Below are positions 1 through 64,000 of a DNA stretch of 64,000 nucleotides, in pieces. The notes under the pieces are model-generated. The model had not been told where the DNA came from. It saw only the letters and a program-made list of their open reading frames with translations, and did no database searches. Positions within the stretch are counted from its first letter, which is position 1, and every line of letters starts with the position of its first letter. The stretch is from IMG/VR virus record IMGVR_UViG_3300042359_000853, positions 62,001 to 126,000 of that record; one strand, 5' to 3'. The position numbers and the translations under genes were made by a program.

Positions 1-128
1 ATGTTTTGAGAAATATTTTGTTCAAGAATAAATAAATTAATGTTGTTAAAATCACACAACTTTTCAATAAGAGGTAAAGTATATTTATCATATACTGTAT
101 TTCCGACATTTATTAAAAAAATAGTCAT
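1..128 (-). CDS. partial ORF (runs off window), probably the next gene of the glycan cluster
   Basis: Own translation from ATG at 128: MTIFLINVGNTVYDKYTLPLIEKLCDFNNINLFILEQNISQN..., open to the window edge and co-oriented with the cluster. Confidence 0.6.
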   Translation of the reverse strand, partial: MTIFLINVGNTVYDKYTLPLIEKLCDFNNINLFILEQNISQN

Positions 129-141
129 ATTCTTGTTTTTT

Positions 142-447
142 TTATTGAATCTCTTCGATTCTCAAATTTTTATCATCAATAAATATGTCGTAGTATGGTT
201 TATCGACTCTCAAATCGTGGTGCTTAGCTCCCCACTCAACAAGTTGTTTCTTTGTTAGATCATACCAATCTATCCCAGATCTACTGCCTCTAGCAGTCCA
301 ATATACAATCCTATTACCTTTATCATACAGATCGTTTATTTTATTTATGTTTTCTCTAATTGGAGTCGACTGTTCATAAACTCTTGGATTATCAGGGGTT
401 ATACATATTGTTTCATCAATATCGACATAGATTACTTTTTTATTCAT
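142..447 (-). CDS. HAD-superfamily phosphatase (capsule-biosynthesis phosphatase-like)
   Basis: HAD motifs YVDIDETIC, YWTARG, KP.YD.FIDDK. Confidence 0.8.
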   Translation of the reverse strand: MNKKVIYVDIDETICITPDNPRVYEQSTPIRENINKINDLYDKGNRIVYWTARGSRSGIDWYDLTKKQLVEWGAKHHDLRVDKPYYDIFIDDKNLRIEEIQ

Positions 448-450
448 ATT

Positions 451-1065
451 TCAACTAATTAATTTTTTATTAGAGCACATAATATTACAATATCTCCAGT
501 CATCACCAAAGTTTTCCAATTTTTCTTCACCATTTATATGAAAATCATCGAAACCATGATTTACTAGAATTGATGCCAATTCTTCAAGATTGCTTCCTGC
601 TTCTCTCAGACCAATTCCATATTCAAATTGAACATACTTCGTTTTGGATAAAAAATCTCCAAAACCTCTTAAAACTTTGGTTTCAAATCCCTCAACATCT
701 ATTTTTATAAAATCAATGTATTCAATACCTTTCTCGAGGCAGTAATTCAAACCCGTTCTAACTTCGGTTTCTGTTTGAGTTACAATATCTGACATATTTT
801 CTCTTCTATAAAGAGAACCCTCTTTGTAGAGTTTGAGTATACATGGTTTATCGGATAGGGCAAAATTATTCAAGTAATATTCTTTGTTCTTGATATTTCT
901 TCTCATACTGTTAGAATGAGAGATATAGTTAGGTTCAAAGTAGTGGCAAATTATATCTGGTTCTTCAAAGAAAATTGAATCATCTGCCACACCGATATCA
1001 AAAACAATTTTGCAATTATTTTTAATTTTTTGGAAATAAATTTTTTCGTAATCCTCTATTGTCAT
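451..1065 (-). CDS. FkbM-family SAM-dependent methyltransferase
   Basis: VFDIG, FEPN, NFALSD, IDFIKIDVEGFE..VL.G, QFEY motifs. Confidence 0.85.
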   Translation of the reverse strand: MTIEDYEKIYFQKIKNNCKIVFDIGVADDSIFFEEPDIICHYFEPNYISHSNSMRRNIKNKEYYLNNFALSDKPCILKLYKEGSLYRRENMSDIVTQTETEVRTGLNYCLEKGIEYIDFIKIDVEGFETKVLRGFGDFLSKTKYVQFEYGIGLREAGSNLEELASILVNHGFDDFHINGEEKLENFGDDWRYCNIMCSNKKLIS

Positions 1066-1079
1066 AATTTTATCTAATT

Positions 1080-1754
1080 TTATTTTTGTAAGATTTGTCT
1101 GTATTTCTCTTTTTCATCATTTAAGATTTTCTTAACTTCATCTTTGCCTAAAAAACATATATTTTTGTGATCTTCTTTGAATATCATAGCTGATTTTTCA
1201 CAAATTTCTGTTTTCACTAAACATTCCTCAATTGTTTTACCCCAAGTTATTATGCCGTGATTCTTGAGTAAGATTATTTTGGGATCTGTATTATGTATCT
1301 CAACAAACTTATCAAATTCCTTTTCTATTGCTTGACATAATTCATCACCTGGGTGAAAATAATTAACCAAACATGATTTCATTCCATTGAAAACAACTTG
1401 ATCAGGAAAAAATCTATAGTTAGCAAAAGTAGAAGATAAGTTTCTACATAAAATTCGCATAGTATGTGATGGGTGTGTATGTGCCACAAAGTTACATCCT
1501 GTTTTTCTCAAAATTAGAGAATGAAAAGGTGCCTCCATACTAGCTCTTAATTCTGAGTTTCTTGGAATGCAATCCCAGGAGCATTCTACTAAATCTTTAT
1601 CTTTTAATGTCTCCATCCTTCTACCAGAAGCTTTAATCAAAAAAGTTTCATCAGAAAATCTTGCCGATACATTGCCCTCATATCCTACAACAAACGGGCT
1701 ATGACTCTTTGCTAATTTCAAAAGACTAGTTTTAATATTATTTTTATCTACCAT
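1080..1754 (-). CDS. class II aldolase/adducin-family protein
   Basis: EGNVSAR, IKASG, SME.PFH, HTHP, LLKNHG metal-binding motifs. Confidence 0.88.
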   Translation of the reverse strand: MVDKNNIKTSLLKLAKSHSPFVVGYEGNVSARFSDETFLIKASGRRMETLKDKDLVECSWDCIPRNSELRASMEAPFHSLILRKTGCNFVAHTHPSHTMRILCRNLSSTFANYRFFPDQVVFNGMKSCLVNYFHPGDELCQAIEKEFDKFVEIHNTDPKIILLKNHGIITWGKTIEECLVKTEICEKSAMIFKEDHKNICFLGKDEVKKILNDEKEKYRQILQK

Positions 1755-2506
1755 CTTGATAATCTGAAACTTCTATTTGAATTAAATTTAAAATTTTGAC
1801 AAATTCTTAAATATTCATCCTGTAAATAACCTTCTAGACCATTATTACTGAGTGGCAGAAGACCACCTCCGTGTGTTATATGTATAAACTGATAGAAAGG
1901 AAGACATTTGAAATATCCACATTCAACCGGAGTAGGGCAATACATTTTGTATATGGAGAATTTTTGTGAATATACTTGGGTCTCGAATTTTTCGATTGTT
2001 CTATAATTCTCGTTTGGGAAATTTGACATAATATCCATCAACGTCTCAAACTTCCAGATAGAGGGATTCACGTTATAAATAGCATGATTTGGATCATTCT
2101 GTTTTGTAAGATAAAAATCTAAATCATTCCACTTCAGATGATAATCTGATGAGTTCGAATGATAATATTGAAGATCAATTCGATCTAAATTATTATCTCT
2201 TGCAAAATCAAATAGTCCTTTTAACATAGTTACATCTTTAGATACGAGAATATCAATATCGTGAGTTAAAAGAATGTAATCTTCCTGGAATGATGTTTCT
2301 TTAAGGGATAGAATTCTAGAAGCATAGGGAAGTGAATCATCATAAAAAAGTATTTCTTTATAGCCCTCGGTAATATTTTGAGGCAAATTGCTAGTTTTGT
2401 TGATAAATAATTTTTTATCTGATATATCTCGAAGATAATGTGTCTGAATATTTAGAATATCTAAATATTCAGTATGTGAATAAATAATCCAATTCATATT
2501 ATGCAA
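1748..2506 (-). CDS. glycosyltransferase-like protein (GT-A fold); start may be ATG 2497
   Basis: HDID DxD-like motif, YNVNPSIW motif, cluster context. Confidence 0.55.
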   Translation of the reverse strand: MHNMNWIIYSHTEYLDILNIQTHYLRDISDKKLFINKTSNLPQNITEGYKEILFYDDSLPYASRILSLKETSFQEDYILLTHDIDILVSKDVTMLKGLFDFARDNNLDRIDLQYYHSNSSDYHLKWNDLDFYLTKQNDPNHAIYNVNPSIWKFETLMDIMSNFPNENYRTIEKFETQVYSQKFSIYKMYCPTPVECGYFKCLPFYQFIHITHGGGLLPLSNNGLEGYLQDEYLRICQNFKFNSNRSFRLSRW

Positions 2507-3953
2507 TCTTTTTTCCGAGGAAAAGAATTACAATCACTACGTAATCATAATAATTACCAAGATTGAATCTATCATCATCATTTATAGGGTAATATTGTAG
2601 AAAAGTTACCTTATTATGATTTTTATCCGAAGAATCAATTTTGAAAGGTATATTTCTAGCTGAAAAGTAGCTTATGATTTCTAGAAGAGTATATTTTTTG
2701 TGTATAAAAAGATTCAAGATCACATTCGGTAAAATTTCAGGATAGTTCAAATCAATCTGATCCTCAGTAGTAAAATTAATTATTAAATCCGATAAGTCTC
2801 TTTGTGGTAGAACATATTTGTAATAGTCATCTTTTCTAAGTGAGATCTGCTCAAGAACTTTTTCTTTAGTATATCCCCGTTCAAGAACATCTCTTTTGAT
2901 TTTCCAAAGTTGCTTCAATCTTGTATCAGTATCCACAAAAATTTTTAGATCATAAACCCCATCATTTCTACCTAAGAGACTATGTAGACCACAAACAATC
3001 AAGTTATCTGATGTTTCTATTTCTTGTTTTTCTGTAAATTTACCTGTTGAATGATCATAATTTACATGGTAAATACTTTTTCCGATTTTTAGATCAAAAA
3101 TATCATCACTCATTTTTGTAATATAGTTAGCTTCTGGATTGAGATGTGTGAATTTTTTCCAATTATCGTCGCCTCTCTCCCACTTATGATACCTATCACA
3201 TTCTAGCATAAATGAATTTGAAAAATAAGTTTTTAGAATATTTCCCAAAGTTGTTTTACCAGAACCAGAATCACCAGCAATAGCAAAAACATTACAGAGT
3301 GAAAGTATCACATTATACTCCATATCTACCAACTTTTTAGGCATGTTTGATGACATAAAATAGTTGAACAAAATAGTTTCTGGTGTGTATCCGTTTTTCT
3401 GGGTTAGAGAATCTAGATTATGATAAATATCAAAATATTTGTTCATGGATTCTCCATCACCAAAAGCAAAAATATCACAAAGATGGTCGTCACCTGAATT
3501 TTCTAATTTTGACTTATCAATTATACTCTTAGAAGGTATATACACTAAATTATTTTCTATGCTATCAGGAAAAACATCCTCTGATATAATATTCAAGTCG
3601 GGTCTGTATTTTATAATAAGATCATATTTGAATTTTATTTCATTAATTTTTCTTAATTCATTTAATTTATAATATTTTATCCAATGATTATAAAGATTGT
3701 TTTTCTTTTTATTTTTTGAAAAATAGTAGTTATCCTCATAGATGAGAGAAACGGGATTCAAGATTTCTTCGAGCCATTTCAAATCCTCCAACTCATGATT
3801 CAAATTGAAGTATTTATCTTCTGTAGATTCATTTTTTGTAATATGAATGTAAATATCAACTTTGTCAAATTTGTCTAAAATTTTAGTTTTTATATTCGGA
3901 ATATTTATTTTGAAACTTCTTAAATATCCAGAAATCAAAAGAGCTACTCTCAT
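2499..3953 (-). CDS. fusion of an N-terminal glycosyltransferase-like domain and a phosphoribulokinase/uridine kinase-like P-loop kinase
   Basis: N-part RVALLISGYLR...YDLIIKYRPDL...DIFAFG; C-part AGDSGSGKTT, DRYHKWER, HLNPEAN, YDHSTGKF, KIKRD..ERGY. Confidence 0.8.
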   Translation of the reverse strand: MRVALLISGYLRSFKINIPNIKTKILDKFDKVDIYIHITKNESTEDKYFNLNHELEDLKWLEEILNPVSLIYEDNYYFSKNKKKNNLYNHWIKYYKLNELRKINEIKFKYDLIIKYRPDLNIISEDVFPDSIENNLVYIPSKSIIDKSKLENSGDDHLCDIFAFGDGESMNKYFDIYHNLDSLTQKNGYTPETILFNYFMSSNMPKKLVDMEYNVILSLCNVFAIAGDSGSGKTTLGNILKTYFSNSFMLECDRYHKWERGDDNWKKFTHLNPEANYITKMSDDIFDLKIGKSIYHVNYDHSTGKFTEKQEIETSDNLIVCGLHSLLGRNDGVYDLKIFVDTDTRLKQLWKIKRDVLERGYTKEKVLEQISLRKDDYYKYVLPQRDLSDLIINFTTEDQIDLNYPEILPNVILNLFIHKKYTLLEIISYFSARNIPFKIDSSDKNHNKVTFLQYYPINDDDRFNLGNYYDYVVIVILFLGKKIA

Positions 3954-3969
3954 TTGTTGTAAGTTATTT

Positions 3970-4824
3970 TTATCTAAAATTATTTATTATTTTCCAATTG
4001 CTAAGCTCGATGGGTTCTAGTTTATGAAAATTAGAATTGTGTGCTAAAATTAGACCTCCAAAACGGTTAATAAGTGGATGTAGAAATATCGGTTTAGATT
4101 TGAACAAGCTATATTTAGCATCAAGCAAGTAACAAAAAGCCGCCCAAACAGAATCTATAAAATGTATTTCACTTGATTTTTCTAAAATTTTTATTGTGTG
4201 AAAAATATTATCGGCCAGTCCATGTAAATTGACATATTTTTTTGAATTATCAAAGTTATGTATTTGTAAAGGAACACCAAAATTACGGGTTGGATCTGAA
4301 TGTACTAGAATATAATTATCGGTGCCAATTTTGGAAATAAAATCGTTATAGACTTCTTCTTCTTTCTCTAAATCTCTTGTAATATTAAAGCAATTTATTT
4401 TTTCAACAAAATCTATATCATAATGTGTATATAAACCTTTGATTGGATGATCGGTCTGCCATAGTTTTGGATAAATGTCTTTGTATTTATCATCTGGTCT
4501 TCTATACCAATCAGACCAACCGTGGATAAGTAAATCATAATCTTCTTTATCCACACCGTTTTCTTGCCAGATATCATACAAACTTTTTTTACCAGTTTTC
4601 TCCAAATCGTGATCAGATTCAAGAATTTTTAAAATTTCGACATTTTCTAAATCCTTCAGTGCGAACTGAACATTCTCATACATTTTATCGATTACGGTAA
4701 CTTTTACGAGATCATATTTTTTAGCGTAGTATCCCGGTAGAGATAGTAGATTTATTGTATCAGTCCAAGCTTGATGTGAATATATTATACCTTTTTTCAT
4801 TGTATCTATTTTATTATTGTCCAA
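3970..4824 (-). CDS. glycosyltransferase-like protein (GT-B/GT9-like), paralog of 4806-5573
   Basis: HQAWTD, RDLEKE, YILVH, EIHFIDSVWA, shared with the neighbouring ORF. Confidence 0.55.
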   Translation of the reverse strand: MDNNKIDTMKKGIIYSHQAWTDTINLLSLPGYYAKKYDLVKVTVIDKMYENVQFALKDLENVEILKILESDHDLEKTGKKSLYDIWQENGVDKEDYDLLIHGWSDWYRRPDDKYKDIYPKLWQTDHPIKGLYTHYDIDFVEKINCFNITRDLEKEEEVYNDFISKIGTDNYILVHSDPTRNFGVPLQIHNFDNSKKYVNLHGLADNIFHTIKILEKSSEIHFIDSVWAAFCYLLDAKYSLFKSKPIFLHPLINRFGGLILAHNSNFHKLEPIELSNWKIINNFR

Positions 4825-5573
4825 TTTTCAGGATGAATTGGTTCAATAGTTTGATCTGTTTGATAATCTAATAAACCACCTTGTCTTAATTTGAATGGAT
4901 ATATAAATATAGGAATATCAGTAAATAATCTATATTTACAATCTAGATGATAAATTATTGAAGCCCAGACTGAATCAACTAAATGAATTTGTTCGGATTT
5001 CTGTAAAATTTTAATGAAACTAAAAAAATTTGTAGTAATCTTGTTCAAATTTATGCTCTTTTTATTATTGATTACGTGATTTGGAAGTTTTATTCCAGTA
5101 TCACCACCTGGTGTATGATCATCTTCGTGATACAGAATATAGTCACTCCTCTTAGATTCAATAAAATTTTGGTAAGTTGTATTCTCTAACTCTAAATCTC
5201 TTTTTAAAGAGAAGTATTCTATTTTAGCTCTAAAATCAATACCATATGACTGATAAAATTTTTTCACAAAGAAATCTGAACTCGAGTCAAATCTAAACCT
5301 GAATTGATCTGACCTGAATCGATCGTGTTGCCCATGAAAAAGAATATCATATCCAAGCTGGATATTAAAGTGGTAATTATCGAGATCTTTTTTATTTTGA
5401 TATATTGCCGAGACGTTATCAAATTGACTCAGATAGAAATCTATAAATGGTCTCGAATCCTCACGAATTAAAACATCTAAATGGGCGTATCTTTTTGAAT
5501 AATAACCCACTAAACCTAAGCAATTTACGATATCAGTCCAACCTTGATGTGTAAAAAAAATACCTCTCTTCAA
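4806..5573 (-). CDS. glycosyltransferase-like protein (GT-B/GT9-like), paralog of 3970-4824
   Basis: HQGWTD, RDLELE, YILYH, QIHLVDSVWA; TTG start. Confidence 0.55.
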   Translation of the reverse strand: MKRGIFFTHQGWTDIVNCLGLVGYYSKRYAHLDVLIREDSRPFIDFYLSQFDNVSAIYQNKKDLDNYHFNIQLGYDILFHGQHDRFRSDQFRFRFDSSSDFFVKKFYQSYGIDFRAKIEYFSLKRDLELENTTYQNFIESKRSDYILYHEDDHTPGGDTGIKLPNHVINNKKSINLNKITTNFFSFIKILQKSEQIHLVDSVWASIIYHLDCKYRLFTDIPIFIYPFKLRQGGLLDYQTDQTIEPIHPENWTIIK

Positions 5574-6790
5574 ATTAAATTATTGTAAAATTTTATAAAA
5601 TCCTCCAAATCAAAACTCCACTCAGAATTTAGACCTTCGTCTAAGGGTGTAGCATCCTCTTTGAGAACTTTTATTTCTTCAAATGTATCATCGTTGTTCC
5701 ATCCGGATATAGGTGATTTCGAAAAATTAACAACTAAATATTTTTTTTGGACTTCTTTAATCTCACCAATTCTATTACCCCACTTTATTCTCATGTATCT
5801 TTTCCATATGTTAGATTCAGTATTTAAAGAATTCAAGAAATAGTTTGTAGTTCCACCAGAAAAACTAAATATAAATCTAGAATTTATTGATAAAAAATGT
5901 GGAGAACATATGCATATACTTTTACATTCAGAGTTAGCAAACAAAAGGTTACATAATCCACCACCGATGGCGCCTATAACCATTTCAGATCCCATCATCA
6001 TTCCTATTTTGTCGTTGGTAGAAAGTTTTTCGGTAAAAACTTCAGTAAATCCTTCACTTTCTAAAAATTTAACTAGTTCATCCTCAATTATAAGTTTTCT
6101 TCTCTGAGTATAATTTGTTCCAATATTAGAGTAGTCACCGTGAATCCAGCTTCTTCTGGATATGTAAATTTTTTTTGGATAAGAATTTATATCAACTAGA
6201 TTACTAACAACATTTTTTATTTGTTCATATAATTTGAAAATTTCTTGTCTGGGTGGTAAGTTAGAATTGTGTCCATGTGTATAGGAATCTGAAATGTAAA
6301 TTTTTTTGTATAATATACCTCGATCTAGAGAAACTAAATTTTCTTTCTCAATTTCAAGAATTTTCAAAAACTCCCAAAAAAAGGGATAAAAATCACGGCT
6401 ACCGGGAAAACTAACTAATATCTTTTCAACTAAGTTTTCTTTTTTGAGTTGCTTATAAGTTATTAAATAGGGTAGTGTGTCGTAAACAAAATGGTAGTAA
6501 TTATCAGAGTTATAAACAAAATAAAAAACAGGTTCTTCAAATGTCGATATTAATCTAACCTCAGTAGAGATCTCAATAGGTTGTTCCGAATAATCACCAA
6601 GTGACATAACTTTCTCGAAATAAGGATTATATAAATTATCACCAGACCCAAGAATAATACCTGGATAAATACTTGTATCACTAGCTACGAATACATCTTC
6701 TAATAGATAGGCATCTATTTTTCTCCCATTTTCGTCTGTATCAAAAATAGGCATTCTATTTTTGTGGTTTTCTAGTGTTTGTATATTCAT
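5570..6790 (-). CDS. GT61 (DUF563)-family glycosyltransferase
   Basis: NYYHFVYDTLP, KIYISRR, RR.L..E.EL...L...GF..V..E.LS, VIGAIGGGLCNLLF. Confidence 0.8.
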   Translation of the reverse strand: MNIQTLENHKNRMPIFDTDENGRKIDAYLLEDVFVASDTSIYPGIILGSGDNLYNPYFEKVMSLGDYSEQPIEISTEVRLISTFEEPVFYFVYNSDNYYHFVYDTLPYLITYKQLKKENLVEKILVSFPGSRDFYPFFWEFLKILEIEKENLVSLDRGILYKKIYISDSYTHGHNSNLPPRQEIFKLYEQIKNVVSNLVDINSYPKKIYISRRSWIHGDYSNIGTNYTQRRKLIIEDELVKFLESEGFTEVFTEKLSTNDKIGMMMGSEMVIGAIGGGLCNLLFANSECKSICICSPHFLSINSRFIFSFSGGTTNYFLNSLNTESNIWKRYMRIKWGNRIGEIKEVQKKYLVVNFSKSPISGWNNDDTFEEIKVLKEDATPLDEGLNSEWSFDLEDFIKFYNNLI

Positions 6791-6792
6791 GT

Positions 6793-7458
6793 TTAGTATA
6801 AAGTCGAGTTTACTCTATTTAATATACTCTGTGGTATTGGTTGGTGTGGTGCGGCAGAGACCTGGGAATCCCATTTATATTTACACATAATTTTATCTAG
6901 AACGAGTTGTGTTTTTGCTCTGGTTGATGCCTCGGCTATAAAAACAGCGTCTTCTCCCCAACTTATATTTTCAAAGGATATTTGTTTAATAAAATCAGTT
7001 CGCCAAGCACACCACTGCCAAGGCGGTCTATTACACGGCACAGGATTTCCAGAGGTATCTTTTTGAAGCTGATCGAATGGAATAACTTTGTTGTGCTCTA
7101 AATTAGTTCTGACTAACCATTTTTTTCCATCCACTGTCGCTTCTTGATTGTAACAAATTACATCAACGTCGAGATCCGTGGTTATACTATTTCTGAGTGT
7201 TTCTATGAAATCATCTACTACATCATCGTCATCATCAATAACACAAGTATATTGGCCTTGTGCAAGAGAAAATAAAAGATTTTTTTTTCTACCAATAGAC
7301 ATGACTTTATTGTCCATTAAACTGATGACTTCAATATCTTTTGAATCACCTATCTGATCCAGTAATTTTTTATAGAATGGGCTTAGATAGTTATTCATTC
7401 TTTCTGGAATACTTGGTATTCCAATTGTGAGTTTAATGGTTTGTGCTGAATTCATCAT
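6793..7458 (-). CDS. GT2-like glycosyltransferase
   Basis: LTIGIPSIPER, SIG.K.N.L...AQGQY.C.IDDDD, WGED. Confidence 0.8.
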   Translation of the reverse strand: MMNSAQTIKLTIGIPSIPERMNNYLSPFYKKLLDQIGDSKDIEVISLMDNKVMSIGRKKNLLFSLAQGQYTCVIDDDDDVVDDFIETLRNSITTDLDVDVICYNQEATVDGKKWLVRTNLEHNKVIPFDQLQKDTSGNPVPCNRPPWQWCAWRTDFIKQISFENISWGEDAVFIAEASTRAKTQLVLDKIMCKYKWDSQVSAAPHQPIPQSILNRVNSTLY

Positions 7459-8158
7459 AAATCTTCAAATTTATATTTTCTTTTTTTAAGAAATCTTGTA
7501 GAAAAACTTTGCCGTAGTAATTTACATCAAGAATACTACCGTCTCCCCAGTAAGCTTGGCCCACAAAGTGTTCGTCACTTCTTGGACCAGACGAACTTGG
7601 GAAAGGCCTTTTTTCGAAAAACTCATCATGAACCAATGATTCATTTTTGACTAGTGGGTATATTACACTACCAAGAAAGTCTTGGTCTATACCGTGTCTG
7701 TTATCTTTAGGAAACGTCTCAATCAATTTATCTATTTGAGTAAGTATTCCGGATTTAGCACCCCACATACCACCCAGTATAGGAACTGAATGATATCTAT
7801 GATCTCTCATAATATGAAATTGTTCTCTAGAATTTATCCATTCATCTACCGCCAATTTTTCCCTCAATAAAAGTCTGCTATCAACATCACGACTGATCAT
7901 TACTTCTACTTGAGGATCAGACGCAGCTAAAAATCTCCAAAACATACCAGTCCAATCACAAACCTGCGAAATTTCTATGAGTTCTACGTTTTTTCTGATT
8001 GATAGATCTTCTTTTAATCTCGTTGGTGTATTGTGACCTAAATAGTAACGACATATCCAGTCGGGGTAGTAAATTTGTGCTAAATCCGCATTTTGTAGTG
8101 CACCACCGGTATATCGATAGTTATTACCCCACAAACTAAAACATATTACCTTTTTCAC
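7433..8158 (-). CDS. putative glycosyltransferase (GT-A type seen in large DNA viruses)
   Basis: FSLWG..Y..GA..NA, MFWRF, SRDVDSR, HIMRDH..H..PILGGMWG, DQDFL; GTG start. Confidence 0.65.
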   Translation of the reverse strand: MKKVICFSLWGNNYRYTGGALQNADLAQIYYPDWICRYYLGHNTPTRLKEDLSIRKNVELIEISQVCDWTGMFWRFLAASDPQVEVMISRDVDSRLLLREKLAVDEWINSREQFHIMRDHRYHSVPILGGMWGAKSGILTQIDKLIETFPKDNRHGIDQDFLGSVIYPLVKNESLVHDEFFEKRPFPSSSGPRSDEHFVGQAYWGDGSILDVNYYGKVFLQDFLKKENINLKIYDEFSTNH

Positions 8159-8943
8159 TTTATACTATCAAACTTTTTGAAATTGACCTTATTTCTGAAG
8201 AAAAAACTTTCATAGGGATACTGCCTTTCATCAGAAAGAACTCTACGATGTGGCCTACCGTATAGTCCTGAAATTGTAGCTGAAGGATCAAAAGTGTATT
8301 TAGTAATAGTGAACTCTTGGTTAAACTTTGGTTTCTCAGCGTATCCTATTTCAGAATTATTAATTATCATGGTAGGATCTTTTTGACCAGTTTGATGAAC
8401 ATTCACGATAATTGGAAGATTCAGTCCTGGTGGGTAGTTCCCGAACTTATCGATATATCTCCAAACGAAGTCGCCATCTTCTTCACCATGTAGTAGGAAC
8501 CTTTCATCAAAATAATTCATATCATCTAAAAGTTTTTTAGTAATAACAAAATGACTGAATGAGTTATTGATAGTAAAACATTCCTGACCTGGGTTGGATG
8601 ATATAACACCATTCAAGATTTCTACAAAGTTTTTGCCTTCGTCAAAAAGTAGATCATCATTGAGAATAAGATTATATTCGGTAACAGAGTTAATAACGAG
8701 AGTGTTCCACAACTTAGCCAGAGCTCTAAACTCTTGATGAAAAATGGGAAATATGTTGTTATATTCTAAACATAGTTTAAGAACTCCTTTTCTATATTCT
8801 TCACTAAAAGGAGTTTCTATTTCTCCATTAATTGCTAAGTTTATGATTATATCCGGATCACATCTCTTGAGATATTTTATCATTCTAGTGAGTGATTCGA
8901 GACGCCTTTCGAATGTTGTTATTCCTATACTAAAGTTTGTCAT
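8155..8943 (-). CDS. GT2-like glycosyltransferase
   Basis: SIGITTF, LILNDD, YFDERF..GEEDGD. Confidence 0.75.
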   Translation of the reverse strand: MTNFSIGITTFERRLESLTRMIKYLKRCDPDIIINLAINGEIETPFSEEYRKGVLKLCLEYNNIFPIFHQEFRALAKLWNTLVINSVTEYNLILNDDLLFDEGKNFVEILNGVISSNPGQECFTINNSFSHFVITKKLLDDMNYFDERFLLHGEEDGDFVWRYIDKFGNYPPGLNLPIIVNVHQTGQKDPTMIINNSEIGYAEKPKFNQEFTITKYTFDPSATISGLYGRPHRRVLSDERQYPYESFFFRNKVNFKKFDSIK

Positions 8944-9782
8944 TCAAAAATTCGGTAGAGAAACTCTCTAATGGTTTCTATTTTATTCGCGACGGGTGGT
9001 TCGTTATTTACAAAAGGTCTTTCACTAAGAACTTCGAAATACTTTTCCCGGTTACGATCTAGTTCTATAATATATTCTACAGCAGATGAAAAGTTTGGAA
9101 AATTTCTTACATCAATAAAAGATTTCGGGTTAAACTCTTTATTAATATCTGTGTTTCCAAAATAAATCGGAATAGTATGTGATGATAGAGCTTGTGGAAG
9201 TTTTTCTGTAGTATAGTGCTCGTTATAACCTCTATGTGCGTCGTTCTCAAAACAAATATTAAACTTGTAATGTCTGAGAAACTCAAGCTTATCTCCTACG
9301 AGTCTTCCCAGATTGTTCATAAATCTACCACCCGAATCAACCGTCTTGTATTTTGAGAGAAGATTGAAAAACTCGTTTCTCGGACCAGATGCGCCGTTGC
9401 TTACTACAAAAGAACAAAACTTTCTATCAAAAAGAGATTCTTGTGGGTCTGGTCTTTGTGAAAGTTCATAATAACCAGGATACAAAAGATAGTGTGGTAG
9501 TCTATAGTTTCTCGGATCTTCTGAATAATCAAAAGAAAAAGCCCAATCACATCCCCTTAGAGGATCTACATCTCGAAAAATTGGTGATATATTCTCACCG
9601 GTATAAAATATTTTTTTGCAACTATATCGGGTATGGTTACTACCAAAAACCGAATAAAACAAAAAATCTGGATTTGGTGAAATTTCTACCGAAAAACCTT
9701 CACGAAGAAGATTAGTAAAGTAGTTATCGGATTTATCAAACCCAGGCCAAAAATCTATAAAATCTATTTTTAATGACCTCAT
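8940..9782 (-). CDS. GT10-family alpha-1,3-fucosyltransferase-like protein
   Basis: DFWPGF, YTGEN, RLP.Y, FCSFVVSN, VDSGG, YKFNICFEN, YTTEKL, IPIYFG. Confidence 0.88.
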   Translation of the reverse strand: MRSLKIDFIDFWPGFDKSDNYFTNLLREGFSVEISPNPDFLFYSVFGSNHTRYSCKKIFYTGENISPIFRDVDPLRGCDWAFSFDYSEDPRNYRLPHYLLYPGYYELSQRPDPQESLFDRKFCSFVVSNGASGPRNEFFNLLSKYKTVDSGGRFMNNLGRLVGDKLEFLRHYKFNICFENDAHRGYNEHYTTEKLPQALSSHTIPIYFGNTDINKEFNPKSFIDVRNFPNFSSAVEYIIELDRNREKYFEVLSERPFVNNEPPVANKIETIREFLYRIFE

Positions 9783-10474
9783 ACCTTTAATCTTTCCTCA
9801 AGTGGCATTGAGCTTCTTCTAATCCAAGTTTCTTTGTCCCTAGACATATTGTTATAGTAAGATTGATCGTTGGAATCTCCCTGGCGCCTTCCGTTAGACC
9901 AATGATGATGAACAAAGATATAATCTTTGTCCTTTTCTCTATTATCTACTACAAGTCCCATTTCAAAGAGATTTTTATAAAGTTCAGCATCTGAATAAAG
10001 ATGTGTGTATTGTGGATGATAGATAACCAGATTGTTATCTACTAAACACGAATAGGTCATAATCGGTATAGAAAAAACTGGATGTTCCATATTTGAGAAA
10101 TCTAGTTTTTGATATCCATCATTGACCATCAGAGCTCCTTTTTGTGGTAAACTCGCTACTACATACACATCCCAGTTCTCGGGTGGTGTGAAATCATCAG
10201 ATCCGAAAACAACAATATCTTCTGGATCAGCCTTGAGTGTTGAAGACAACTTATATGAAGGTAAGCAAACACCTTTATAGGGTGGTTGATAAACCGTAAG
10301 TGTATATTCTAGACTATTTCTTGTAAAGTAAGCATCTAAAAACTCACGTTCGGCCTCTGTTGAGACCAAAACGTGAGTTTTAACAGATGATTTATTACTG
10401 GCGGCTTTCATCCATATAGAATGGACATTTGGAAAGGAGTTGGTTCTTATAGTGCACCAAAGTAGATGTATCAT
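9779..10474 (-). CDS. GT2-like glycosyltransferase
   Basis: GSDDF.PP.NWD, VNDG, IYHP.Y..LYSD.EL, HHHW. Confidence 0.65.
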   Translation of the reverse strand: MIHLLWCTIRTNSFPNVHSIWMKAASNKSSVKTHVLVSTEAEREFLDAYFTRNSLEYTLTVYQPPYKGVCLPSYKLSSTLKADPEDIVVFGSDDFTPPENWDVYVVASLPQKGALMVNDGYQKLDFSNMEHPVFSIPIMTYSCLVDNNLVIYHPQYTHLYSDAELYKNLFEMGLVVDNREKDKDYIFVHHHWSNGRRQGDSNDQSYYNNMSRDKETWIRRSSMPLEERLKV

Positions 10475-12600
10475 GATTGTGGAGATTCGGGATCGGCTTT
10501 CTGCCTTTTAGATTTTTTTCCATTTTTAATGGTAACCACTGATTTTTCTTCTTCACTGAGATAATCTACAATCAGGGTTGAACCTTTTGCTGGTTCGGTT
10601 TCTAGAATAAACTCAGTGAGTTCATCTTCTATCCAAGTTTGGATTGCTCTTTTCAGAGGTCTAGCTCCAAACTTAGGATCCCATCCAACAACCATAAGAT
10701 GACTCTTCATATCTGGTGAAACTTCGAGAACATACTCGATATCAAGAACCCGAGATGAAACTTTTTCAAGTTCGATTTCGATGATCTTTTCAATTGATTG
10801 TTCATCTAGAGAGTTGAACATTACAATAGAATCAATACGATTGATAAACTCTGGTGGAAACTTCTTCTTGATCTCTCTTTGGATAACAGCATCCTGATCT
10901 TTTTTAGAAGTCTCGGATTTCGCCTTGGTCTCGAAACCAAGACCGGTTCCAAACTCTTTTAGCTGCCTTACTCCGACATTTGAGGTCATAATAATGATGC
11001 AGTTTTTAAGATTCACCTTCCTGCCGTGAGAATCTGTAAGGTGCCCCTCGTCAAAAGCTTGTAAGAAAAGATTAAATACATCGGTATGTGCTTTTTCTAT
11101 TTCATCAAGTAGAATAACCGAGTAAGGTTTTCTTCTAATCTGATCTAGAATAGTCGCATCTTCGTATCCAACATATCCAGCTGATGATCCGATAATCCTA
11201 GTAATGGAAATTTTTTCCATAAACTCACTCATATCGATACGAACAAGATTATCCTCTGACTCGAACATATGTTTAGCAAGTGTTTTCGCAAGGTGTGTTT
11301 TACCAGTTCCCGTATCACCAGCGAATAGGAATACTCCAAGTGGTCGATTGGGATCTTTAAGACCGACACGACCTCTTTGGATACTTTTCACAACTGCTCT
11401 CACCGCTTCTTCTTGACCTACAACGGTTTGAGAAAGAACTTGAGTCATCTGAGAGAGTTTCTTGTTTTCAGATTGAGAAATCTTCTGAACAGGAACCCCA
11501 GACATCATCGAAACAACTTCGGCAACATGTGATTCATCGACAACTTTCTTATTCATAAGTTCGTCTTCTTCCCACTTGCGTCTTTCGATTTCAAGTTGAG
11601 TTTGTAGCTGTTTTTCAAGATCACGAAGTTTTGCGGCCTCTTCATATCTTTGACCTTTTACTACCTCGTTCTTCTTTTCTTTAATTTGCATTATTTTCTC
11701 TTCACAATCTGTGATTTCTTTGGGAACCACAACGTTTGAGATATGAACTTTTGCTCCAGCTTCATCCAAAGCATCTACCGCTTTGTCAGGAAGGTGTTTA
11801 TCAGTGATATAACGGGAAGTTAAATACACACAAGCTTGAATAGCCTCTGGTGTATAGACAACATTATGATAGCTCTCGTATCGAGGAACAATCTTTTCGA
11901 TAATCTGAATAGTTTCATCTTCGGTTGTAGGAAGAACCGTAATCTTCTGAAAACGACGCTCTAAAGCTCCATCTTTTTCGATATGCTTTCGGTATTCTTC
12001 TTGTGTTGTAGCTCCGATGATGCGAAGATCTCCACGAGAAAGTGCTGGTTTGAACATATTCGAAGCATCCATCGAACCAGATGATCCACCAGTTCCTATC
12101 ATCGTATGGATTTCATCGATAAAAAGAATAATGTCGGGATCTTTTTCGATTTCAGCAAGAAGTGATTTGACTCTTTCTTCGAATTGACCTCTGTATTTTG
12201 TTCCCGCGACAAGTGAAGCAAGATCGAGCATCCAAATTCTTTTACTAAAAAGAGCCCGTGGAACTTTTCTGTTGACAATCCTCAGAGCTAGACCATCTAC
12301 TACCGAGGTTTTACCAACACCGGGTTCTCCAAGAAGAATAGGATTATTCTTTTTTCTTCGTGAAAGAATCTGAGACATTCTGATAATCTCTTTTTCACGG
12401 CCGATGATCGGATCAACTTTACCCTCTTCGGCCATACGGGTAATATCTTTCCCGTAGTTTTCGAGCACTGGAGTTTTTGATTTAGAATCATTCTTTTTTA
12501 TCGGGTTTTTTTGTTCTTCATCATCGTCGTCATCTGAAACAGAAGCAACGATTTGACTCTTCCAAAGTTCGTATTCATAATCTGGTGTCATATTTTTCAT
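10471..12600 (-). CDS. clpC: ClpC-type AAA+ ATPase lacking the N-terminal Clp repeat domain
   Basis: GEPGVGKT, LFIDEIH, UVR-like M-domain (QRYEEAAKLRD), GDTGTGKT, LLDEIEKAH, LGF ClpP-binding loop, GARPLKR. Confidence 0.92.
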   Translation of the reverse strand: MKNMTPDYEYELWKSQIVASVSDDDDDEEQKNPIKKNDSKSKTPVLENYGKDITRMAEEGKVDPIIGREKEIIRMSQILSRRKKNNPILLGEPGVGKTSVVDGLALRIVNRKVPRALFSKRIWMLDLASLVAGTKYRGQFEERVKSLLAEIEKDPDIILFIDEIHTMIGTGGSSGSMDASNMFKPALSRGDLRIIGATTQEEYRKHIEKDGALERRFQKITVLPTTEDETIQIIEKIVPRYESYHNVVYTPEAIQACVYLTSRYITDKHLPDKAVDALDEAGAKVHISNVVVPKEITDCEEKIMQIKEKKNEVVKGQRYEEAAKLRDLEKQLQTQLEIERRKWEEDELMNKKVVDESHVAEVVSMMSGVPVQKISQSENKKLSQMTQVLSQTVVGQEEAVRAVVKSIQRGRVGLKDPNRPLGVFLFAGDTGTGKTHLAKTLAKHMFESEDNLVRIDMSEFMEKISITRIIGSSAGYVGYEDATILDQIRRKPYSVILLDEIEKAHTDVFNLFLQAFDEGHLTDSHGRKVNLKNCIIIMTSNVGVRQLKEFGTGLGFETKAKSETSKKDQDAVIQREIKKKFPPEFINRIDSIVMFNSLDEQSIEKIIEIELEKVSSRVLDIEYVLEVSPDMKSHLMVVGWDPKFGARPLKRAIQTWIEDELTEFILETEPAKGSTLIVDYLSEEEKSVVTIKNGKKSKRQKADPESPQS

Positions 12601-12627
12601 ATTTTAGTGATTATAGTTTTTTAGTTA

Positions 12628-13131
12628 TTAAAGTTCAGTAAAGGGTAGTGATAAGTTTCTATTGGAAAATTGTTTCAATCCGGTCACCTCTAGTAGTAAG
12701 ACTTTTTCAATAAAATCTGGTATCTCAAAACGATACCTAGGTGATGGTATTTCGAGTTCAGCTACAATAAGTGAATACCCACTTAAAAACTGATCTACTT
12801 CCCATTTAAGATTATTATGTGAGAAAACATGTCTTCTTTTTTGTATAAATCTACCTTGATTCCCTGGTTTTTTACATTTTTTAATAAAATTAGACCACTC
12901 CTCTTGAGTGAGATCTTTTTCATCCTCGAGGTTTATACCTTTTGAGATACTTTTTTTGATTGTGTGTATCCACCTATCGCCTAGTTTGTCATTATGATAA
13001 GTTCTGGCTCGTTCCCAGACACCATCTTTATTTTTGTAATAATACTGATCGATATCAAAGATATAGTCTGCTTCCCTGGTAGGTAGAGATTTTAGAATAA
13101 ACTTCTTTTCTATTTCGATTACGGGCATCAC
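12628..13131 (-). CDS. CYTH-domain (triphosphate tunnel) protein
   Basis: EIEKKF, KRR, WEVD.F, LIVAELE, EVTG...FSN..L. Confidence 0.8.
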   Translation of the reverse strand: MMPVIEIEKKFILKSLPTREADYIFDIDQYYYKNKDGVWERARTYHNDKLGDRWIHTIKKSISKGINLEDEKDLTQEEWSNFIKKCKKPGNQGRFIQKRRHVFSHNNLKWEVDQFLSGYSLIVAELEIPSPRYRFEIPDFIEKVLLLEVTGLKQFSNRNLSLPFTEL

Positions 13132-13385
13132 TGATCTAGGTTAGAGTTGTTATTAATCAAAAAATCTTGCATGAATACGTAGCTCTTAACTTTTATTTTT
13201 ATTTGATCGATATCTCTCCAGTCAAACCAATCTACTTTCGATTCAACATAAAAAAGAAATTGGTGAAATTTATCTAAATTTTCTAGGTAAAAGCCTGATT
13301 TTAGTTGATCCAAGTTCCATCCACGAGTGAATGTGTCAAAAAGAGTCCAGAGCTCTTCTTCTCTTGATTTTGATAGCCTTGCCAT
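13128..13385 (-). CDS. hypothetical protein
   Basis: 85-aa ORF with overlapping start/stop coupling to neighbours. Confidence 0.6.
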   Translation of the reverse strand: MARLSKSREEELWTLFDTFTRGWNLDQLKSGFYLENLDKFHQFLFYVESKVDWFDWRDIDQIKIKVKSYVFMQDFLINNNSNLDQ

Positions 13386-14095
13386 TAGTATATTTCTATT
13401 ATTTTAATCTTATTTTCTGTGTTTGATTTGATCCGATGGTGACCATCGATTACTTCATAGAGATTACCATTCTTTTTTACTACACCCTTTATTTTACTCT
13501 TTCTACCATCTATTTGTTCTTTGTGTTCAACTTTTATTCTTTTATAATGTTCGATATTCGGAAAAACTAGATCATCAACAGAGATAGTTGAAATACGCCA
13601 CTTCTTGTCTATCAATGATTGAGAAACGAACCCATATTCTTCATTTAATAAAAATGTTGTTCTTTCTTTAACCGTTTTTTGGAAGAAAAGTTCTTCTAAT
13701 ATTTGAACCAGTCGTGTAAAAAGTGGTTCTTTGATAGACACCGACTCAATAACTTGACCGTAGTATCCATCGGTTATATTCACATACCATTTATCAGGTA
13801 GAAAAAGTTTCATAGATGCGCAAATTCTTTCTATGCAATAATAATCAAAATCCCTATCAAACCCATAGACTACTTTATTTATTTTTTCATCCAAACTATA
13901 AACAATCGAATCTGGATGAAGAACTTGGATCGAAATGGAATCTACCACACGGTTAAAGTTTATATCTCGGATTTTTGTATCTCTGATAACTAAACAATTA
14001 CATATTCCGAAATTCTTACAATAGTTATTCGGACAAGGATGATCGATATCTGTAGCGGTATCTATATACCACTTGAAATCATTAATTATTTCCAT
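13385..14095 (-). CDS. protein with a C-terminal ParB/Srx-like motif
   Basis: YEVIDGHHRI near the C-terminus; Cys cluster near the N-terminus. Confidence 0.55.
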   Translation of the reverse strand: MEIINDFKWYIDTATDIDHPCPNNYCKNFGICNCLVIRDTKIRDINFNRVVDSISIQVLHPDSIVYSLDEKINKVVYGFDRDFDYYCIERICASMKLFLPDKWYVNITDGYYGQVIESVSIKEPLFTRLVQILEELFFQKTVKERTTFLLNEEYGFVSQSLIDKKWRISTISVDDLVFPNIEHYKRIKVEHKEQIDGRKSKIKGVVKKNGNLYEVIDGHHRIKSNTENKIKIIEIY

Positions 14096-14381
14096 AGTTT
14101 GATTTAGGTTTTACTTTAATTTTTTGAGTTCCGTATTCTTTGTAAAAATAAATCTTTCTTGATAAAAGTGAAGAAAACATCTTCATAAGTGTACTAGTTC
14201 TAAGAGAAAGTGGTGATACGAAATTTCCATTAGAAAGTTTAGGAATGTGCTTAATTGAAACAACTTCATCAACCGGCTCAGAGAAGAAAACTTCTTCTAC
14301 TCCGGCCATGTTTTGTGCATCCTTGGCAAGGGACATTACCTTCGACCCTACTTTGTATCGCAGTTGATAGTATAAACTCAT
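14082..14381 (-). CDS. hypothetical protein
   Basis: 99-aa ORF directly downstream of a TATATTTG element. Confidence 0.6.
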   Translation of the reverse strand: MSLYYQLRYKVGSKVMSLAKDAQNMAGVEEVFFSEPVDEVVSIKHIPKLSNGNFVSPLSLRTSTLMKMFSSLLSRKIYFYKEYGTQKIKVKPKSNYGNN

Positions 14382-14385
14382 AGAG

Positions 14386-14393
14386 CAAATATA
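14386..14393 (-). promoter_or_regulatory. Bacteroidota sigma-A -7 element (TAnnTTTG)
   Basis: TATATTTG on the minus strand 4 nt before ATG 14381; -33 element poor. Confidence 0.55.
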
Positions 14394-14488
14394 CGGAAAA
14401 AAGTTCGTTTCCAGCGCGTCGGGTGCAACATAATGATATATACAACTTACATACTTTTTTTAATATATACTAAAAATACTTAAAGATT

Positions 14489-14875
14489 ATGAATATAAAA
14501 GCAGATTATACACTACCAGTTACCTTAACAGACGAAAGTTTTGATAGTTTTATTGAAACGGGTGTTCGTGTGGTTTATGTAAAAGCTTCTTGGTGTGGTC
14601 CTTGTCGTATGATGGCTCCTGTCATCGATGATCTAGCCAGAGAGTTTGGTGGAGAGGATAAAGTTATATTTGGTAAAGTTGATGCCGATGATTGTGTGGA
14701 GACTTGCCTGAGTTTGAAGGTTAGGAGTGTTCCTACTATTGTTATCTATAAAGATGGAGAATTGAAAGATAAGAAGACAGGAGTGGTTGCAAAACCTGTT
14801 CTGATTGAAATGTTTAAGAGTTTGATGAATGATAACTCTACGGGTGATATTGATACCGGTTCTGAAGATTTTTAA
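14489..14875 (+). CDS. trxA: thioredoxin
   Basis: WCGPC active site, VRSVPT cis-Pro loop. Confidence 0.92.
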   Translation: MNIKADYTLPVTLTDESFDSFIETGVRVVYVKASWCGPCRMMAPVIDDLAREFGGEDKVIFGKVDADDCVETCLSLKVRSVPTIVIYKDGELKDKKTGVVAKPVLIEMFKSLMNDNSTGDIDTGSEDF

Positions 14876-14893
14876 ATCATTTACCCAAAAAAA

Positions 14894-15343
14894 ATGAAAA
14901 AGTTAGAGGGTGGATTGATAATTAAAAATAAGAAGGCTTATTTTGATTATCATATAGAAGAAGAATATACAGCAGGGATACAACTCTTTGGGTCAGAAGT
15001 TAAATCTATTCGTAATTCGGATATACAAATTCGTGATTCTTTTATAGAGGTAAGAAATGGTGAGTGTTTTCTTGTAAACACTCATATTAAATCTTCTTGT
15101 TCTGGAGGATTTTTTTCACATGAAGTTTCTAGAGTAAGAAAGTTATTGTTGAAAAAAAGGGAGATCATCAAAATTCATAAGTTGACAAGTCTAAAGGGTC
15201 TGACCTGTGTGTTACTTGAGTTGTATTGGCATAATCACATAATTAAGTGTAGAATCGGAGTAGCAAAGGGTAAAAAGAATTATGACAAGAGACAATCTGA
15301 GAAAGATATGGAAATAGATCGATATATGAAATCGTTTCTGTAA
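14894..15343 (+). CDS. smpB: SsrA-binding protein SmpB
   Basis: NKKAYFDY.IEE.Y.AGI.L.GSEVKSIR, RKLLL.KREI, AKGKK.YDKR. Confidence 0.93.
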   Translation: MKKLEGGLIIKNKKAYFDYHIEEEYTAGIQLFGSEVKSIRNSDIQIRDSFIEVRNGECFLVNTHIKSSCSGGFFSHEVSRVRKLLLKKREIIKIHKLTSLKGLTCVLLELYWHNHIIKCRIGVAKGKKNYDKRQSEKDMEIDRYMKSFL

Positions 15344-15371
15344 ACTCGATAAACCCGATAGATTTTTAAAA

Positions 15372-15551
15372 TTAATTGTTGTCTGGTTCCAGGTCATACT
15401 CCGGTTTTTCTATGAATACCCCGTATTCAATGATGTTGATTCTGTAGTATATAACGTCATTTTTGAGAGATATTTCTTCTACTACTCCTCTCAGTGGGTC
15501 AGGACTAAGGGTTTTAACTTTATCACCCAGATTGAATTTTGGCGTATTCAT
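15372..15551 (-). CDS. 59-aa small protein, possibly SH3/KOW-like; absent from the ORF track
   Basis: Own translation MNTPKFNLGDKVKTLSPDPLRGVVEEISLKNDVIYYRINIIEYGVFIEKPEYDLEPDNN; fills the gap between smpB and the LamG ORF. Confidence 0.7.
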   Translation of the reverse strand: MNTPKFNLGDKVKTLSPDPLRGVVEEISLKNDVIYYRINIIEYGVFIEKPEYDLEPDNN

Positions 15552-15556
15552 TTTTT

Positions 15557-16345
15557 TTAAGTTATATTAAATTGTGTTTTCAAAATATTATAATTCGATA
15601 ATACTTCAGCGTCAGTTAGAGTTCTATTGTAAATATGTATTGAGTATAAATTAGTTTCTCCAATAAAACCATCAAAACAGGAACCAGGACCTCTACCTGT
15701 CATTAAATCACTTCCACCTCCCGACGGAGTTGAATTGACAGATACACCGGTTTTTGTTGGTGATTGTAGAACACCATTGATATATGCTTTGGCGTTGTCC
15801 ACACCCGATTTACAACTTCCAACAATATAAAGGTCTTGGCCAATCCAGTTTGTTGATGCCAATCCGAAACCAACACCTCCACCAGCTCCATCAAAGAAAT
15901 CAAGTGCCAAATTTGGCGCCACACTCACATTATTGGAAGTGTTATACATATAAAAACTGAACTTTCTAGTCAGTCCGGTGCAAAAATCCAAATTTATAAG
16001 TGATGACCATCTGAAACCAGCATTTCCGTGTGGGATACTTATTTGTCTTAAGAATATACATACTGTTATTTCACTTGCACTACGTGCTAAAGGAGCACCA
16101 GAACCCCACGTGATGTAAGGTGTGTTTATTGTCGCGTTATTAAATTGTAGTGATTTTGTTGAACCACTATTATAGGTAACATTTCCAGAGTTGATTATTG
16201 TCCCCGTATAAGTATTAGGCGATAAATCAAATACATCAGCACCTGACCCTGGATAACTTGAACTGTTGGATATATTAGTGTAAAGTACCAAACCAGTTTG
16301 GTCTATATCCTGAGTCACAACAGTAGGTGTAATGGTAGGTGTCAT
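15557..16345 (-). CDS. LamG/concanavalin-A-like domain; in frame with, and probably the C-terminus of, 16385-20359
   Basis: GLVLY....SSSYPGSG....DLS, AKAYINGV, IYNRTLTDAEVLSNY; separated from the upstream ORF by one TAA and 13 in-frame repeat codons. Confidence 0.8.
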   Translation of the reverse strand: MTPTITPTVVTQDIDQTGLVLYTNISNSSSYPGSGADVFDLSPNTYTGTIINSGNVTYNSGSTKSLQFNNATINTPYITWGSGAPLARSASEITVCIFLRQISIPHGNAGFRWSSLINLDFCTGLTRKFSFYMYNTSNNVSVAPNLALDFFDGAGGGVGFGLASTNWIGQDLYIVGSCKSGVDNAKAYINGVLQSPTKTGVSVNSTPSGGGSDLMTGRGPGSCFDGFIGETNLYSIHIYNRTLTDAEVLSNYNILKTQFNIT

Positions 16346-17610
16346 CGTAGGAGTTTCGGTTGGTGTTTCGGTATTGGTTGGTGTTTAAGTTGGGGTTTCG
16401 GTAGGAGTATCAGTGTTTGTTGGTGTAGGTGTTTCAGTTGGAGTTTCGGTTGGAGTCCTCGTAGGAGTTTCGGTTGGTGTTTCGGTATTGGTTGGTGTTT
16501 GAGTTGGTGTTTCGGTAGGAGTATCAGTATTTGTTGGTGTAGATGTTTCAGTAGGTGTCTGTGTTGGTGTTTGAGTTGGTGTTTCGGTAGGAGTATCAGT
16601 ATTTGTTGGTGTAGATGTTTCGGTAGGTGTTTCGGTAGGGGTTTCGGTAGGGGTTTCGGTATTGGTTGGTGTTTCGATAGGAGTATCAGTATTTGTTGGT
16701 GTAGGTGTTTCAGTAGGAGTTTCGGTAGGTGTTTCGGTAGGGGTTTCGGTAGGGGTTTCGGTATTGGTTGGTGTTTCGATAGGAGTATCAGTATTTGTTG
16801 GTGTAGGTGTTTCAGTAGGAGTTTCGGTTGGTGTTTCGGTATTGGTTGGTGTTTGAGTTGGTGTTTCTGTAGGAGTATCAGTATTTGTTGGTGTAGGTGT
16901 TTCAGTTGGGGTTTTGGTAGGTGTCTCCGTAGGAGTTTCGGTTGGTGTTTCGGTATTGGTTGGTGTTTGAGTTGGTGTTTCGGTAGGAGTATCGGTATTT
17001 GTTGGTGTAGATGTTTCAGTAGGTGTCTGTGTTGGTGTTTCAGTTGGTGTTTCTGTAGGAGTATCGGTATTTGTCGGTGTAGGTGTTTCGGTAGGTGTTT
17101 CGGTAGGGGTTTCGGTAGGTGTTTCGGTATTGGTTGGTGTTTGAGTTGGTGTTTCGATAGGAGTATCGGTATTTGTCGGTGTAGATGTTTCAGTAGGAGT
17201 TTCGGTTGGTGTTTCGGTATTGGTTGGTGTTTGAGTTGGTGTTTCGGTAGGAGTATCAGTATTTGTTGGTGTAGGTGTTTCAGTTGGGGTTTTGGTTGGT
17301 GTCTCCGTAGTAGTTTCGGTTGGGGTCTGAGTATTCGTTGGTGTGTTAGATGGTGTTTGTGTATTTGTAGGAGTATTTGTAGGTGTTTCAGTTGGAGTCT
17401 GAGTATTTGTAGGAGTATTTGTAGGTGTTTCAGTTGGAGTCTGAGTATTTGTTGGTGTAGGTGTTTCAGTTGGGGTTTCAGGTGGTGACGCACCCGGTGT
17501 TTCGGTATTTGTTGGTGTAGGTGTTTCAGTAGGTGTCTGTGTTGGTGTTTGAGTTGGTGTTTCGGTAGGAGTGTCAGTAATTGTTGGTGTAGGTGTTGAT
17601 GGAATCGTTG
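16320..17610 (-). repeat. coding tandem repeat, 12-nt units ([16 protein letters not shown]) with higher-order units; mucin-like tract of about 400 aa
   Basis: Plus strand shows repeated GTTGGTGTTTCG/GTAGGTGTTTCA-type units. Confidence 0.95.
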
Positions 17611-20359
17611 TGGTCGAAGTAGTAGTAGTAGATAGAGTGAATGGTGTGTATCCGAACACGTTCATGGATGGATAAGTTGTTGTAGTTGTTGTTGTTTGAT
17701 ATTGTCCTATATTATTATCCTGACAGAATTGACAGAAATTCGATGCCAGACTATATGTTTCTCCTATAGTAGTCACACCCAAACAATCAAGTTCTGGTAT
17801 AGTTGGGTTACTATATTGCCAGCAGAAACCACCTTGTGTGAAACCCCATCCAGAGGCACTTATATACCCAGGTATCAGTATACTATAAGTGTTAGTCGAT
17901 GTATTCCCACATATTTCTGCTGTATACCTGTAAGGATATGTGTAATTACAAATATTTGGTATAAGTTCTCCCGAGTATGTGAAATTCTCGGATTTAATCT
18001 CTGATTCTTTTATTATTTTCCAATAGTCAAAATGTCCTTTTATGAAACCATAAGTAGCACTCAGAATATCGGCAGGAACAATATAAGATGGGATCTTAAT
18101 TACTTTTCTAGACTGTTGTGCGAAACAAGGCAAGAGACATTGTTCTACTGTAAAAAATCTGAATTCGGAGCTATCTAGTAATATTGAAAATTTCCAATCA
18201 TCAAAATAATTATCATTTAACAGATTCAAGGTTTGTATTGATTGACCACTCACATCTATTGAATCAACTTTAGAAAGAGCGAATTTGATTCCTTGAAAGA
18301 GGGTAAGATTTGGAATATCACTCCTACCTGTGTTGAATTTAGACCATTTCCTCGATCCCTGAACATTTATTAGATTGAAACTGAACGTTTTTCCGAAAAA
18401 ATCTACAAAATAGTCCGAAGATGAAGAAAAATAGCTTCCAATATCAAAATAAAAATTCCTATCTGAATCCGAGACATGCAAACTATGAAAAGAATATGAA
18501 TGTCCGTCGGCATTTATGGTATAGAAATAATCTAAGTTTCGGTCACTTCTCGTTACGATTGAGTTAAAACTATTAGGACTCCTATTAAACTCATCAGATA
18601 ACAAGGAATTGTTTAGAAGATATGGATAATCGTTTGTGTTTTGAGAGTTCTTCCATCCCCACTTCAAGAAGATTGGATTCTTTCTCCAAATATCGGTGAG
18701 ATCTGCCCCGTCGATCTTAAATGTCTCCAAATTAGATGTGTATTCAGAAGAAGAGGGTAGATAGGTAATTTCGTTTGATAGATTGAACCTCTCAAAATCT
18801 TTCGGGTTCGACTTGTCTTTAAAATCCCTAAGATAGAATTTGGGCTCATCAGTTTTAATATTGAGGGAACTTTCAAATTCGTATTGGTATCTAGAATAGA
18901 CAGTATCTATAACATCGATATCGAAATCCTTTATATCGAGAAATTTGAACTTGTATATTTTGAATATTTTTGGTTTTCCATTTTCATCTAAAAGATCGAT
19001 CTTGGTTATGCCTGACTCTTCTGGAAAATTTATATAATACTCCATTATATCATTTGTGAATCTAAATCCACCATCAGATATAATATAATAGGAACCGCTA
19101 GAATTTTTATGGATTCTATAGAAAGAATCGTCAATACTGATACCCCATATATCGACTGATGAGAAATTATCAATATTAATGTTTTGTTCTGGTAATTGTG
19201 GGTCACATGGATACTCGGTATTTCGTAGTTTCAATTCATTATTTGTGTTAACAGTCCAGATATTCGTATTTAAACTACTTGATGTTAAACCTGAAAAGGA
19301 AGTCGCCGCAATAATTTTCCAGTTCTGAATTTCATTTGAAATAACTCTTTCCACTTTATAAAAATCACCTCGTATTTGAATCCATGTGTAATCTCTTATC
19401 CGCCACTCCTCAAGAAATGGAGATGATGAACTAGTTGAGGTAAGAAAATTATTTTCATCAATTAATATGTTTGGTGACAAATTTTGCGGTTGGTAAAAAC
19501 TTATCCCTTTCACTTCTTCGATGTCTTCAAAATAAAAACCATAATACCGGTTGAGAGTCCATCTACGAAGTGTATTCTTTGTAGCTGGCTCATCATCAAA
19601 CAGAAAACTCAAATTTAGAATGTTAGGATGGATAATTCCTGAGTTGGCCCACCCTTCAAAAACCATTTTCTGAAAATCGAAATATGTTTGCTCATTAGAA
19701 AGAAAACTATTGAGTATAGAAGACTTTGTGGTAAATAAACCAGTTGAAAGATCTATACCAGTCCAATAAGAAAATTCAGAATCTCTGAAATCTATCCAAA
19801 GACTCGACGTTGGAAACTGGTCATTATCTTCATAATTCTTCTTTAACCATTCTGATATAGAATTGTTACCTTTTAGATCAAAACACTTTACAAACTTCAA
19901 TTTATCTAAAATCTGTTCTCGAAAATTATTTCTTGTTATTTCAACTAAACCTGGATCATCGACTCTAAATATAACAAAACACTTTGGGATACCGTTTCTT
20001 TCAATCCATAACGGAGAAAAGAACTCGAATTCTTCTAAGTAATCTTTATTATTACCTATATTTGATGAACCACTAAAATACAAAGAGTCAATTTGATTTT
20101 CAAAGTTTTGAAACATCAAACTTTTATCACCATCAAATTTGATCTTGAAAATTAATTCTTTTGGGAAACTCCTGAAATAAGTTGCGTAAATTTCACCTAT
20201 ATAATCTGATGGTGAAACGGGCCTCTTCTTGAAGCTAGAACTGGAAAGTATCGGATCCGAATCTATCGAATCTAAAGATATCTTTGATTCAGAATCTACG
20301 ACGATTTTAACATTAGCACTAAGACCAACATTTGTTCTTAAAAGGGAGAAACTTTTCAT
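16385..20359 (-). CDS. large predicted virion protein: globular N-terminal region, Cys-containing segment and Thr/Pro mucin-like tract
   Basis: 1324-aa ORF, no signal peptide, ATATATA motif upstream, lies among structural-type genes. Confidence 0.7.
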
Positions 20360-20414
20360 TTTTACCTTCGTTTATATATAAATAGTGAAGGTTGTCATCT
20401 AGGAACGATATCAA

Positions 20415-23400
20415 TTAAATATTCCCACCACCTCTAACAACTACTTTATTTCTGTTCAAATTGAATGTTACTGTAAATACAAAGGGTCTTGTATCTTGAT
20501 TAGTTTCTAAATGAAATTTGATTTTTTTAGTGTGTTTAACTGTTCTTGTAGAATTGTTGAGATTGATCCATTCGTAATTTTCTCCTGTTTTGGTAACATT
20601 ATCTAAAGAATTCAATTTGAAATAAATTGGTAGTGATATATTAATCCAATCAGAACTATTTGAGGTTATTTCTTTGATTTTTTTAGCATTCGATTCAACA
20701 AGGTTTTCTAAACGAGAGATCGAAGGATGACATGTTGTTAAAAGTTTTGTTTCTGAAGCAACTGTCTCTGTTTGATCAATCCATTTTTGTGGATCGAATA
20801 GAGAGTTGTTGTCACCAACAAAGTTAAGTAAAGCATTCTCACTATAACCCAAGTTGAATTCATTTGAACTTAAAACATTTGTTAATGAATTATTTCCAAC
20901 TGTCAAGAAATCATTTCCTATATTATCAGAGAGTTTTGTAGCTTGTAAGTTTTGAGTTAAAGAGTTATAATTTACCGACCATAAATATTGATAATCTAGT
21001 TGTGTATTTGATACCCCTTTCAGGTTGGAAAATAAAAGTTCATCTTGATCATTCACCCAAATGACCTGGGGAACCCTGCTATCGTAGATATCTCCACTCA
21101 GATATTCTTTCGAAGATAAAATACCAAGTGGACTATCGGCTGAAGTATTTTTAAATTGAAGAAGGAAATCTTTGATAACATAAATATTATTAGCGTAGAC
21201 CCTTCCAGTTGGTATAGACGAACTACTTGCTAGACTGGCACCAGTAAATGGTAGTGCATAATCCTCACACTCAATATTGAAAACTAGATCGGAACCATTA
21301 CCTACAATAAATTCTTCGTTATTTCTATATAGAACAACACTTAGTTGGCTTCTAGTTCTACTTATGAGTGACTCTAGATTTTTTATTTTGTTTTCTAAAC
21401 TTTGGAGGTATGAATACAAATCTATTGCTATACCATTATCATCTCTGAATCCAGAAAGAATATTCTCACTTTTGTGTAAGAATGTCTTATCGTTTGCGAC
21501 CACAGTATCCGCTAAGTGTGTGTCGACGCCTCTTGATGAAAATTCATCTAGAATATTTACTTTAAGTTCATCTTTGGTCGCTTCTTTAAGAAGGAAGTCC
21601 GATTCTACTACTAGTGTTGAAAGATCTTCTGGAAAATTTATAGTTAGAGGTTGAGACCATTCAGATTCAACAGGAGATTCGGGCCACCCAACTTCACTTA
21701 TTGATTTTATTCTAAATTCTACTCTTTCGTTGGGTTGTATCGGAATATCCAATTGATTGATATTTGGTGTATCAGCATCGGAAACATCTTCTACCTGCCA
21801 AGTATATTCACCATTTGAAGAATTATAAACTCTTTTACGAACATCGGTTTTGTATTCTGTCCAATTCGAAAAGACTCCTCTGACTGTTCCAACACCTGTT
21901 GAAGATGATGATAATTTGAATAGTTGAACTGGACTTTCGCTACCGTCATTACTAAGATATCTATATTGAACTCTAAATTGAACGACTTCCTGGGGAAGTG
22001 TACCTCTAACAATAACTGGTTGAGGTAGTGGCCAAAAACCCCTTACTCTATACTTAGCACTATCCTTATTTTTAAGAGTATTTGTAATAGTGGTTATTTG
22101 GTCTAAATTGGATCTAAATAATTGAGTTTTTGTTTCTTTCAGGCTTACTAAACGGTCAATCTCATTTTGCCACTGCTCTCTGTCGGATGGTGTAGAAAAT
22201 CTAGTTACTTGTAGTTGTGTTGTTTTCTCTAGAATTGCTTTTGAGAGTTGATCTATTTCAGATTGTAAAGATTTATTCTGGGAATAAATATTTTTTAGTG
22301 CTGCAGAATCAATTTGGTTAGTTAAATGTGTATTTATTTGAACTACTTGAAAATTTCTAGATGAAAGCTCGGGTGGCGAAGGTAGAGCCGCAGAAAACTG
22401 ATTTGGTATTTTTTTAGCAACCAAATCTGTCAATACTTTACCATAGTCATACACCTGACCACTATAAAAGGTTTCAAAAGGAGTTCCGTTAAAATTATCA
22501 CTAGACGAGAGAATAAGATCATTTGTCCAGAAGCCTGAACCTAAAGACCAATTTTTCGATTGTATACCATTTGAACCATTTATAGCTTTAGTGAAAACAA
22601 CACATCTCTCATCATATCCTATACTAACTCTTAATCTCTTTGTATATCTAATAGGTGAGTGTATCTTTAGTGAGTTGAACCCGATTGGAACAGGATCGAA
22701 ACCTTGAGATCTTTCTACCCGAATTCTTGGATTAGATTGTAGAAGAGAAACTTCTAATATTTTGTATTTGGTAGAGGATCCTGCTAAATTTACAATTAAC
22801 TCGTCTCCTATTGAGAGTTGAAGTACCGCAGAAGTTTCAACATTAGTATAATCTAAAGTATTCAGATGATACCAAATTCTTTTATTCAAGACATCCTCCT
22901 CTGCTTTGATTACTGTGAAAATTCCGTCATAAAGAAGAAAATTTGGTTCAAGATCGAAAACTTGTTCATCGTATTCTGGTTTAGTTGGGTTCATCACACC
23001 TGGTGTTGTCAACATCCAATTTAGTAAATTCTCTTGTGTAATATCTGTTTTCTGTCTGAAATTTAGATTAAAAGAATTCAAAGCAAGTTGCCCATTGTTT
23101 GATAGTGTTCCACTAGCTGTCTTTTCAAAAGATATAATATATCTCCTTACAAGACACCTATCGACCACATCATCTATTTTTCCGTCTAGATCGAATGTTA
23201 CAAAAAGTTGTGGGTTCAGTAACCCATCAAAAAACCAATTTTTACTCGATGAAAAGTTAGAAACAGAGTTTAGATTAGTAATATCCACTGGTTCTTTGTT
23301 AATCTCAACCGCTACTATTTTTCTGAAACTAGAATTATTTGATGGTTGAACTAGCGAACCTGAACCATCTAACCCGTATATTGCATTAATATTATTGTTC

Positions 23401-23603
23401 AACCTAGAAATCTCACTAGATAAAAAACTGAAAGATGGCAGTGAATATACTCTCTGAACACCTGCGTTATCTGTTACTTCAACATTCACTGAAGGATCTG
23501 GTGAAGTTGTTAAACTATTCAATTTTGAAAGTAGTTCAACGATATTGTTATTGAACACAACTATTTGTTCAGCTATTGATTGATAAGAACTTTGAAGAGA
23601 CAT
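20415..23603 (-). CDS. large predicted virion structural protein with coiled-coil and FN3-like segments
   Basis: 1062 aa; VVQFRVQYRY...VEFRIKSISEVGWP....SEWS; ATATATA motif upstream. Confidence 0.6.
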   Translation of the reverse strand: MSLQSSYQSIAEQIVVFNNNIVELLSKLNSLTTSPDPSVNVEVTDNAGVQRVYSLPSFSFLSSEISRLNNNINAIYGLDGSGSLVQPSNNSSFRKIVAVEINKEPVDITNLNSVSNFSSSKNWFFDGLLNPQLFVTFDLDGKIDDVVDRCLVRRYIISFEKTASGTLSNNGQLALNSFNLNFRQKTDITQENLLNWMLTTPGVMNPTKPEYDEQVFDLEPNFLLYDGIFTVIKAEEDVLNKRIWYHLNTLDYTNVETSAVLQLSIGDELIVNLAGSSTKYKILEVSLLQSNPRIRVERSQGFDPVPIGFNSLKIHSPIRYTKRLRVSIGYDERCVVFTKAINGSNGIQSKNWSLGSGFWTNDLILSSSDNFNGTPFETFYSGQVYDYGKVLTDLVAKKIPNQFSAALPSPPELSSRNFQVVQINTHLTNQIDSAALKNIYSQNKSLQSEIDQLSKAILEKTTQLQVTRFSTPSDREQWQNEIDRLVSLKETKTQLFRSNLDQITTITNTLKNKDSAKYRVRGFWPLPQPVIVRGTLPQEVVQFRVQYRYLSNDGSESPVQLFKLSSSSTGVGTVRGVFSNWTEYKTDVRKRVYNSSNGEYTWQVEDVSDADTPNINQLDIPIQPNERVEFRIKSISEVGWPESPVESEWSQPLTINFPEDLSTLVVESDFLLKEATKDELKVNILDEFSSRGVDTHLADTVVANDKTFLHKSENILSGFRDDNGIAIDLYSYLQSLENKIKNLESLISRTRSQLSVVLYRNNEEFIVGNGSDLVFNIECEDYALPFTGASLASSSSIPTGRVYANNIYVIKDFLLQFKNTSADSPLGILSSKEYLSGDIYDSRVPQVIWVNDQDELLFSNLKGVSNTQLDYQYLWSVNYNSLTQNLQATKLSDNIGNDFLTVGNNSLTNVLSSNEFNLGYSENALLNFVGDNNSLFDPQKWIDQTETVASETKLLTTCHPSISRLENLVESNAKKIKEITSNSSDWINISLPIYFKLNSLDNVTKTGENYEWINLNNSTRTVKHTKKIKFHLETNQDTRPFVFTVTFNLNRNKVVVRGGGNI

Positions 23604-23695
23604 TAAGGAGACTTTTTTTTGTATATATATTTTATAGTGTTGTCTGGGAATTCTCTATAATTTTGCTAGATTACTCAAAAAAAAATATTAAATAA

Positions 23696-23727
23696 TTTGT
23701 CGATCAAAGAAAAAATCCTTACATTTG
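23696..23727 (+). promoter_or_regulatory. Bacteroidota sigma-A promoter (-33 TTTG / -7 TAnnTTTG)
   Basis: TTTG (23696-23699), 20-nt spacer, TACATTTG (23720-23727): full consensus. Confidence 0.8.
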
Positions 23728-23741
23728 TAAAAAATATCAAG

Positions 23742-23984
23742 ATGACCTTATCAAGAATAGTTATACCTAAAATGTCACTCACCCGGGAACAAAAAGACAA
23801 GTATTTTGTTGGTAGTGGATATGAAGATGAAGAACTCAACTTCATCGATGACAAACCCTGGATTCTTTACCTCGATGACAACGAGACGAGATTATTTTTT
23901 GAGCACGGTGCTACAAAAGAAATGAGACTATCACTTAAAAAACAAATACTACAAAAATTAAACAAAATAAAATGGAACTATTAG
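23742..23984 (+). CDS. hypothetical protein; start reassigned to ATG 23742
   Basis: The ORF-track TTG start lies inside the promoter; ATG 23742 follows an A-rich leader. Confidence 0.6.
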   Translation: MTLSRIVIPKMSLTREQKDKYFVGSGYEDEELNFIDDKPWILYLDDNETRLFFEHGATKEMRLSLKKQILQKLNKIKWNY

Positions 23985-24592
23985 AAGAAATCACAAGCTT
24001 TAACGAACACGAAGAACTATTCAAGGAAAGAACCGGCAATAATTTTTCTTTTTACTACAAAAAGTATTACCCAAAATTGATCTACTACGCTAATAAGATG
24101 TGTAAAGATCAACAAAAAGCAGAAGACATCACTTTCGAGTCTTTTATGACTGCTTTTAAAAAGATTGATAAGTATGAAAGAGAGAAATCACAATTCTCCA
24201 CCTGGCTTTTTACTATTGCTAGAAATATCATACTACAAGATATGAAAAATATCAAAAAAGAAATTTCCATCGACACACAAATCGATGAAGAAGGAACTAC
24301 ACTTAAAGATTTTATCCAATATGAGCACGAAGATCCGATGCTACAAGAAATTCATCAGATGAAAGCTAAGATTATGGTTCAAAAAATTAACTCACTCAAA
24401 GAACCTTACAAAACTGTTATTGAAATGCGTGAAATAAAAAGAATGGCTTACAAAGATATTGCCGACCTTCTTGGCAAAAACCTTAGCACTATTAAATCTC
24501 AGATTAGGAATGGCCGAGCAATACTTATGAAAGAAACAAAGTTTGAATTTGCTAAACTCGAACAAGAAGTAGATACCAAATCGTATTTCTAA
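23972..24592 (+). CDS. sigma-70-family (ECF-like) RNA polymerase sigma factor
   Basis: Region 2 AEDI..ESF..AF..I..Y....SQFSTWLFTIARN; region 4 HTH YKDIADLLGKNLSTIKSQI.NGR. Confidence 0.9.
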   Translation: MELLEEITSFNEHEELFKERTGNNFSFYYKKYYPKLIYYANKMCKDQQKAEDITFESFMTAFKKIDKYEREKSQFSTWLFTIARNIILQDMKNIKKEISIDTQIDEEGTTLKDFIQYEHEDPMLQEIHQMKAKIMVQKINSLKEPYKTVIEMREIKRMAYKDIADLLGKNLSTIKSQIRNGRAILMKETKFEFAKLEQEVDTKSYF

Positions 24593-25146
24593 TTATCTGA
24601 GTTTTTCAACCAATCAATAATTTCCAGAATCGCCGAAGTATTCTCTGGTAGTTCATCAACTAGATTTTGATAAAAGGTGATTCTGGACTTTATGATATCT
24701 TCTTTATAGTGTTCTCTTAGGTATCCTGATTCCCACTTTTTCAACTCTTCAAAATTACCTTTGTGTATATTTGATTTGTATTTTTCAGATATTGATATTA
24801 AATCAAGTAATCCGAAGGGTGTTGTGTGCGATACTAACTTATGAAGTTTTATAAAATTTTCGTTTTTCGTATCTTTACAATATTTCTCAAGAAAAAGGGT
24901 TGAGTTCTCTAAATCTTCTACCTTATGGAGTGGTGTTACTATATTCTCAAATACAAAAAGAGCTGTCAAGAAATCTCTTTTCTCTTCTGAAATACGATCG
25001 GAGAAATAATCCTCATTTATCTGATCGAGATGAAATTTAAGATAGTCTAGTGTGTAGAATTCTCTCGAAGTATCCGACCACCACTCGAGTATTGAGTCTG
25101 TGGATAGAATTATCGAGAATTTTTCTAAGAGTTTTGGGTTTATCAT
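24589..25146 (-). CDS. hypothetical protein
   Basis: 185-aa ORF coupled to the upstream gene. Confidence 0.6.
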   Translation of the reverse strand: MINPKLLEKFSIILSTDSILEWWSDTSREFYTLDYLKFHLDQINEDYFSDRISEEKRDFLTALFVFENIVTPLHKVEDLENSTLFLEKYCKDTKNENFIKLHKLVSHTTPFGLLDLISISEKYKSNIHKGNFEELKKWESGYLREHYKEDIIKSRITFYQNLVDELPENTSAILEIIDWLKNSDN

Positions 25147-25147
25147 A

Positions 25148-25453
25148 TTAAAATAAGTATTTTCTACCGTCTTCGATATAGTTGTTTAAGTATTCTGTTA
25201 CTGAAGTTAGACTAGATTCAACCTCTTCGAGTTTTTTATCAGTAGCATTAAGTTCTATGCTTGATTCGTCTATTTGATCGTTGGATTCTTCAGAATCTGA
25301 GGTAAATTTATCAAGTAAACTATAAAGGTTTTGTATAGTATCTCTCATACCTCCTGTTTTTTCAATGATATCATTAATTTGTGATAGTATATCACGAATC
25401 GTGTCATTATTTATTTCTTCTCTAGTTTCGTAGAACTTTTTTATCCTGGTCAT
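25148..25453 (-). CDS. acidic coiled-coil protein, candidate internal head protein
   Basis: N-terminus MTRIKKFYE; ATATATA motif 7 nt upstream. Confidence 0.55.
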   Translation of the reverse strand: MTRIKKFYETREEINNDTIRDILSQINDIIEKTGGMRDTIQNLYSLLDKFTSDSEESNDQIDESSIELNATDKKLEEVESSLTSVTEYLNNYIEDGRKYLF

Positions 25454-25494
25454 ACGAAAGTATATATAAAAAAAAACTTTTTGTGTTTCTACTC

Positions 25495-26310
25495 TTATTG
25501 AATGTGCGGAAGTACGAACTTAGTGTAGTAATGTGGATGAAATTGTTGAGGATTTTTTCTAAGGTAGTTGTAATATCTCTCGTAATAGGTTTCCAAGACC
25601 TGTCTTCCACATCTGTTGAGTGGTCTGTGTAGAACATCATTCGATGCTAATTTATGTTCTTCAAAATTTGTGGGATTGTCGATATTACCCGATTGCTTAT
25701 GACCAGCCATATCGGCCGGATCGGACCAATTGAAGCAGTAAGATGGAACATAGTTTGGATTATTCTCCCAAAGCTGGCCTTCATCTCTTAATCTGGTGTA
25801 CCAGCTAAGGCCTTCATAACCAGTTTTATCTTCTCTAAAACCTATTTCTTTTATTCTATTCATTTTTACAATGACCGAAGCCTCTAGTGTATTTTGAACT
25901 AGAATTAATTTGTCGGGTAAAGCAAAAAAACTCTGAGCAGGTTTCCAGGCATCTTTTCCTAGAGTTTCAATACCATCGACCGCCTGATCCAGGTGCCAAG
26001 GAAGGTAAATGTCATCATCATCAGCAAGCATGAAATAATCTCCATCTGCGTGACTAACGGCATCTCTACATATCTGGCCTCTGTTTGTGTATTCTAAACC
26101 TGTTTGGTAATCAAACGAATTGTTGATAAGAATAATATCTAATTCTAAACTCAGAACCTCATGATCTAATACTAATGGATTCTCAACATCTGTATTCAAT
26201 ATGATCAGTTGCTTGTTCTGATAAGTTTGTGATATGAATTGTTCTATTATTCTTTCAACACAACGAAACCTTCTATAGGTCGTACATACAAAGCTAACTT
26301 TACCTGGCAT
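25495..26310 (-). CDS. GT2-family glycosyltransferase
   Basis: VSFVCTTYRR, F..QTY.NK.LII.N, ADGDYFMLADDDDIYLPWHL. Confidence 0.85.
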   Translation of the reverse strand: MPGKVSFVCTTYRRFRCVERIIEQFISQTYQNKQLIILNTDVENPLVLDHEVLSLELDIILINNSFDYQTGLEYTNRGQICRDAVSHADGDYFMLADDDDIYLPWHLDQAVDGIETLGKDAWKPAQSFFALPDKLILVQNTLEASVIVKMNRIKEIGFREDKTGYEGLSWYTRLRDEGQLWENNPNYVPSYCFNWSDPADMAGHKQSGNIDNPTNFEEHKLASNDVLHRPLNRCGRQVLETYYERYYNYLRKNPQQFHPHYYTKFVLPHIQ

Positions 26311-26355
26311 ATTTTTTTTATATATACATAAAACAAATAAGTTCTACAACTTAAG

Positions 26356-27042
26356 ATGAAAAAAAGAAGAGATTCTCATTTAATATTAGAGTTCACTGAG
26401 TTCAACCTTCAGAGGTTTAATCCAGAAACTGCTATTTATCCACTTCCAAATGTTGCAAACAAAGAGTTATCGGTAGATGCCTGGGATAGACACCAATCCG
26501 CTATTCAGTCTTCACTTGTCAGGATCAATAACATTATGAGTGGATTGTCTAATTCGTCACAAATAAGTTCTTTGAGAAGCCAAGTAGCTCTTGAAAATCA
26601 AAATCTTCAATCATTGACTATTTTGAGAGTTATCAAGAAAGAGTATAATTATGACGTTTATGTGAAGTTTGTTATAAATGATATAGAGTATTGGGGTGTA
26701 ATCTATGGTCTTCTGGATAAAAATCCTACTTTTGAAAGTGAAGTTTTTGTAGATACTACACTACTACAACCAAAAGAATGGAAAATAAAAACATCCGGAT
26801 TAATTATAAAAGCAGTAAAAAAATTCTTCGAACCAGATTTCGGTAGTTGGAAACTTATAAATGATTATTGTGAAGCTTTATGTAGAGAGTCGGGAAAAAA
26901 GATAACATTGAAAAGTGGTGATGTAGTAAATCTTATCGCTTGGGATAAGGATAGATTAGTTATAGAACATAAACTTAAGACATACGACCTTAGAGGTGAT
27001 AATTATATCTATTTTAATTGGTGGTTCGAGAAACAGAATTAG
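26356..27042 (+). CDS. hypothetical phage protein
   Basis: 228-aa ORF sharing a TATATA element with the divergent GT2 gene. Confidence 0.65.
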   Translation: MKKRRDSHLILEFTEFNLQRFNPETAIYPLPNVANKELSVDAWDRHQSAIQSSLVRINNIMSGLSNSSQISSLRSQVALENQNLQSLTILRVIKKEYNYDVYVKFVINDIEYWGVIYGLLDKNPTFESEVFVDTTLLQPKEWKIKTSGLIIKAVKKFFEPDFGSWKLINDYCEALCRESGKKITLKSGDVVNLIAWDKDRLVIEHKLKTYDLRGDNYIYFNWWFEKQN

Positions 27043-27223
27043 ATTTCATTATCTTCTGACCTAAAAAGTCAATTTTTTCTATCTCGATCTTAAAGTTTTT
27101 ATCCATCAAAAATCCAGGATATAAGACTGAAAAATAATCAATAGCAGATTCTGAACACCTAGAATAAGTCCTGTTTATAACTTGACCATCTTTTTTTAGT
27201 ATGAAGACAATTTCTGAGCTCAT
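27014..27223 (-). CDS. hypothetical protein
   Basis: 69-aa ORF with ATGA coupling to the upstream gene. Confidence 0.45.
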   Translation of the reverse strand: MSSEIVFILKKDGQVINRTYSRCSESAIDYFSVLYPGFLMDKNFKIEIEKIDFLGQKIMKSNSVSRTTN

Positions 27224-27603
27224 TTGACCATTACTCCTATTATTTCACGAAAAGCTTTTTTTGTTGATATGATAATGAAATCATAAATAGAAAAAATATT
27301 ATTCTCAGAAGGTGTTTCATCAAACCACCTCATATCCGATAATAAATCGTCGATATCATCTCGATATTGTAGATAAAACTCATAGATATCCGAATCATTG
27401 ATAAAACCCTCAATTGGATTTTTTTCTTCATCTCTTAGATAAGCAAGAGCTAATTCTTTTCGACTAGTAAAATCAGTTTTTTTTAACTGGTTTTTAATAA
27501 GTCTATTGACACCATCTCTAAGATCATCGTAGGTCTTTTCTTCTGGTTCGTCTTGACCAGTGATTGTTTTTTCAAAAAACTTTTCCCATTTTTTTATGCT
27601 CAT
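27220..27603 (-). CDS. hypothetical protein, candidate internal head protein
   Basis: N-terminus MSIKKWEKFFE; AATATATA 4 nt upstream. Confidence 0.6.
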   Translation of the reverse strand: MSIKKWEKFFEKTITGQDEPEEKTYDDLRDGVNRLIKNQLKKTDFTSRKELALAYLRDEEKNPIEGFINDSDIYEFYLQYRDDIDDLLSDMRWFDETPSENNIFSIYDFIIISTKKAFREIIGVMVK

Positions 27604-27620
27604 AACTTATATATTGTTTT

Positions 27621-30600
27621 TTAAATACCAAAATTTCCATCAAAATATCCATTATACCACATACCACCCTCAAAATTATCACCACGAAATATTCCATTAT
27701 ACCACAGACCACTCTTGAATTGACAGTTTTCAAAATTAGAAACTATACGTAGATCTGTATAAGATCTCCAAGTCGGTGTAAAAGAATAACTACCTGAAAT
27801 TTGTATTAAAGTTTCCCCAGTTTCTAAGACTTCTGAAAATGTTAGAAGATATTTTTTGGGGTTCTCTATTGTTCCGAAAGAAGAATAACCTGATCCGAAC
27901 ATGCTGTAAATCCAAATGTCGTAGGGATATTTGAATCTAAATATACCATTTAGTAGAAACTGCATCTTACCTGATGATTGAGTTAGTCCAATGATTTCAA
28001 TATCATCTACGATACCACCATTAAATATTCCACTTTTGAAGTTCATATTCAAAACTAAACCACCCCAAAAATTTCCAGAAGACCAATCGCCTGACTTGAA
28101 TAAAGACCATCTGTGATTATCACTAACCTGATTATTACCAGAAGAATCTGTTTGTCTTCCAGAGAAAAATTCACCAGAAATCCACTCACCTGTTTCCCAT
28201 ATAGCCTTCGAGTTTCCACTAGCTCTGGTTCCGAATCTAGAAGTCTGAGTATATTCAGAAAATTGACCATCAAACCATCTTCCATTTTCGAAATCACCGC
28301 CTTTGAACTCACCATCTAGCCAATAACAAGGGTTGATATCGGTATTAAACTTACCTGAATTCCAAATACCACTTACCCAGATTCCACCACGAAACTGACC
28401 CCCATTCCAGATACCATCATTCCAAATACCCGAGTTCCAGAAACCTCCGTTCCAGGTGCCTAGATATTTTCTACCACCAAGCCAGGTACCACCATTCCAA
28501 GTGCCATCAAACCATCTACCACTATACCATAGAGATTGTGTATCAACTTGGTTAGAATCTATTAGAACAACACTACCGTTTATTTTTATAGTGTTAGAAT
28601 TCCAATTACCACCATACCAATCTCCAGCAAGCCACTGACCCGAATACCAAGTTCCGTTAAACCATCGACCACATTTCCAAATACCGGAATAAAATACTAA
28701 TCCATTAGAATCTTCACCTACGAGACCGTTGGAAACTTCTGATTCAACTATCCAAGAATATTTTTCTAACATTTTAGATAGTGTGAGACCATCGGTGAAT
28801 CTGAATCTTACCTTATTCATATCTATATTTGTTAATGACGCCGTAGGAGATTCTATCTGATAATTATTTGGTGAGAGTTCAATTAAATCTTTTTGACCTC
28901 TATCCGACCCAACTCTTGATAGATCGACCGGTAATATTTTGAGTAAATCATCACCAAGTGGGTTTATCAGAACATTTGATAGTTTTGATTTCTCATCTTC
29001 ATATATTATTGAGGTTAGATTTGATTTAATATCAGAATCAGAAAGTAATATTCTAGCATAAGAATCAGTTGGGAACTTTTGTGTTACTTCATTTTGGTAA
29101 ATGTCAAAAGTATATGTGGATTGAATCTGTTTTTTATTTAGATTTCTGTTTATGTTATTGAGCTCCTGTAAATCGGAAGAAATTTCCAAGAGAGTGTTTC
29201 TAGAAAGTATATCAATATAGTTTATTGAAGTCGATTGATTATATACTAGAAGATCTCTATTTATTGGCTTGTTGAACTCTATAATATATGAATTTTTCTC
29301 AGGTAAATACTTTTTATTCTCTACTAAACATTTAGTAGTCGAAAAACTACCATAATTGGATGTTTTTACTACTATATCCACAAAACTATTTACCCAAATA
29401 GATTCCCACTCAAACTTTAAGTTTTTCCCAAAAACTAATCTATTTGATAGCTTAGTGTCATCACAAAGTATAATATTTGAAGAAGATGTCCAACTAGAAT
29501 CAAGATCAACATCCAATGCAGGAATATTCTGATATCTGGGCATTGCACCAAAAATCTTACTAGCCGTAAAAGAAATAGGATCTATTCTAGAGAGAAAGTC
29601 GTGAATATTATAAGTTGGTGTGTATCCGAAATTAAAAAAACTCTGCACATAATGGAAACTATAGGTAGAAGAGTTATGAATAATGTTTTGTGCTAAATTA
29701 TAATATGCTGTTTTATTATTTAAGTTACCCGTAATTTGAATTTGACTAGCAGTAATACCAACACGGTAACCAATTGAAAGTGGGTGGAGTGAAAAATTAT
29801 TTATAAATTCCTCAGATGAAGGAAAAACATTCAGATTTGTAACAAAGAAACCAGAATTACGAAGTGAAGAAATAATTTCATTTGAGAAATTATGATAACA
29901 ATACAAGAATATAGGTGTCGGATTACCACTGATATATCTGAATATTTTATTTATCATTAAATTTGCTGAAATTGAATCTGATTTTATGTTCAAAATATCA
30001 CCTTTCTTGAAAAGACTATTATCAAAATCCACATTTACTAATTTAAATACTATAACAAAGTCACCAATCCAACAATTATAACTTGTGGCGAAATTCAAAT
30101 CTATAGGATCAGTTCCTTCTACATAGTATGAATCTCTATCAAACTTGGTGGTTGGAACTAATTTTTTAATATAAATCTGTGATACATCCGGATCAATATT
30201 TTGTTCAGTTAGGCTAGGTGTGGCTGAATCAGCAGTTACAAAAAAAGAATTAGTTGCCGACGAATAATTAAATATAGTTGATATCTCGACAACATTTGAT
30301 TGGCTAAAGGAAGTATAATATTCAAATGTTAAAAGAGTGTTTTTCCAATAATTGACCCAACTTGTTTCCTCTGGTAAGTTCTCGAAAGATACGTCTGAAC
30401 TAGTAAAACCAGAAGTTGAAATCGTTACCGTAATAGGTAGTCTATAATTTCCAAGATAATCATGAAAATTAACTTTTGATGCTAAATCATAATTCAATAT
30501 CAAAAATTTAGAACTGATAGTTTCTGTATATAGCTTCGCAAAATCAGTAACTAATGAAAAACTCGCACTATCATATGATCTACTTATTGAATAATTTGAA

Positions 30601-32360
30601 GCTACCACTAACTCCGAATTATTCCAACTAATAATACGATTAAAATAAGTTGTAGAAACTTCAGCAAATGTAGGACCTCTAAGAACATTTGTATTAGATG
30701 CAGTAATGAAATCATAACCTTTCAGTGAAAAATTATAAAGACTTCTTCCAGCAACATAGATATTCGATCCGATATTTGTAAGTGAATTTGCGCCTATGTT
30801 ATTTACCGAAGATTCTAGAACTAGAAAGGAATAAGTAGAGAAATCATTTTTATTCCAAACAAAAAGATTGTCACTATCAGAAGTAATCAAAAATAGTTCT
30901 TTTTGATCTTTCTTCTGAGATGAAAGTGTCCAACCGCTCACTTCCAAATAAATAAAATCCCTAAGGTGTGGTGTGAGTGTGTATAAGTCTGTTGATGAGT
31001 CCTGGCGAATAATATCTATCTTGGATACTTGCCACCCACTTGGTGACTCAATTAGTGATAAAAAGGTTCCAGAATCTCCTAAAATATAAATTTCAGAAAT
31101 GTTATAGAATAGAACCCGGTTAAGATTAACTTGATTGTTAATACTCTCCAGTTCAAGTTTTGTCCAATCGAGGCCACCATTTCCAGTTATCCAAATTTCA
31201 CCGAACTCCCCAACTAGACAACCATACAGATCAGAGAAAAAAGAAACTGAGGTAAAGTTTTTTACTGAGTCTAATTCTATATAAGTAATCTCAAAGTTGA
31301 CTTTATCAATTTTAAGAAGTGTTGATTCTCTACCACAAACCCAGTAATAGGACTTTGTGTTTTCAATCGATGTTAATTTTGTTGATATTTTGTTATTAAT
31401 CAAACTTGTAGTTCCGGACTGGTAAAGAAGAATTGTCCCAAAATCACCCACAGTCACTACTCTTTCGGGTATTGAATGTGTTCCAATAGTAAGTGAGCCA
31501 TGACGAATAATATCGTTATAATTTACTTCGAAAAGATTATTGTATTCAAATTTATTTTTGATGAGGTATGAGTGTGTTTGTTCGAATTCGGTGTTTTGTG
31601 ATTCTAGTGGATAATATCCATTGGTAAATCTTTTTAGTGAGAAATACTTATCCCTGTTTGTAACACCCGATTTTACATCAATTAAAAGATTTCTAGAAAA
31701 GGTATAACTAGTTACCTGTTGCTTTACTAAAAAACCAGATTCGTATTTGTAAATACCATTTTGTGAATTATAGTAAAACCATTTTTTATTGACTCCCTCA
31801 TCAGAAATAAGATAATAAGTCTCATCGAATGAGTTTGTATCTACGGACGCTGATAATCCTAATTCGGTTTTTTGGTCTTTAATTAAAATTGTCTGACCAT
31901 CTTTTACAAAAATACCATCAATCAATAATGAAGGTTTTTCTAAAAGAAGATTATCAACTTGTGTGGTTGTTGCTAAATCAACTGAAATAGGTTCTATATT
32001 ATCAAAAATAGCCGATTCGGGTGAAAAATATCCTCGATGTGAAAAACCAAGTTCGTAATTGTAGTGTGTATATTGAGTGAAACTATCCGGGTTGATACAT
32101 TCTGAACCGGAACTTGCAGTGAATCCCATAGAATAGGAGCTACTACAAGTTGAAAAGTGCCAAGAACTAGTTTGAGATAAATATTGAAGACTAGGAAATA
32201 AATTATCCAAATCTCTAGAAGTCTGCCAAAGTGCTCCAGAAAAACATTTTGCATAGAGTCTTGTAGCCTCTAAACTTTGGCGAATAGCTTGATAGTTTTC
32301 TATTTCAAGAGTATCTTTACGTAAAGACCAAGAGAGTAAATCTTCGTTATAGTTCCACAT
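27621..32360 (-). CDS. very large predicted virion/tail protein with a BNR/Ycf48-like beta-propeller and Trp-Gly pentapeptide repeats
   Basis: DLATT...IDG...ILIKDQ...NGIY fibre-type motif; VGDFGTI, VGEFGEIWITGNGGLDW; GxWxx repeats near the C-terminus. Confidence 0.7.
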   Translation of the reverse strand: MWNYNEDLLSWSLRKDTLEIENYQAIRQSLEATRLYAKCFSGALWQTSRDLDNLFPSLQYLSQTSSWHFSTCSSSYSMGFTASSGSECINPDSFTQYTHYNYELGFSHRGYFSPESAIFDNIEPISVDLATTTQVDNLLLEKPSLLIDGIFVKDGQTILIKDQKTELGLSASVDTNSFDETYYLISDEGVNKKWFYYNSQNGIYKYESGFLVKQQVTSYTFSRNLLIDVKSGVTNRDKYFSLKRFTNGYYPLESQNTEFEQTHSYLIKNKFEYNNLFEVNYNDIIRHGSLTIGTHSIPERVVTVGDFGTILLYQSGTTSLINNKISTKLTSIENTKSYYWVCGRESTLLKIDKVNFEITYIELDSVKNFTSVSFFSDLYGCLVGEFGEIWITGNGGLDWTKLELESINNQVNLNRVLFYNISEIYILGDSGTFLSLIESPSGWQVSKIDIIRQDSSTDLYTLTPHLRDFIYLEVSGWTLSSQKKDQKELFLITSDSDNLFVWNKNDFSTYSFLVLESSVNNIGANSLTNIGSNIYVAGRSLYNFSLKGYDFITASNTNVLRGPTFAEVSTTYFNRIISWNNSELVVASNYSISRSYDSASFSLVTDFAKLYTETISSKFLILNYDLASKVNFHDYLGNYRLPITVTISTSGFTSSDVSFENLPEETSWVNYWKNTLLTFEYYTSFSQSNVVEISTIFNYSSATNSFFVTADSATPSLTEQNIDPDVSQIYIKKLVPTTKFDRDSYYVEGTDPIDLNFATSYNCWIGDFVIVFKLVNVDFDNSLFKKGDILNIKSDSISANLMINKIFRYISGNPTPIFLYCYHNFSNEIISSLRNSGFFVTNLNVFPSSEEFINNFSLHPLSIGYRVGITASQIQITGNLNNKTAYYNLAQNIIHNSSTYSFHYVQSFFNFGYTPTYNIHDFLSRIDPISFTASKIFGAMPRYQNIPALDVDLDSSWTSSSNIILCDDTKLSNRLVFGKNLKFEWESIWVNSFVDIVVKTSNYGSFSTTKCLVENKKYLPEKNSYIIEFNKPINRDLLVYNQSTSINYIDILSRNTLLEISSDLQELNNINRNLNKKQIQSTYTFDIYQNEVTQKFPTDSYARILLSDSDIKSNLTSIIYEDEKSKLSNVLINPLGDDLLKILPVDLSRVGSDRGQKDLIELSPNNYQIESPTASLTNIDMNKVRFRFTDGLTLSKMLEKYSWIVESEVSNGLVGEDSNGLVFYSGIWKCGRWFNGTWYSGQWLAGDWYGGNWNSNTIKINGSVVLIDSNQVDTQSLWYSGRWFDGTWNGGTWLGGRKYLGTWNGGFWNSGIWNDGIWNGGQFRGGIWVSGIWNSGKFNTDINPCYWLDGEFKGGDFENGRWFDGQFSEYTQTSRFGTRASGNSKAIWETGEWISGEFFSGRQTDSSGNNQVSDNHRWSLFKSGDWSSGNFWGGLVLNMNFKSGIFNGGIVDDIEIIGLTQSSGKMQFLLNGIFRFKYPYDIWIYSMFGSGYSSFGTIENPKKYLLTFSEVLETGETLIQISGSYSFTPTWRSYTDLRIVSNFENCQFKSGLWYNGIFRGDNFEGGMWYNGYFDGNFGI
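28010..28690 (-). repeat. protein-level GxWxx/GxFxx pentapeptide repeat
   Basis: SGIWKCGRWFNGTWYSGQWLAGDWYGGNW...GTWNGGFWNSGIWNDGIWNGGQFRGGIWVSGIWNSG. Confidence 0.85.
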
Positions 32361-32362
32361 TT

Positions 32363-32578
32363 TTATTTTCTTTTAACCCTTAAACTCCAAAGAACATGAT
32401 CTTCTTCTAGATCGACTTTTTCTTTAGCAATAGAAACTTTTGATTTTTTTAAAATATCTTTTATTTCATTTATAAATCTATCGTATTTATAAATGTCCTG
32501 TGTATATTCAGACACTTTAATCTCAAAAGACTCTTCTTCTGAAAAGATGAGTTGGTAGATAAGATCTTCCTTTTTCAA
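32363..32578 (-). CDS. hypothetical protein
   Basis: 71 aa, TTG start, AATATATA 19 nt upstream. Confidence 0.6.
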   Translation of the reverse strand: MKKEDLIYQLIFSEEESFEIKVSEYTQDIYKYDRFINEIKDILKKSKVSIAKEKVDLEEDHVLWSLRVKRK

Positions 32579-32624
32579 GTTAGGTTTTTTTTGTAACTAT
32601 ATATTATTTAAGGTATGTTTGAAC

Positions 32625-33344
32625 TTAAGATCCTTGCTCACTACGAAATTTATCGTATCGGTTGGTAAGTTCAATAAGAAACTTATTTCTCACGATATCT
32701 TCGTTGTTAAATCGGAACTCTACTAGATCTTGCATACCACTGGTCATATCAATAAAATCAAGGTAACCAGAATCTCTTCGCTTTACATCGTATTGAGAAG
32801 TATCTCCCATCATCACGGCTTTTGAGTCTTTACCAAGACGAGTAGCCCAGAGCATTAGAGTTGCTAAGTTAGAGTTTTGACACTCATCTAGTAGCATTAT
32901 ACAATTATCAAAAGTTGTTCCTCTCATATAGGCTAGAGGCTCAAAAATAATCTCTTCGCTTGAAAATAACCCATCTATCATTTTTTGATCTAAGATTTTA
33001 CAAAAGTTAGAGTAGTAAGATTTTACGTAAGGATCGATTTTATCTTTCACATCACCTGGAAGAAGACCAAGTGGATGACCACTTTCAACTGTGGGTTTAG
33101 TGATGATGATTTGTTCTATTTTTTTATCGGCTAAAAGAGATAAAGATGTATAGCAAGTCGAAAAGGTCTTTGATGTTCCAGCAGGACCGTGAACTACCGT
33201 TAGGATATTATTACGAATAGATTTGAATAGTTGTAACTGTTTTGGTGATAGCTCAACGTTGTTTGAGTTTTGAAAAAGTTCTCTTGTGAGTTGACCTTTC
33301 TTTTGTTGTTTGACGGGTTCGGTTACTTTGCTTTGGGTTCTCAA
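32625..33344 (-). CDS. phoH: PhoH-family ATPase
   Basis: GPAGTSKT, LGLLPGD, PLAYMRG.TF, LDECQN, TRLG, GD.SQ.D, DIVRN. Confidence 0.9.
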   Translation of the reverse strand: MRTQSKVTEPVKQQKKGQLTRELFQNSNNVELSPKQLQLFKSIRNNILTVVHGPAGTSKTFSTCYTSLSLLADKKIEQIIITKPTVESGHPLGLLPGDVKDKIDPYVKSYYSNFCKILDQKMIDGLFSSEEIIFEPLAYMRGTTFDNCIMLLDECQNSNLATLMLWATRLGKDSKAVMMGDTSQYDVKRRDSGYLDFIDMTSGMQDLVEFRFNNEDIVRNKFLIELTNRYDKFRSEQGS

Positions 33345-33430
33345 AATTAGGGTTATTTTTTAGATATATATGGATATTAAATCTTTCTAATGTGTAAAAC
33401 AAACGGGAAAAAGAAAATAAAATCAAGATT

Positions 33431-33829
33431 ATGGAAGAAAAAGATTACAATGAGATGTATCACGATATATCCTTTCCGATGGTTAGGAGAGTGTCTGTGA
33501 AAACACTCAGTCAAGAACTGGCGTTCTATTCAGAAGAAGAAATGCAACTTGTGAAGAGTAAAATATTTTCAGAAAATCGAGATAGAAAAATAGATTCACT
33601 TGTGAACGGGTCTGAGTATGTAGAGGCACGTTTAGAAGATGATCCAAAATATAAAGAGCTTGTTTCTAGAGGAGTTAAACCTATGGGCAAACCAAGTGAT
33701 CAACTCTTCTACTTGGATTACAAATATGACAACAACGACACCACAGATTTGAGTAGTATAATATCAACCGCAGAAAAAAACGAGAACATAAATTTCTTAT
33801 CATTTGTAGATATTTTAGATACAAAGTAG
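33431..33829 (+). CDS. small protein resembling a split fragment of the T4-like major capsid protein
   Basis: FPMVRRVSVKTLSQEL, about 50-aa insert, GVKPMGKPSDQLFYLDYKY. Confidence 0.6.
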   Translation: MEEKDYNEMYHDISFPMVRRVSVKTLSQELAFYSEEEMQLVKSKIFSENRDRKIDSLVNGSEYVEARLEDDPKYKELVSRGVKPMGKPSDQLFYLDYKYDNNDTTDLSSIISTAEKNENINFLSFVDILDTK

Positions 33830-33841
33830 ATGAAAGTTACG

Positions 33842-33849
33842 TATCTTTG
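33842..33849 (+). promoter_or_regulatory. Bacteroidota sigma-A -7 element
   Basis: TATCTTTG followed by an A-tract and ATG 33862. Confidence 0.65.
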
Positions 33850-33861
33850 TAAAAAAAACTT

Positions 33862-34032
33862 ATGAAATACTTATTCTTGTTCCTCTTCTTTATTTCTAGT
33901 TTTATGCTTGGTGCCTACACAACTAGTCAGTTTAAGTTCGATACTCCTGTTGAATCTTACAGATGGGCTTTGACCTCTTTTTGGGGTATTTTTTTCTTGG
34001 TGACATTTCTTAAATATAATCAAAAAAAATAA
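33862..34032 (+). CDS. 56-aa small membrane protein with two hydrophobic segments; absent from the ORF track
   Basis: Own translation MKYLFLFLFFISSFMLGAYTTSQFKFDTPVESYRWALTSFWGIFFLVTFLKYNQKK; stop 1 nt before the next ATG. Confidence 0.75.
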   Translation: MKYLFLFLFFISSFMLGAYTTSQFKFDTPVESYRWALTSFWGIFFLVTFLKYNQKK

Positions 34033-34033
34033 C

Positions 34034-34381
34034 ATGAAAACTGGATATTTACTCTGGCTCGATGACATGAGAAATCCCTTTCTAGCAGATTGGGTTCTAC
34101 AATACGCACCTGATTTCGATGATCGTAAAGAGCAGATTGTTTGGTGTAAGAATTTCCATGATTTCTCGGATTGTATTACTCAAAGAGGTCTTCCCGAAGA
34201 GATTTGCTTTGATCACGATCTCGGTGAAGATTTGACTGGATACGACTGCGCAAAGTGGCTTGTAGATTATCTTTTAAATACTGGTGAAGATTTACCACCT
34301 TTTTCTATACAAAGCCAAAACCCAGTCGGTAGGGAAAATATTATTGGATTATTAAGATCTTTTACTCGATCGAGGGGTTAA
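34034..34381 (+). CDS. cyclic-phosphate-processing receiver-like domain protein
   Basis: LWLDDMRNP, FDHDLG, TGYDCAKWL, S.NPVG.ENI. Confidence 0.8.
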   Translation: MKTGYLLWLDDMRNPFLADWVLQYAPDFDDRKEQIVWCKNFHDFSDCITQRGLPEEICFDHDLGEDLTGYDCAKWLVDYLLNTGEDLPPFSIQSQNPVGRENIIGLLRSFTRSRG

Positions 34382-34405
34382 ATATTTTACTAAATACAGA
34401 AATAG

Positions 34406-34951
34406 ATGATATTTTTTGATAGGTTAAATTGGATATTTTATACAAGTTGGGAAGCGTCTTCCCTGGTTGTTGAACTCAAAGATTTACTTCCTAATACTCG
34501 TTTTTTTGATGCTGCTAACTGGACTAAAATTGATAGCGATCAGGGTAAACTATTCTTTGATTATAGAGATGATTTCACTAGAATAATAAGAGCAATAGAA
34601 GGTTCTAAAGATCGTCCAAGTTATACTTTTATTCTAATAAACCGAATAGATCCAGATTTTTTACCAAAACTGGATTTTTTATTCAAAAGAGATGTGTATG
34701 GAAAAGTAAAATGGGTATTTACCCTTAATACAAGAAGGACTTCACTAAAAGATAACTCTCTAAAAACTGAATACGATTGCTTGAAAATCTTACCACGTTT
34801 AGTAAGTGAAGTTGGAATAAAGTCGGGCAAAAAATTCTTTCATTTAGGACGAGATGATGAAAGTTTTCTTCTGTCAGAAGGTCAAGAAAATATTTATATC
34901 AGGGATCTACAGGCACATGTTAGAGATTACAAGATCTCCTTATTAGAATGA
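34406..34951 (+). CDS. hypothetical protein
   Basis: 181-aa ORF ending RDYKISLLE. Confidence 0.6.
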   Translation: MIFFDRLNWIFYTSWEASSLVVELKDLLPNTRFFDAANWTKIDSDQGKLFFDYRDDFTRIIRAIEGSKDRPSYTFILINRIDPDFLPKLDFLFKRDVYGKVKWVFTLNTRRTSLKDNSLKTEYDCLKILPRLVSEVGIKSGKKFFHLGRDDESFLLSEGQENIYIRDLQAHVRDYKISLLE

Positions 34952-35278
34952 GTTAATGAGATCTCGTAGAACGGCAGCCTTTTCGTAGTTTTCTACATCA
35001 ACTTCTTTTTCTAAGATCAAGTTGAAAATTTTGATCTTCTCACCCTGTGGCATCTTCTCAACAAGTGGAGAATCAATATCAAATATTCTTGTAAGAGCAA
35101 AAATAGGAAATACCTTGCTGATCCAGTTTTCTTGAATAAGATTTTTACCATCAACCGTTGTAGTTGACCAAGAACAGGTCATCTGAAAAGATTTTACAAT
35201 CTTCTCAAACTCTTCAACGGTTGTGATTCTTTTTCCGGTCTCCATTTGGGATAAGAGAGTTTTTAGGCGATCAATCAT
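34943..35278 (-). CDS. protein with a C-terminal UVR (UvrB/UvrC) motif
   Basis: LEKEVDVENYEKAAVLRDLI. Confidence 0.7.
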   Translation of the reverse strand: MIDRLKTLLSQMETGKRITTVEEFEKIVKSFQMTCSWSTTTVDGKNLIQENWISKVFPIFALTRIFDIDSPLVEKMPQGEKIKIFNLILEKEVDVENYEKAAVLRDLINSF

Positions 35279-35315
35279 TTTAGTTATATATTATTTTTAA
35301 AATATAGTTTATCAA

Positions 35316-36026
35316 CTATTGTGCCAAACTTTCATTCGTGACAATTTTTCTTCTCAGGACTTTTAGACAAAAAATTGAATCTACAATATCTTCTATTGGG
35401 TTGGGTATCTTCTCTCTATCCATTAGGTCTTTGTGATGAAAAAGAATGTTGTAAATTGGGGCATCTATTTTGCCATCAATAAACGCCTTAAACATTTGTT
35501 GCTTCTTAAAACTACCACCGGCTATGCCTTGATCATTGACCCATTTCAATTTTTTCTTTTTAACACCTAGTTCAATCGGTGGATAGACAAGTTTACAGGA
35601 TTCGAGCTTAAGAGAGAGTGGTGAAATAATAGACATCTCTATGTCCGGTATTCTGGTGAGTAGTTCTGTTTTTACTAAAGTAGAAAGAGATACAATATCC
35701 AAGATTGAACTAGTGTTTCTAGAAAAAGAGTAACCCTCTATACTACAGAAAGTTTTCATAGTAGGATCGAGATACCTAGTCACCGTATCAACAATATTGT
35801 GTGAAAGTTCACTGAAGTCAAGAAGTTTAAGTATTTCATTACTAGAGTAATCTGATGAAGATTTCCGATACAGATGTGTAAAAATAACACCGGATGATTT
35901 TAACTCATTGATCCAAATGTTGTTATCTTTCTTTGAGGTAAAACTAAGAACTATTTTTTTATCCGATGTTTCAATATAAACCGCAGTGCTATTTAAGCTA
36001 ATATCTATTCCTATAAAATTATACAT
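35316..36026 (-). CDS. RuvC-like Holliday junction resolvase
   Basis: RNase H-fold acidic residues: IGIDISLNSTA, IEGYSF, K..M, DIVDS. Confidence 0.75.
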   Translation of the reverse strand: MYNFIGIDISLNSTAVYIETSDKKIVLSFTSKKDNNIWINELKSSGVIFTHLYRKSSSDYSSNEILKLLDFSELSHNIVDTVTRYLDPTMKTFCSIEGYSFSRNTSSILDIVSLSTLVKTELLTRIPDIEMSIISPLSLKLESCKLVYPPIELGVKKKKLKWVNDQGIAGGSFKKQQMFKAFIDGKIDAPIYNILFHHKDLMDREKIPNPIEDIVDSIFCLKVLRRKIVTNESLAQ

Positions 36027-36048
36027 CTAATTTATATATCTAGAAAGG

Positions 36049-38166
36049 TTAGCCTCTGAAAAATCTTCTACTTCTAGTTCTTGGTTGGATTGGTACTTTT
36101 AATCCCATTGGCTTTGAACCGTAAGTGCTTGCGAACTGTTTATTTCCACCTGAGTAAGTGTCGGACGAAGGTTGGTTAGGTGGTAGTGTTGTTATTGGAA
36201 CTACTTGTGTGGTGGTTGAAGTGGTTGTGGTCACTTCGGGTGATGGAGTTGGTGTAGGTGTGGGTGTAGGTGTTGTTGTGGAAGTTGGTGTGGGTGTGTT
36301 TGTTGGTGTTGGCGTAGAAGTAGAATCTGGTGTCTGAGTAACTGTTGCCGATGGTGTCACTGAAGGAGTTATCGTAGAAGTTGGTGTAGAGCTAGGTGTT
36401 GAGCTTGGTGATGGTTCGTATTGGGGGAGTTGGCCAACCGAATATAGTATAGATCTACCAAGCATTTTACACAAAGTGGATGTATTACTAGTAATCGAAC
36501 CAAACCAAGTATTGATACCAATTAGTTTTGAGCAACCAACTTCCTTTATCGCAAGTAACTTTACTCCACTCGGGGTGTAGGATGCGTGAAGAACCGCACC
36601 GCTGGAAAGAGTTGGATCACCGTTTGTGAAAGGTGTTCCACCAAAAGTTGAATTTAACCCATCTGCAATAGATATAGAAGTAGAAAATGTGAAATTACCT
36701 CCTATTGTTGATTGTGTGTTTGTGGCTAGAAATGGTGTGAGTGATGAGTGTGTAAATCCCGAAGGATAAAGATTCCATAAAAATACTCCAGATATAATAT
36801 GACCACCAGAATTCACAAATTCAAGTAGTGAATTGCCAAGACCAGACGCACCTACTTGACTACCATTGGTGTAAATGAACACAACATCATAACCTGAACT
36901 TGTTAAACCACTTCCGCTATATGTTGTGGACATACTCACAGTAGAGTATGTTATCGAAAATCCTTCTGTGTTAATATAAGAATTAATGTTTGATGCAACA
37001 GTATCTACGTTTGCGTCACCTAAGAATAAAACATTGATGGTACCAGACACAGTTCCACAAATCTCACTGGTGTTCGTAGAAGAAGGTGTTATTGTGGGTG
37101 TAGGTGTATTTGTAGGTGTTTCGGTATTTGTTGGTGTGTTTGTTGGTGTCTGAGTAGGTGTTTCACTCGGTGAGACATCTGGTGTTTCGGTATTTGTTGG
37201 TGTGTTTGTTGGTGTTTCAGTATTTGTAGGTGTATTTGTGGATGTTGGTGTTGGTGTTTCGGTATTTGTGGGTGTATTTGTAGGTGTCTCTGTATTTGTA
37301 GGTGTTGGAGTTTCAGTAGGTGTTTCAGTAGGTGTTTCAGTATTTGTCGGTGTAGGGGTTTCAGTAGGTGTTTCAGTATTTGTAGGTGTGTTTGTGGATG
37401 TTGGTGTTTCAGTATTTGTGGGTGTATTTGTGGGTGTCTCTGTATTTGTAGGTGTATTTGTGGATGTTGGTGTTGGTGTTTCGGTATTTGTAGGTGTATT
37501 TGTAGGTGTCTCTGTATTTGTAGGTGTTGGAGTTTCAGTAGGTGTTTCAGTAGGTGTTTCAGTATTTGTCGGTGTAGGTGTTTCAGTAGGTGTTTCAGTA
37601 TTTGTTGGTGTATTTGTAGGTGTCTCTGTATTTGTAGGTGTTGGTGTTGGTGTGGATAATTCGATATTACCCAAACTAATATAAACTGGGACTCCAAATG
37701 AAAAATCTGAAGAACTGGTTTGGACAATAGTAGCTAGTCCGGATGGTGAGTTTGACGGGGGAACTCCTATATTGCTACCGAAAACAAAACCAGTCCCACT
37801 AGCCGTAAAACTCCACGATTTGAATGATTGTGTGTCACCTGAGTAAATGGCAGTATTACTATATTGTGTGAAACTTATAGTCACACCTTGATTCAAAAAA
37901 CTTTGGAAATACGAACTTCTATCCACACCATCTGCGTCAATACTATTAAAATAAAATCCTCTCCCTGTTAAACCCAGTTCGTTGATTTTAGTGATACCCA
38001 TTGTGGCACCACCTGAACCGTTCATTATAGCATTGCCTGAAGAAGGAAATGTATATGGAAGATCTAGTAATATAAATGGATATCCAGAGTTTGTGACTGG
38101 ACTTGGAGTGGGTGTAGATGTTTCTGTTGGGGTTATGGTGGGTGTTTCTGTGGGTGTCTCGGTCAT
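36049..38166 (-). CDS. mucin-like Thr/Pro-rich protein with two globular domains (the second GATase/flavodoxin-like)
   Basis: Three T/P tracts; VLFLGD...YDVVFIY...[11 protein letters not shown]. Confidence 0.7.
37085..37660 (-). repeat. coding Thr/Pro tandem repeat (TPTNTETP units)
   Basis: Same unit family as 16320-17610, with an internal higher-order duplication. Confidence 0.95.
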
Positions 38167-38179
38167 ATAAATTTAGGAA

Positions 38180-38446
38180 TTATTTTTCTGGAAATCTTTT
38201 TATAATTTCTTTTTCCCTCTCTTTTCTTGATAATCCATCACCTTCCCCTTTTTTAATAGGATTATAAGGAAATTCATCTTTTATTCTCTTTGCTCTCTCT
38301 TCTCTGGTTTCAGAAGGTGACAGGGGAACATTCATAGGTTCATATGGAAAATCATGATACTCAATTTCATTAGAGGGATCTACTCCCATCTCATAATCTG
38401 AGTAATCATCCTCTATCATCGATTCGTAAGTCTTTAAATGCTTCAT
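38180..38446 (-). CDS. hypothetical protein, candidate internal head protein
   Basis: N-terminus MKHLKTYES; ATATATA motif upstream. Confidence 0.6.
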   Translation of the reverse strand: MKHLKTYESMIEDDYSDYEMGVDPSNEIEYHDFPYEPMNVPLSPSETREERAKRIKDEFPYNPIKKGEGDGLSRKEREKEIIKRFPEK

Positions 38447-38516
38447 AAACTTGATTTTTATTTTAATCTATATATATTTTTACTAAATCTTTTTTTGAAA
38501 AAATGATAAAACTTGA

Positions 38517-40220
38517 ATGATTATAGAAGAAATTTCAATACGTGGATATAAATCATTTGGAAATACAGAACAAGTTGTAAAGTTTAATACTGAAGCAGGA
38601 GAACTTATTCTTCTTTGTGGATCGAACGGTTCTGGTAAAAGTTCAATACTTGAGTGTGTAGAATACTCACTTTATGGAAAAGTGAAATCCATGAAAAATA
38701 AAAAATGGACTAAATCATCCCTATTACCAAATAGAATAAACGGTGAGCTTTTGAACAAAATAAAATTTAAATCTTCTGGATCTGAAATCGAAGTTATTCG
38801 TGGGATATCTCCGAATGTTTTGAGAGTTCTTGAAAATGGTCTTGAAATCGATAAAGCTGGTAAAGCTTCACTGGATGAAAGAATAGAAAAACTAGTTGGT
38901 ATTGATATTGAAACTTTCAAGAGTTTTATTTCACTATCTATCAACGATTTTAAGAATTTTATTTCACTCTCGTCTGAGGAAAAGAAACTTCTTTTAGATA
39001 AACTTTTTAACCTTGAAGTAATCAATATTCTATCTGATATCTTGAAGGATCTTAATAAGACCAATAAAATAGGACTCGCTAGATTAGATGCTGAAATAGG
39101 ATCCCTTGCTAGCTCTATACGTTCAATTGATATGTCTATTCAAAAAGCGCTCGAAAGAGAAAAAGAAGATCTTGATCAAGAGATCTCAGTTCTCAATGCT
39201 GAAATAGAAAAAAGAAAAGAAGAGTATAAGTTATTGAAGGAAAAAAAGGATAAAATAGCACTTAAAGAAACTGAGATAAACACACACCTTGATAAAGAGA
39301 AAGAGGAACTCTATAAAATCAGAAATAATTTAAATAATGTCGATCGAGAAATATCACTTTACAACTCAGGAAAGTGTCCCACTTGTAAAGTTTCTTTCGA
39401 TGGTCAATTCTTTGCTGATTTAAGAAATGAACTAGATCAGAAAAAACAAGGTATCCAAAAAATATTAGAGCAGATTACACAAAATATAACTTCTTTGGGA
39501 GAAAAGAAAAAGAAACTTGGAGAATTGACCGTTGATGTAACTACAAACTTCAACGATTTAACTTATTTACTTCGTAACTACAAATCACAAATCGATCAAC
39601 TCACACAGAAAAAAAACTCAGGTTCTACTCAAAGTCATACTACACAAGAGTTTGAGAATACCAAATCAGAACTTCTTTCTAAGATGGATGTTGTATCTGG
39701 TGAAAACGTAATTTTACAAGAAAAAGAAGTTTATTACAAAGAACTTTCTAAAATATTGAGTGAAGATGGTGTTAAAAAAAGTATTATTTCTAAAATCATC
39801 GAACCTATCAATCATTTTGTAGCTGAAAATTTACGTAAAATGAGAATACCATTTCAAGTAGTGTTAGATCAAAACTTCAACGCTGAGATTAAAAACCTAA
39901 ATGAAGTAATTGAACAAGATAGTCTATCGACTGGTGAAAATAAAAGAATCAACATTTGTATTATGATAGCTTATCTGAAAATGATACGAACTAAAAGACA
40001 TATCAATATTCTTTTTCTTGATGAAGTTTTCTCATCGATAGATCTCGAAGGTATTGAGTCTATTTTATTATTACTTAAAGATTTTGCTAACAACTATAAG
40101 ATAAGTATATTTGTAGTTCATCACGCCCTGATGAGTGGTGAGTTTTTTGATAGAATTATCAGTGTGAATAAAGATGTTTTTTCACAAATAACCGAAACTT
40201 CTACCCAGGAGATCCAATAA
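38517..40220 (+). CDS. gp46/SbcC/Rad50-like recombination ATPase
   Basis: YKSFGN, GSNGSGKS, coiled coil with CPTC zinc hook, LSTGE signature, LFLDE, H-loop. Confidence 0.9.
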   Translation: MIIEEISIRGYKSFGNTEQVVKFNTEAGELILLCGSNGSGKSSILECVEYSLYGKVKSMKNKKWTKSSLLPNRINGELLNKIKFKSSGSEIEVIRGISPNVLRVLENGLEIDKAGKASLDERIEKLVGIDIETFKSFISLSINDFKNFISLSSEEKKLLLDKLFNLEVINILSDILKDLNKTNKIGLARLDAEIGSLASSIRSIDMSIQKALEREKEDLDQEISVLNAEIEKRKEEYKLLKEKKDKIALKETEINTHLDKEKEELYKIRNNLNNVDREISLYNSGKCPTCKVSFDGQFFADLRNELDQKKQGIQKILEQITQNITSLGEKKKKLGELTVDVTTNFNDLTYLLRNYKSQIDQLTQKKNSGSTQSHTTQEFENTKSELLSKMDVVSGENVILQEKEVYYKELSKILSEDGVKKSIISKIIEPINHFVAENLRKMRIPFQVVLDQNFNAEIKNLNEVIEQDSLSTGENKRINICIMIAYLKMIRTKRHINILFLDEVFSSIDLEGIESILLLLKDFANNYKISIFVVHHALMSGEFFDRIISVNKDVFSQITETSTQEIQ

Positions 40221-40223
40221 AAG

Positions 40224-40230
40224 ATATATA
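40224..40230 (+). promoter_or_regulatory. ATATATA putative phage late promoter (example upstream of bS21; about 20 copies in the window)
   Basis: Recurs before starts at 14489, 20359, 23603, 25453, 26310, 27603, 32578, 33344, 35278, 36026, 38446, 40235, 45658, 48478, 49450, 50643, 54421, 57787, 60659 and 63585. Confidence 0.75.
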
Positions 40231-40234
40231 AGTT

Positions 40235-40426
40235 ATGATTAAAGTAGAACTAGGTAAAGACCCAATAGATAAAGCTCTGAAAATATTCAAGAGAAAATTT
40301 GATAGAGTGGGAGTTATTAAAGAACTCAGAAATAGAAAAGAGTTCAAGAAAAAATCAGTTGTTCGTAGAGAAGAGATCAGAAAAGCTATCTATGTTGAGA
40401 AAAACTTCTTATCACCAAAAGATTAA
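40235..40426 (+). CDS. rpsU: ribosomal protein bS21 (phage-encoded)
   Basis: IDKALK.FKRK....GVIKELR.R.EF.K.SV.RR.E..KAIY. Confidence 0.92.
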   Translation: MIKVELGKDPIDKALKIFKRKFDRVGVIKELRNRKEFKKKSVVRREEIRKAIYVEKNFLSPKD

Positions 40427-40442
40427 TTCGCATAAATAGAGT

Positions 40443-41168
40443 ATGGATTTAGAAAAAAACTATTACCAGATACTTGGTGTGGATAAAGATGCTACGTCTG
40501 ACGAAATTAAAAAAAAATATTATAAACTATCTAAAAAACTACACCCAGATGTTGGTGGAGATAGTAATCTATTCTCACAGATAAACGAAGCCTACGAAAT
40601 TTTCAGTAACGAAAAGCTAAGAAAAGATTGGGATAAAAGAAGTCGTTTTGGTAAAAACTATAAACTTGTAAATGAGTTTAAAAACTATGAACAAACTATA
40701 TTATCAAAAACTTGGGAGAAGGGTAAGTTCGATAAGATCAAATCTGAAACAGATCTACATATACATCTAGAAGTTGAAAAAAATTTTGGAGGTGTTGTAG
40801 AATATCAAAGATGGGTTACTTGTAAATCTTGTAAAGGAACCGGTCTAGATCTCAGAGGAAAAATAGTTATCAAGGATGAAAATGGTAATATACTAAGACA
40901 ATTTGAAAACGAAGATGGTTGTGATTTCTGTGAAGGAACTGGTAAGGATTGGAGAGATGAGGTATGTAGTTTTTGTGAAGGCAAAGGAAAAACTGGATCA
41001 ATCATTTGTGGTGACTGTCAAGGTAAAAGAAGAATCCTAGGTAATCAAAAGTTAGAAAAAATAAAGTTCCCAAAAGGTGAAAAGTTTCTAAAAATTGAAT
41101 CGATGGGTAATATATCTGTTACTTCTCAAGGTAAATCAGGACATCTTTTTCTAATAAAGAAAAGTTAA
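40443..41168 (+). CDS. dnaJ: truncated DnaJ-like co-chaperone (J domain and zinc finger)
   Basis: YYQILGV, HPD motif, four CxxCxGxG-type repeats; no G/F region or full C-terminal domain. Confidence 0.85.
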   Translation: MDLEKNYYQILGVDKDATSDEIKKKYYKLSKKLHPDVGGDSNLFSQINEAYEIFSNEKLRKDWDKRSRFGKNYKLVNEFKNYEQTILSKTWEKGKFDKIKSETDLHIHLEVEKNFGGVVEYQRWVTCKSCKGTGLDLRGKIVIKDENGNILRQFENEDGCDFCEGTGKDWRDEVCSFCEGKGKTGSIICGDCQGKRRILGNQKLEKIKFPKGEKFLKIESMGNISVTSQGKSGHLFLIKKS

Positions 41169-41170
41169 TT

Positions 41171-44100
41171 CTATCTGTAAATCTGAACATTTCCTATGAA
41201 ATCAAAATCTAGACGACTATAATCAATTCTTGGGGCAATAGCTTTAGTAGGTGATTTCATAAACCTATCAATTCTATCAGTTCCTGATGAGTCCAAATAG
41301 TAATTAAAAAACGGAATTCTATCAACTTCATAGAAATTTATTCGAGAAAAATAGATTTGAGAAGAGGGTGAAGACCAACCCGAATCGAAATCCGATCCAC
41401 CCAATATAGAAAAGTCAAGTTTTTCTAAATTGAAGAAGTATTCCCTTTTAACACTCGAAGTATAAGACAGATGATCAACTGGTGTAGATAAAAGATTGGG
41501 TAGATTATCTATAGGCTTATTATTCAGATATATTCTGGGATATTTGTTTGAAGAAGTTCCGAAGTTCATAAAATCCACAACACTTGAACCTGAGTGTGTA
41601 TAAACCTCAAACTCTACAAGAGAATATCTTTCTCTAGATATAGTTGAATTTTTATTTGAAAAGTTCCAAGAAGAAAAACCAGAACCAGAAGCGGACGCCG
41701 ACGTTTCTACAAGTAATAAGTTAGAGAAATCAGGATCCGTGATGTTATAGTTAGATGTAAATGTAGCTGATTGAAGATTGAAAATATTATTCATGGAATA
41801 TGAATATGTCCAGCCCCTTGAGAAAAACTCTAATAAATTAGAGGTGTTTGATAATTGTGGCACCCCATTTTTAATATTTGTTACATAATTAAATTGTCCA
41901 GATTGAGATATTTTAGAAACTACGGGTGAGAATTTTTTTCCTAGACTATAGCTTGATACACTAGTATTTGAAATATTCCTAATATTTGCTGAGATTCTTA
42001 AAATATTATCGGTCGTATAAGAAGTGTGGTTTAAGTATTTAATAGATTTATCGAAAAATTCCGAAAAATAGTTTAGGTTATCGTAGGTATTTGTTCTTTG
42101 AGACTGATTCCATGAAAGATTAATCCATGAGTTATATCTTCTGTTTCTAGCACCAATCATACGCAAAGGCGTTTTGTATAGAGAAGAATAGTTAGGATCG
42201 ATTTTATCGGGTTGTACAAGATATGATCCATCAGAAAACTTCAAACTCTGAATGAGACATTTATCTTGACCAGAATCTGAAATCTGACCACCTTCAAAAA
42301 CACCATCTACAAGATGTGTAGATTCCATAAGTAAATTCTCGGGATATCCATTGATTAGTCCATAGATCATAATTCCCGAAAAATATCCATTTAGGAATGC
42401 TCCACTTAGCCAAACATTTTTGGATACTTTTATCGGATGATCTTGTGAATCTTTTACTATACTACGAAGTGGTGTGTTCGACACAAATTCAACCCTTATG
42501 AATTCTGAACTTTTTTCCAAGATAGTTGCTGAAGATTTAATAAGAGTGAATTCTTGATTAACGTCAATTCCCGCAATATTAGAAATACTCACCTTTTCAC
42601 CTACAGTAAAGTTTTTGCTATTTTCACCTTCTATTCTTAACGTGTATGTGAATTGACTTGTTTGTATAAAGTTTGAACAGCTACTAAAAGTCCACGAATG
42701 TTCATCTCCTCTCCAACCATTATTCCATACTCCATTCTCCCAAATACCTTTTTCAAAAACACCATTACCAAAATTCATTCTCACAACTGAACCATTATCA
42801 GAGGGTGTGTTATAACTTGTGTTTGGTAAATCAGAAAATGCCAGTGTTGGTGCAGTAGATGTAGAAGAATTCGTAAGTTTATTATTATAGACTTGGTTAT
42901 AGTTTGATATAATTTTATGAATTGAGATATTCGTGATTTCAACCCCAGCAAAGAAACCCGGATTGAAATTGTAAGCTTGAATAATTAAATCTTTATCGTC
43001 AGAAATTTTTGGAGAATAATCAAAAATATAATCTGTTAGTGTATTATTCAAATGTATTAAAGGTGTTCCAATACTATAATCGGTAGCTATTGGTGTTGTT
43101 GATAATGGTGAGAAAGCAGGAAAATTCCCTGACCAATATCCAGGTTCACCACTACTTGGTAGTATTTCTGATTGAGTGAAAGAACCAATCTTAGCAAATA
43201 AATAAACATTAGTTGGATCGGTAGGGTTTGTAACACTTCTATAGCATCTAGCTGTTATTGTTATACGGTAGGTGAAACTTGTATCTCTAAAAACATTTCT
43301 AGATATTTGACAAGAAGTGTCATTACATTCCCATACTTGTGGGATAAGATGCTCTGAAAATTGTAGAGGTAAGAATGTTCCGGTTGGTATAAGAGCTGAA
43401 GATGATAAAGTCCAATCAGTTAAAGATGCGTTGGACGTTTGTGTATAGTATTCCGTGGAAGATGGATTAAATCCAAAATTCACTATTTCGGTTGAATTCA
43501 CAGAAAAAGATCCAACGTTCATATAGTGAACCTTATCCCACATACTGGATGTAGAAGATATAAAACTATTCACTCTTTTAAGATAGATGGAAGTTTTTTC
43601 TTCTAGAGCAGGTGACGGACTTGTGAATGGTGTTCCGTTCCAGTTACCGTTTCTCCATCTACCACCTTTCCACAAGATATTGTTAGCGAATCCATATTCC
43701 CAAACACCCGTGTGCCATATTCCCGCTGTCATTGTTCCAGATTGGAACACACCATCTTGCCACTCTGAGATATAGAAGTGACTATCAATGAAATTACCTC
43801 CTTTCCAAATACAACTTTGTGTTAAATTGAAAGATAAAGCGGAAGTTTCATTCTCTACCAGGCCTACGCGATTCACCCATGGGTTAAAGCTAGAGTTTCT
43901 GAAGTTACCTTTAACAAATCTACCTTGTAGCCACAAAGAATTGAAAATAACACCCACATCATGACTGAATGTTCCATCGACCCATAGCATATTTTGAAAA
44001 TTTGCTCTTGATAGGTTTCTAACCTCTGAAGAAATATTTAATGGTGTAAAGATATCTCTATCGGTAGTTCCCATGTTAGAATTATCGATAACTAATCCGT

Positions 44101-45658
44101 TTTTCCATAATCCCCAGTAACTACCTGTAAAATAATTTCTTGCCGCTTGCTCATCTGATAAAACAGATGATGTATAACCACCTATAAAATCGCCGTTGTA
44201 GAACTTTCCACTATTCCAGATCTTACCCTTAAATACACCACCCCAGAACTCTCCATCCCACCAACTAGAGTTTGTTAATCCATCACCTGAACCAAAAACT
44301 CCAGAATTGAAACGGCCTCCCTGCCAACCAAAATGATTTGAAGCAGTCATCGCGGATCCAAGACCCCAAGTTGAGTTGAAAGACCCGTTATTAAAATTTC
44401 CACCTTGCCAAATAACATTCCCGTTTATTCTTCCTGAGTTGAAAATGCCGTTTTTCCAAGTAGTATAAAATCCACTATCACCTCTTACTTCACCTGAGTT
44501 GAAGTTACCACCTAACCACTCAACAAAACTTGAACCACCAATAACACCATTTTTAACAACACCGTTTATCCAAGTTGAAGAAGTTCTCCCGTATCCAGTT
44601 GTGTTTAAAATAGTTCCAAAAGATGTTTGGTTAGCTTTGAGGTTTTCAGAACCGAGCGATCCATCAGAAAAAGTACCACTTAGCCACACAGATTCGTAGA
44701 AGTTACCTGATGAAAATTTCCCATCTATCCAGAGTGATTTTTCGAAATCACCCGAAAGAAAGTTACCATTATACCAAGCTTTCCAAAGATTATTAAAAGA
44801 CAGAGAAGTAGATGAGTAAGTATAACTAGATAAGAATCTACCAGAAAAAGTTCCAGAAACCCAGGTAGAATTGTTAAAAACTCCGGATAGAAATTCGGTG
44901 TTCTTCCAAATAGAACTGTTCACTAACCCACTGATAAAATTACCTGAAGTAACAATAGATTTATGTAATGTTGTTTGAATAAAATTGTTTGTTTTAGAAA
45001 GAATAGTATTTGAAATTCTTAGCTTGGAAATCTTCTCTCTATCATTTATTGGTAAATCCTCTTGTTCAGAATTGAAATCATTTGATTCGAACAGAGCTCT
45101 TTTGTAAAAACCAGAGTAGATTTTTGAATTTTTTATTTGTAATTTATTGAGTGTGAAAATTTCTGGTTGAATAAAGTTATCAAAACTAAAAGTAGATGAG
45201 CTAGTCAGACCAGAAAGAGCACCACTTTGTGTGTAGGGTTGGATATTTATATTCTTTGAAACTGGTAGATTACCAAGTGTTTGTGTTAATAGAGAATTAA
45301 TCTTATAAGTTCCAGAAATATCTTTACTTTGAGTTCCTCCAAATAAAGTTCCTATGAATAATACTCCTTTAGAAAAGTTTTCCAAACCATATGATGAGGT
45401 AACACTCAAAAATTTAGCATTTAATGTAGAATTCGAGTTAAGTGTTATGGTGAATTCAGTCGGATTATTATTATCAATTCTAGCTGATGATTCTTGTATA
45501 TAACTCAAATTTCTAATACGACAACTATCTACAACACCACTTATAGGATTTGACTTACCGATTGTGGATCCTGTGTATAGTATTTTAGCTGTTTGTTGAT
45601 TAATTAAACCATCAGCGTTTGGAAATACCGCATTATTATTGAGAACGAATATAGACAT
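41171..45658 (-). CDS. very large predicted virion protein with long Trp-Gly pentapeptide repeats
   Basis: 1495 aa; GxWxx/GxFxx arrays; AATATATA 6 nt upstream. Confidence 0.7.
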   Translation of the reverse strand: MSIFVLNNNAVFPNADGLINQQTAKILYTGSTIGKSNPISGVVDSCRIRNLSYIQESSARIDNNNPTEFTITLNSNSTLNAKFLSVTSSYGLENFSKGVLFIGTLFGGTQSKDISGTYKINSLLTQTLGNLPVSKNINIQPYTQSGALSGLTSSSTFSFDNFIQPEIFTLNKLQIKNSKIYSGFYKRALFESNDFNSEQEDLPINDREKISKLRISNTILSKTNNFIQTTLHKSIVTSGNFISGLVNSSIWKNTEFLSGVFNNSTWVSGTFSGRFLSSYTYSSTSLSFNNLWKAWYNGNFLSGDFEKSLWIDGKFSSGNFYESVWLSGTFSDGSLGSENLKANQTSFGTILNTTGYGRTSSTWINGVVKNGVIGGSSFVEWLGGNFNSGEVRGDSGFYTTWKNGIFNSGRINGNVIWQGGNFNNGSFNSTWGLGSAMTASNHFGWQGGRFNSGVFGSGDGLTNSSWWDGEFWGGVFKGKIWNSGKFYNGDFIGGYTSSVLSDEQAARNYFTGSYWGLWKNGLVIDNSNMGTTDRDIFTPLNISSEVRNLSRANFQNMLWVDGTFSHDVGVIFNSLWLQGRFVKGNFRNSSFNPWVNRVGLVENETSALSFNLTQSCIWKGGNFIDSHFYISEWQDGVFQSGTMTAGIWHTGVWEYGFANNILWKGGRWRNGNWNGTPFTSPSPALEEKTSIYLKRVNSFISSTSSMWDKVHYMNVGSFSVNSTEIVNFGFNPSSTEYYTQTSNASLTDWTLSSSALIPTGTFLPLQFSEHLIPQVWECNDTSCQISRNVFRDTSFTYRITITARCYRSVTNPTDPTNVYLFAKIGSFTQSEILPSSGEPGYWSGNFPAFSPLSTTPIATDYSIGTPLIHLNNTLTDYIFDYSPKISDDKDLIIQAYNFNPGFFAGVEITNISIHKIISNYNQVYNNKLTNSSTSTAPTLAFSDLPNTSYNTPSDNGSVVRMNFGNGVFEKGIWENGVWNNGWRGDEHSWTFSSCSNFIQTSQFTYTLRIEGENSKNFTVGEKVSISNIAGIDVNQEFTLIKSSATILEKSSEFIRVEFVSNTPLRSIVKDSQDHPIKVSKNVWLSGAFLNGYFSGIMIYGLINGYPENLLMESTHLVDGVFEGGQISDSGQDKCLIQSLKFSDGSYLVQPDKIDPNYSSLYKTPLRMIGARNRRYNSWINLSWNQSQRTNTYDNLNYFSEFFDKSIKYLNHTSYTTDNILRISANIRNISNTSVSSYSLGKKFSPVVSKISQSGQFNYVTNIKNGVPQLSNTSNLLEFFSRGWTYSYSMNNIFNLQSATFTSNYNITDPDFSNLLLVETSASASGSGFSSWNFSNKNSTISRERYSLVEFEVYTHSGSSVVDFMNFGTSSNKYPRIYLNNKPIDNLPNLLSTPVDHLSYTSSVKREYFFNLEKLDFSILGGSDFDSGWSSPSSQIYFSRINFYEVDRIPFFNYYLDSSGTDRIDRFMKSPTKAIAPRIDYSRLDFDFIGNVQIYR
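43630..44960 (-). repeat. protein-level GxWxx/GxFxx pentapeptide repeat
   Basis: e.g. WQDGVFQSGTMTAGIWHTGVWEYG...WKGGRWRNGNWNG. Confidence 0.85.
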
Positions 45659-45696
45659 TTAATCTATATATTAGAATTTTTAGATCTTTAAGAAAT

Positions 45697-46383
45697 TTAA
45701 TAATTTTTTATATCTTCGAATTCGCTCTCTGATAAGCCTAAAAAAGTAGAAATATCCAATTTCGGTTTGATGAACTCTTTCTTTGCGTTCAAAATTCTTC
45801 TTATGACTTTATCTGGATGTTGTAGATTTGAATAATCAAGTAAAACAAGGTGATTATTTGTAAGTGAGGTTGTAAGATGAAACATATGACTAGACTTTCT
45901 AAAATCAAAAATTATTTCATCATCACAAGATTTTTTATGATAGTAACTAATTTTAATAACTTTATTATCTGGTTTGAGGTAGAACCACTGGTCAATTTCT
46001 CTACTTGAATTGAAAACTTCTAATTCTTTTCTTGTTGGCATTTGATATTCATCCTCTCTAAGGCTTAAATCAAGTAGAAGTGAATATTCTGTAAGTGAAA
46101 TATAATTCAATTTATTGAAGTCGTTCTCAACATCATTCCAATCTATATTTGAAATATTTCTTTTTAGTCCAAGATCTAAATCCCATGTTGGAATATCCTT
46201 CCAAATGAAACTTCCATAAAGATAACAGAGTTCATATTTATCTAAAATAGATTTTACAGAAGAATTAGATAAAAAATTTTTAACAGAGCCAAAACTCGGT
46301 CTTAACCAAGGTTTATTTGTTTTTATACTACCAATTTGGTAAAAAAAACTACAATCCTCACTATAATAGAAATCTTTTCCCAT
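45697..46383 (-). CDS. putative Pol-beta-superfamily nucleotidyltransferase
   Basis: YLYGSF...TWDLDL (GS-DxD signature) and a later LLDL acidic residue. Confidence 0.55.
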   Translation of the reverse strand: MGKDFYYSEDCSFFYQIGSIKTNKPWLRPSFGSVKNFLSNSSVKSILDKYELCYLYGSFIWKDIPTWDLDLGLKRNISNIDWNDVENDFNKLNYISLTEYSLLLDLSLREDEYQMPTRKELEVFNSSREIDQWFYLKPDNKVIKISYYHKKSCDDEIIFDFRKSSHMFHLTTSLTNNHLVLLDYSNLQHPDKVIRRILNAKKEFIKPKLDISTFLGLSESEFEDIKNY

Positions 46384-46399
46384 CGGGAATTAAGATTTT

Positions 46400-48478
46400 C
46401 TATAGACTACCTCCTCCACCACCGCCAGATAGAGTAGTAGTAGAAGTAGTAGTCGGCCAAAGACATTGAGTTCCGCTTATTTCAACAAAACTTCTTGTAT
46501 AAGTCCCACAAGTATAAGAAAGTGCAGGAGAACATGCAGGAAAGTAAATACTTCCCGGTGTTGAACACACCGAATAGGTATAAGAACCCGAAATTCTTTG
46601 GATAGGTGGTTGGTTCTGAAGTGGTGTTCTAGCACAAAAATCATACCCCCAAGCTGTTGATTGGCTACTGAAAGTTGGACTCAAGAGAACTTCAAAATAG
46701 GTAAGATTTCTTACCTCAGATGCCCATCTTGGTGTGCTACTTATACTAAATACCGATCCATTATCTATTGTTAGATTTAAGTTTAAAGTTGCATTCGGTA
46801 AACTTGTTGCTTGAAGTCGAACAACCATAAGTAAGTCGCCAACCTCACCTTGATTCAAAGTTTGACTATAGTTCGATTCTGTAAAATTGAAAGACTGGTT
46901 AGAAACATTTGTGTCAAAAGTTTTTTCTTGGTATCCATAGAAGAAGTTTCTGTTTGAAAGTGGAATTACTTGTATAGTGAATTGATCGACCCCACTACTT
47001 GAGGTTATACTGAAGGAACCAGAAATATTCCAACTAAACGTATAACCACCCGAAGATGGAAATGAGTAGGTAGATCCAGACCAATTAGTCTGTGCTGGTG
47101 GATGGCCAAATTTGAGTCTATATCTCTGTGAATAAATTTCTGTGATTGGATCTCCAATATTATAACTTATATCGAAAGAGGTATTATTTTCCGGAGATCC
47201 ACCACTACTAGTTGCATATACTGTTAAAACCTGACCTGATTGACATACCGATGATGAATAGGTGGCTGCTATTAGATTGCTGTTTTTGGATATCTCAACA
47301 TAAACCTTATCGCCTTGGAGAAGTGAATAGGTCGAAAACCCAAGTTGAATACTCATAGTTCCTGTGTAATTTTGAGCATCATTATAATACAAAGTCCAAG
47401 ATGATGAATCAAGTAAAGAAACAACACCTCCACTATTTTTTTGGAGTTTAGCAATCAAAGAATTTGTAGCATTTCCAGCAGCTATATAGGAACTTTCGAT
47501 TTCACTCTGAATATAGTAAACGCCTGCAGTTCCGGCTGTATAGATAGAATTAGTTGAAGACATGAAATTACCAAATGGTCCGGTGTAAAGAATAGATGAA
47601 GCTGAACCACCAACAAAATTATTGACTAATGTTCCTTGAGAAATGTTAAAATTTACTGTTGCCGTGGCAGTAGTAATACCAACTGAACATGTACTTGGCA
47701 TTGCGATAAGTGTTGCTTGTTCATTTACCAAAAAGTTTGTTGGAACAAGCATTTGATCTATTAGAAAACCACTACTACATTCAAGATATCTAAATACATT
47801 TTGTTCGGTGGAAGTTACTCTAATTCGAGTACAACCGATCGATTGAGTAGCGCAGTCACAACTACAACTAGGTCCAGGATTTGTTACGGTCTCACTAAGA
47901 AAGTAATTTGACCATGAACCAGAATTAATCAACTGGGAACCAGTTCCAGAAATTAAATATACATTTTGTATTGGATCTTTCAAGCAAATAACTTTTTGAT
48001 TTCCCCAATATTGAGTTAGTAGTGAAGAAAAGGTAGCAGAATTATCACAACATGAGTTGAATATAACGTTTATTGGATTTTTAGTTGTAGTGGGAGTTCC
48101 AGTAGTAGTTGAGGTTGTTGTAGTAGAACACGATGGGAAAGCTTGCGATCCTTTTGTAACCGTTAGCCATCCGTCATCACCAGGTGTGTAATCGAGCACT
48201 ATAAAAATTTGTCCATCTGAAATTCTTTGAACATAAACAACAGGTTCAAAACCATAAGAAGGTAAGTTTGAAAATGTATAGATAGGATCCGTTCCTGGAT
48301 CCCATCCTGGTGCCCCATCTAATCTTATTGTGGTATTACTCCCACCACAACAGTTAGTATATTGAAGATAGTATTTATAGGTTGACGTAGGATATGTTGT
48401 TAGAATACTTGTTGAAGTATCGATACTATCCCTATATAGTGTTACGTTATAATTATCACACTGAAGAACTAAAGCCAT
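46400..48478 (-). CDS. Cys/Thr-rich predicted virion protein with two C1q-like domains
   Basis: Cys modules; poly-Thr runs; YTAGTAGVYYI...LQGDKVYVE and YSFPSSGGYTF...LNQGE. Confidence 0.6.
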   Translation of the reverse strand: MALVLQCDNYNVTLYRDSIDTSTSILTTYPTSTYKYYLQYTNCCGGSNTTIRLDGAPGWDPGTDPIYTFSNLPSYGFEPVVYVQRISDGQIFIVLDYTPGDDGWLTVTKGSQAFPSCSTTTTSTTTGTPTTTKNPINVIFNSCCDNSATFSSLLTQYWGNQKVICLKDPIQNVYLISGTGSQLINSGSWSNYFLSETVTNPGPSCSCDCATQSIGCTRIRVTSTEQNVFRYLECSSGFLIDQMLVPTNFLVNEQATLIAMPSTCSVGITTATATVNFNISQGTLVNNFVGGSASSILYTGPFGNFMSSTNSIYTAGTAGVYYIQSEIESSYIAAGNATNSLIAKLQKNSGGVVSLLDSSSWTLYYNDAQNYTGTMSIQLGFSTYSLLQGDKVYVEISKNSNLIAATYSSSVCQSGQVLTVYATSSGGSPENNTSFDISYNIGDPITEIYSQRYRLKFGHPPAQTNWSGSTYSFPSSGGYTFSWNISGSFSITSSSGVDQFTIQVIPLSNRNFFYGYQEKTFDTNVSNQSFNFTESNYSQTLNQGEVGDLLMVVRLQATSLPNATLNLNLTIDNGSVFSISSTPRWASEVRNLTYFEVLLSPTFSSQSTAWGYDFCARTPLQNQPPIQRISGSYTYSVCSTPGSIYFPACSPALSYTCGTYTRSFVEISGTQCLWPTTTSTTTLSGGGGGGSL

Positions 48479-48526
48479 TTAATTTTTTTTTTTTCTTTAT
48501 ATATATTTTTTCTTGATTACCAGAAA

Positions 48527-49456
48527 CTAAGAAATAATATAAGTGAAACAATCAAAAGGACAATCTTCGGGTCTAACCGGTGGTTGAGTTGTAGTTCTTA
48601 CTACTGGACTAGGTGCTACCACCGGAACCTGTGATCCTATCACGGTATCCTGGTTAGGATAAGTTTCAACCCAAAACTTTTTATCCCAGGTTGATTTGAA
48701 AATATTAAAATCCCATGTAGTATAACCAAACTCATCAAGTGATGGATATATTGAACGATAACTCGGATTATTTCTAAGTTTTAATAGGTTCGATCTTCGG
48801 TTTACTTTTGATATTATAGTTTGTCTTGTTTTGCCGAAATTAGTAAGTTCTGGTAGAAATCTGTAGTTTTTATTGTCAAAAAGTTCAATCGTATGAAATA
48901 TAGGACTATACTCACCCGAGTGCCTATAAATAGTGTTTGATGTGATATTTTTAACACCAAAATAAGAATCGATTCTGAGTGGTTCATTTCTATTTTGCTT
49001 TATAGTAGTAAAAGTAGGAGTAGATAAGGAGGACCAATTGAGTTGTTTTATACCATCAATCCTATTTGAATTCAATTTTTTTGTTGGAGTGAGAATATTG
49101 GGTGGTAGAAAATTAGCTTCACGTATTAGAGAATTCGATTTCATTTTTAGTTCGTCCGGAAATCCCGCTCTCAAAATATAGGGTAGATTGACTAAATCTT
49201 GACCTGAAAACCTTTGTATAGAACCATCTTCTTCAATAATAACATATTCCAAAGGCTCGGAGAATCCCCAATCTCCTAGTGGATTGTTTATTGCGTTGAT
49301 AAAATTTAGAGCTGTGACATCAGAAAACGAACGATTATACATATCGTCTCGATTGATGTTTTTAACCTCTAAACTCGTATCACTAACTTCAATACGAACT
49401 AAAACATTCTTAAACTTTTTATTGATATAAATCTTTATACCACCTTCCATAGCCAT
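48527..49456 (-). CDS. predicted structural protein, possibly the detached C-terminal part of 16385-20359; start may be ATG 49450
   Basis: 309-aa ORF; the ATATATA motif overlaps the first ATG. Confidence 0.55.
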   Translation of the reverse strand: MAMEGGIKIYINKKFKNVLVRIEVSDTSLEVKNINRDDMYNRSFSDVTALNFINAINNPLGDWGFSEPLEYVIIEEDGSIQRFSGQDLVNLPYILRAGFPDELKMKSNSLIREANFLPPNILTPTKKLNSNRIDGIKQLNWSSLSTPTFTTIKQNRNEPLRIDSYFGVKNITSNTIYRHSGEYSPIFHTIELFDNKNYRFLPELTNFGKTRQTIISKVNRRSNLLKLRNNPSYRSIYPSLDEFGYTTWDFNIFKSTWDKKFWVETYPNQDTVIGSQVPVVAPSPVVRTTTQPPVRPEDCPFDCFTYIIS

Positions 49457-49488
49457 ATATATAAATTATGGCTACAACCAGTTACAAT

Positions 49489-50583
49489 TTAGTTTAAGTA
49501 AAAATTTAGATCGGGTATGAACTCAGAAAGTTCAGTTCTATCAATCTGTTGAGAGATTTCATCGTAAGATTTGAGAACTAAGTTCAATCCATCCCATTTC
49601 ATTTCTGTATATTCAACTTCTATATCACCCAAAAATTTTTTGATAAGTTCCTTCTCTAATGACAATCTTTCTCGGCAAAGTTTTATCGATTGTATTTTTC
49701 CTGAGCTCAAATATTTATCGACTCGAATATCACGACGAAACTTCTTATCCCAAAAATATTTACTTTCTACCAGTTCTTTTTTTGGTGGTAGAAGAGGTGG
49801 TGAATATGAATAGTTGTTGTACCCTGTGTAGGTGTAGGGAAGATAATCATATTTTTTCGGATCTCTATCTACTGGTAGTAGATTAAAGTCAATACGTGAC
49901 AAAGCGTATGCTAGATTTTCTAAGTGAGCTAAATCTTGATATTCAGAAGTAGTGTGTTCGTTTTGATAACCAACTGAAAGGTTTGTACACTCTGGATAGA
50001 TTGATGCAAATTGTAGTGAATCAGTAGAAAATCCGTTCGTATCAATTCTATAATTTAGACCATTTTTATTGAGTTCATCACATAGTGTTTGAGAAAAAAT
50101 ATCACTTGCTGTTCTTTGTCTTGTTTGGTGAGTAATAACAGAGGATGTTCCTCGTCTATCGAGAGAAATTATTTTAGAAAGATTTTCATTTGGTGAATGG
50201 ATATGTTTTTGGGAAAAATATCGTGAACCTTTACATCCAACCTCTTCTCCAACAAAGAAATAGTAATTACCCGGAAAACCTCTATCTATTAACCAGAGCA
50301 TTAGAGACATACCGGCTTTATCGTCTGCTCCGAGTATTGATTTACCGGATGTTTTAACGAGATTTCCTTCAAATACGTGTTCAACATAAACTTTATCACG
50401 GCCGGCAGTGTCTAGGTGTGAAGTGAATGCATAGGTGTTTCTCTCACCTATTTCAAGGGAGTAGTTTCCCATCTCGTCTCTTACGGCTGATTTTGGTAGG
50501 AATTTGATAAGTTCTGACTCGTATCCGTGTGGGTAAGTTTCTCTGGTAAGTTCTATAAAAATGTCTCGTATATTCATAATCAC
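49489..50583 (-). CDS. M20/M28-family zinc peptidase; start probably ATG 50577
   Basis: SHLDT, LGADDKAG, GEEVG, SLDRRG, TDS, NLSVGYQNEH. Confidence 0.85.
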   Translation of the reverse strand: MIMNIRDIFIELTRETYPHGYESELIKFLPKSAVRDEMGNYSLEIGERNTYAFTSHLDTAGRDKVYVEHVFEGNLVKTSGKSILGADDKAGMSLMLWLIDRGFPGNYYFFVGEEVGCKGSRYFSQKHIHSPNENLSKIISLDRRGTSSVITHQTRQRTASDIFSQTLCDELNKNGLNYRIDTNGFSTDSLQFASIYPECTNLSVGYQNEHTTSEYQDLAHLENLAYALSRIDFNLLPVDRDPKKYDYLPYTYTGYNNYSYSPPLLPPKKELVESKYFWDKKFRRDIRVDKYLSSGKIQSIKLCRERLSLEKELIKKFLGDIEVEYTEMKWDGLNLVLKSYDEISQQIDRTELSEFIPDLNFYLN

Positions 50584-50584
50584 A

Positions 50585-50618
50585 CAAAGATAATAAAAAA
50601 AAATGAAATCGGTTCAAA
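50585..50618 (-). promoter_or_regulatory. Bacteroidota sigma-A promoter
   Basis: Minus strand TTTG, 22-nt spacer, TATCTTTG, just before the peptidase start. Confidence 0.65.
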
Positions 50619-50642
50619 CTTTTAAGATTTAATATATAAATC

Positions 50643-52805
50643 GTGTTTAATACAACTTACGACTACACCACGGGTTATCTAACCGTTTTTACAGCTAGTG
50701 TGTGGACTTTTTCTGCTACACAATCTCTAACCTTTACGATTAATAATCTTTACGATGTTGAAAAAATAGCTCAATTTACCTATATTAGTGGATCGAGCTC
50801 AGAATATAGGTATTTCCAGACCGAGTATCGCATATCTCCTGACGGATCGAATTGGTCGTCTTGGCTAGAGCTTAAGAAAAAACCAACTAACTTCCCATCT
50901 TGGGATTCGAAAGATACACTCAATTTTCAAGTTAAGTTCACTAGAACTGGTGAGTCTGAGGCCTATCTACTCTACTTAGAGAGTTTCAATATCAAGTTTA
51001 GTATAGAGAGGAATCTTATATCAGATGATTCAGAGGCTTTTCTAAATAGTTCAAATAATACTGTTATTATCAAACCACCCTATATTTATAAGGTATTCAA
51101 ACTCGATCATTTTGAAACTATAACTTCTGGTGATAGTGATAACCTTTCTGTTAAGTGGAGATATTCACAGGATTATGGTAAATCAACTACCAACTGGGAA
51201 CCACTAACTAGAGAAAATATAAAAACAGCTAGAATAAATCCTATTCGTTTTTTTCAAGTTGAATATCTTTTAGAATATACCGGAACAGACTGGGTAAAAG
51301 TCTGGGATATAAATCTTATCGGAGACTTTCAGAATGTAACAGAAGATTCTAAAAAAACAAATCTTTTAGCCTTAAGACAAGATTGTACTTGCCTTAAACT
51401 GGAACTCGTTGGTGGAAAACCAGCAACGACCGGCCAACTTCAGAGTGAAATGCTCAATAAAACATGTAGTTCGAGTGGTCTTTACAAGCTTACCGATGAA
51501 GACAAGGCGAAACTTTACAAACCTTACGAACTAAATCCACTCCTAAGTTTCTGGCAAAAAATGGCTTCGGACACCAATCAAATTTTTGGGCATGAAATCT
51601 ATTACTTTTTAACAGATCCTGATAAAAATGGAATCGACCACACCTTTCACGAGTATCAACTTTATAACTATGTTTGTGATGGTCTTATCAAAGTTTCAGT
51701 AGAACAGAACAAATTCCCAGAAGACACTATGATGATAAATCAGTTCGATCTATCACTTTTTGATTCATTCGAGATTCACATTATCAAAGAAGACTTCAAA
51801 AAGCTTTTTGGAGTTGAAAAAAGACCAGCCAAAGAAGATTTTATATGGTTTTGTCAAATAAACAAAATGTTTATTGTTGAACATGTTCGTGAATTTAGAC
51901 AAATCAATAATGCCGCTGTATATTGGAAAGTTATGCTTAAGAAATATTCACAAGCCGCAAATGTTACGGCACTCAATCAAGATCTACAAGAAAAAGTTGA
52001 AAGACTCACTAGAAACTCAACTATTGAAGAGTTATTCGGAGTAGAACTCGAAGAAGATAAGAAATCAACTGCTAATCGCCCAGAGTTTAAGACTTTATCT
52101 CAAGATCCAGTCAGACTTGAAGTTAGATCCAGAATTGAAAAAGAACTGATTGAAAATTCTACTTTTATTATCTCTAAATCACACTATCAAATGAATAGTA
52201 TCGTAAGAGGAAGTGACGCAGTTGTTTATAACAATATACAAAATGTGTTCACTAAAGGTCAAAACATTTCTTATTTTGCTTGGTTAAATTTCAATGCGAT
52301 ACCTGGAACTATGTCTAACAACTTATTTACGTATTATAATAGTGCTGCGTCTGAAGGTATAAAAATAGATATAAATTCTTCTAACGCACTAGTTACACTA
52401 AACTCTACTACTTATTCTCTACCTGTTTCTAGTATTACTACTGATGTTTGGTATTGTTATCTAGTAAATATAGATCAGCGCCAGAGAAAAATCCAACAAT
52501 ATCTCTACAAACGAAATGTTGATGTAGAGGATGAAGCTAAATTTTTACCTTCGATTACACTTAAAAAACTATTCTCTAATGAACTAGATTTAACTAGTCA
52601 ATTTATAGAAATAGAATCTGAAAGCGCTCAAATATTAGCCTCAGACATGAAACTTACGAATATACGTTTATTCTCTGATGTTATATCTGAATCTGATCAC
52701 TCAGAACTTCTAACACTTGCTAAAGTTGGAAATGATGCAAGATTCTTGATATTTGCTGATAACGCGAATACTCGAATTACGCTTCCTTACCGACCTTTTC
52801 AATAA
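50643..52805 (+). CDS. extended gp14-like neck protein with N-terminal beta domains and a C-terminal LamG-like domain
   Basis: FGHEIYYF, F.IHI.KE.F......RPAKEDFIWF....KMFIVEHV, WKV.L.KY, NSTIEELF. Confidence 0.6.
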   Translation: MFNTTYDYTTGYLTVFTASVWTFSATQSLTFTINNLYDVEKIAQFTYISGSSSEYRYFQTEYRISPDGSNWSSWLELKKKPTNFPSWDSKDTLNFQVKFTRTGESEAYLLYLESFNIKFSIERNLISDDSEAFLNSSNNTVIIKPPYIYKVFKLDHFETITSGDSDNLSVKWRYSQDYGKSTTNWEPLTRENIKTARINPIRFFQVEYLLEYTGTDWVKVWDINLIGDFQNVTEDSKKTNLLALRQDCTCLKLELVGGKPATTGQLQSEMLNKTCSSSGLYKLTDEDKAKLYKPYELNPLLSFWQKMASDTNQIFGHEIYYFLTDPDKNGIDHTFHEYQLYNYVCDGLIKVSVEQNKFPEDTMMINQFDLSLFDSFEIHIIKEDFKKLFGVEKRPAKEDFIWFCQINKMFIVEHVREFRQINNAAVYWKVMLKKYSQAANVTALNQDLQEKVERLTRNSTIEELFGVELEEDKKSTANRPEFKTLSQDPVRLEVRSRIEKELIENSTFIISKSHYQMNSIVRGSDAVVYNNIQNVFTKGQNISYFAWLNFNAIPGTMSNNLFTYYNSAASEGIKIDINSSNALVTLNSTTYSLPVSSITTDVWYCYLVNIDQRQRKIQQYLYKRNVDVEDEAKFLPSITLKKLFSNELDLTSQFIEIESESAQILASDMKLTNIRLFSDVISESDHSELLTLAKVGNDARFLIFADNANTRITLPYRPFQ

Positions 52806-53031
52806 GATTATCAATAAGTGAAGTGAGATTATAATCTTTATCTGAAATAGTGTTACCCTCGTCATGTGTAGTAGTTCTCACAATAACTCGGTTGTATTTC
52901 AAGATTATATCGGGGTGATGATTAACTTCGTTTGCTATTTTAGCTACCTTGTTTACAAATTTCAAACCTTCTTCATAAGAAGAAAACTCAAATTTTCTGA
53001 TAAGATATCCATTTTTTTTAGTCCAACTCAT
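52777..53031 (-). CDS. phhB: pterin-4-alpha-carbinolamine dehydratase
   Basis: F.F.SY...L.FVN.VA..A...NHHPDI...Y..V....TTHD.G...S.KD..L...ID. Confidence 0.9.
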   Translation of the reverse strand: MSWTKKNGYLIRKFEFSSYEEGLKFVNKVAKIANEVNHHPDIILKYNRVIVRTTTHDEGNTISDKDYNLTSLIDNLIEKVGKEA

Positions 53032-54421
53032 TAGGTTCTTCAGATTTTGATGAATAATCTATCTTTACCGTGGTTCTTTCAAAAGGTTCAAGACCTTCTT
53101 TTTTTCTCCAAAGGTCATAATATTTGAATAGAGTATCACGAAGCTCAGCTTTATCAGAAGGTATAGTTCGGTAGGGAAAACGTGGTTCTTTTTTAATAGT
53201 GAAGCCTATTTTGGGAAGTGTTATTTGTTTCCTATCAGAATCCACAAAATTAAGTATATCTTGTATAGATTTACTATCAAAAACTTCACGCTCTCTACCG
53301 ATGTAGGATATGAAGTAACCACCTCTCATATTTGTTTTGCGAATACTGAATATCTTGGCGAGTTTATCTCTATCATCAGTGAAAAATAATCTATGTTTAT
53401 CATCACCGTCTTGAGAACCCTTCACTGGTACACGAATTGTGCCGTCTGCTAAAATTTCAACTTGTCTTCCCTCAACATTTTTCTGTGAACGAGATTTTAT
53501 ATCTTGTAAGAATTCACTAGTGCCATATTCTATCCACCTGTTTCTTTTATCCATTTCTCTTCTAGTATTATCAAATTCTAGTTCTGTGAGTTGTCTAGCT
53601 GCTTCTGGTGGAGTTATTTTAAGACCTAGACCATAATCTCTATTATCTTTATCGGTTATTACTTGTTTTTGACCTGAAATCTCCCAAATCCATCGACCAG
53701 ATTTAAGTATATCCAATAGATCTGAATAAATAGCTGACCAGTAAGCAATTTGATCTTCTCTGTCACCATAAACCTCGTCGGCTTTGTAAAAACTGATGTA
53801 TGATCGATCAAAAAAATTGTAGAGTTTTTCAAGACCCTGTGTACTAAGTTTAAAACTTCTAGGTTTTCTTTGTTTTTGCCACTTCTCAGTATCACTTATT
53901 TTTGGTTTTGGTGGGTTTTTCAAAGAACTTGTTGTATTTCCGGAAAAAGGAACTTTAGCTCTGAAGGCGTCTGGATCTGATTTCAACTCCTGTCTTTTCA
54001 AATCGTTTGCTTCTAATCTAGTGATTTTTTCATCCGTATATTCCGTATCAAATTCATTTGTTTTTAGATCTCTTTTACGATTTATTTTTTCTACACGAAA
54101 GTTTCTAGCCAACACATCTTCACTTAGAGAAGCAGATCCAGTTTTTTCAAGCCACTCAAGAACATATTGATAAAAATAAAGTTCATCTGCACCTGGTTCA
54201 TAATCAGAAACAGGTTCAGGAATCCTACCAGTTTTCAGACGATTTAGTATTTGAGAAATATGAAAATTAATACAAGTCCTTTCGTTTTTGCCCTTCATCA
54301 CTGAGTAGGCATTAAAGGGTTTGTCTGGTTCTATCAAGCTAGTTATCTTAAATAGATCTACACTATCTTCTGGATTTCTGATAGCTTCTAAAAAAAGTTG
54401 CCAATTTATAACATGATTCAT
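53018..54421 (-). CDS. hypothetical protein, candidate internal head protein
   Basis: 467 aa, charged, N-terminus MNHVINWQLFLE; ATATATA motif 6 nt upstream. Confidence 0.6.
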   Translation of the reverse strand: MNHVINWQLFLEAIRNPEDSVDLFKITSLIEPDKPFNAYSVMKGKNERTCINFHISQILNRLKTGRIPEPVSDYEPGADELYFYQYVLEWLEKTGSASLSEDVLARNFRVEKINRKRDLKTNEFDTEYTDEKITRLEANDLKRQELKSDPDAFRAKVPFSGNTTSSLKNPPKPKISDTEKWQKQRKPRSFKLSTQGLEKLYNFFDRSYISFYKADEVYGDREDQIAYWSAIYSDLLDILKSGRWIWEISGQKQVITDKDNRDYGLGLKITPPEAARQLTELEFDNTRREMDKRNRWIEYGTSEFLQDIKSRSQKNVEGRQVEILADGTIRVPVKGSQDGDDKHRLFFTDDRDKLAKIFSIRKTNMRGGYFISYIGREREVFDSKSIQDILNFVDSDRKQITLPKIGFTIKKEPRFPYRTIPSDKAELRDTLFKYYDLWRKKEGLEPFERTTVKIDYSSKSEEPNELD

Positions 54422-54454
54422 ATGTACTATATATAATTATTTTTTTTTAGATAT

Positions 54455-57400
54455 TTATCCATAAACAATGTGAAGAATATATTGTGTGAAGGATCCCAGT
54501 TGTTGAACTCGGAGTGTATAGTCACCGGATGTTATTGGGTAACTAGATATTAAAAGGTTTTGACCGATTTGTGAAGTTCCAAAATGTTGTTGAGTAATCA
54601 TCAAACCAGGGTTATCACCACTAGACCAGGTAGCACCACTCTGAAGACCCATCCAAGCGACATTGTCTAGTGATACATAGCTATAAAGAACAATTGAAGT
54701 GATTTCTTTGCTACTTTCTACTTCAAATTTGAAGTAATTATTTGTATTTGGTCCAACTTCTGATTCAACAACACAAGTTCCATCAACAAGTGTTAATTGA
54801 GTTGGTAGAGTGGCATCTTCTGATGGACTACCGGAATAAATATAATTGTAAGTAATTTCAAATGTTGGTGTAGGAGTAGGAGTAGGTGTTGAAGTTGATG
54901 TGTAGGTAATAGTAGGTGTTATAGATGGTGTCGGTGTCGGTGTAGAGGTTTGTGATGGTGTGGATGTTACCGTTGATGTGATTGATGGTGTTGGTGTTGT
55001 TGTAGGCGTCTCTGTTGGTGTCGTTGTAGGTGTTATTGTATTTGTTGGTGTTGTGGTCGGTGTCACACTACTTGATGGTGTGATAGTGGGTGTTATGGAT
55101 GGTGTTGGTGTTTGTGTAGAAGTTTGTGTGGGTGTCGGAGTGGGTGTTAGTGTAGAACTTGGTGTAGGTGTAAGAGTTCGAGTTGGAGTTATGGATGGTG
55201 TTATAGATGGTGTTGGTGTTTGTGTTCTTGTTAGTGTTGGTGTTTGTGTATTTGTAGGGGTAATTGATGGTGTAATCGACGGTGTTGGTGTTTGCGAAGG
55301 GGTTTGGGTTGGTGTTTGTGTTTGTGAAGGTGTTTGTGTAGGTGTAGGTGTTATAGTCGTAGTAGAAGTTGTTGTTGTCGTTGGAATACAAAAATCACCC
55401 CACAATGGTAATTTATCATCGGTTAAATTTATAGCATTGGTATTGAAGTTCGTTGGTGTTTTCGTAATATTTTGAACACACCAAGAGGAAATATCATTCG
55501 AAAAAGATTTTGCGGATTCGAACATATAATTCATATTCGTCACACTTGAAACCGTCCAACCGCTGATGTTATTATTGAAGTTTTCGGCCCATCTGAACAT
55601 GGATTCCATATTTGTAGCTATAGTAGTATCCCAAGTAGATACGGTTCCATTGAAGTTTTTGGCGTAATAAAATAGACTTGAGAAATCTTCGATATTTGAA
55701 GTATTTAATTCTTCTAGGTTTTGATTATAATTGATACAGCCAGAAAATAATTCACTTACTGACGTTATAGTTGAAAGTGTCCAACTCTCGAAGTTTTTTA
55801 CTAGTGTTAAAGATTCACAACCTTTAAAAAATCTATCCAGTGTAGTAAGATTTGATAAATCTGGTGTATCAGAGATATTTTGTAGATCCATATTTATACA
55901 ACCCTCAAAACTACCCGGTTCGTTGAGTAGTTGAAGATTTCCCCACTTCAAAACTTCTCGAATTTGAGTTTTTGAACCGCCACTTTCAAAAGACCAACCA
56001 CTTATTGTTCCAACAATAATTATATCATAAATACCCGGAGTATTGTATGTGTGATATCTAGAATAATAGCTAGAAACAGAGGAAGTTTTTCCATCTCCCC
56101 AAATAGCTAAAAAAGAATAAGTACCCCAGCTCAGTAAAGGTAATTCAATTGATAAAGAATCAGAATTAACTCTCCATCTAGTTACAAAAGACCCAGGTAA
56201 AGAAGTTGTAGTGCTAGTCGTAGTAGTAGTTGTTGGGTTAGACAGTGTAGTTGTAGATGTCGTTGTTGTATGTGGTGTTTCGGAGGTGGAGCTTGTTATA
56301 CCTAGTTGAAAGAACTTTTTTGTTCCCAATTCTATATAGGAGCTACCGGCATTAGATTTACTCTGTATAAGTTCCATTTCTGAAAAAAGACCGAATCCAA
56401 CACTAGTTTCACCAAGCCAAGGTCTTATATTGAGTTGGTTTGCTATATCGTCTATTCTACAAGCTATACCCTCTACTAAACAAGAAGTAGGCACACTCGG
56501 ATCACAATTACCAGGACCACAATTACTACCACTACTATTTCTTGGTGGATAGCCTGAAGAATTACAACTTTCTGGCCCAATGATCTCATCACACGGGCTA
56601 GAACAAGAAAGTGTTGAATATCCAGCAAAGACAAGACCAATAATTTTTCTTGTTCCACTAAAATCCGCTATTAACGCAGAGCCTGAGTCACCCGGTGCTA
56701 TGGGAAATGGACACCAATTTACAGTATCTCTGAACGCTTTGAAAACTAATCCTCTTTCAAAATGACAGATAGACGATTGACCTTGTAGTTTAAAATTAAT
56801 ATCAAATTCCTCATCTATTCTAACAATTTTCAATTTCATACTACCTTCACCCTTGGCACCAGTTGTTCTACCAGATGAGAATAAATCACCCGAGCTAGAT
56901 GGTCCGTGTGTAGAAAGTAAATTGTCAATTTCACTAGATGTCGCAAAATCAAGTGCGTAGGTATGAGTTAAACCTATTTGAAGAAAAGATTGAGTTAAAC
57001 TCAAAGCTGACGAGTCAAGTGATAATACAGCAACATCTACTCTATTTTTAATAGTTCCTGTATCATTGTTGAGGTCACCATCCCAACACGAATTAGTTAT
57101 ACCCGGTGCATTTATACACGGGTGTATAGGTTGATATCTTTTAACACCACCAACATTACTGATCGTTCCATAGATATAATATCCCGAAGGTGCGGTCACA
57201 CCACTCCTGTCCCAAGGACTTGGTTGTGAGGTTGCATTTTTGAAAACATTATAAATTTCAGTTGCCGTGAGACCTAAATTAGTAACCACACCATCATTAT
57301 TTTTGTAAATGTTCAAAAATGCATCCTGAACTACAACATGGTTGTTTGTTATACCGACAAGTGTGTTATCCCAACCATCAATTGCAATAAAACCAAGTGT

Positions 57401-57787
57401 TCCAACAGAACTAGTCATCGAGGTTGTATTTGTTAAACTAGTCCCACCTTTGAGTGGTCTTATAGAACCTCGGTTCTCGGGCGTTGTTAGTTGCCACTCG
57501 TAAAAAGAAGGATCGTTCGTGTAACATGGGTTTGTTAGTGGAAAGGGATTCACTCTTTCAATAACATCCGTTTTAATTTCAAAATCATTTATAAATATTA
57601 TAGCTGGGATTATTTGATTTTCAGTAAGTAGTTCCAAGGGTTTCTTCTGAGAAACACTATAGATAATTGATAACTCTTCAGTTGGCTTTTGATTTATTGT
57701 TTTGAAACCAATACCAATCGAATTTACCCCATTAGGTCTAGTTTTTTTAGCCTCTAAGAAGGCTCTTCTCAAAAGATTGTATGACAT
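54455..57787 (-). CDS. multidomain protein: trypsin-like serine protease (Nal1-like), PKD-like domain, BspA/DUF285 repeats, Thr/Pro tract, C-terminal beta domain
   Basis: GTLG, TNNHVV (His), DVAV (Asp), SGRTTG, GDSGS (Ser); WGDG...HTY.TPGIY; W.T....NM..MF..A..FN..IS.W. Confidence 0.8.
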   Translation of the reverse strand: MSYNLLRRAFLEAKKTRPNGVNSIGIGFKTINQKPTEELSIIYSVSQKKPLELLTENQIIPAIIFINDFEIKTDVIERVNPFPLTNPCYTNDPSFYEWQLTTPENRGSIRPLKGGTSLTNTTSMTSSVGTLGFIAIDGWDNTLVGITNNHVVVQDAFLNIYKNNDGVVTNLGLTATEIYNVFKNATSQPSPWDRSGVTAPSGYYIYGTISNVGGVKRYQPIHPCINAPGITNSCWDGDLNNDTGTIKNRVDVAVLSLDSSALSLTQSFLQIGLTHTYALDFATSSEIDNLLSTHGPSSSGDLFSSGRTTGAKGEGSMKLKIVRIDEEFDINFKLQGQSSICHFERGLVFKAFRDTVNWCPFPIAPGDSGSALIADFSGTRKIIGLVFAGYSTLSCSSPCDEIIGPESCNSSGYPPRNSSGSNCGPGNCDPSVPTSCLVEGIACRIDDIANQLNIRPWLGETSVGFGLFSEMELIQSKSNAGSSYIELGTKKFFQLGITSSTSETPHTTTTSTTTLSNPTTTTTTSTTTSLPGSFVTRWRVNSDSLSIELPLLSWGTYSFLAIWGDGKTSSVSSYYSRYHTYNTPGIYDIIIVGTISGWSFESGGSKTQIREVLKWGNLQLLNEPGSFEGCINMDLQNISDTPDLSNLTTLDRFFKGCESLTLVKNFESWTLSTITSVSELFSGCINYNQNLEELNTSNIEDFSSLFYYAKNFNGTVSTWDTTIATNMESMFRWAENFNNNISGWTVSSVTNMNYMFESAKSFSNDISSWCVQNITKTPTNFNTNAINLTDDKLPLWGDFCIPTTTTTSTTTITPTPTQTPSQTQTPTQTPSQTPTPSITPSITPTNTQTPTLTRTQTPTPSITPSITPTRTLTPTPSSTLTPTPTPTQTSTQTPTPSITPTITPSSSVTPTTTPTNTITPTTTPTETPTTTPTPSITSTVTSTPSQTSTPTPTPSITPTITYTSTSTPTPTPTPTFEITYNYIYSGSPSEDATLPTQLTLVDGTCVVESEVGPNTNNYFKFEVESSKEITSIVLYSYVSLDNVAWMGLQSGATWSSGDNPGLMITQQHFGTSQIGQNLLISSYPITSGDYTLRVQQLGSFTQYILHIVYG
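54860..55385 (-). repeat. coding Thr/Pro/Ser tandem repeat (TPTQTPS/ITPS units)
   Basis: Low-complexity GGTGT-rich tract on the plus strand. Confidence 0.9.
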
Positions 57788-57830
57788 ATGAAATATATAT
57801 TCAATATTTCATTCTATCCAAACTATTCTA

Positions 57831-60659
57831 TTACGGAAATGTTGGGAAATTAGGGGGTATTGAATTTTTATTGGATCCTGGTAGATTTATACCTGGAAAT
57901 TTAATCCAACCATCATTGACAGATTCCGATAATGTTTGACCTGTAAAATCAGCGATGTTCGTAGCTTGGTAAAAAGTTGCCGTAGAAGAGGTCATAAAAT
58001 CTAGTCTTGCAGAACTTATAGCAGCAAATGTAAAATTCAGAATTTCAGCTGAACCAAAATTAGCACCGGATGTATTTTGCCAGGCAAATCTTGAAAAACT
58101 ACCACTGACTGCTAATCGACCATCTGTTATTAGAGAATTTTGTGTAACTGATGCTGTGTAAAAAACAAGTTTGTCGTGATTAAAAACTATAGAAAATGAA
58201 CCGACACCATAGAAACCAGTCGCTACAACCCGAACAGAAAAAGATCCAGTGCTCTGTGTTGAACGATTCATAGTAATTTGTGGTAAACTAAGACCCAAAA
58301 TAGTTGCTGGATCTCTATTTGTTTCACAAGGTCTATAATTTACTATATCACCAGATGTTAATGTAACTTTATAGGTTTTGCAGTTACAACAAGGGGGTGC
58401 TGTTGGTGTGAAGTTGTTGTTTGATGGAACTGCTGTTTTATCACTACAAGTTGCTGTTGAAAAAGTAATACTCAGTGAATCAATCAACGGATCTGGCATT
58501 GAGACTGGTGTGTTAAACCCTCTTGACTGATATGGTTGGTATCGGTTGTCTGAAACAATACAACTACAACTTCCTATATTAGAAAAAGTAAAAATACCAA
58601 GACCTATCGAACCAATTGTTGGATCATCAGGGAATACTGTTGATCCATAGTAATCTCTTGATATACAGATTTCAGCTGAGGCAGTCCCACATAATACTGG
58701 AGTTGAAATAGAGAAAGCAGGATCACCTGAGTGGTAAGATATAGTCGCTACACAAGGTGAAGTTATCGGACCCGAAGCTTCTATAAACTCCAATTTTGAA
58801 TTCAAACAATTTACATATTTAAAAGTAGTAGCAGTATTACTAATTAGGGAAAATGTTCTACATGTTCTGACCTGTATGTTCAAGACCGATGAGTGATAAG
58901 ACGGTGGTTGATATCCGGCTTGGTTGAATACCGGATCACAACAATGAACATAATTTAGTGGGGTAAAAGTTCCGACTGCACCAAGTGGTCTAGCCCTTAC
59001 ACTTCTACATCTCTCACACGCACAAATACTGGATGTATTCCCTACGTAAAGATAATCGTATTTGATACTATTTCCTAAGCTATCACATCCTTCATAGGCA
59101 ATATTTGTAAAATTTGGACCAGACGCACCAATAACAGTCGGTCTACAATTTGGGCAAGGTGCTATAGTTGTTGTTGAAGTAGGACAAATAGTATAATTAT
59201 AACACGAACAAGTTCCACCACTACATCCCGATCTAATGTAGTGATTTACACCCCCTAACTGAGTTTCGTCAGTAGTTAATGGGGAATTTTGCCAAGAACT
59301 AAGACCATTATCCCAATAAGATATTGTAGGGCTCGTAAAGCTTGGATCACCGATCGGTTTATCAGTAACACCACAACCACAAATAGAATAGATATGTGTT
59401 TTACGACCAAATGGCACTGCGCCACTTTGTGGTATAGGTGCCCACCATGGTGATGGCACTGGTAATCCAGAAAATGTTATACCAGCAGTTACTGGCCACA
59501 TCGTTTTGGTGAGGTAATAACCTGGAGCTTGCCACCCACCATCTGGTTCATAACAAGATACATACTCCACCATAACGGGTCTTTTATCATTTGACTTAAT
59601 CTCTTCACCTAATTCAATTGCAAAACTACGACATACAGAACAATCTGAAGTTCTCTGATAACAGGTATTACCTGGTGTTGGAATTTGACCTGGTGTAGTT
59701 TGAACACCATTTATACTCGGATTTCCGGATATAACCTCTACACTATTTGAGCAAGCACAAAAAGCAATTGCTTCACTATCATAGAAATAGTAAAATCCAA
59801 AGTTCGGAAACCCACCGTTTTGAATACTTTGTGTGCAGTCTGTCCATCTTAATGAGTCTCCTGAATTGCCCTCAACTTCGTATGCGTTGCAAGTAAATTG
59901 ACCACAATTACAATTATTTATAGTTGGTGGTCCTTGTGGAAAACTTGTTGTAGTGGATGTTGTTGTTGTTGTACAGGGATTTATGCCTGAGATAGACTGT
60001 GCACAGGTATTACAATCTATTTGAAATCCTGATGTGAATGTGGGGTATCTTGGAGCTTGGTAAGGAACTGTATTTATAAGTCTGTAACAGTGATTATCGG
60101 CACCACGATAGACTCTTCCAGGAAAAGGATTATATTGTGCAATATTTATATTTGAAATAGTTGAGGTGAACGGTCTCTCTATACATCCACACAGACGTAA
60201 AGCTCGCCAACTTTGAGTAAATGGTGCTAATGTAGTTGTGGTTGATGTTGATGTAGTAGTTCTGAAAGGTTCTCCACAATCACAAGGACTACCTGGTTGG
60301 CTGAAAGTTCCAAAATTAGTCCAACTACCATTTTCGAGTCTAGGAGCTGTAGCACTACAAATAAAAGCTACTTCCCCTGGTTGATATTGAAGACTATGAG
60401 TAAATGAACTAGGTTGGCCACCAGGAACCGGCCTATAGACCAAACACTGCTCAATAGCCACTCGTGTATTTACAGAATTTGCAACAAATGTATATAAACT
60501 ACAACTAGCCGCATTTACACTACTTCTATAGGGTGGATTATTTGTTTGAACATTAAATGTTGGTGGTCCAACACAAGAAGCGCAGATTGGCGTTTCACAA
60601 GCTGCAAAATAAAAGTCACCAGTTCTAGTGGCTATAAAAGAATAAGTTATACTAATCAT
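57831..60659 (-). CDS. Cys-rich repeat protein with poly-Thr linkers and a C-terminal cohesin-like domain
   Basis: About 7 C-x2-[YF]...[YW]-x2-C...C modules; FSVRV...F.GVGSFSIVF.HDKL.F....FAW.....ILNFTF. Confidence 0.65.
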   Translation of the reverse strand: MISITYSFIATRTGDFYFAACETPICASCVGPPTFNVQTNNPPYRSSVNAASCSLYTFVANSVNTRVAIEQCLVYRPVPGGQPSSFTHSLQYQPGEVAFICSATAPRLENGSWTNFGTFSQPGSPCDCGEPFRTTTSTSTTTTLAPFTQSWRALRLCGCIERPFTSTISNINIAQYNPFPGRVYRGADNHCYRLINTVPYQAPRYPTFTSGFQIDCNTCAQSISGINPCTTTTTSTTTSFPQGPPTINNCNCGQFTCNAYEVEGNSGDSLRWTDCTQSIQNGGFPNFGFYYFYDSEAIAFCACSNSVEVISGNPSINGVQTTPGQIPTPGNTCYQRTSDCSVCRSFAIELGEEIKSNDKRPVMVEYVSCYEPDGGWQAPGYYLTKTMWPVTAGITFSGLPVPSPWWAPIPQSGAVPFGRKTHIYSICGCGVTDKPIGDPSFTSPTISYWDNGLSSWQNSPLTTDETQLGGVNHYIRSGCSGGTCSCYNYTICPTSTTTIAPCPNCRPTVIGASGPNFTNIAYEGCDSLGNSIKYDYLYVGNTSSICACERCRSVRARPLGAVGTFTPLNYVHCCDPVFNQAGYQPPSYHSSVLNIQVRTCRTFSLISNTATTFKYVNCLNSKLEFIEASGPITSPCVATISYHSGDPAFSISTPVLCGTASAEICISRDYYGSTVFPDDPTIGSIGLGIFTFSNIGSCSCIVSDNRYQPYQSRGFNTPVSMPDPLIDSLSITFSTATCSDKTAVPSNNNFTPTAPPCCNCKTYKVTLTSGDIVNYRPCETNRDPATILGLSLPQITMNRSTQSTGSFSVRVVATGFYGVGSFSIVFNHDKLVFYTASVTQNSLITDGRLAVSGSFSRFAWQNTSGANFGSAEILNFTFAAISSARLDFMTSSTATFYQATNIADFTGQTLSESVNDGWIKFPGINLPGSNKNSIPPNFPTFP

Positions 60660-60717
60660 AAGTCTGAATCTACTTTTTATATATAGAGAAAATCTAGCCC
60701 ATCGATAAAAAAAAACA

Positions 60718-61818
60718 ATGATAATAAATTTACGGTCGAACTCGGATCTTTCTGGTTTTTATATAGTTTTTAGAGGTTCTACTAATCTCGAAACAAGTGG
60801 TAATTTTGGAATTTCACATCTTCTAGAACATCTTATATGTAGAAACTTAAAAAAAATACAGGATCAATTTTTCAGAGAAGGTATTACATGGAATGCTTAC
60901 ACATCACTCAATGAAGTAGTATTTTATTTCAGAGGATTAGAGAAAAACTTGTCTAAATTTAGAGAAAAAATTATTGACATAATACTTGACTTGAATATTG
61001 AGAGGGATTCATTCAAAAGAGAAAAAGATATTATTTTAGAAGAGTATTCACAATATTTTTCTAGACCTTCAAGTAATCACTTTTATAATTTTTCTACTAA
61101 ATATTTGAATTCGTATGGGCCGATGGGCCTCAAAGAAGATATTGAGAACATCTCCCAGATAGAAGTTCTGAAATTTTATGAAAAATACTTTCTTGAACCA
61201 TCGTTGGTGATCAACGTATCTAGAAATCTTTTCTTTAATTCAGATATTAAATTTTCCAGTAATGATATTTCAAAAAAATGGATATTAAAAGAAAATAAAA
61301 ATGCTAGTTCTCTACCATCTTCAGTTCCTAAAGACCAAGAGTCTGTAATATTTTATTCTAAACTTTTTGATGAAGACTTTGCTTGGATTAATTTCATCAA
61401 TCTTTTACTTTCAGCTGATCACGGTTCTATTCTACTTGATAGATTGAGATTTTCAAGTGGCCTAGTTTATGATATTGAAGCTAATCAAACACTTTTCGGA
61501 AATCAATCTCTTGTTACAATTTCTACAAGTGTCTCGCAAAAAAACTCAAAAATAGCAATCGATTTGGTTTGGGAATGTCTTGAAGATTTTAACAAAAAAT
61601 TAGATATAGATTCTGTTGAAGACCTTAAAAAGCATTTAATTCAGATATCAAAAATGAAAAAAATAGACCGATATAAAAACATCAATCGGTGGATATTCCC
61701 CAAAAACTGGGATGTTGAATCCATACTAAAAGATATTGATATATCGGTCTTAGAAGAAAAGATAAAGAAGTATTACAACCCAAAGAACTTTGAGGTTTCA
61801 ATACAATCATCCAAATAA
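60718..61818 (+). CDS. M16 (insulinase-like) zinc peptidase
   Basis: GISHLLEH inverted zinc motif, NAYTS, EKDIILEE, LR...GLVYDI. Confidence 0.88.
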   Translation: MIINLRSNSDLSGFYIVFRGSTNLETSGNFGISHLLEHLICRNLKKIQDQFFREGITWNAYTSLNEVVFYFRGLEKNLSKFREKIIDIILDLNIERDSFKREKDIILEEYSQYFSRPSSNHFYNFSTKYLNSYGPMGLKEDIENISQIEVLKFYEKYFLEPSLVINVSRNLFFNSDIKFSSNDISKKWILKENKNASSLPSSVPKDQESVIFYSKLFDEDFAWINFINLLLSADHGSILLDRLRFSSGLVYDIEANQTLFGNQSLVTISTSVSQKNSKIAIDLVWECLEDFNKKLDIDSVEDLKKHLIQISKMKKIDRYKNINRWIFPKNWDVESILKDIDISVLEEKIKKYYNPKNFEVSIQSSK

Positions 61819-63030
61819 CTCATCAGCGTCTGAGATATCACGAAACTCATCCATAGATTCTTCAAGCTGTGCAAACTGCTCTTCAAACTCCTGCATTTCA
61901 TCAAATGACTTATATTTGAAGTATCCATTGACTATCGGTGCCATTCTTTGTAGAACTTCATCAGTGAAAACATTGGGTGAAAAAAGCTGCTTGGTAGTAA
62001 CTGATTTATCTAAGTGACGAACAAACCATCGGTGACCACCAGGTTTAAAAGTGATCTCACCAGTCGATTTATCTACTTCTTCTTTTCCTTGCGCAATACC
62101 AATCTCTTGATAAAACTCTGGTCTACAGAAGGCATCTAGTCCTGTATAGGGATTCATACCGTGAATAAATGAGATCTCAAACTTGATTTTCTTAGGTTTA
62201 GCTAGTCTGTTTTTAGCAGTTTTGAATGTTACAACTATACCAGATGCACCTAGGTCCATCTCGTCTTCTTCTTGAGTTTTCAGCTTTGCTTTACTCATCA
62301 TGCCGATAACAGAACTTGAATAAACGAGTGCCTTTCCACCTTTCAAGATTTCTTGTGGATACATAGAACCCTGCTCTAAATAGACGTGATTGCACACAAC
62401 CATCGGGATACCCAAGTATCCTAGATCAATATTGATGGATCTGAACATTGCAGCAAGTGCTTTAGCCCTGGTCATATCAACTTTGATGTTTCCAGAAATA
62501 AGGTCTTCTTTTTCTTTGTTTGAGCTCATTTGCCCAACTGAATCGAGAACTATTAAGAAAGGCTCGATTTCACCACGCTTCATCTTTTCTTCTTTAAGAG
62601 AATCAAGTAGCTGTGTGAGTAAGATGTTAATCTCTTCAACTTTATTACCGTTGATAAGTTTGAACTTCTCTGGTGAGTTATCGACACCATATTTTGGTAG
62701 ATCGGCAAGTTCAATAGAATATTCAGTATCGATGTAGATAACACCCATACCTGATTTTTGTGCGTGACGAGCAATCGACAGTGCGATAAAAGATTTGCCG
62801 GTTCCAGAATCACCAGCTACGGTGAAAATCTTTCCGTGCTGAATACCACCACCAAGCATATCTGCTGATAGAGCGGCGTTTAGTAAATAGACACCGGTTG
62901 AGATAAACTTTTTTTCACGAATTTCACTCTGAATAATAACAGGAACGCTTTTTGTAATGTTTGATAAAATATCACCGATCTTGGTGAATGAAAATGAATT
63001 TTTTTCTTCTTTTTTTGTAGTTTTAGCCAT
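61807..63030 (-). CDS. uvsX: UvsX/RecA-like recombinase
   Basis: ISTG..LLN.ALS, GDSGTGKS, YIDTE, VLDSVG, DMTRAK, NHVY, GGK...YSSS, KNRL. Confidence 0.9.
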   Translation of the reverse strand: MAKTTKKEEKNSFSFTKIGDILSNITKSVPVIIQSEIREKKFISTGVYLLNAALSADMLGGGIQHGKIFTVAGDSGTGKSFIALSIARHAQKSGMGVIYIDTEYSIELADLPKYGVDNSPEKFKLINGNKVEEINILLTQLLDSLKEEKMKRGEIEPFLIVLDSVGQMSSNKEKEDLISGNIKVDMTRAKALAAMFRSINIDLGYLGIPMVVCNHVYLEQGSMYPQEILKGGKALVYSSSVIGMMSKAKLKTQEEDEMDLGASGIVVTFKTAKNRLAKPKKIKFEISFIHGMNPYTGLDAFCRPEFYQEIGIAQGKEEVDKSTGEITFKPGGHRWFVRHLDKSVTTKQLFSPNVFTDEVLQRMAPIVNGYFKYKSFDEMQEFEEQFAQLEESMDEFRDISDADELFG

Positions 63031-63034
63031 GAAA

Positions 63035-63063
63035 CTTTTTTTTGATATTATATCAAAAAAAAG
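63035..63063. promoter_or_regulatory. perfect 14-bp inverted repeat immediately upstream of uvsX
   Basis: CTTTTTTTTGATAT-T-ATATCAAAAAAAAG. Confidence 0.6.
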
Positions 63064-63072
63064 GCTAAAAGA

Positions 63073-63486
63073 TTAAAATGTAAAGTGCCAATGAAAGTGA
63101 TTCATTACAATCAAAAACTGAGTAGTTGTAACAAATCCAGATCTTAGAAGATCAACAATAAGATTGTAAATACCACCTCTTTTAGTAGATCTCTCTAAGA
63201 AGGTTAGTAGTGCTAGACCAACTAAAGTTGATAAAAAGAACACCCATTGACTAGAGAGAAGACCAACGGTCAAGAAAATAAAATTAAGTGTATTTATTAG
63301 AGTCCAAAAACCAAGTAGATAAAAATCTTGAGGCTCTCTAAAACTTGAAATCTCTGGAAGTTTTTTAGTGACCGTAAAAAATCCTCTGAACCAATCTTTT
63401 ATTTTATAAATTTTTACAAAATGAAAGAGCAGAAAAAAATTAGCCTGTGATAAGAAAAATAGGATAAGATAGAATATACTGGTCAT
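63073..63486 (-). CDS. membrane protein with about four hydrophobic segments
   Basis: Hydrophobic stretches throughout the 137 aa. Confidence 0.65.
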   Translation of the reverse strand: MTSIFYLILFFLSQANFFLLFHFVKIYKIKDWFRGFFTVTKKLPEISSFREPQDFYLLGFWTLINTLNFIFLTVGLLSSQWVFFLSTLVGLALLTFLERSTKRGGIYNLIVDLLRSGFVTTTQFLIVMNHFHWHFTF

Positions 63487-63584
63487 AAAATTTTTAGATT
63501 ATATCTAAAAGTGTTTTTTTGTTCTAAAAATCTATATCTGCCGAGGAGAATAATTTTAATATATAACCTTGATTTTCTAAAAAT

Positions 63585-64000
63585 ATGGCCCATACACCAC
63601 TCTACAAAAGACTTAAAAATCGGGGAACATCATTTTATGCTTTCCCTGGCGCTGCTGAAGATATTTCAGCTTCTTATCAGAATGAAAATTTTAGAATGTA
63701 TTTTTCTAATTATGTTCTATTAAATTTTCCTAAACAAAATCTCTCAGCTGATGGTGCTACTAACAGTATTTATTTCGATTTTGGAACTTTTTCAAAATCA
63801 GAACTTTCTTCACCAGCTGATGATTATAGTGATGGGCTTATAGAATCGTTACGAAACTACGTAGCTAATTTTGAGGTTGTTATGAAGTCTTCGAAGCTTA
63901 ATAATACTGAATTTTATTACGATCATAATGATACAACAACACCCACTGAGAAAATATTCTGGAAATGGTGTAAGAAACTCAATCTATTCGATCTTGAGAT
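63585..64000 (+). CDS. partial large phage protein, probably structural; runs off the window and is absent from the ORF track
   Basis: Own translation MAHTPLYKRLKNRGTSFYAFPGAAEDISASYQNENFRMYFSNYVLLNFPKQ..., open to the edge; AATATATA at 63558-63565. Confidence 0.75.
   Translation, partial: MAHTPLYKRLKNRGTSFYAFPGAAEDISASYQNENFRMYFSNYVLLNFPKQNLSADGATNSIYFDFGTFSKSELSSPADDYSDGLIESLRNYVANFEVVMKSSKLNNTEFYYDHNDTTTPTEKIFWKWCKKLNLFDLE

Follow-up and report, generated by a model that had tools for sequence, protein, structure and literature searches.

Glycosyltransferase (GT)-rich clusters are present in the large T4-like cyanophages S-SCSM2R, S-SCSM1 and P-SSM2, where they are read, in the excerpts of the source available, as genes of host cell-wall synthesis or modification (PMC12801897). 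Like the locus described here, the clusters in these excerpts belong to large aquatic phages of the T4-like type and combine at least ten GTs, including GT10, GT11 and GT2, with sugar-nucleotide enzymes; their target is unproven (PMC12801897). The cyanophages have other hosts and other gene sets than our phage, and its cassette of GT61, GT9-like, kinase, HAD and double NTP-transferase genes is not among the cyanophage genes quoted in the excerpts (PMC12801897). Virion glycosylation has been described for mycobacteriophages (Freeman et al. 2023, as cited in the available parts of PMC12619734 and PMC12801897). Like them, and like giant viruses with glycosylated fibrils or capsids, our phage encodes soluble GTs and has candidate acceptors among its own proteins in the cytoplasm; however, in those viruses the glycans of virion proteins have been demonstrated, whereas in our phage they would be a prediction, and its GT cassette also turns up in phages that lack the candidate acceptor tracts.

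Secreted bacterial carbohydrate-active enzymes have Pro/Thr-rich interdomain linkers. Like these linkers, the long TPTx-type repeats of our phage stand between globular binding and catalytic modules; they are variable in length and recently duplicated and, in contrast to the secreted enzymes, their proteins are phage-encoded and lack a signal peptide. The Tenacibaculum jumbo phages PTm1 and PTm5, whose capsids carry fibres seen as extra fibre-like appendages of the particle (PMC13282480), share with our phage a gp264-like protein next to neck genes, being distant from it (27% identity).

Origin of the window and its relatives

The window is the whole analyzed stretch of 64,000 nt, positions 62,001-126,000 of the IMG/VR record IMGVR_UViG_3300042359_000853, and comes from lake metagenomes. 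The 95-kb contig that contains it matches, without differences, a section of a 227-kb IMG/VR contig, estimated by CheckV to be about 39% of the genome. The phage origin proposed in an earlier note on this DNA is borne out by homologs of the T4-like portal, the gp23 capsid protein, the sheath and the neck encoded on the same 227-kb contig, and, to judge by these genes, the window is a piece of a huge T4-like lake-water myophage. Its kin are the uncultured huge phages LR745206, LR756502 and LR756501 (635-735 kb) and IMG/VR relatives such as G004, and its host is probably a Bacteroidota bacterium.

The conserved phrog_29329 protein served as the clade marker, yielding a set of 48 contigs, 13 of them near-complete. 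The identity of this protein between our phage and the huge uncultured relatives is only 32-54%; homologs were found for 113 of 232 ORFs in LR745206 and for 128 of 232 in G004. The gp264/gp265-like pair, ClpB, SbcC, UvsX, the portal and capsid genes are common to the LR745206-type phages, G004 and our phage, as is a sugar island after ClpB, while the gp265-like gene is remodelled and split in our phage compared to its LR745206-type relatives.

Sugar island

The island (Table 1) does not end at window position 1 but runs on for about 5 kb upstream of it, this section encoding a double NTP-transferase, a TylF-like methyltransferase and a third GT9-like paralog. The double nucleotidyltransferase is HddC-like, with the second half resembling heptose-1-phosphate guanylyltransferase, and a GDPD-like protein was recognized in the island by eye. 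The sugar-modifying enzymes announced in the earlier note were confirmed by Pfam and PHROG as an FkbM methyltransferase, a class II aldolase, a PRK-like kinase and a HAD-like protein. The latter, 77% identical to its G004 counterpart, has a single sequence relative in PDB (9iqw, "capsule biosynthesis protein", E 5.7e-11); PDB relatives of the aldolase include L-fuculose-1-phosphate aldolase, and proteins 46-62% identical to the kinase fusion are encoded beside GT61 in about ten other viral contigs.

Among approximately 11 GT-like genes counted earlier, eight are supported, one (7433-8158) is a lead, and two (1748-2506 and the N-terminal half of 2499-3953) have no assignment. Only four GTs score at or above the Pfam cut-off, namely GT61, whose homologs (41-50% identity) occur in 13 other IMG/VR contigs, two GT2 (6793-7458 and 25495-26310) and GT10. 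The GT9-like pair (3970..5573) has no Pfam match, and its assignment as GTs is supported at the fold level: all top structural matches of the AF2 model (pLDDT 73.5) are GT-B enzymes, the nearest being the heptosyltransferases WaaF (Z 9.4), WaaC and TibC (Z 8.2), the last of which is a cytoplasmic protein heptosyltransferase. The phage also encodes a GT1+FkbM methyltransferase fusion, which resembles the chlorovirus capsid-glycosylating enzymes.

The combination of at least ten GTs (GT10, GT61, GT9-like) with sugar methyltransferases is unlike the known DNA-glycosylating sets. Transfer of sugars to phage DNA as a hypermodification, suggested by the fact that DNA is a frequent target of phage GTs (reviewed in PMC12619734), seems very improbable here, judged by these families.

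In relatives, the position of the island is, by gene order, fixed just downstream of the ClpB-like gene, while the gene content is variable. ClpB orthologs directly adjoin sugar genes in LR745206, G004, G045 and G016: the G004 island is collinear and homologous, G045 and G016 have GT2 matches next to ClpB, and in LR745206 the ortholog is followed by GT6, GT2, GT11, a deacetylase, a formyltransferase and a C-methyltransferase.

A crude hydropathy scan detected no hydrophobic N-terminus or TM segment in the GTs or in the Thr/Pro proteins, which agrees with the absence of signal peptides in the latter and with the cytoplasmic setting, both proposed earlier; any modification would therefore be cytoplasmic. 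In the assembled 227 kb (some 39% of the genome), no gene was detected for an initiating phosphoglycosyltransferase, a flippase, a polymerase or any ligase-like multi-pass protein, so a host-envelope target would need host enzymes. The island has a bacterial-glycan flavour due to the capsule-like HAD protein, the HddC-like nucleotidyltransferase, the GT9-like enzymes close to LPS heptosyltransferases and the GT10 FucT. An alternative is that it glycosylates structural proteins of the phage (capsid, sheath, decoration) outside the tracts, the latter being unrelated linkers; this would fit the clade-wide islands without tracts, the solubility of all enzymes, the export and polymerase genes not found in the 227 kb, the GT plus FkbM methyltransferase fusion, and the precedents in chloroviruses and mycobacteriophages (the latter cited in the available part of PMC12619734). 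Yet no acceptor motif emerged, the enzymes have their closest characterised relatives in LPS/capsule pathways, and the island content is far more variable than the conserved structural proteins; we consider acceptors of this kind rather unlikely.

Table 1. Features of the window, with positions counted from its first nucleotide
Feature	Position	Strand	Basis or remark
Sugar island, in-window part	142..10474	(-)	about 20 genes on one strand, ends overlap or abut; ORF layout, Pfam, PHROG, Atlas, fold
Small HAD-like protein	142..447	(-)	phrog_1238, E 6.5e-27; DxD start motif by eye
FkbM-type methyltransferase	451..1065	(-)	Pfam PF05050, E 8e-9
Class II aldolase/epimerase-family protein	1080..1754	(-)	Pfam PF00596, E 2e-28
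Island ORF without family assignment	1748-2506	(-)	one of the GT candidates counted earlier
Fusion of unassigned N-domain and PRK/uridine-kinase-like P-loop kinase	2499..3953	(-)	Pfam PF00485, E 5e-31; NCBIfam phosphoribulokinase subfamily
Two paralogous compact GT-B, GT9-like genes	3970-4824, 4806-5573	(-)	38% mutual identity
GT61-family glycosyltransferase	5570..6790	(-)	Pfam PF04577, 56 bits vs cut-off 27
GT2	6793-7458	(-)	Pfam at/above cut-off
GT8/NDP-sugar-transferase-like	7433-8158	(-)	lead only; Atlas 0.92
GT2_2	8155-8943	(-)	26.2 bits, just below cut-off 27.3
GT10 FucT, fucosyltransferase-like	8940-9782	(-)	Pfam at/above cut-off
GT2-like GT-A protein	9779..10474	(-)	Atlas 0.98, 191 features common to viral GT2 clusters
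ClpB/ClpC-like double AAA+ protein	10471..12600	(-)	Pfam; conserved edge of sugar island
LamG_3/ConA-like lectin-type domain ORF, downstream of TAA	15557..16345	(-)	Pfam PF13385, E 2.9e-4, below cut-off
In-frame TAA within repeat	16385..16387	(-)	replaces CAA/GAA of sister repeats
Thr/Pro protein 1, 1324 aa	16385..20359	(-)	gp265-like N-domain (residues 1-730), Cys-containing region, ~440-aa Thr/Pro repeat
Conserved 1062-aa protein, phrog_29329, PAU gp264-like	20415..23603	(-)	clade marker; adjoins neck/head-completion genes in PTm5, MA9V-2
Separate GT2 gene	25495..26310	(-)	Pfam, 28.1 bits; own TATATA motif
Thr/Pro protein 2, 705 aa	36049..38166	(-)	three Thr/Pro tracts around two unassigned globular domains
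Thr- and Cys-rich protein 3, 692 aa, 19 Cys	46400..48478	(-)	contains TTTTSTTT; weak TNF/C1q-like match, E 0.008
Free-standing C-terminal module of relatives' gp265-like protein	48527..49456	(-)	gene fission
Thr/Pro protein 4, 1110 aa	54455..57787	(-)	Pfam DUF285, E 8e-37
Cys-rich protein 5, 942 aa, 50 Cys	57831..60659	(-)	short poly-Thr linkers; weak cohesin match, E 0.01

Thr/Pro- and Cys-rich proteins

The earlier note had listed five large proteins as bearing Thr/Pro or poly-Thr tracts; their coordinates and composition (up to 31 Thr+Pro per 40 residues) hold, except that 15557-20359 is not one ORF, being split by an in-frame TAA into products of 1324 aa and 262 aa. G001 also carries this TAA, and no contig from other runs spans it. 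The C-terminal motif of the downstream ORF is shared, by eye, with LamG_3 domains (four stretches) of a sixth Thr/Pro protein.

The N-domain of protein 1 matches PAU gp265 (E 7e-18). In about 65 of 72 loci from relatives it also aligns to the protein encoded next to the phrog_29329 homolog, all of these loci lacking a tract; a PTm1 protein in BFVD matches the gp265-like N-domain model as well. The free-standing module is 34-46% identical to the C-ends in most of about 45 relatives and 27-32% in the most distant ones. Tandem repeats of 24-468 bp are present in the gene of protein 1, and a 222-bp unit is repeated with 95% identity in that of protein 2, which has no Pfam match. The 95-kb contig has 38 occurrences of the TPTxTPTxTPT DNA pattern vs. 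0 for the reversed control, and the 4-repeat Thr/Pro pattern was found in at least 120 IMG/VR stretches.

Protein 4 consists, in this order, of a NAL1-like trypsin-fold protease domain (profile match to rice NAL1, E 6e-7; His150/Asp251/Ser368 invariant in 51 homologs), poly-Thr, DUF285 repeats, a 170-aa Thr/Pro tract and a small C-domain. In the protease-domain family the C-modules are swapped, with Thr/Pro linkers before them in 60 of 120 homologs among the matches listed. Protein 5 has only five relatives among 1.84 billion representatives, and most of its Cys and poly-Thr linkers were found again, by eye, in P0121 and P0122.

The modules comprise LamG lectin-type domains, DUF285 repeats, the trypsin-fold protease, a lytic transglycosylase, Cys-rich regions and a cohesin-like end, and the tracts always lie between or next to globular modules, also within an SLT enzyme. 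By this placement, the Thr/Pro tracts look like linkers that join modules for binding to enzymatic ones (LamG, DUF285, serine protease, SLT), their glycosylation being possible but unsupported. The peptide TTTTSTTT is exact in six proteins, with close variants in others; since it is kept at the peptide level while its codons vary, it hints at more than a passive spacer.

The Thr/Pro proteins could also be soluble multi-domain enzymes or binders outside the particle, intracellular or released at lysis. Consistent with this, several have enzyme modules (the protease with its intact triad, SLT), four of the five, protein 2 among them, have no homolog in LR745206 or G004, and no solved structural relative was found for the conserved N-domain of protein 1. 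However, protein 1 derives from, and retains the N-domain of, a conserved protein encoded beside neck genes in PAU, PTm5 and MA9V-2, and, in a 201-kb phage contig, a homolog of the protein 4 protease family is encoded amid neck and sheath genes; moreover, binding is the function of LamG, DUF285 and cohesin-like modules, and the Thr/Pro genes are interleaved with large conserved genes. A role off the particle appears unlikely.

Upstream motif

TATATA is located 6-21 nt ahead of four of the five Thr/Pro genes and of a small ORF heading the fifth, as the earlier note had seen for four genes under the name of a late-type motif. This label is unsupported because TATATA precedes 88 of 232 ORFs, including those for thioredoxin, DnaJ, SbcC and a GT2, as well as the gene of the RNR small subunit (named from its N-terminal sequence). 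It is absent within the sugar island and, by its distribution, is a general promoter-like element.

Co-occurrence of sugar genes and tracts

In the earlier note, the island GTs were proposed to O-glycosylate the tracts of the phage's own fibres in the cytoplasm, producing stiff mucin-like stalks. In favour of this, a single genome combines soluble GTs with Thr/Pro proteins that have no export signals, TibC is among the matches of the GT9-like fold, the recurrent TTTTSTTT is written with different codons, and mycobacteriophages are a precedent for virion glycosylation by phage GTs (cited in the available part of PMC12619734). In addition, our phage and G004 are the only GT61-positive members of the clade, and both have Thr-rich linkers (chance 36/1128), yet this is probably a single evolutionary event.

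The predicted link between GTs and tracts nevertheless fails in relatives. Of the 48 clade contigs, 34 carry GT2 genes (12 of the 13 near-complete ones do) and 9 have poly-Thr runs; TPTx tracts are confined to our phage. Sugar islands occur clade-wide without tracts; GT2 density and poly-Thr content over the 48 contigs give a Spearman coefficient of 0.15 (p 0.33). LR745206 has a different sugar island in the same place and no Thr tract. The complete 173-kb phage G005 has a homologous GT61 cassette and no Thr/Pro-rich ORF (maximum 14 Thr+Pro in 40 residues), and eight other GT61-positive contigs, all fragments, lack poly-Thr runs. Conversely, the G036 group, G040 and G032 have poly-Thr without GT61, and, among 11 near-complete IMG/VR phages that have Thr/Pro tracts, 7 are devoid of GT2, complete ones included. 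The upstream motif, not being late-specific, does not help either. As GTs and tracts occur independently in relatives, a self-made mucin coat stays a minority reading, and an improbable one.

Proposed functions

We tentatively favour, with confidence slightly short of even for the reading as a whole, a glycan island and a separate lineage-specific family of Thr/Pro-linker proteins in a huge T4-like lake phage, both real and evolutionarily independent. Counting against it are the solubility of all GTs, the presence of the GT1+FkbM fusion, and the Thr-rich linkers in both GT61-positive clade members.

In this two-part arrangement, the P-loop kinase fusion, the HAD-like protein, the double nucleotidyltransferase, the class II aldolase/epimerase and the GDPD-like protein would form a sugar-activation core feeding the soluble transferases (GT61, three GT9-like, GT10, several GT2, GT8-like), with two methyltransferases besides. 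The product may be a methylated oligosaccharide made on the cytoplasmic side. In at least nine modular, lineage-specific proteins, in turn, binding or enzyme modules are joined by Thr/Pro repeats, the longest of about 440 residues, and by the recurrent TTTTSTTT; their tracts may be extended spacers holding the modules off the particle as fibres or tethers, or plain domain links. Phage proteins are less likely acceptors of the island product than a host lipid-linked or envelope glycoconjugate, the likeliest candidate, whose modification would remodel the surface of the infected cell.

Identity and relatives of the phage

The window corresponds to positions 8402-72401, read on the reverse strand, of a viral contig of 95,110 bp (G+C content about 33%). 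This contig, over its full length, matches positions 39292-134401 of G001, an IMG/VR contig of 227,583 bp, with 100.000% identity. The completeness of G001 is about 39% according to CheckV. It encodes a T4-type portal (E-value 5e-50), a gp23-type capsid protein (E-value 2e-27) and homologs of sheath, neck and head-completion proteins; SbcC-like and UvsX-like genes and a gene for a 1062-aa phrog_29329 protein are located inside the window. The latter protein is 51% identical to its counterpart in LR745206, a 635-kb uncultured phage, and 36-51% identical to those in LR756500-04 (records of 462-735 kb). More distant homologs are found in Lak phages, Tenacibaculum phage PTm5, Sphingomonas phage PAU (gp264) and Chryseobacterium phage MA9V, and IMG/VR contains 540 relatives, the nearest with about 53% identity. 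Megablast against phages yielded no match; conserved genes in conserved order, common to the window phage and the LR745206/LR756501 clade, place it in this clade. At least 19 metagenome runs (2020-2025) of lake or fresh water contain the whole sequence.

We infer a Bacteroidota host from the hosts of cultured relatives and from Bacteroidota-style signal peptides, identified by eye, on other ORFs of G001. Several ORFs with such peptides or a lipoprotein-like start lie at G001:5740-7314 and 200546-206200, implying that exported proteins are also made by the phage. Read with the standard bacterial code, the Lak-A1 homolog (L010) of the gene at 20415-23603 shows 18 stops, which would fit stop-codon reassignment in that phage; recoding was not seen in the window phage, where the 49 listed ORFs end with TAA (31), TGA (9) or TAG (9). 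The phage also carries a proteostasis and translation-rescue set (window 10471-12600, 14489-15343, 40443-41168; G001:12051-13928), comprising ClpB-like, thioredoxin, SmpB, two DnaJ-like and Hsp70-like (by the N-terminal motif) genes. No tmRNA gene was found within the window, though SmpB is present.

The sugar island

The earlier note had reported genes resembling glycosyltransferases (GTs), and that the virus encodes GTs is confirmed: Pfam, Atlas features and a GT-B model all support it. The GT61, GT10, several GT2 genes and the GT9-like pair that it placed in one cluster are indeed there, the pair being supported by fold and not by profile. The cluster forms an island of about 20 genes that share one strand and overlap or abut at their ends; it runs from position 10474 to about 5 kb past the window start (Table). 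Family scans (Pfam, PHROG, NCBIfam) gave nothing for several of its ORFs, and a crude hydropathy scan revealed no transmembrane (TM) segment in any GT.

Table. Features of the window and of the adjoining part of G001
Feature	Position	Strand	Description
Protein 1	16385-20359	-	730-residue N-domain, Cys-containing stretch, about 440 residues of TPTx repeats
LamG-like domain	15557-16345	-	separate 262-aa ORF after the TAA
Protein 2	36049-38166	-	three tracts around two unknown domains
Protein 3	46400-48478	-	19 Cys, short poly-Thr linkers
Protein 4	54455-57787	-	trypsin-fold protease domain, poly-Thr, DUF285 repeats, 170-residue tract, small end domain
Protein 5	57831-60659	-	50 Cys, short poly-Thr linkers
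TATATA regions, examples	20360-20414, 23604-23700, 57788-57830		intergenic
Island gene 1			GT2-like (Atlas 0.98)
Island gene 2			GT10 fucosyltransferase-like
Island gene 3			GT2_2
Island gene 4			GT8-like lead
Island gene 5			GT2
Island gene 6			GT61
Island genes 7-8			two GT9-like paralogs
Island gene 9			fusion of unknown domain and PRK-like kinase
Island gene 10			252-aa ORF without assignment
Island gene 11			class II aldolase-family protein
Island gene 12			FkbM methyltransferase
Island gene 13			small HAD-like protein
Island gene	outside window		TylF-like methyltransferase
Island gene	outside window		GDPD-like protein (by eye)
Island gene	outside window		third GT9-like paralog
Island gene	outside window		double nucleotidyltransferase, 524 aa

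The structure nearest to the model of the GT9-like protein (pLDDT 73.5) is E. coli heptosyltransferase II (WaaF; Z 9.4, 213 of 255 residues), followed by WaaC (Z 8.3-8.6), TibC (Z 8.2) and then other GT-B enzymes, with Foldseek E-values of only 0.01-0.05. As judged from this model, the GT-B fold of the pair resembles GT9 enzymes most; since the pair has no Pfam (PF01075), NCBIfam or PHROG match, we describe it as GT9-like without assigning it to the family. In the nucleotidyltransferase, the second half is similar to the guanylyltransferase of the 6-deoxy-manno-heptose pathway (E-value 1e-5), and the small HAD-like protein to a "capsule biosynthesis protein" (E-value 6e-11). Together with the GT9-like fold, these resemblances suggest a link to the glycan pathways of bacteria and provide a lead towards an NDP-heptose-type route.

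Several GTs occurring together with sugar-nucleotide genes is a feature shared with O-antigen and capsule loci. The other features of such loci, an initiating transferase, a flippase or ABC exporter, and a polymerase or ligase, are missing from the island, the single ABC-exporter-like ORF (G001:151405-153216, 603 aa, at least four TM segments) being 80 kb off. A crude scan of the 227 kb, that is, of about 39% of the genome, found no multi-pass flippase- or polymerase-like protein with eight or more TM segments.

Further GTs are encoded elsewhere on G001, including a second glyco-locus (G001:28348-34654) that encodes a GT4/GT9-like protein of 772 aa and a GT1-FkbM methyltransferase fusion of 1018 aa. 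Seven island genes (window 142-6790; L046, L047, L048, L049), encoding GT61, the GT9-like protein or the 252-aa ORF, the kinase fusion, class II aldolase, HAD-like and GDPD-like proteins and the double NTP-transferase, form a cassette common to unrelated phages and a contig binned as a giant-virus MAG.

Thr/Pro and poly-Thr proteins

All five large Thr/Pro or poly-Thr proteins proposed earlier are real, except that the one given as 15557-20359 is split by an in-frame TAA. This codon (16385-16387) lies within a repeat of protein 1, where sister repeats carry CAA or GAA, and is the same in G001. It may be a true nonsense change, a read-through site or a repeat-assembly artefact; Logan contigs from three runs end at 16375, just short of it, and a raw-read run contained zero reads of the window phage.

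The proteins carry dense Ser/Thr/Pro tandem repeats, a trait they share with mucin-type O-glycoproteins. The N-terminus that the mucin secretory route implies is another matter: in a crude scan none of the Thr/Pro proteins has a hydrophobic one, though other G001 ORFs do, which agrees with the earlier statement that they lack signal peptides.

In protein 2, a 222-bp unit is duplicated with 95% identity. The protease domain of protein 4 matches the profile of rice NAL1 (E-value 6e-7), and its His150, Asp251 and Ser368 are invariant among 51 homologs. Thr/Pro linkers precede swapped C-terminal modules (such as DUF285, PEBP, DUF642, SprB, LamG and LRR) in 60 of the 120 homologs listed. NAL1-like trypsin-fold protease domains (here residues 1-500 of 54455-57787) constitute a large uncharacterised family with an intact triad and exchangeable binding modules attached.

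Among 1.84 billion representatives, protein 5 has just five relatives, in which most Cys residues and the linkers are kept (by eye). Its C-terminal end contains a weak cohesin-like region (E-value 0.01), and its 1153-aa homolog P0122 has extra C-terminal repeats that look dockerin-like by eye; these sequences hint at an assembly of the cohesin-dockerin type. Pfam, PHROG and NCBIfam gave nothing for proteins 2, 3 and 5, the TNF, cohesin and PPC matches being sub-threshold leads only.

Beyond the window end, a sixth protein of 1309 aa (beginning at G001:131183) has four LamG_3 stretches with tracts between them, and G001 also encodes three more tract proteins and an SLT lytic transglycosylase whose linker reads TTTSTTT. 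The exact TTTTSTTT run occurs in six proteins, encoded by different codons each time, and close variants are found in others. From their placement in the sequences, the tracts seem to link the domains of modular proteins with binding and enzyme functions, a set specific to this lineage.

Upstream TATATA motif

The motif that the earlier note had considered late-type, found upstream of most of these genes, is TATATA. Of its 208 copies, 121 (58%) are in the non-coding 5% of G001, and it precedes 88 of 232 ORFs, typically 5-25 nt ahead of the start codon and often shared between divergent genes; no copy is internal to the sugar island. The genes preceded by it include those of the neck homolog, thioredoxin, DnaJ, SbcC, a GT2 and the small subunit of RNR (identified from the N-terminal sequence alone). 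The late-promoter reading was rejected, as non-structural genes are also preceded by the motif and nothing about it is late-specific; by its distribution TATATA is a general promoter-like element.

Linker proteins as possible virion parts

In about 65 of the 72 relative loci examined, the N-domain of protein 1 aligns with the product of the gene that comes after the phrog_29329 homolog, with 30-44% identity and the alignment always ending near residue 730; gp265 of PAU also matches. The gp264-like gene abuts neck or head-completion genes in PTm5 and MA9V-2, and particles of PTm1 and PTm5 bear extra fibres (PMC13282480). A homolog of protein 4 is located among neck and sheath genes in a 201-kb phage contig. 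In relatives, about 270 conserved residues make up the final module of the gp265-like protein (C-terminal in about 45 of them); in the window phage this module is a free ORF (48527-49456) 28 kb from the N-part. The gene has thus undergone fission, with a tract and a lectin-type domain now in place of its former end. The reading of the gp265-like C-terminal end as a hypervariable receptor tip was rejected, because this end can still be aligned in 98% of relative pairs.

The AF2 model of the protein 1 N-domain (pLDDT 72) has no significant Foldseek match in PDB and a best Z of 3.5 in VIA-align wide; a sequence profile search of PDB was without match, and in BFVD only uncharacterised phage proteins were retrieved. 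The literature searched contained nothing relevant on virion proteins of phages that are mucin-like or rich in Thr. On this indirect evidence, the linker proteins are plausibly fibres.

Co-occurrence of glycosyltransferases and tracts

In LR745206, an island of 15 kb occupies the same place, between the orthologs of ClpB and of the other flank, with different content: GT6, GT2, GT11, a deacetylase, a formyltransferase and a C-methyltransferase by Pfam, and epimerase-like ORFs by eye. The 194,000 residues encoded by this phage contain no Thr-rich or TTTTSTTT-type runs. We surveyed 48 contigs of the clade (12.2 Mb, 13 of them at least 90% complete). GT2 genes are present in 34 contigs, including 12 of the 13 near-complete ones, and strict TPTxTPTxTPT tracts in G001 alone (0 of 47 relatives).

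The strict pattern misses the (T7)(A/V)AP linkers in two proteins of G004, a 385-kb relative whose island is collinear and homologous to that of G001 (43-77% identity gene by gene). It was therefore dropped as the sole measure and the survey was repeated with a T7 pattern, which weakens the claim of uniqueness: nine of the 48 contigs, from about five lineages, are positive. The density of GT2 is 9.2 per Mb in T7-positive and 6.7 per Mb in the remaining contigs. The earlier expectation that GT counts would track tract content across relatives is not borne out, the Spearman correlation between GT2 density and poly-Thr being 0.15 (p 0.33), or 0.27 (p 0.08) once one near-identical group is collapsed.

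Within the clade, GT61 was found in G001 and G004 only, both with Thr-rich linkers, probably reflecting one event. Outside it, the complete 173-kb phage G005 has nine island homologs, including GT61, and no Thr/Pro-rich protein (at most 14 Thr and Pro per 40 residues in any ORF), and no poly-Thr run was found in eight other GT61-positive contigs, all of them fragments. Thr/Pro tracts, for their part, are widespread in viral contigs: at least 120 stretches gave a match, and of the 80 sampled, 68 fall within open frames no shorter than 200 aa. GT2 is absent from 7 of 11 near-complete contigs with such tracts. Across relatives, GT genes and putative acceptor tracts are not jointly gained or lost, the sole positive signal being G001/G004.

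Possible acceptors and significance

On this comparative evidence the island and the linkers appear to be separate inventions, the island being a clade-wide glycan module of variable content. Its products would go to the host envelope or to lipid-linked glycans; this acceptor is favoured because the nearest characterised enzyme relatives work there and because the GT clusters of large cyanophages are read as modifying the host cell wall (PMC12801897). Such a target would require the export machinery of the host. A serious rival is that the island glycosylates phage proteins at sites other than the tracts. The GT61 gene (PF04577 at 56 bits, cut-off 27, in agreement with the genome search) belongs to a family in which membership does not fix the acceptor, although EOGT and POMGNT2 within it are protein O-glycan enzymes, and Pfam scans detected no known polypeptide-initiating O-glycosyltransferase family among the ORFs scanned.

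Glycosylation of the Thr/Pro tracts themselves, the core of the mucin-like coat proposed earlier, is unlikely. In its fullest form, improbable as a whole, Thr-rich linkers of this phage and G004 would have been recruited as acceptors of the GT61/GT9-like island; the donor might be of the NDP-heptose type and the proteins glycosylated in the cytoplasm in the manner of TibC. The outcome would be glycosylated bottle-brush fibres displaying modules of the lectin, LRR and protease kinds, with TTTTSTTT as the sequon.

Huge phages commonly carry many GTs. In one clade these genes form a positionally fixed, content-variable island adjoining a ClpB-like gene, and a portable cassette (GT61, GT9-like, kinase, HAD, double nucleotidyltransferase) also occurs in unrelated phages and in a contig that binning assigned to a giant virus. 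For now the analysis offers a clear gene set for co-expression and, from the comparison of relatives, a negative outcome by which the glycosylation hypothesis is narrowed. The unusual, lineage-specific burst of Thr/Pro-linked modular proteins provides candidate long tethers for host capture. If the tracts are glycosylated after all, huge aquatic phages would join mycobacteriophages and giant viruses as viruses with glycosylated virions, and the sequon would be a defined one.

What the first reader, a model, noticed from the sequence alone, without database searches (positions are those of the whole stretch)
14462..63565. ATATATA late-promoter-like motif with bimodal spacing to the start codon, suggesting leaderless and short-leader mRNA classes
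Seen: the motif-to-start gap is 4-8 nt for starts at 25453, 26310, 27603, 35278, 36026, 40235, 45658, 49450, 50643, 54421 and 57787. It is 18-22 nt for 14489, 23603, 32578, 33344, 38446, 48478, 60659 and 63585. Only 20359 (13 nt) lies between. No Shine-Dalgarno sites are evident. Known: T4 late promoters are a lone TATAAATA with transcription starting a few nt downstream. Inference: the short class is essentially leaderless and the long class has an A-rich leader of about 13-16 nt, giving two translation-initiation modes that the phage bS21 might tune.
Basis: partly seen in the sequence, partly recalled or inferred. Interest (0 to 1): 0.7.

Follow-up and report, generated by a model that had tools for sequence, protein, structure and literature searches.

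The report
Megaphage late promoter, two leader classes
A short ATATATA box sits in front of about a third of the genes of this huge lake phage of Bacteroidota; it looks like a T4-style late promoter placed either right against the start codon (so the mRNA would have no leader) or about 19 bases away (a short A-rich leader), but no transcript start has been mapped.

Summary
All 20 listed starts carry the motif at the stated distances. Alternating-AT runs of 7+ nt occur 28 times in 2.4 kb of intergenic DNA against 2.0±1.4 in shuffles, and 9 times in 91 kb of coding DNA.

The window is part of an uncultured lake megaphage (Mahaphage clade, Bacteroidota host). In its 227-kb record the motif-to-start gaps are 34 at 4-8 nt, 9 at 9-15 nt and 31 at 16-22 nt. 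A 385-kb relative gives 71, 14 and 45.

- **Nature of the motif:** it has no -35 partner and precedes portal, capsid, sheath, terminase, endolysin and bS21 genes.
- **Candidate factors:** the phage encodes a gp55-like late sigma (outside the window) and an ECF sigma (inside it). No phage RNA polymerase was found.
- **Leaderless inference:** host-type TAnnTTTG promoters in these phages show the same two spacings. Their start site is known to lie 4-5 nt downstream, so the short class most likely gives leaderless mRNAs.

No transcript 5' ends could be mapped, and the proposed bS21 link is untested. I rate it a new variant of a known kind and moderately interesting.

The parts
14464..14469 (+). 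TATATA box, long class: 19 nt to ATG 14489 (thioredoxin-domain protein)
20373..20378 (-). TATATA box, intermediate: 13 nt to ATG 20359 (1324-aa probable virion protein)
23622..23627 (-). TATATA box, long class: 18 nt to ATG 23603 (1062 aa); the ortholog in G002 is also long class (21 nt)
25461..25466 (-). TATATA box, short class: 7 nt to ATG 25453 (101 aa)
26319..26324 (-). TATATA box, short class: 8 nt to ATG 26310 (271 aa). It lies in a divergent spacer, 29 nt from ATG 26356 on the + strand
27608..27613 (-). TATATA box, short class: 4 nt to ATG 27603 (127 aa); the G002 ortholog also has 4 nt
32598..32603 (-). TATATA box, long class: 19 nt to TTG 32578 (71 aa); the G002 ortholog has 23 nt
33365..33370 (-). 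TATATA box, long class: 20 nt to TTG 33344 (PhoH-like); the G002 ortholog has 19 nt
35285..35290 (-). TATATA box, short class: 6 nt to ATG 35278 (111 aa)
36033..36038 (-). TATATA box, short class: 6 nt to ATG 36026 (RuvC-like resolvase); the G002 ortholog has 4 nt
38469..38474 (-). TATATA box, long class: 22 nt to ATG 38446 (88 aa). It lies in a divergent spacer, 40 nt from the SbcC-like gene at 38517 (+)
40225..40230 (+). TATATA box, short class: 4 nt to ATG 40235 (phage bS21)
40235..40426 (+). Phage ribosomal protein bS21 (63 aa). Its best solved relative is Flavobacterium johnsoniae bS21, and it keeps Tyr54. The next gene, 40443-41168, has no box of its own
45665..45670 (-). TATATA box, short class: 6 nt to ATG 45658 (1495 aa)
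48498..48503 (-). TATATA box, long class: 19 nt (A12-rich leader) to ATG 48478 (692 aa). Eight RNA-library runs hold contigs of this gene (two of them flagged probably DNA), but none holds contigs of the 881 nt upstream of the box
49456..49461 (-). TATATA box (last register of a 9-nt AT run), short class: 5 nt to ATG 49450. An earlier in-frame ATG at 49456 overlaps the box
50633..50638 (+). TATATA box, short class: 4 nt to GTG 50643 (720 aa). All 7 orthologs in relatives have TTTAATATATA followed by 4-8 nt and ATG
54428..54433 (-). TATATA box, short class: 6 nt to ATG 54421 (467 aa)
57794..57799 (-). TATATA box, short class: 6 nt to ATG 57787 (1110 aa)
60678..60683 (-). TATATA box, long class: 18 nt to ATG 60659 (942 aa). 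It lies in a divergent spacer, 32 nt from ATG 60718 (+)
63560..63565 (+). TATATA box, long class: 19 nt to ATG 63585 (894 aa, runs past the window end); the G002 ortholog has 23 nt
23972..24592 (+). Phage-encoded ECF-type sigma factor (Sigma70_r2 59.9 bits, r4_2 42.9 bits; SigW-like). Alternative candidate reader of the motif
23658..23665 (+). Host-type -7 box TAATTTTG, 31 nt upstream of ORF 23697, which heads the ECF sigma operon
14386..14393 (-). Host-type -7 box TATATTTG, 4 nt from ATG 14381. It heads the leftward run of about 19 window genes that have no ATATATA box
50585..50592 (-). Host-type -7 box TATCTTTG in front of the protease-like gene. It is 1 nt from GTG 50583 and 7 nt from ATG 50577, which is the more likely start

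Best explanation
ATATATA (extended T-rich-WA-TATATA, no -35 partner) is most likely the late promoter of this Bacteroidota megaphage. It would be read by the host RNA polymerase core carrying a phage sigma, most likely the gp55-like sigma2-only protein, in the manner of the T4 TATAAATA late promoter. I infer that transcription starts at an A about 5-7 nt after the box.

The phage places the box at two preferred distances from the start codon.
- **Short class, 4-8 nt:** the A of AUG is itself the first transcribed base, or within 0-3 nt of it, so the mRNA is leaderless.
- **Long class, 16-25 nt:** this gives an A-rich, SD-free leader of 11-19 nt of the kind Bacteroidota ribosomes use.
- **In-between leaders of 3-9 nt:** these are avoided, presumably because they serve neither initiation route well.

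The same two-distance rule holds for the phage's host-type (TAnnTTTG) promoters. It is therefore a property of how these phages build transcription units, not of the late motif alone.

Shown: enrichment, placement, conservation, the gene classes served, and the presence of the sigma genes. Inferred: the start site, leaderless translation, and which sigma reads the box.
For: - **Enrichment and placement:**
- **Replication:** the 227-kb parent record, a 385-kb relative with about 45% protein identity (167 of 456 genes against 20 expected), 100 kb of the published 634-kb genome LR745206, and seven relatives for one ortholog.
- **No -35 element:** relative entropy is about 0 from -45 to -6 before the box.
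- **Late genes served:** portal, major head protein, prohead protease, tail sheath, terminase and endolysin. A virion structural protein and bS21 are also served.
- **Sigma and polymerase genes:** a gp55-like late sigma is conserved in G001-G003, in the published Mahaphage genomes listed and in Lak phages, and it hits cyanophage 'gp55'. No phage RNA polymerase was found.
- **Geometry:** in G001 the short class peaks at a gap of 5, and the long class has A at 81/89/76% of +6/+7/+8. In G002 the short class peaks at a gap of 4, and A jumps to 79% at +5.
- **Host-type boxes:** they are enriched in the sense orientation (39 against 13.5±3.6) and are also bimodal. Ten of 39 lie at 4-5 nt (P = 1.4e-6) and 19 at 14-25 nt. 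In F. johnsoniae the start site lies 4-5 nt after this box (PMC6847099).
- **Start codons and SD:** short-class starts are ATG in 30 of 34 and 71 of 72 genes. There is no SD signal.
- **Class conservation between orthologs:** 23 concordant, 7 discordant, Fisher P = 0.0125.
- **RNA contigs:** they cover the 692-aa gene but not the DNA just upstream of its box.
Against: - No 5' ends were mapped. The RNA evidence is low-depth contigs that break at the A-run.
- The gp55-like gene lies outside the window, and its match is modest (E about 1e-7 over 57 residues). It has no match among solved structures.
- No gp33-like partner was looked for, and no sliding clamp was identified (where the control was also silent).
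- The A-peak of the long class is about as sharp when anchored on the start codon as on the box. It could therefore reflect translation-context selection instead of a start site.
- About 10% of gaps fall in the trough, and 7 of 30 ortholog pairs switch class.
- Four of 34 short-class starts in G001 are GTG or TTG.
- Many spacers lack terminators, so read-through transcripts would also give leadered copies of short-class genes.
Confidence: 0.6

Rival explanations
1. The motif and promoter role are the same, but the reader is the phage ECF-type sigma encoded in the window (23972-24592), not the gp55-like protein.
For: It is a bona fide two-domain sigma. It is conserved across the clade. It is transcribed from a host-type promoter, as expected for a cascade. 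It is the only sigma gene inside the window.
Against: ECF sigmas normally need a -35 element read by domain 4, and no positional information exists upstream of the box. TATATA is unlike usual ECF -10 boxes (own knowledge). Phyletic patterns do not separate the two sigmas.
Confidence: 0.2
2. The box is a promoter, but transcription starts within or upstream of it. Both classes would then be leadered (roughly 10 and 25 nt), and there would be no leaderless mRNAs.
For: No start site is mapped. Some phage polymerases start inside their promoter motif (own knowledge). The A-rich signal can also be read as translation context.
Against: Host-type boxes with a known start geometry show the same 4-5 nt class. 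T at -1 and A at +1 at the ATG of the short class fit start-site preference. No phage RNA polymerase was found.
Confidence: 0.13
3. The motif acts in RNA, as a translation enhancer, a binding site for a phage regulator or a processing site, and not as a promoter.
For: At 4-8 nt it occupies the place where an SD would sit. The hosts lack SD and use A/U-rich leaders (PMC6847099).
Against: The same box with the same upstream flank also sits 16-25 nt away. It heads divergent units where no upstream transcript exists. Genes inside operons have A-rich upstream DNA but no box. A late-sigma homolog is present.
Confidence: 0.05
4. The box is a promoter for a phage-encoded RNA polymerase, like the AT-rich early promoters of AR9 and phiKZ (AAATATATATTAT-N6-G).
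For: The sequence resembles the AR9 early consensus, which has a start 6 nt downstream (PMC5312081).
Against: No Rpb1 domain was found in records that are 95-97% complete. No DFDGD or AxxDGD motif occurs in any predicted protein. The genes served are late structural genes, not early ones.
Confidence: 0.02

Closest known systems
T4-type late promoter (TATAAATA) read by gp55 with gp33 and the gp45 clamp
   Same: A lone 8-9 bp A/T box of -10 type with no -35 element. It sits in front of nearly every late transcription unit. A gp55-family sigma2-only protein is encoded by the phage. T4-like replication and recombination genes (UvsX-like, gp46/SbcC-like) and T4-like portal, capsid and sheath genes are present (PMC2988020).
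   Different: The consensus is ATATATA, not TATAAATA. The host polymerase is from Bacteroidota. gp33 and clamp partners were not identified. About 45% of the boxes abut the start codon, whereas T4 late mRNAs have SD-bearing leaders (own knowledge).
Bacteroidota sigmaA promoter (-33 TTTG / -7 TAnnTTTG)
   Same: It is used by the same phage for other genes. It shares the short distance to the start site and the same two spacing classes (PMC6847099).
   Different: ATATATA does not fit TAHHTTTG. Only 3 of 89 (G001) and 14 of 168 (G002) TATATA genes also have a host-type box.
Leaderless mRNAs (lambda cI from PRM; common in Actinobacteria, Deinococcus and archaea)
   Same: The promoter box is so close to the start codon that the AUG would be the 5' end. 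There is no SD, and the start is almost always AUG.
   Different: Here this is only inferred. In flavobacteria leaderless mRNAs are rare (5.5% of mapped mRNAs in F. psychrophilum, PMC9723704; 87% of leaders exceed 10 nt in F. johnsoniae, PMC6847099). In this phage, short-class genes are about 38-43% of genes with a TATATA within 40 nt upstream (34 of 89 in G001, 71 of 168 in G002).
AR9/phiKZ virion-polymerase early promoters (AAATATATATTAT-N6-G)
   Same: An AT-alternating core, with the start about 6 nt downstream (PMC5312081).
   Different: Those are early promoters read by a phage multisubunit polymerase. No such polymerase was found here, and the genes served are late.
Poxvirus late promoter TAAATG (own knowledge)
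   Same: A late initiator that overlaps the start codon, so the coding region begins essentially at the transcript start.
   Different: It is a eukaryotic virus with its own polymerase and poly(A) heads. It is an analogy only.

Membership tests
T4-type late promoter / gp55 system | A single -10-type A/T box with no -35 element | tested here: met
   Relative entropy is about 0 bits at -45..-6 before the box in 162 (G002) and 81 (G001) sites. The flank is only T-rich plus A at -1.
T4-type late promoter / gp55 system | Consensus TATAAATA | tested here: not met
   The consensus is (T)WA-TATATA. It matches TATAAATA at 6-7 of 8 positions when aligned.
T4-type late promoter / gp55 system | The phage encodes a gp55-family late sigma | tested here: met
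   phrog_234 'late sigma transcription factor' matches with E 1e-7 at G001:220946-221311, which is outside the window. It is conserved in G002 and G003. tblastn hits annotated cyanophage gp55. Its protein-atlas clusters are viral only and carry Sigma70_r2.
T4-type late promoter / gp55 system | gp33 co-activator and gp45 sliding clamp | tested here: inconclusive
   PF02916 found nothing, but it also rang in no control genome. gp33 was not searched.
T4-type late promoter / gp55 system | Serves late (virion, packaging, lysis) genes | tested here: met
   Portal, major head protein, prohead protease, tail sheath, terminase and endolysin each have their own box. Timing itself was not measured.
Leaderless mRNA | The transcript 5' end lies at or within a few nt of the start codon | not testable with these tools
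   Only low-depth RNA contigs were available. The feature is inferred from box-to-ATG distances of 4-8 nt and from host-type boxes at 4-5 nt.
Leaderless mRNA | AUG start and no Shine-Dalgarno site | tested here: met
   ATG in 30 of 34 (G001) and 71 of 72 (G002) short-class genes. SD cores occur in 11 of 244 genes against 14.5 expected at random.
Bacteroidota sigmaA promoter | -7 box TAnnTTTG (TAHHTTTG) | tested here: not met
   ATATATA does not fit this pattern. Host-type boxes occur in front of other genes.
phiKZ/AR9-type promoters | Phage-encoded multisubunit RNA polymerase | tested here: not met
   No PF00623 match in G001-G003, two of which are 95-97% complete. No catalytic DFDGD-type motif in any predicted protein of G001 or G002. 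Very divergent polymerases could escape both tests.
ECF sigma promoters | Conserved -35 (AAC-type) box at a fixed spacer from the -10 box | tested here: not met
   No positional information and no consistently enriched 4-mer at -40..-14 in the two genomes.

The most novel reading that the evidence does not exclude
Megaphages of Bacteroidota run two translation-initiation routes side by side. About 40% of promoter-proximal genes, early and late, would be made as leaderless mRNAs, against about 5% in their hosts. The most abundant virion proteins would use A-rich leaders. Phage-made ribosome parts such as bS21, whose own gene is a leaderless late gene, would shift ribosomes between the two routes late in infection.
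Probability: 0.15. Interest if true: 0.85.

Novelty: new variant of a known kind. Interest (0 to 1): 0.6.

Why it matters
The largest known phages (Mahaphage clade, 0.4-0.7 Mb) are uncultured, and nothing in the papers I could search describes their promoters. A simple, highly predictive late box together with host-type boxes would allow several things.
- Transcription units and temporal classes could be read directly from metagenomic sequence.
- Gene starts could be corrected.
- There would be a concrete, testable model of how these phages express genes in hosts that do not use Shine-Dalgarno pairing.

If the short class is truly leaderless, these phages use leaderless initiation about eight times more often than flavobacteria do. 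That would give the phage-encoded bS21 and other translation genes a specific question to be tested against.

Tried and rejected
- **RNA evidence:** two rounds of RNA-run searches and read laying gave only low-depth assembler contigs that break at the A-run, so there was no start-site resolution.
- **Near-identical phages:** megablast against deposited phages found nothing near-identical.
- **gp55 structure:** a profile of the gp55-like protein found no solved structure.
- **Clamp family PF02916:** silent here and also in the controls, so uninformative.
- **Phage RNA polymerase:** Pfam Rpb1_2 and a catalytic-motif scan were negative, so the AR9/phiKZ-type reading was rejected.
- **Third promoter motif:** among genes lacking both boxes, only A-rich upstream DNA was found.
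- **-35 element:** none found.
- **Cultured relatives for a bench system:** Tenacibaculum PTm1 and pT24 and Chryseobacterium MA9V-1, as well as Lak phages, do not have TATATA as their top upstream motif. The 735-kb LR756501 has it but almost only in the long class.
- **Separating the two sigmas by phyletic pattern:** both co-occur across the clade.
- **Large window proteins:** most have no Pfam or PHROG function.

Full report
**What the window is.** The window is 33% G+C and about 95% coding, with many very large ORFs. It is the reverse strand of positions 8402-72401 of a 95,110-bp IMG/VR virus record. That record is 100% identical to part of a 227,583-bp record, G001. CheckV puts the two at 17% and 39% complete, which implies a genome of roughly 0.55-0.6 Mb. 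DNA runs holding the sequence are lake-water metagenomes. The T4-like major head protein of G001 is 69% identical to that of the 634-kb genome LR745206 and 54% identical to that of the 735-kb LR756501. These belong to the Mahaphage clade, predicted to infect Bacteroidetes (PMC7162821). The host assignment is backed here by many canonical Bacteroidota -7 boxes (TAnnTTTG) in front of genes. It is also backed by a phage bS21 whose best solved relative is the Flavobacterium johnsoniae protein.

**Check of the observation.** Every one of the 20 starts has the motif at the stated distance. Of about 22 ATATATA sites in the window, one lies in coding DNA (4899). Another (14436) lies in the same spacer as the 14489 promoter, 46 nt from that start. 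In the 95-kb record there are 28 alternating-AT runs of at least 7 nt in 2,424 bp of intergenic DNA. Dinucleotide-preserving shuffles give 2.0±1.35 (maximum 7 of 1000), and 90.9 kb of coding DNA holds 9. In an unbiased hexamer screen of the 40 nt upstream of genes, TATATA ranks first, with 31 genes against 2.6 expected. Shine-Dalgarno cores are not enriched: 11 of 244 genes against 14.5 expected at random.

**Bimodality beyond the window.**
- In G001, 89 of 244 genes have TATATA within 40 nt upstream. Gap counts are 34 at 4-8 nt, 9 at 9-15 nt and 31 at 16-22 nt.
- For genes whose upstream neighbour is co-directional, so that attribution is unambiguous, the counts are 20/4/13. Uniform placement of the motif in the spacer would give 6.2/7.7/6.4.
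- G002 is a 385-kb record, 95% complete, with proteins about 45% identical. There TATATA precedes 167 of 456 genes against 20 expected. Its histogram has 39 genes at gap 4, 18 at 5, 5 at 6 and 8 at 7. Only 8 genes fall at 8-13, followed by a broad peak at 19-24.
- The same pattern appears in 100 kb of LR745206, with 10 genes at gap 4, 3 at gap 5, and then 16-28.
- The ortholog of the 720-aa gene at 50643 keeps TTTAATATATA plus 4-8 nt plus ATG in all seven relatives examined, although the spacers are otherwise unalignable.
- Among best-hit pairs between G001 and G002 that both carry the box, 16 are long/long, 7 short/short and 7 discordant (Fisher P = 0.0125).

The classes are therefore real, conserved and partly gene-specific, with a thin continuum between them.

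**What the motif is.** Both classes share the same flank: T-rich from -12 to -2, and A at -1 in 83-100% of sites (83-90% in G002). In G002 the consensus is TAATATATA. From -45 to -6 there is no positional information and no consistently enriched word, so there is no -35 element. The genes served include portal, major head protein, prohead protease, tail sheath, large terminase and endolysin, all in the long class. Short-class genes include a virion structural protein, a RuvC-like resolvase and bS21.

By contrast, a leftward run of about 19 window genes (24 in G001) starting at 14381 has no box. It encodes an ATP-dependent protease and a glycosyltransferase, and it is headed by a host-type box, TATATTTG-CTCT-ATG. 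Genes with neither box show only A-rich upstream DNA, as expected for internal operon genes in an SD-less system.

No phage RNA polymerase was detected. Two phage sigma genes were found.
- An ECF-type sigma lies in the window at 23972-24592. Its operon is headed by a host-type box.
- A 121-aa sigma2-only protein lies outside the window. It matches the PHROG 'late sigma transcription factor' family and annotated cyanophage gp55. It is conserved in G001-G003, in the published Mahaphage genomes listed and in Lak phages.

A lone -10-type box plus a gp55-family protein is the T4 late arrangement (PMC2988020). Their phyletic distributions do not separate them.

**Why the short class is probably leaderless.** This is inference from five lines of evidence.
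- **Known host geometry.** For the host-type box the geometry is known from F. johnsoniae. The box spans -12 to -5 and the start lies 4-5 nt after it (PMC6847099). In these phages host-type boxes are enriched in the sense orientation (19 against 6.6±2.6 in G001; 39 against 13.5±3.6 in G002). They show the same two classes. In G002, 9 lie at exactly 4 nt, 1 at 5 and 1 at 6, then none until 14, and 19 lie at 14-25 nt. The excess at 4-5 nt has P = 1.4e-6. A 4-nt gap puts the A of ATG at +1.
- **Matching shift between genomes.** In the long class of TATATA genes an A is conserved just where the A of ATG sits in the short class. In G001 the short mode is a gap of 5, and A is 81/89/76% at +6/+7/+8. 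In G002 the short mode is a gap of 4, and A jumps from 48% to 79% at +5. The one-base shift between the genomes is seen in both classes.
- **Start-site preference.** In the G002 short class the base before ATG is T in 67% of genes, which gives the pyrimidine(-1)/purine(+1) pair preferred at start sites (the preference itself is own knowledge).
- **Start codons.** Short-class starts are ATG in 30 of 34 and 71 of 72 genes.
- **The trough.** It corresponds to leaders of about 3-9 nt. From general knowledge of leaderless translation, these are too long for 5'-AUG recognition, and they are short for 30S loading on a leader.

The long class would give leaders of about 11-19 nt. These are rich in A, which matches the Kozak-like A preferences of Bacteroidota (PMC6847099).

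**RNA data.** Across eight RNA-library runs (two flagged probably DNA), contigs cover the 692-aa gene (46400-48478). None lies on the 881 nt upstream of its box (48505-49386). This fits a promoter there. The contigs are shallow, break at the A12 run and cannot place a 5' end. The runs of the second search were also chosen with that gene.

**bS21.** The gene at 40235-40426 scores 43.7 bits against PF01165. It has the box 4 nt upstream and is followed by a gene without a box. [quoted passage not shown] The protein keeps the tyrosine aligned with Tyr54 of F. johnsoniae bS21, which stacks on 16S rRNA and helps sequester the anti-SD. That suggests it preserves SD-independent initiation. Nothing here tests whether it favours one mRNA class.

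**Comparison and novelty.**
- The element works like a T4 late promoter, but it fails the exact-consensus test, and its partners gp33 and gp45 were not found.
- It resembles the AR9 early consensus only in sequence.
- Leaderless mRNAs are a known kind, but they are rare in flavobacteria (5.5%, PMC9723704).
- Full-text searches found no description of promoters or leaderless genes in Mahaphage-type or bS21 phages. This does not prove that none exists.
- Other Bacteroidota jumbo phages sampled have other top upstream words, so the ATATATA box and the abundant short class are features of a subclade.

**Caveats.**
- Genes were called with a simple longest-ORF rule. Some starts are wrong; for example, the protease-like gene more likely starts at ATG 50577 than at GTG 50583.
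- TATATA is its own reverse complement, so boxes in divergent spacers cannot be assigned to one gene from sequence alone.
- Timing, start sites, the sigma that reads the box and the mode of translation are all inferred.

Noticed in passing
window 14386-14393 and the leftward genes 14381 to 1: A canonical Bacteroidota -7 box (TATATTTG) lies 4 nt from ATG 14381. It heads a run of about 19 overlapping genes without any ATATATA box, including an ATP-dependent protease (10471-12600) and a glycosyltransferase (6793-7458). This is probably an early or middle operon whose first gene would itself be leaderless.
   Followed up: partly
G002 (L042-L061) and G001 genome-wide: Host-type TAHHTTTG boxes show the same two spacing classes as the late box: 4-6 nt and 14-25 nt, with none at 7-13 nt in G002. 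The leaderless/leadered split is therefore not tied to late genes.
   Followed up: yes
window 50575-50592: The protease-like ORF opens with GTG at 50583, but its third codon, ATG 50577, matches the N-termini of the orthologs. The host-type box TATCTTTG is then 7 nt away. Orthologs in relatives have the box 20-25 nt from the start.
   Followed up: partly
window 23658-24592: A phage ECF-type sigma factor (SigW-like) sits in a two-gene operon behind a host-type box with a 31-nt A-rich leader. No promoter class that could be its own was found.
   Followed up: partly
G001:C1:128292-128313 (window-scale coordinates 66292-66313, just outside the window): One gene carries two tandem boxes, at 19 nt and 5 nt from its ATG, so both preferred positions are occupied at once.
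   Followed up: no
window 16385-20359: There is strong GC skew (+0.26) and long antisense ORFs inside the 1324-aa gene. A domain of unknown function (phrog_15511) recurs in five of the large proteins scanned (1324, 1110, 705, 861 and 1309 aa). These are probably repeat-rich virion proteins.
   Followed up: no
L039:6430-7947 and L039:11980-13686 (G001): Two large genes of homing-endonuclease/HNH type (505 and 568 aa) lie in the head-gene block, the first between the portal and major head protein genes and the second between the prohead protease and tail sheath genes. Each has its own TATATA box.
   Followed up: no
L066, L067, L068, L069, L065/L072: Other Bacteroidota jumbo phages have different top upstream hexamers: Lak ATAAAT/TAAATA, PTm1 TACATA, MA9V-1 ATAACA. 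The 735-kb LR756501 has TATATA almost only at 16-25 nt. The late box and the use of the short class appear to be lineage-specific.
   Followed up: partly
window 46400-48478: This 692-aa gene of unknown function is the part of the region most often recovered in freshwater metatranscriptome contigs (95-99% identity), so it is likely a highly expressed late protein.
   Followed up: partly
G001:C1:220836-220945: A terminator-like hairpin with a TATATA in its loop lies upstream of the gp55-like gene, which has neither a clear late box nor a clear host-type box.
   Followed up: no

Follow-up and report, generated by a model that had tools for sequence, protein, structure and literature searches.

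The locus lies on the minus strand of a 64-kb window, by which we mean the whole 64,000-nucleotide stretch analysed (bases 8402-72401, reverse strand, of a 95,110-bp IMG/VR virus record). An earlier reading of the DNA, made from the sequence alone, had placed two open reading frames (ORFs) here in one shared frame, 16385..20359 (minus strand, 1324 aa) and 15557..16345 (minus strand, 262 aa). This proved correct: translation from 20359 to 15557 gives 1601 positions with a single internal stop. The features of the locus are as follows.

17720..20359, minus strand: conserved N-terminal body, residues 1-880 of the 1324-aa ORF
16388..17719, minus strand: Thr-run and Pro/Thr-rich (PT) repeat stalk, residues 881-1324; the tandem repeats are imperfect, with periods of 12 to 468 nt
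16457..16459, minus strand: variant AGG (Arg) codon in the penultimate repeat unit, where siblings have GAG or GAA
16385..16387, minus strand: TAA stop, followed by A
16346..16384, minus strand: 13 repeat codons between the stop and the next ATG
16343..16345, minus strand: ATG opening the LamG ORF, a variant repeat codon that is GAG, GAA or AGG in siblings
15557..16345, minus strand: "LamG-A", the 262-aa ORF, predicted to be a LamG/ConA-like jelly-roll domain
15372..15551, minus strand: ORF59, 59 aa, directly downstream of LamG-A, with which it travels

The TAA at 16387-16385 ends the 1324-aa ORF, and the 13 codons that follow it still belong to the Thr/Pro/Glu/Asn repeat. When the 63 nt that have the TAA at their centre are compared with the rest of the array, five sibling copies are seen in phase, each with 3-6 mismatches, and all five carry CAA at the corresponding position (17233-17231, 17143-17141, 16969-16967, 16855-16853 and 16501-16499). 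The repeat runs on across the stop with up to 60/63 identity to these units. This places the stop inside a repeat unit, so that it is neither the original end of the gene nor a chance juxtaposition. Because the stop and the LamG start both stand at variant repeat positions, both are point variants within the last stalk unit, and the TAA probably arose there from CAA by a C-to-T change. Two further ORFs over the array, 16298-17488 (plus strand, 396 aa) and 16342-17493 (minus strand, 383 aa), are low-complexity by-products of the repeat and not genes. In PHROG the stalk gave only a low-complexity match, to phrog_15511.

The earlier reading had allowed for a consensus error at the TAA. The array is hard to assemble: it ends one IMG/VR contig (L010, which stops inside it at window position 16617), and 100-N gaps lie within it in several ENA scaffolds (among L016-L023). 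However, the TAA and the 60 nt upstream of the ATG were the same in all of 12 contigs, each from a different sample. These twelve contigs comprise three JGI and nine ENA records and, judged by record names, include SPAdes-style NODE scaffolds and one k141-type contig. In all of them the TAA stands 42 nt before the LamG ATG. As the stop is only 42 nt from unique sequence, short reads anchor the site. In another sample, a 227.6-kb IMG/VR contig matches 18.7 kb of the window at 100% identity, the whole array and the TAA included. The nearby AGG codon had been taken as a sign that the region is error-prone. The odd codon is indeed there, but it was reproduced in an independent assembly (P0001) and does not indicate error. 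An assembly or consensus error is thus effectively excluded. The TAA is real and, at the consensus level, fixed in the sampled near-clonal population; such fixation is part of what the earlier reading had named as refuting its proposal.

In a large assembly collection, 38 blocks index the exact 262-aa ORF and 41 further blocks a one-residue variant, A87V. Among the TAA-bearing contigs this ORF is intact in all 12 and varies by one substitution in 789 nt (A87V). Their unique flanks, beyond the array, depart from the window by 0-0.3%, so that the contigs represent one near-clonal population sampled many times; there is thus too little divergence to test selection on the LamG ORF. A CAA allele was not found at the consensus level in any contig or protein cluster. 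The 90% cluster of LamG-A holds no member longer than 262 aa and none that is fused, and a scan of metagenome contigs gave no further alleles of the locus but only relatives at 84% identity.

The stalk itself does vary. The upstream ORF is 1066, 1290 or 1324 aa long in the twelve contigs, the length variants are clean in-frame block deletions, and a 102-nt deletion in the array is common to two samples. These variants indicate that recombination or collapse in the array does occur. The sequence-only reading had proposed that recombination among repeat units could switch the tip on or off. In such a reversible switch, TAA would be exchanged for CAA and back by gene conversion or by unequal crossing-over between stalk units, and tip-ON and tip-OFF subpopulations would arise. 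Five potential CAA donor units match the TAA unit at 57-60 of 63 nt, and the clean in-frame block differences would fit active recombination, but part of the length variation may be assembly collapse, as the N-gaps and the contig break in the array suggest. Every length variant keeps the TAA, and the 12 contig consensuses gave no case of coexisting ON and OFF alleles. The fused or longer LamG-A protein expected of an ON state is missing from the 90% cluster. Moreover, the TAA lies in the last unit, next to unique sequence, and a point nonsense codon is not a hypermutable tract; we found no tract that could toggle frame or expression, since the changes in the array are in frame and the block is a point substitution. 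The locus resembles bacterial contingency loci and phase-variable adhesins in having a repetitive tract with repeat-number polymorphism in a surface-recognition gene. It differs from them in three ways: changes in repeat number are all in frame and toggle no expression, a point nonsense codon makes up the OFF state, and the twelve contigs contained no ON allele. Phase variation is therefore unsupported at the consensus level, and we regard a switch as quite unlikely.

A search with the N-terminal 880 aa recovered close relatives of two kinds. In P0122 and P0123 (three ENA assemblies; P0122 was compared as protein) the body is 96% identical to that of the window (845/880). In P0002 and P0127 it is 68% identical and syntenic, with the same gene order as in the window: sigma factor, 1062-aa gene, locus gene, SmpB, thioredoxin and ClpB-like gene. 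All four carry single ORFs of 1303-1316 aa that consist of body, PT stalk and a C-terminal Laminin_G_3 domain. The TAA is absent from both the 96% and the 68% relatives and is thus not a conserved feature of the gene. These relatives show that the ancestral gene encoded one polypeptide in which body, stalk and LamG domain were fused. The claim that a nonsense codon severs the LamG domain from its own stalk is borne out by the CAA codons of the sibling units and by the fusion in every close relative.

The tips of these relatives are of another type than that of the window. Their domain, here called LamG-B, passes the Pfam threshold (57.9 bits in P0002). LamG-A and LamG-B show 23% identity in an alignment, and BLAST gives only a local match of 34 residues between them. 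The two lineages, with bodies at 68% and 96% identity to that of the window, nevertheless have LamG-B domains that are 98% identical. This near-identity indicates a recent exchange of the tip between diverged megaphages. LamG-A has relatives of its own. Two metagenome contigs carry it at 84% identity; jumbo-phage contigs of 113-127 kb, rated 41-46% complete by CheckV, and a shorter one of 20.7 kb carry it at 82%; further proteins have it at 74% and 50%. In these relatives of 50-84% identity the domain is always the C-terminal domain of a longer ORF, and a PT linker precedes it in all but one, where it directly follows the N-domain. Distant body orthologues (about 40-44% identity) have CBM_5_12-like C-termini instead of LamG. 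Tip cassettes have thus been exchanged between lineages, and the gene consists of a conserved body with an exchangeable distal binding module.

ORF59 appears to belong to such a cassette. Its homologues, with 44-53% amino acid identity, lie directly downstream of LamG genes in L011 (3186-3350), L012, L005 (5125-5268) and L006, and it is absent from the LamG-B relatives. Neither ORF59 nor the small N-domains of the LamG-A relatives gave a family match. ORF59 may be a companion or assembly factor of the tip cassette.

The assignment of LamG-A to the LamG domains was examined by profile, fold and pairwise comparison. Against Pfam Laminin_G_3 (PF13385) it scores 21.5 bits (E = 2.9e-4), below the gathering cut-off of 27.6. 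In the AF2 model (pLDDT 77.6, pTM 0.82) the domain is all-beta except for a helix at the C-terminus. At E<=1e-3 the model had 324 matches in the PDB by Foldseek, and the best 50 of the 324 are ConA-like lectin domains. The best matches (E about 1e-9, TM about 0.6, 10-16% identity) are with lectin-like domains from sialidases of trypanosomes and with the jelly-roll at the N-terminus of clostridial neurotoxin binding domains. A phmmer search aligned LamG-A with six PF13385-bearing proteins (E from 4.7e-6 to 7.3e-4) that have invariant motifs in common with it. LamG-A is therefore like PF13385 and the Concanavalin clan in its predicted jelly-roll fold and in its homology to family members, and unlike them in its sub-threshold Pfam score and its low identity to solved structures. 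By the model, the resemblance is to a generic carbohydrate-binding fold, and nothing in it points to a toxin function. The tip would be expected to bind carbohydrate.

About 730 aa of the body are common to megaphages of 634-735 kb, and its first 280 or so residues are also common to Lak phages and to ORF-295 of Tenacibaculum phage PTm1. The body gave no Pfam or PHROG family match. In its AF2 model residues 11-475 are confident, and with this part Foldseek found no PDB match at E<=1e-3 (best E 0.011). The wide VIA comparison with known folds gave a best Z of 3.7, and scores in an ESM-Atlas feature search were below 0.8 and uninformative. Thus Pfam, PHROG, Foldseek and VIA reveal no homology or fold likeness to a known fibre or baseplate protein. 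The only positional hint of a virion role is that PTm1 ORF-295 is located between neck and portal genes; the neighbours of the gene in the window encode a sigma factor, SmpB, thioredoxin and ClpB. The architecture, with its conserved anchor and its variable and exchangeable distal binding domain, is that of a fibre or receptor-binding protein, and we infer a role as virion fibre or adhesin in which the tip would bind a receptor.

In phage fibres such as T-even gp37/gp38 and lambda-type stf/tfa, a conserved N-terminal anchor carries exchanged C-terminal tips, and a small accessory gene often follows. The present gene is similar in its conserved body and varied C-terminus (LamG-A, LamG-B or CBM_5_12-like), in tips that are common to divergent bodies, and in the small ORF that co-travels with the tip. 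It differs in having no homology to a known fibre family or fold, in its stalk, a low-complexity PT sequence of about 440 aa and not a trimeric beta-helix or coiled coil, and in a tip that is cut off by a nonsense codon; its place in the virion is putative. A layout of domain, long PT linker (at least 200 aa) and small C-terminal domain is also found in the proteins encoded at 36049-38166 and 54455-57787 (both minus strand), and this modular design is recurrent in the genome. The second of these has an N-terminal region of about 500 aa that is protease-like by eye only, DUF285 repeats and a small C-terminal domain.

The source of the window is an uncultured megaphage that uses the standard genetic code. 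With the 95,110-bp record put at 17% completeness by CheckV, the whole genome should be about 0.55 Mb; the G+C content is about 33%. In a tblastn search the large ORF found its best phage relatives in "uncultured phage" genomes of 634-735 kb (LR745206 and LR756500-LR756504), with farther matches in Prevotella Lak phages and Tenacibaculum phage PTm1. Other genes recognised in the window are listed below.

2499-3953: PRK/uridine-kinase-like gene
5570-6790: GT61 glycosyltransferase
8940-9782: fucosyltransferase-like GT10 (Pfam marks on related loci)
10471-12600: ClpB-like double AAA+ protein
14489-14875, plus strand: thioredoxin, convergent with the LamG ORF
14894-15343, plus strand: SmpB, convergent with the LamG ORF
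23972-24592, plus strand: sigma-factor-like gene
32625-33344, minus strand: PhoH-like gene
38517-40220, plus strand: SbcC/Rad50-like gene
49489-50583, minus strand: peptidase-like gene

The last four are typical huge-phage cargo. Window 1-12600 forms a glycan/chaperone gene cluster, and its glycosyltransferases could conceivably act on the Thr-rich stalks. SmpB, here encoded by the phage, is the partner of tmRNA in ribosome rescue; because its synteny and that of thioredoxin are kept in relatives with an intact gene, neither is linked to the stop. An ADP-ribosyltransferase match in the upstream 1062-aa protein was below threshold (E = 0.017) and was treated as noise.

Under translation table 11, stop-to-stop ORFs of at least 100 aa span 96.5% of the 95-kb record. 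The terminators of 38 well-defined window genes are TAA in 21, TGA in 10 and TAG in 7, and the TAA-A context seen at the LamG stop is found at 11 of the 21 TAA stops, the commonest terminator context in this phage. An alternative genetic code is ruled out by this coverage together with the use of TAA to end 21 of 38 genes.

If the TAA were programmed to be leaky, or if it were decoded by an ochre suppressor from the 60% or so of the genome that lies beyond the sampled records, a major tipless and a minor tip-bearing isoform would be made. The frame downstream of the stop is preserved, only about 17-39% of the genome is in hand, and stop-codon recoding with suppressor tRNAs has been described in the related Lak megaphage clades (bioRxiv 10.1101/2021.08.26.457843). 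The similarity to this large-phage recoding (TAG to Gln, TGA to Trp) is that the phage belongs to the same broad group and that the stop falls at a Gln position. The differences are that phage recoding described so far concerns TAG and TGA and not TAA, that TAA is here the main terminator, and that a single site is affected in a genome already dense in standard-code genes. A reassigned codon would stand inside many genes in frame and would seldom serve as terminator, and TAA does not show this pattern. Searches of six records with ARAGORN and RF00005, namely the 95-kb record and five others of 110-228 kb from related phages (two of the five are from this phage itself), detected no tRNA gene. 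The Q-beta A1 readthrough protein is also similar, in that a stop is followed by an in-frame extension domain with a possible role in host recognition. The UGA of Q-beta is leaky and conserved, whereas the TAA-A here is missing from the 96% and 68% relatives. Readthrough is in our judgement very unlikely; if it did take place, no earlier tailed phage would be known to control isoforms through readthrough or suppression of TAA.

We then considered how the two ORFs might be expressed. The following motif lies 14 nt upstream of the ATG of the 1324-aa gene.

20373..20380, no strand assigned: TATATATA, promoter-like motif

This 8-mer occurs nine times in the window (at 20373, 23622, 25461, 26319, 38469, 48498, 49456, 54428 and 60678) against 3.2 expected, each time between genes and shortly before a start codon. 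Of the nine genes that it precedes, two are the 1324-aa ORF and the gene upstream of it. This distribution suggests a promoter-like element of the megaphage and very short leaders. The gene leaders of the phage have a mean A+T content of 80% (sd 10%) and no Shine-Dalgarno motif. The 30 nt upstream of the LamG ATG are PT-coding and have 53% A+T; only one gene has a lower value, and that gene overlaps its own predecessor. There is no copy of TATATATA upstream of the LamG ATG, and segment 16346..16384 contains no start codon, Shine-Dalgarno-like motif or AT-rich leader. Since the LamG ATG has neither the motif nor an AT-rich leader and follows a TAA-A stop, the expected main product of the locus is the tipless 1324-aa protein.

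Reinitiation by post-termination ribosomes that scan over tens of nucleotides is established in bacteria, and the gap from stop to start is here only 39 nt. This raises the alternative of a functional gene fission, in which the stop and the new ATG have split the fusion gene and LamG is made as a separate subunit, non-covalently bound or soluble. The LamG ORF is intact in every copy and opens with a complete domain, its ATG lying 18 residues before the first core strand. This observation speaks against a simple loss of the tip. The phage also has overlapping, coupled genes whose upstream regions are not AT-rich (for example at 9779..10474), and stand-alone PF13385 proteins of 223-271 aa exist, although they are distant from LamG-A. 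On the other hand, every relative of at least 50% identity is fused, the LamG start has no expression signal of the kind seen at other genes of the phage, a free tip would have no evident way to attach to the stalk, and the population is too clonal to reveal purifying selection after a split. Fission is a tentative alternative that we consider unlikely.

The reading that we prefer, with a probability of roughly 0.7, is that an exchangeable tip cassette was acquired and then detached by a fixed nonsense mutation. The locus would be one modular gene with a body of about 880 aa, a Pro/Thr repeat stalk of about 440 aa and an exchangeable C-terminal LamG (ConA-like lectin) tip. In the lineage of the window the tip would be a cassette of LamG-A and ORF59, common to unrelated jumbo phages and joined via the PT stalk. 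The C-to-T change in the last stalk unit would then have become fixed. The main product would be the tipless protein of body and stalk, and free LamG would be made at most at a low level, by ribosomes that reinitiate at the downstream ATG. Such an outcome suggests that loss of the tip is tolerated or favoured. The truncation may be recent and neutral, or it may have been selected, for example if the tip no longer fits the host. What the locus shows, on the evidence so far, is a nonsense mutation of the ordinary kind, fixed in a modular gene, and such events are familiar. If sequence reads showed a revertant subpopulation, the locus would instead become a natural example of host-range toggling.

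For annotation, these results mean that the 262-aa and 1324-aa "genes" are the halves of one modular protein and that the split is biological and not an artefact. Because its lectin-like domain is swapped through PT-linker junctions, the gene is a candidate for determining host recognition in a megaphage group without cultured members. That the truncation is fixed suggests that, on its current host, the phage can do without the tip or that selection disfavours it. The exchange of lectin-tip cassettes between huge-phage lineages is a by-product of this analysis that is more interesting than the stop itself.

What the first reader, a model, noticed from the sequence alone, without database searches (positions are those of the whole stretch)
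33431..33829. Mini-protein carrying a split copy of the major-capsid Gol peptide: possible decoy or EF-Tu binder
Seen: FPMVRRVSVKTLSQEL and GVKPMGKPSDQLFYLDYKY separated by about 50 aa. Known: the most conserved stretch of T4 gp23 is the Gol region (AVMGMVRRAIPNLIAFDICGVQPMNSPTG), which binds EF-Tu and triggers the Lit protease; capsid proteins trigger several defence systems. The ORF is only 132 aa, lacks the late motif and lies next to a host-promoter operon. Inference: a capsid-epitope mimic that titrates capsid-sensing immunity, binds EF-Tu or regulates head assembly.
Basis: partly seen in the sequence, partly recalled or inferred. Interest (0 to 1): 0.8.

Follow-up and report, generated by a model that had tools for sequence, protein, structure and literature searches.

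The report
Capsid-protein N-terminus copied as mini-protein
A giant lake-water phage carries a small, conserved gene that is a copy of the front end of its T4-type major capsid protein with an extra helix inserted; it probably docks onto capsid-assembly partners, but nothing shows that it is an immune decoy.

Summary
The ORF belongs to a family of small proteins (255 clusters at 50% identity, mostly 80-185 aa). The family profile aligns to the N-terminal arm of the gp23-type major capsid protein (MCP) of Mahaphage-type huge phages (hhalign 97.9%, E 3e-13), with a constant insertion of about 49 aa between the two motifs. Full-length members also copy the MCP propeptide helices; the window's lineage has lost them. 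Against T4 gp23 alone, only motif 2 is significant (gp23 113-131), and motif 1 is at chance level. The gene is single-copy and syntenic next to PhoH. It is under purifying selection (dN/dS 0.14-0.35) but evolves far faster than PhoH or the MCP. The inserted helix is its most constrained part among close relatives and is confidently predicted; the MCP-like motifs are predicted disordered on their own. Best reading (inferred, about 0.4): an MCP N-arm mimic that docks onto prohead partners and displays the helix. Nothing here tests the decoy or EF-Tu idea, and three points weigh against the decoy: the mimic segments drift while the MCP epitope stays fixed, the non-MCP helix is the most constrained part among close relatives, and a free Gol peptide activates Lit rather than blocking it. 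The family is undescribed, of moderate interest.

The parts
33431..33829 (+). Complete ORF, 132 aa plus stop: mini-protein derived from the MCP N-terminus
   Evidence: ORF list. Family of 255 clusters. A5 profile E 4.9e-34, single copy in the 95 kb record. dN/dS 0.14-0.35.
33473..33520 (+). Motif 1 (residues 15-30, FPMVRRVSVKTLSQEL): homolog of the MCP N-arm helix (clade MCP LLPVAMKIAAQTIGLDL; T4 gp23 about 96-112, the first half of Gol)
   Evidence: hhalign register, explicit alignment, P16 invariant. Not significant against T4 alone. Low pLDDT, no regular structure in the window model.
33530..33670 (+). Inserted module (residues 34-80): long helix 35-59 with the invariant N49-R50 core (NRDxKIDS), then EYxE..LEDDxEY. 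It has no counterpart in the MCP.
   Evidence: 49-column gap in hhalign. Motif-to-motif spacing 71-83 aa in the family. pLDDT 94-97. Lowest dN/dS, 0.15. The same module occurs in P0163 (hhalign 96.7%, E 4.7e-10). phrog_20793 E 8.5e-5.
33671..33727 (+). Motif 2 (residues 81-99, GVKPMGKPSDQLFYLDYKY): homolog of the MCP strand VKPSPGPKIDLLYIDFQY, equal to T4 gp23 113-131 (second half of Gol and beyond)
   Evidence: BLASTP E 0.003 against T4 gp23 and 5e-4 against the W01 MCP. Pfam Gp23 positions 23-51. D96 invariant; Y94 and Y99 nearly invariant.
33728..33826 (+). Lineage-specific acidic C-terminal tail (residues 100-132)
   Evidence: Present only in the closest relatives. Across 104 family members, tails are basic in 16, acidic in 13 and under 6 residues in 38.
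33356..33388 (.). Nearly invariant 33-nt block in the PhoH/mini divergent intergenic region (TTTTTTAGATATATATGGATATTAAATCTTTCT): probable shared promoter or regulatory element
   Evidence: Alignment of six relatives. Unique in the window. Contains ATATATAT and TATTAAAT, both enriched upstream of genes.

Best explanation
Origin and anatomy (shown, about 0.95). The ORF is a functional member of an undescribed family of small proteins found in a subclade of Mahaphage-type huge phages. The family arose by duplication of the 5' end of the gp23-type major capsid protein gene. Full-length members (about 150-180 aa) keep the two propeptide helices (KWxPxLxxMGxTG, DWMxxYAExH), the N-arm helix (LLPIAMKVAAxTIG) and the first two beta-strands (LVxVxP, GxLFYLDYxY), which together are the region homologous to T4 Gol. 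A conserved charged helical module of about 49 aa (ENRDxKIDSI..EYxE..LEDxxEY) sits in the turn between the two strands. The window's lineage has lost the propeptide and keeps N-arm, module and strand. Mechanism (inferred, about 0.4). The MCP-like segments do not fold on their own. They act as docking elements that bind whatever the real MCP N-terminus binds in the prohead: the scaffolding core, the portal rim, or the neighbouring capsomer's sheet by strand addition. This places the inserted helix, which carries the family-specific activity, in or on the assembling shell. The protein would then be a minor prohead or capsid accessory, or a modulator or cap of MCP polymerisation, for example in assembly or size control of the very large capsid.
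For: Homology: hhalign family vs clade MCP 97.9%, E 3.3e-13. BLASTP of the W01 mini-protein vs the W01 MCP gives 1e-14, including the propeptide. The family profile hits the MCP N-termini of six genomes. Explicit alignment with T4 gp23. Pfam Gp23 is the only recurrent family (11 of 81 members), and the atlas neighbours are small Gp23-labelled viral proteins. Functional gene: dN/dS 0.14-0.35; 255 clusters; synteny PhoH|mini in all relatives; single copy; a 265-nt contig with one mismatch in a metatranscriptome library (not proof of transcription). Docking idea: AF2 gives the inserted helix pLDDT above 94, but the MCP-like motifs only 50-70, with no regular fold in the window model, and Foldseek finds no globular match. 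In T4, gp23 residues 66-105 are disordered in the unexpanded head, face the scaffolding core, carry the capsid-length mutations A94V and G97S, and later make inter-capsomer contacts (PMC9546572); Met98 in that arm contacts the portal whisker (PMC7136217). The same helical module is fused to an MCP C-terminal half in P0163. In W01 and W02 the gene ends a tight cluster headed by the late-type TATATATA motif. N-terminal propeptides target proteins into T4 and giant-phage proheads (PMC5694885).
Against: There is no direct evidence of capsid association: no virion proteome, no cultured member and no complex prediction. The gene lies far from the head module (88 kb from the MCP in W01), among PhoH, cREC_REC, RuvC-like and SbcC-like genes. 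In the window it lacks the late-type motif at the usual distance. The window's lineage has lost the propeptide, the part most expected to bind the scaffold. The family is absent from the 735 kb and 462 kb phages, Lak-B5 and PAU, which have related MCPs, so it is not needed for assembly of this capsid type in general. Fast amino-acid change (dN about 20 times that of PhoH for WIN-L012) also fits conflict genes. The putative L/I-x-E protease site in the helix has Glu in only 48% of members.
Confidence: 0.42

Rival explanations
1. Anti-defence decoy. The mini-protein displays the MCP's conserved N-arm epitope and binds a host sensor that recognises newly made capsid protein, without activating it, so the sensor is titrated.
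For: MCPs are common triggers of defence systems (Lit/Gol, CapRel, CBASS, Thoeris; PMC9712102, PMC13728456). The gene evolves fast relative to its neighbour and to the MCP. The closest pair, L015-L016, shows about 10 nonsynonymous changes to 1 synonymous, clustered around motif 1. Distribution is limited to a subclade. The gene lies outside the head module and has no late-type motif at the usual distance. N- and C-termini are variable.
Against: The mimic segments drift while the MCP epitope is invariant, and they do not track the own MCP. Among close relatives the inserted non-MCP helix is the most constrained part. A free Gol peptide activates Lit rather than blocking it (PMC9712102). No capsid-mimic decoy is on record in the review read. 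The gene is single-copy and stably syntenic rather than sitting in a variable accessory island.
Confidence: 0.15
2. Exapted module unrelated to capsids. The MCP-derived flanks are an evolutionary leftover that only frames the helix. The NRDxKIDS helix does something in DNA metabolism or host takeover, in keeping with its neighbours.
For: The neighbourhood is PhoH, cREC_REC, RuvC-like and SbcC-like genes, conserved from the window's lineage to W01. The helix is the most constrained part among close relatives, with invariant N-R. NRDxKID-like motifs recur in other small ORFs (L029). 16 of 104 members have polybasic tails that could bind nucleic acid.
Against: Family-wide, motif 2 is the best conserved segment, and P16, D96, Y94 and Y99 in the MCP-like parts are invariant or nearly so. 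This would not be expected of a mere leftover. The motif-to-motif spacing is fixed.
Confidence: 0.25
3. EF-Tu binder. Like the T4 Gol peptide, the motifs bind host EF-Tu and modulate translation or couple it to head assembly.
For: Motif 2 is homologous to gp23 113-131, which overlaps the Gol peptide. T4 Gol is reported to act on EF-Tu through Lit (PMC9712102; PMC3014915 appeared in the search but I did not read it).
Against: The Gol-equivalent is split by about 50 residues, and motif 1 is not T4-like beyond chance. The conservation of this MCP region is explained by its structural role in the HK97 fold. No evidence links EF-Tu binding to any MCP outside T4.
Confidence: 0.05
4. Decaying pseudogene fragment, or an exon of a split MCP gene.
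For: It is a partial copy of a longer gene. In W01 and W02 a T5orf172/MUG113 gene lies just downstream.
Against: dN/dS is well below 1 in all three segments. There are hundreds of intact homologs with a conserved stop position. W01 and W02 each have a complete MCP with its own N-terminus. No MCP remainder lies downstream; instead there is a conserved promoter-like box and a membrane ORF.
Confidence: 0.02

Closest known systems
[quoted passage not shown]
   Same: Homologous. The KWxPxL helix, the N-arm helix and the strand GVQPMNSPTGQVFALRAVY align with the family. As in T4's unexpanded head, these segments are predicted not to be ordered without partners (PMC9546572).
   Different: It is a free-standing 98-185 aa protein without the rest of the HK97 fold. 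It carries a helix of about 49 aa inserted in the turn between the two strands. The window's form lacks the propeptide. Its nearest source is the Mahaphage-type MCP, not T4.
HK97 gp5 delta-domain and free scaffolding proteins
   Same: The concept that an MCP N-terminal, largely helical segment mediates assembly and can exist either fused or free (PMC9546572).
   Different: No sequence relation was tested or claimed. These phages already have an acidic scaffold-like gene just upstream of the MCP.
T4 capsid-targeting sequences and giant-phage long propeptides (IPs, Alt, SPN3US gp47 and others)
   Same: N-terminal peptides that take proteins into the prohead core (PMC5694885). Full-length members carry the MCP's own propeptide.
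   Different: In W01 and W02 only the MCP and the mini-protein share this propeptide, so it is not a general tag. A cleavage motif is not conserved. There is no homology to T4 gp22, gp67, gp68 or gp24.
Partial duplicates of head-related genes (T4 alt.-1/alt.-2; truncated 'cryptic' prohead protease paralog of SPN3US-like phages)
   Same: The front part, or a truncated copy, of a head-related gene kept as a separate small ORF (annotation; PMC5694885).
   Different: Those are lineage-restricted and of unknown use. This family is large (255 clusters), under purifying selection, and has gained a new module.
Half-MCP family (P0163, W01 250-aa ORF; phrog_28442)
   Same: P0163 carries the same helical module (96.7%, E 4.7e-10) and is also derived from the MCP.
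   Different: It keeps the MCP C-terminal half (residues 365-515) rather than the N-arm. It is 250-323 aa long, and on two contigs it lies next to a ClpP-family gene.

Membership tests
Pfam PF07068 Gp23 (T4-type major capsid protein) | Score at or above the curated gathering cut-off (24.4 bits) | tested here: not met
   14.1 bits, E 0.031. 11 of 81 family members reach E<=0.01, all sub-threshold.
Pfam PF07068 Gp23 (T4-type major capsid protein) | Complete HK97-type fold (E-loop, P domain, A domain) of about 500 aa | tested here: not met
   132 aa. The alignment to the MCP covers only residues 86-138. The AF2 model is non-globular and Foldseek gives no hit for the full-length relative's model.
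Pfam PF07068 Gp23 (T4-type major capsid protein) | Homology to the N-arm / Gol region | tested here: met
   hhalign 97.9%, E 3.3e-13. The profile hits six MCP N-termini.
Gol peptide (trigger of the Lit protease) | Contiguous peptide equivalent to gp23 93-122 | tested here: not met
   It is split by 50 residues. Motif 2 equals gp23 113-131 (E 0.003), but motif 1 is at chance level against T4.
Gol peptide (trigger of the Lit protease) | Binds EF-Tu and activates Lit cleavage of EF-Tu | not testable with these tools
   Needs biochemistry or complex prediction.
Prohead core / capsid-targeted proteins (T4 gp22, gp67, gp68, IPs) | Sequence homology to a known core protein | tested here: not met
   hhalign probability below 1% for T4 gp22, gp67, gp68 and gp24.
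Prohead core / capsid-targeted proteins (T4 gp22, gp67, gp68, IPs) | Conserved prohead-protease site (L/I-x-E) | tested here: inconclusive
   An I-x-E pattern follows the NRDxKIDS core, but Glu is present in only 72 of 149 members and is Asn in the window ORF.
Prohead core / capsid-targeted proteins (T4 gp22, gp67, gp68, IPs) | Physical presence in proheads or virions | not testable with these tools
   No cultured member and no proteome.
Phage anti-defence decoy or sponge | Binds and neutralises an immune sensor | not testable with these tools
   The host and its defence systems are unknown.
Phage anti-defence decoy or sponge | The mimic tracks the mimicked epitope | tested here: not met
   The MCP segment is identical in W01 and W02, while the mini-proteins differ from it and from each other, with equal identity to own and foreign MCP.
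This mini-protein family (A1/A5 profile) | Motif 1, NRDxKIDS helix and motif 2 at fixed spacing | tested here: met
   E 4.9e-34 to the A5 profile. Spacing in 48 family members that carry both motifs by pattern is 71-83; the window ORF's own motif 1 did not match that pattern, and by position its spacing is 78 (FP at residue 15, LFYLDY at 93). Invariant P16, N49, R50 and D96.

The most novel reading that the evidence does not exclude
The family is a capsid-mimic counter-defence. A free copy of the MCP N-arm, made independently of the head genes, occupies host sensors (or EF-Tu) that would otherwise detect nascent capsid protein, and the inserted helix prevents activation. This would be the first phage-encoded decoy for capsid-sensing immunity. 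A second, equally unexcluded novel reading is that this mini-protein, the half-MCP family and the 67-70 aa helix fragment are non-covalent pieces that together build a specialised MCP-like subunit.
Probability: 0.15. Interest if true: 0.85.

Novelty: new variant of a known kind. Interest (0 to 1): 0.5.

Why it matters
Nothing is known experimentally about how phages with genomes above 600 kb build their capsids. A conserved, abundant family that reuses the MCP's own propeptide, N-arm and first strands, the very segment that in T4 contacts the scaffold and portal and sets head length, is a concrete candidate for an assembly or size-control factor. It is also an example of a structural protein's docking arm being copied into a separate gene and given a new module. 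If it instead proved to be an immune decoy, it would open a new class of counter-defence against the many systems now known to sense capsid proteins. Either way the family deserves a name and an experiment. At present its members are labelled hypothetical or, by automatic annotation, 'Gp23 domain-containing', which could lead to small ORFs being miscalled as capsid genes.

Tried and rejected
- PDB sequence searches found no gp23. The family profile gave only a weak repeated-motif match to the phycobilisome linker CpcN (E 0.004, each stretch insignificant), which I judge to be chance. The W01 MCP itself found nothing.
- Foldseek of the P0089 model against the PDB gave 0 hits.
- hhalign against T4 gp24, gp67, gp68 and gp22 showed no relation. 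The resemblance of gp68's basic tail to some family tails is compositional only.
- The 508-aa weak Gp23 hit in W02 (L008) is not MCP-like.
- The idea of a conserved L/I-x-E protease site in the helix is only half supported.
- A sigma-70 consensus scan found no promoter-like site upstream of the ORF.
- I tried to test universality in 617-634 kb metagenome contigs, but those records are not searchable, so I used six deposited genomes instead.
I left those rows out and used database members.
- Own-MCP tracking or gene conversion was not seen.
- The ClpP gene next to P0163 cannot be called a prohead protease, because its match to cellular ClpP is too strong (E 3e-70).
- The record's own MCP could not be compared, because the 95 kb fragment does not contain it.

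Full report
WHAT IS THERE. FPMVRRVSVKTLSQEL is residues 15-30 and GVKPMGKPSDQLFYLDYKY is residues 81-99. The window is part of a 95 kb viral record with an estimated completeness of 17%, and that record contains no major capsid protein (MCP) gene. Identical sequence recurs in at least 12 lake-water metagenome runs from 2020 to 2024.

IS THE RESEMBLANCE REAL?
- On the single sequence the evidence is thin. Pfam Gp23 gives E 0.031, below the cut-off.
- BLASTP against T4 gp23 aligns only motif 2 to gp23 113-131 (E 0.003; 0 of 2000 shuffles reach the score). Motif 1 against T4 is at chance level.
- The ORF has a large family: 22 close homologs and 255 clusters at 50% identity in an exhaustive profile search. 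Nearly all are 80-185 aa, and none of the 150 listed has MCP length (the longest are 323 and 236 aa).
- Remote members lie in the complete 642 kb and 635 kb phage genomes LR756502.1 (W01) and LR745206.1 (W02). These genomes also encode a true gp23-type MCP of 571 and 560 aa.
- The W01 mini-protein matches the N-terminus of the W01 MCP at BLASTP E 1e-14.
- A profile of 154 family members aligns to a profile of 122 clade MCPs at 97.9% probability, E 3.3e-13. Both motifs fall on one contiguous MCP stretch (86-138), with a 49-column gap between them.
- Conversely, the family profile finds the N-termini of the true MCPs of six huge-phage genomes (E 4e-9 to 3e-5).
- Gp23 is the only Pfam family that recurs over members (11 of 81). 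The protein atlas places the ORF among small viral proteins that carry Gp23 labels (a lead only).
The split copy is therefore genuine homology, shown through the clade's own MCP rather than through T4.

ANATOMY. An explicit alignment of T4 gp23, the W01 and W02 MCP N-termini and the mini-proteins shows that full-length members (about 150-180 aa) copy the whole front of the MCP:
- two propeptide helices (KWxPxLxxMGxTG; DWMxxYAExH);
- a variable linker;
- the N-arm helix (LLPIAMKVAAxTIG);
- a strand (LVxVxP);
- a second strand (GxLFYLDYxY).
A conserved charged module (ENRDxKIDSI..EYxE..LEDxxEY) sits between the two strands. The spacing from motif to motif is 71-83 residues in the family members that carry both motifs, against about 26 in the MCP. 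The LVxVxP strand lies before the module in W01-type members and after it in the window's type. The window's lineage has no propeptide; P0022 (160 aa, 43% identical) still has one. Tails vary among 104 members: 16 are polybasic, 13 acidic and 38 almost absent. The window's acidic tail is lineage-specific.

AlphaFold2, run with the family alignment, predicts the module as a long helix with pLDDT 94-97 (window residues 35-59). Motifs 1 and 2 get low confidence (pLDDT 50-70) and no regular fold in the window model. In the full-length member P0089 the propeptide is predicted as a helical hairpin. Overall pTM is 0.37-0.39, and Foldseek finds no PDB match. The protein is not globular on its own.

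The module also occurs in P0163 (323 aa). There it is followed by a region homologous to MCP residues 365-515 (hhalign 96.7%, E 4.7e-10, and 93.2%, E 3e-7). P0163 and a 250-aa W01 ORF form a 'half-MCP' family.

IS IT A LIVE GENE? Yes.
- Pairwise dN/dS among six relatives is 0.14-0.35. By segment it is 0.15 for the module, 0.28 for the N-terminus with motif 1, and 0.42 for motif 2.
- Family-wide, P16, N49, R50 and D96 are invariant, and I54, Y94 and Y99 nearly so.
- The gene is single-copy in the record and in W01 and W02.
- The arrangement PhoH(-) | mini(+) | [56-aa membrane ORF] | cREC_REC | 181-aa ORF is conserved. An SbcC-like gene lies a few kb downstream both here and in W01.
- It evolves quickly. 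For WIN-L012, dN is 0.217 against 0.010 for PhoH. The W01 and W02 mini-proteins are 56% identical, whereas the MCP N-termini are 80% identical and the Gol-equivalent MCP segment is identical.
- The closest pair (L015 and L016) differs by about 10 nonsynonymous changes and 1 synonymous change around motif 1. The numbers are too small for a test.
- A metatranscriptome library holds a 265-nt contig inside the ORF with one mismatch. This is consistent with transcription but does not prove it.

DISTRIBUTION. The MCP relatives are the Mahaphage genomes (735, 642, 636, 635 and 462 kb), the Lak megaphages, and more distantly PAU and the Tenacibaculum jumbo phages. The largest of these are predicted to infect Bacteroidetes (PMC7162821). 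Clear mini-proteins occur in W01 and W02, and a 72-aa short form in the 636 kb genome. None was found in the 735 kb and 462 kb genomes, Lak-B5 or PAU. The family is therefore specific to a subclade.

EXPRESSION SIGNALS.
- TATATATA is about 28-fold enriched upstream of genes in the window (11 of 53 crude gene calls, 14-48 nt before start codons, mostly of large proteins). It is probably a late-type promoter.
- The mini-protein has only GATATATATGG at -67, inside a nearly invariant 33-nt block shared with the divergent PhoH gene. The spacing of that element suits PhoH better.
- Right after the stop codon lies a conserved TAtcTTTG, which resembles the Bacteroidota -7 box (my own knowledge). It sits ahead of a conserved 56-aa membrane ORF.
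- In W01 and W02 the gene ends a tight five-gene cluster. In W01 the first gene of that cluster has TATATATA 36 nt upstream; W02 has the motif at the same relative position.
Timing therefore remains open.

HOW IT MOST LIKELY WORKS. In T4, gp23 residues 66-105 are disordered in the unexpanded head and point inward towards the scaffolding core. They carry the length-changing mutations A94V and G97S, and after expansion they form inter-capsomer contacts (PMC9546572). Met98 in this arm contacts the portal whisker (PMC7136217). A free protein built from this arm, with or without the propeptide, whose MCP-like parts are ordered only on a partner, is best explained as docking onto the partners of the MCP N-terminus and presenting the inserted helix there. 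That would make it a minor prohead or capsid accessory, or a modulator of MCP polymerisation. This step is inference (about 0.4). Arguments against it are the genomic location, the loss of the propeptide here, and the family's absence from related huge phages.

Nothing here tests the decoy idea. Fast evolution and the location of the gene are compatible with it. Against it:
- the mimic segments do not track the invariant MCP epitope;
- among close relatives the non-MCP helix is the most constrained part;
- the Gol peptide alone activates Lit (PMC9712102);
- the recent counter-defence review that I read lists no capsid-mimic decoy.
EF-Tu binding is untestable here and is made less likely by the split and by motif 1 being unlike T4. 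The pseudogene and split-gene readings are refuted.

NOVELTY. I found no description of this family in the literature searched. Partial duplicates of head genes are known: T4 alt.-1/alt.-2 and a truncated prohead-protease paralog (PMC5694885). I therefore rate it a new variant of a known kind, of moderate interest, rising to high interest if the decoy reading or a composite-subunit reading proved true.

Noticed in passing
window 33862-34032 (+), with 33842-33849: A 56-aa predicted membrane ORF is conserved codon-wise in all relatives, although gene callers did not call it there. It is preceded by a conserved TAtcTTTG box, which resembles the Bacteroidota -7 promoter element.
   Followed up: partly
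window, 9 sites, e.g. upstream of 16385-20359(-), 20415-23603(-), 38517-40220(+), 57831-60659(-): The palindromic TATATATA is about 28-fold enriched 14-48 nt upstream of start codons, mostly of large ORFs. It is probably this phage's late-type promoter. The same motif heads the gene cluster containing the mini-protein in W01 and W02.
   Followed up: partly
window 40235-40426 (+) and 40443-41168 (+): The phage encodes ribosomal protein S21 (Pfam E 1e-11) followed by a DnaJ-domain protein (E 1e-19). Both are conserved in relatives (L016, L017).
   Followed up: partly
window 34034-34381 (+): A cREC_REC (cyclic-phosphate processing receiver) domain protein (Pfam E 1e-21) lies downstream of the mini-protein. 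It is missing in relative L018.
   Followed up: no
window 36049-38166 (-): A 705-aa protein with long Thr/Pro-rich tandem repeats ([12 protein letters not shown]...). The repeats create long spurious ORFs in other frames and on the other strand. It has no family match.
   Followed up: no
window 27621-32360 (-) and 41171-45658 (-): Two very large ORFs (1579 and 1495 aa) have no Pfam match, and the first has no PHROG match either. The first has a C-terminal region rich in GxWxxG repeats and is conserved in relatives.
   Followed up: no
L009:1462-1674 and L010:1453-1656 (W01 / W02): Orthologous 67-70 aa ORFs resemble the MCP helix GMDIVQKMESILVNELSQTISKQIV and end in a basic tail (Pfam Gp23 E 1e-3; hhalign E 1e-3 to 2e-3). 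They are possibly a second MCP-fragment mini-protein.
   Followed up: partly
L007:1426-2178 (-) in W01; P0163 in L044:1607-2578 and L045:890-1861: A 'half-MCP' family (250-323 aa). P0163 carries the NRDxKID helix module followed by the MCP C-terminal half, and lies directly after a ClpP-family protease gene on two contigs. The W01 250-aa ORF matches the module only weakly (hhalign E 0.016).
   Followed up: partly
L029 (W02:127832-130936), minus strand: Two other small ORFs contain NRDxKID-like helices (HHRESKIDSILTNSEYKEF; SEIRDQKIDDIFDE), so the module's core motif recurs in these genomes.
   Followed up: no
L015:1754-2113 vs L016:6724-7083: The closest pair of mini-protein genes differs by about 10 nonsynonymous changes and 1 synonymous change, clustered in residues 6-23. 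Their PhoH genes show the opposite pattern (dN/dS 0.07). This may reflect local diversifying selection or a recombination patch.
   Followed up: partly
L002:6490-6945 and L003:6581-6910: A T5orf172/MUG113 (GIY-YIG-like) gene lies just downstream of the mini-protein in both W01 and W02.
   Followed up: no
window 32300-35400: At least 12 lake-water metagenome runs from 2020-2024 hold all sampled words of this stretch, so this is a persistent and widespread lake phage population.
   Followed up: partly
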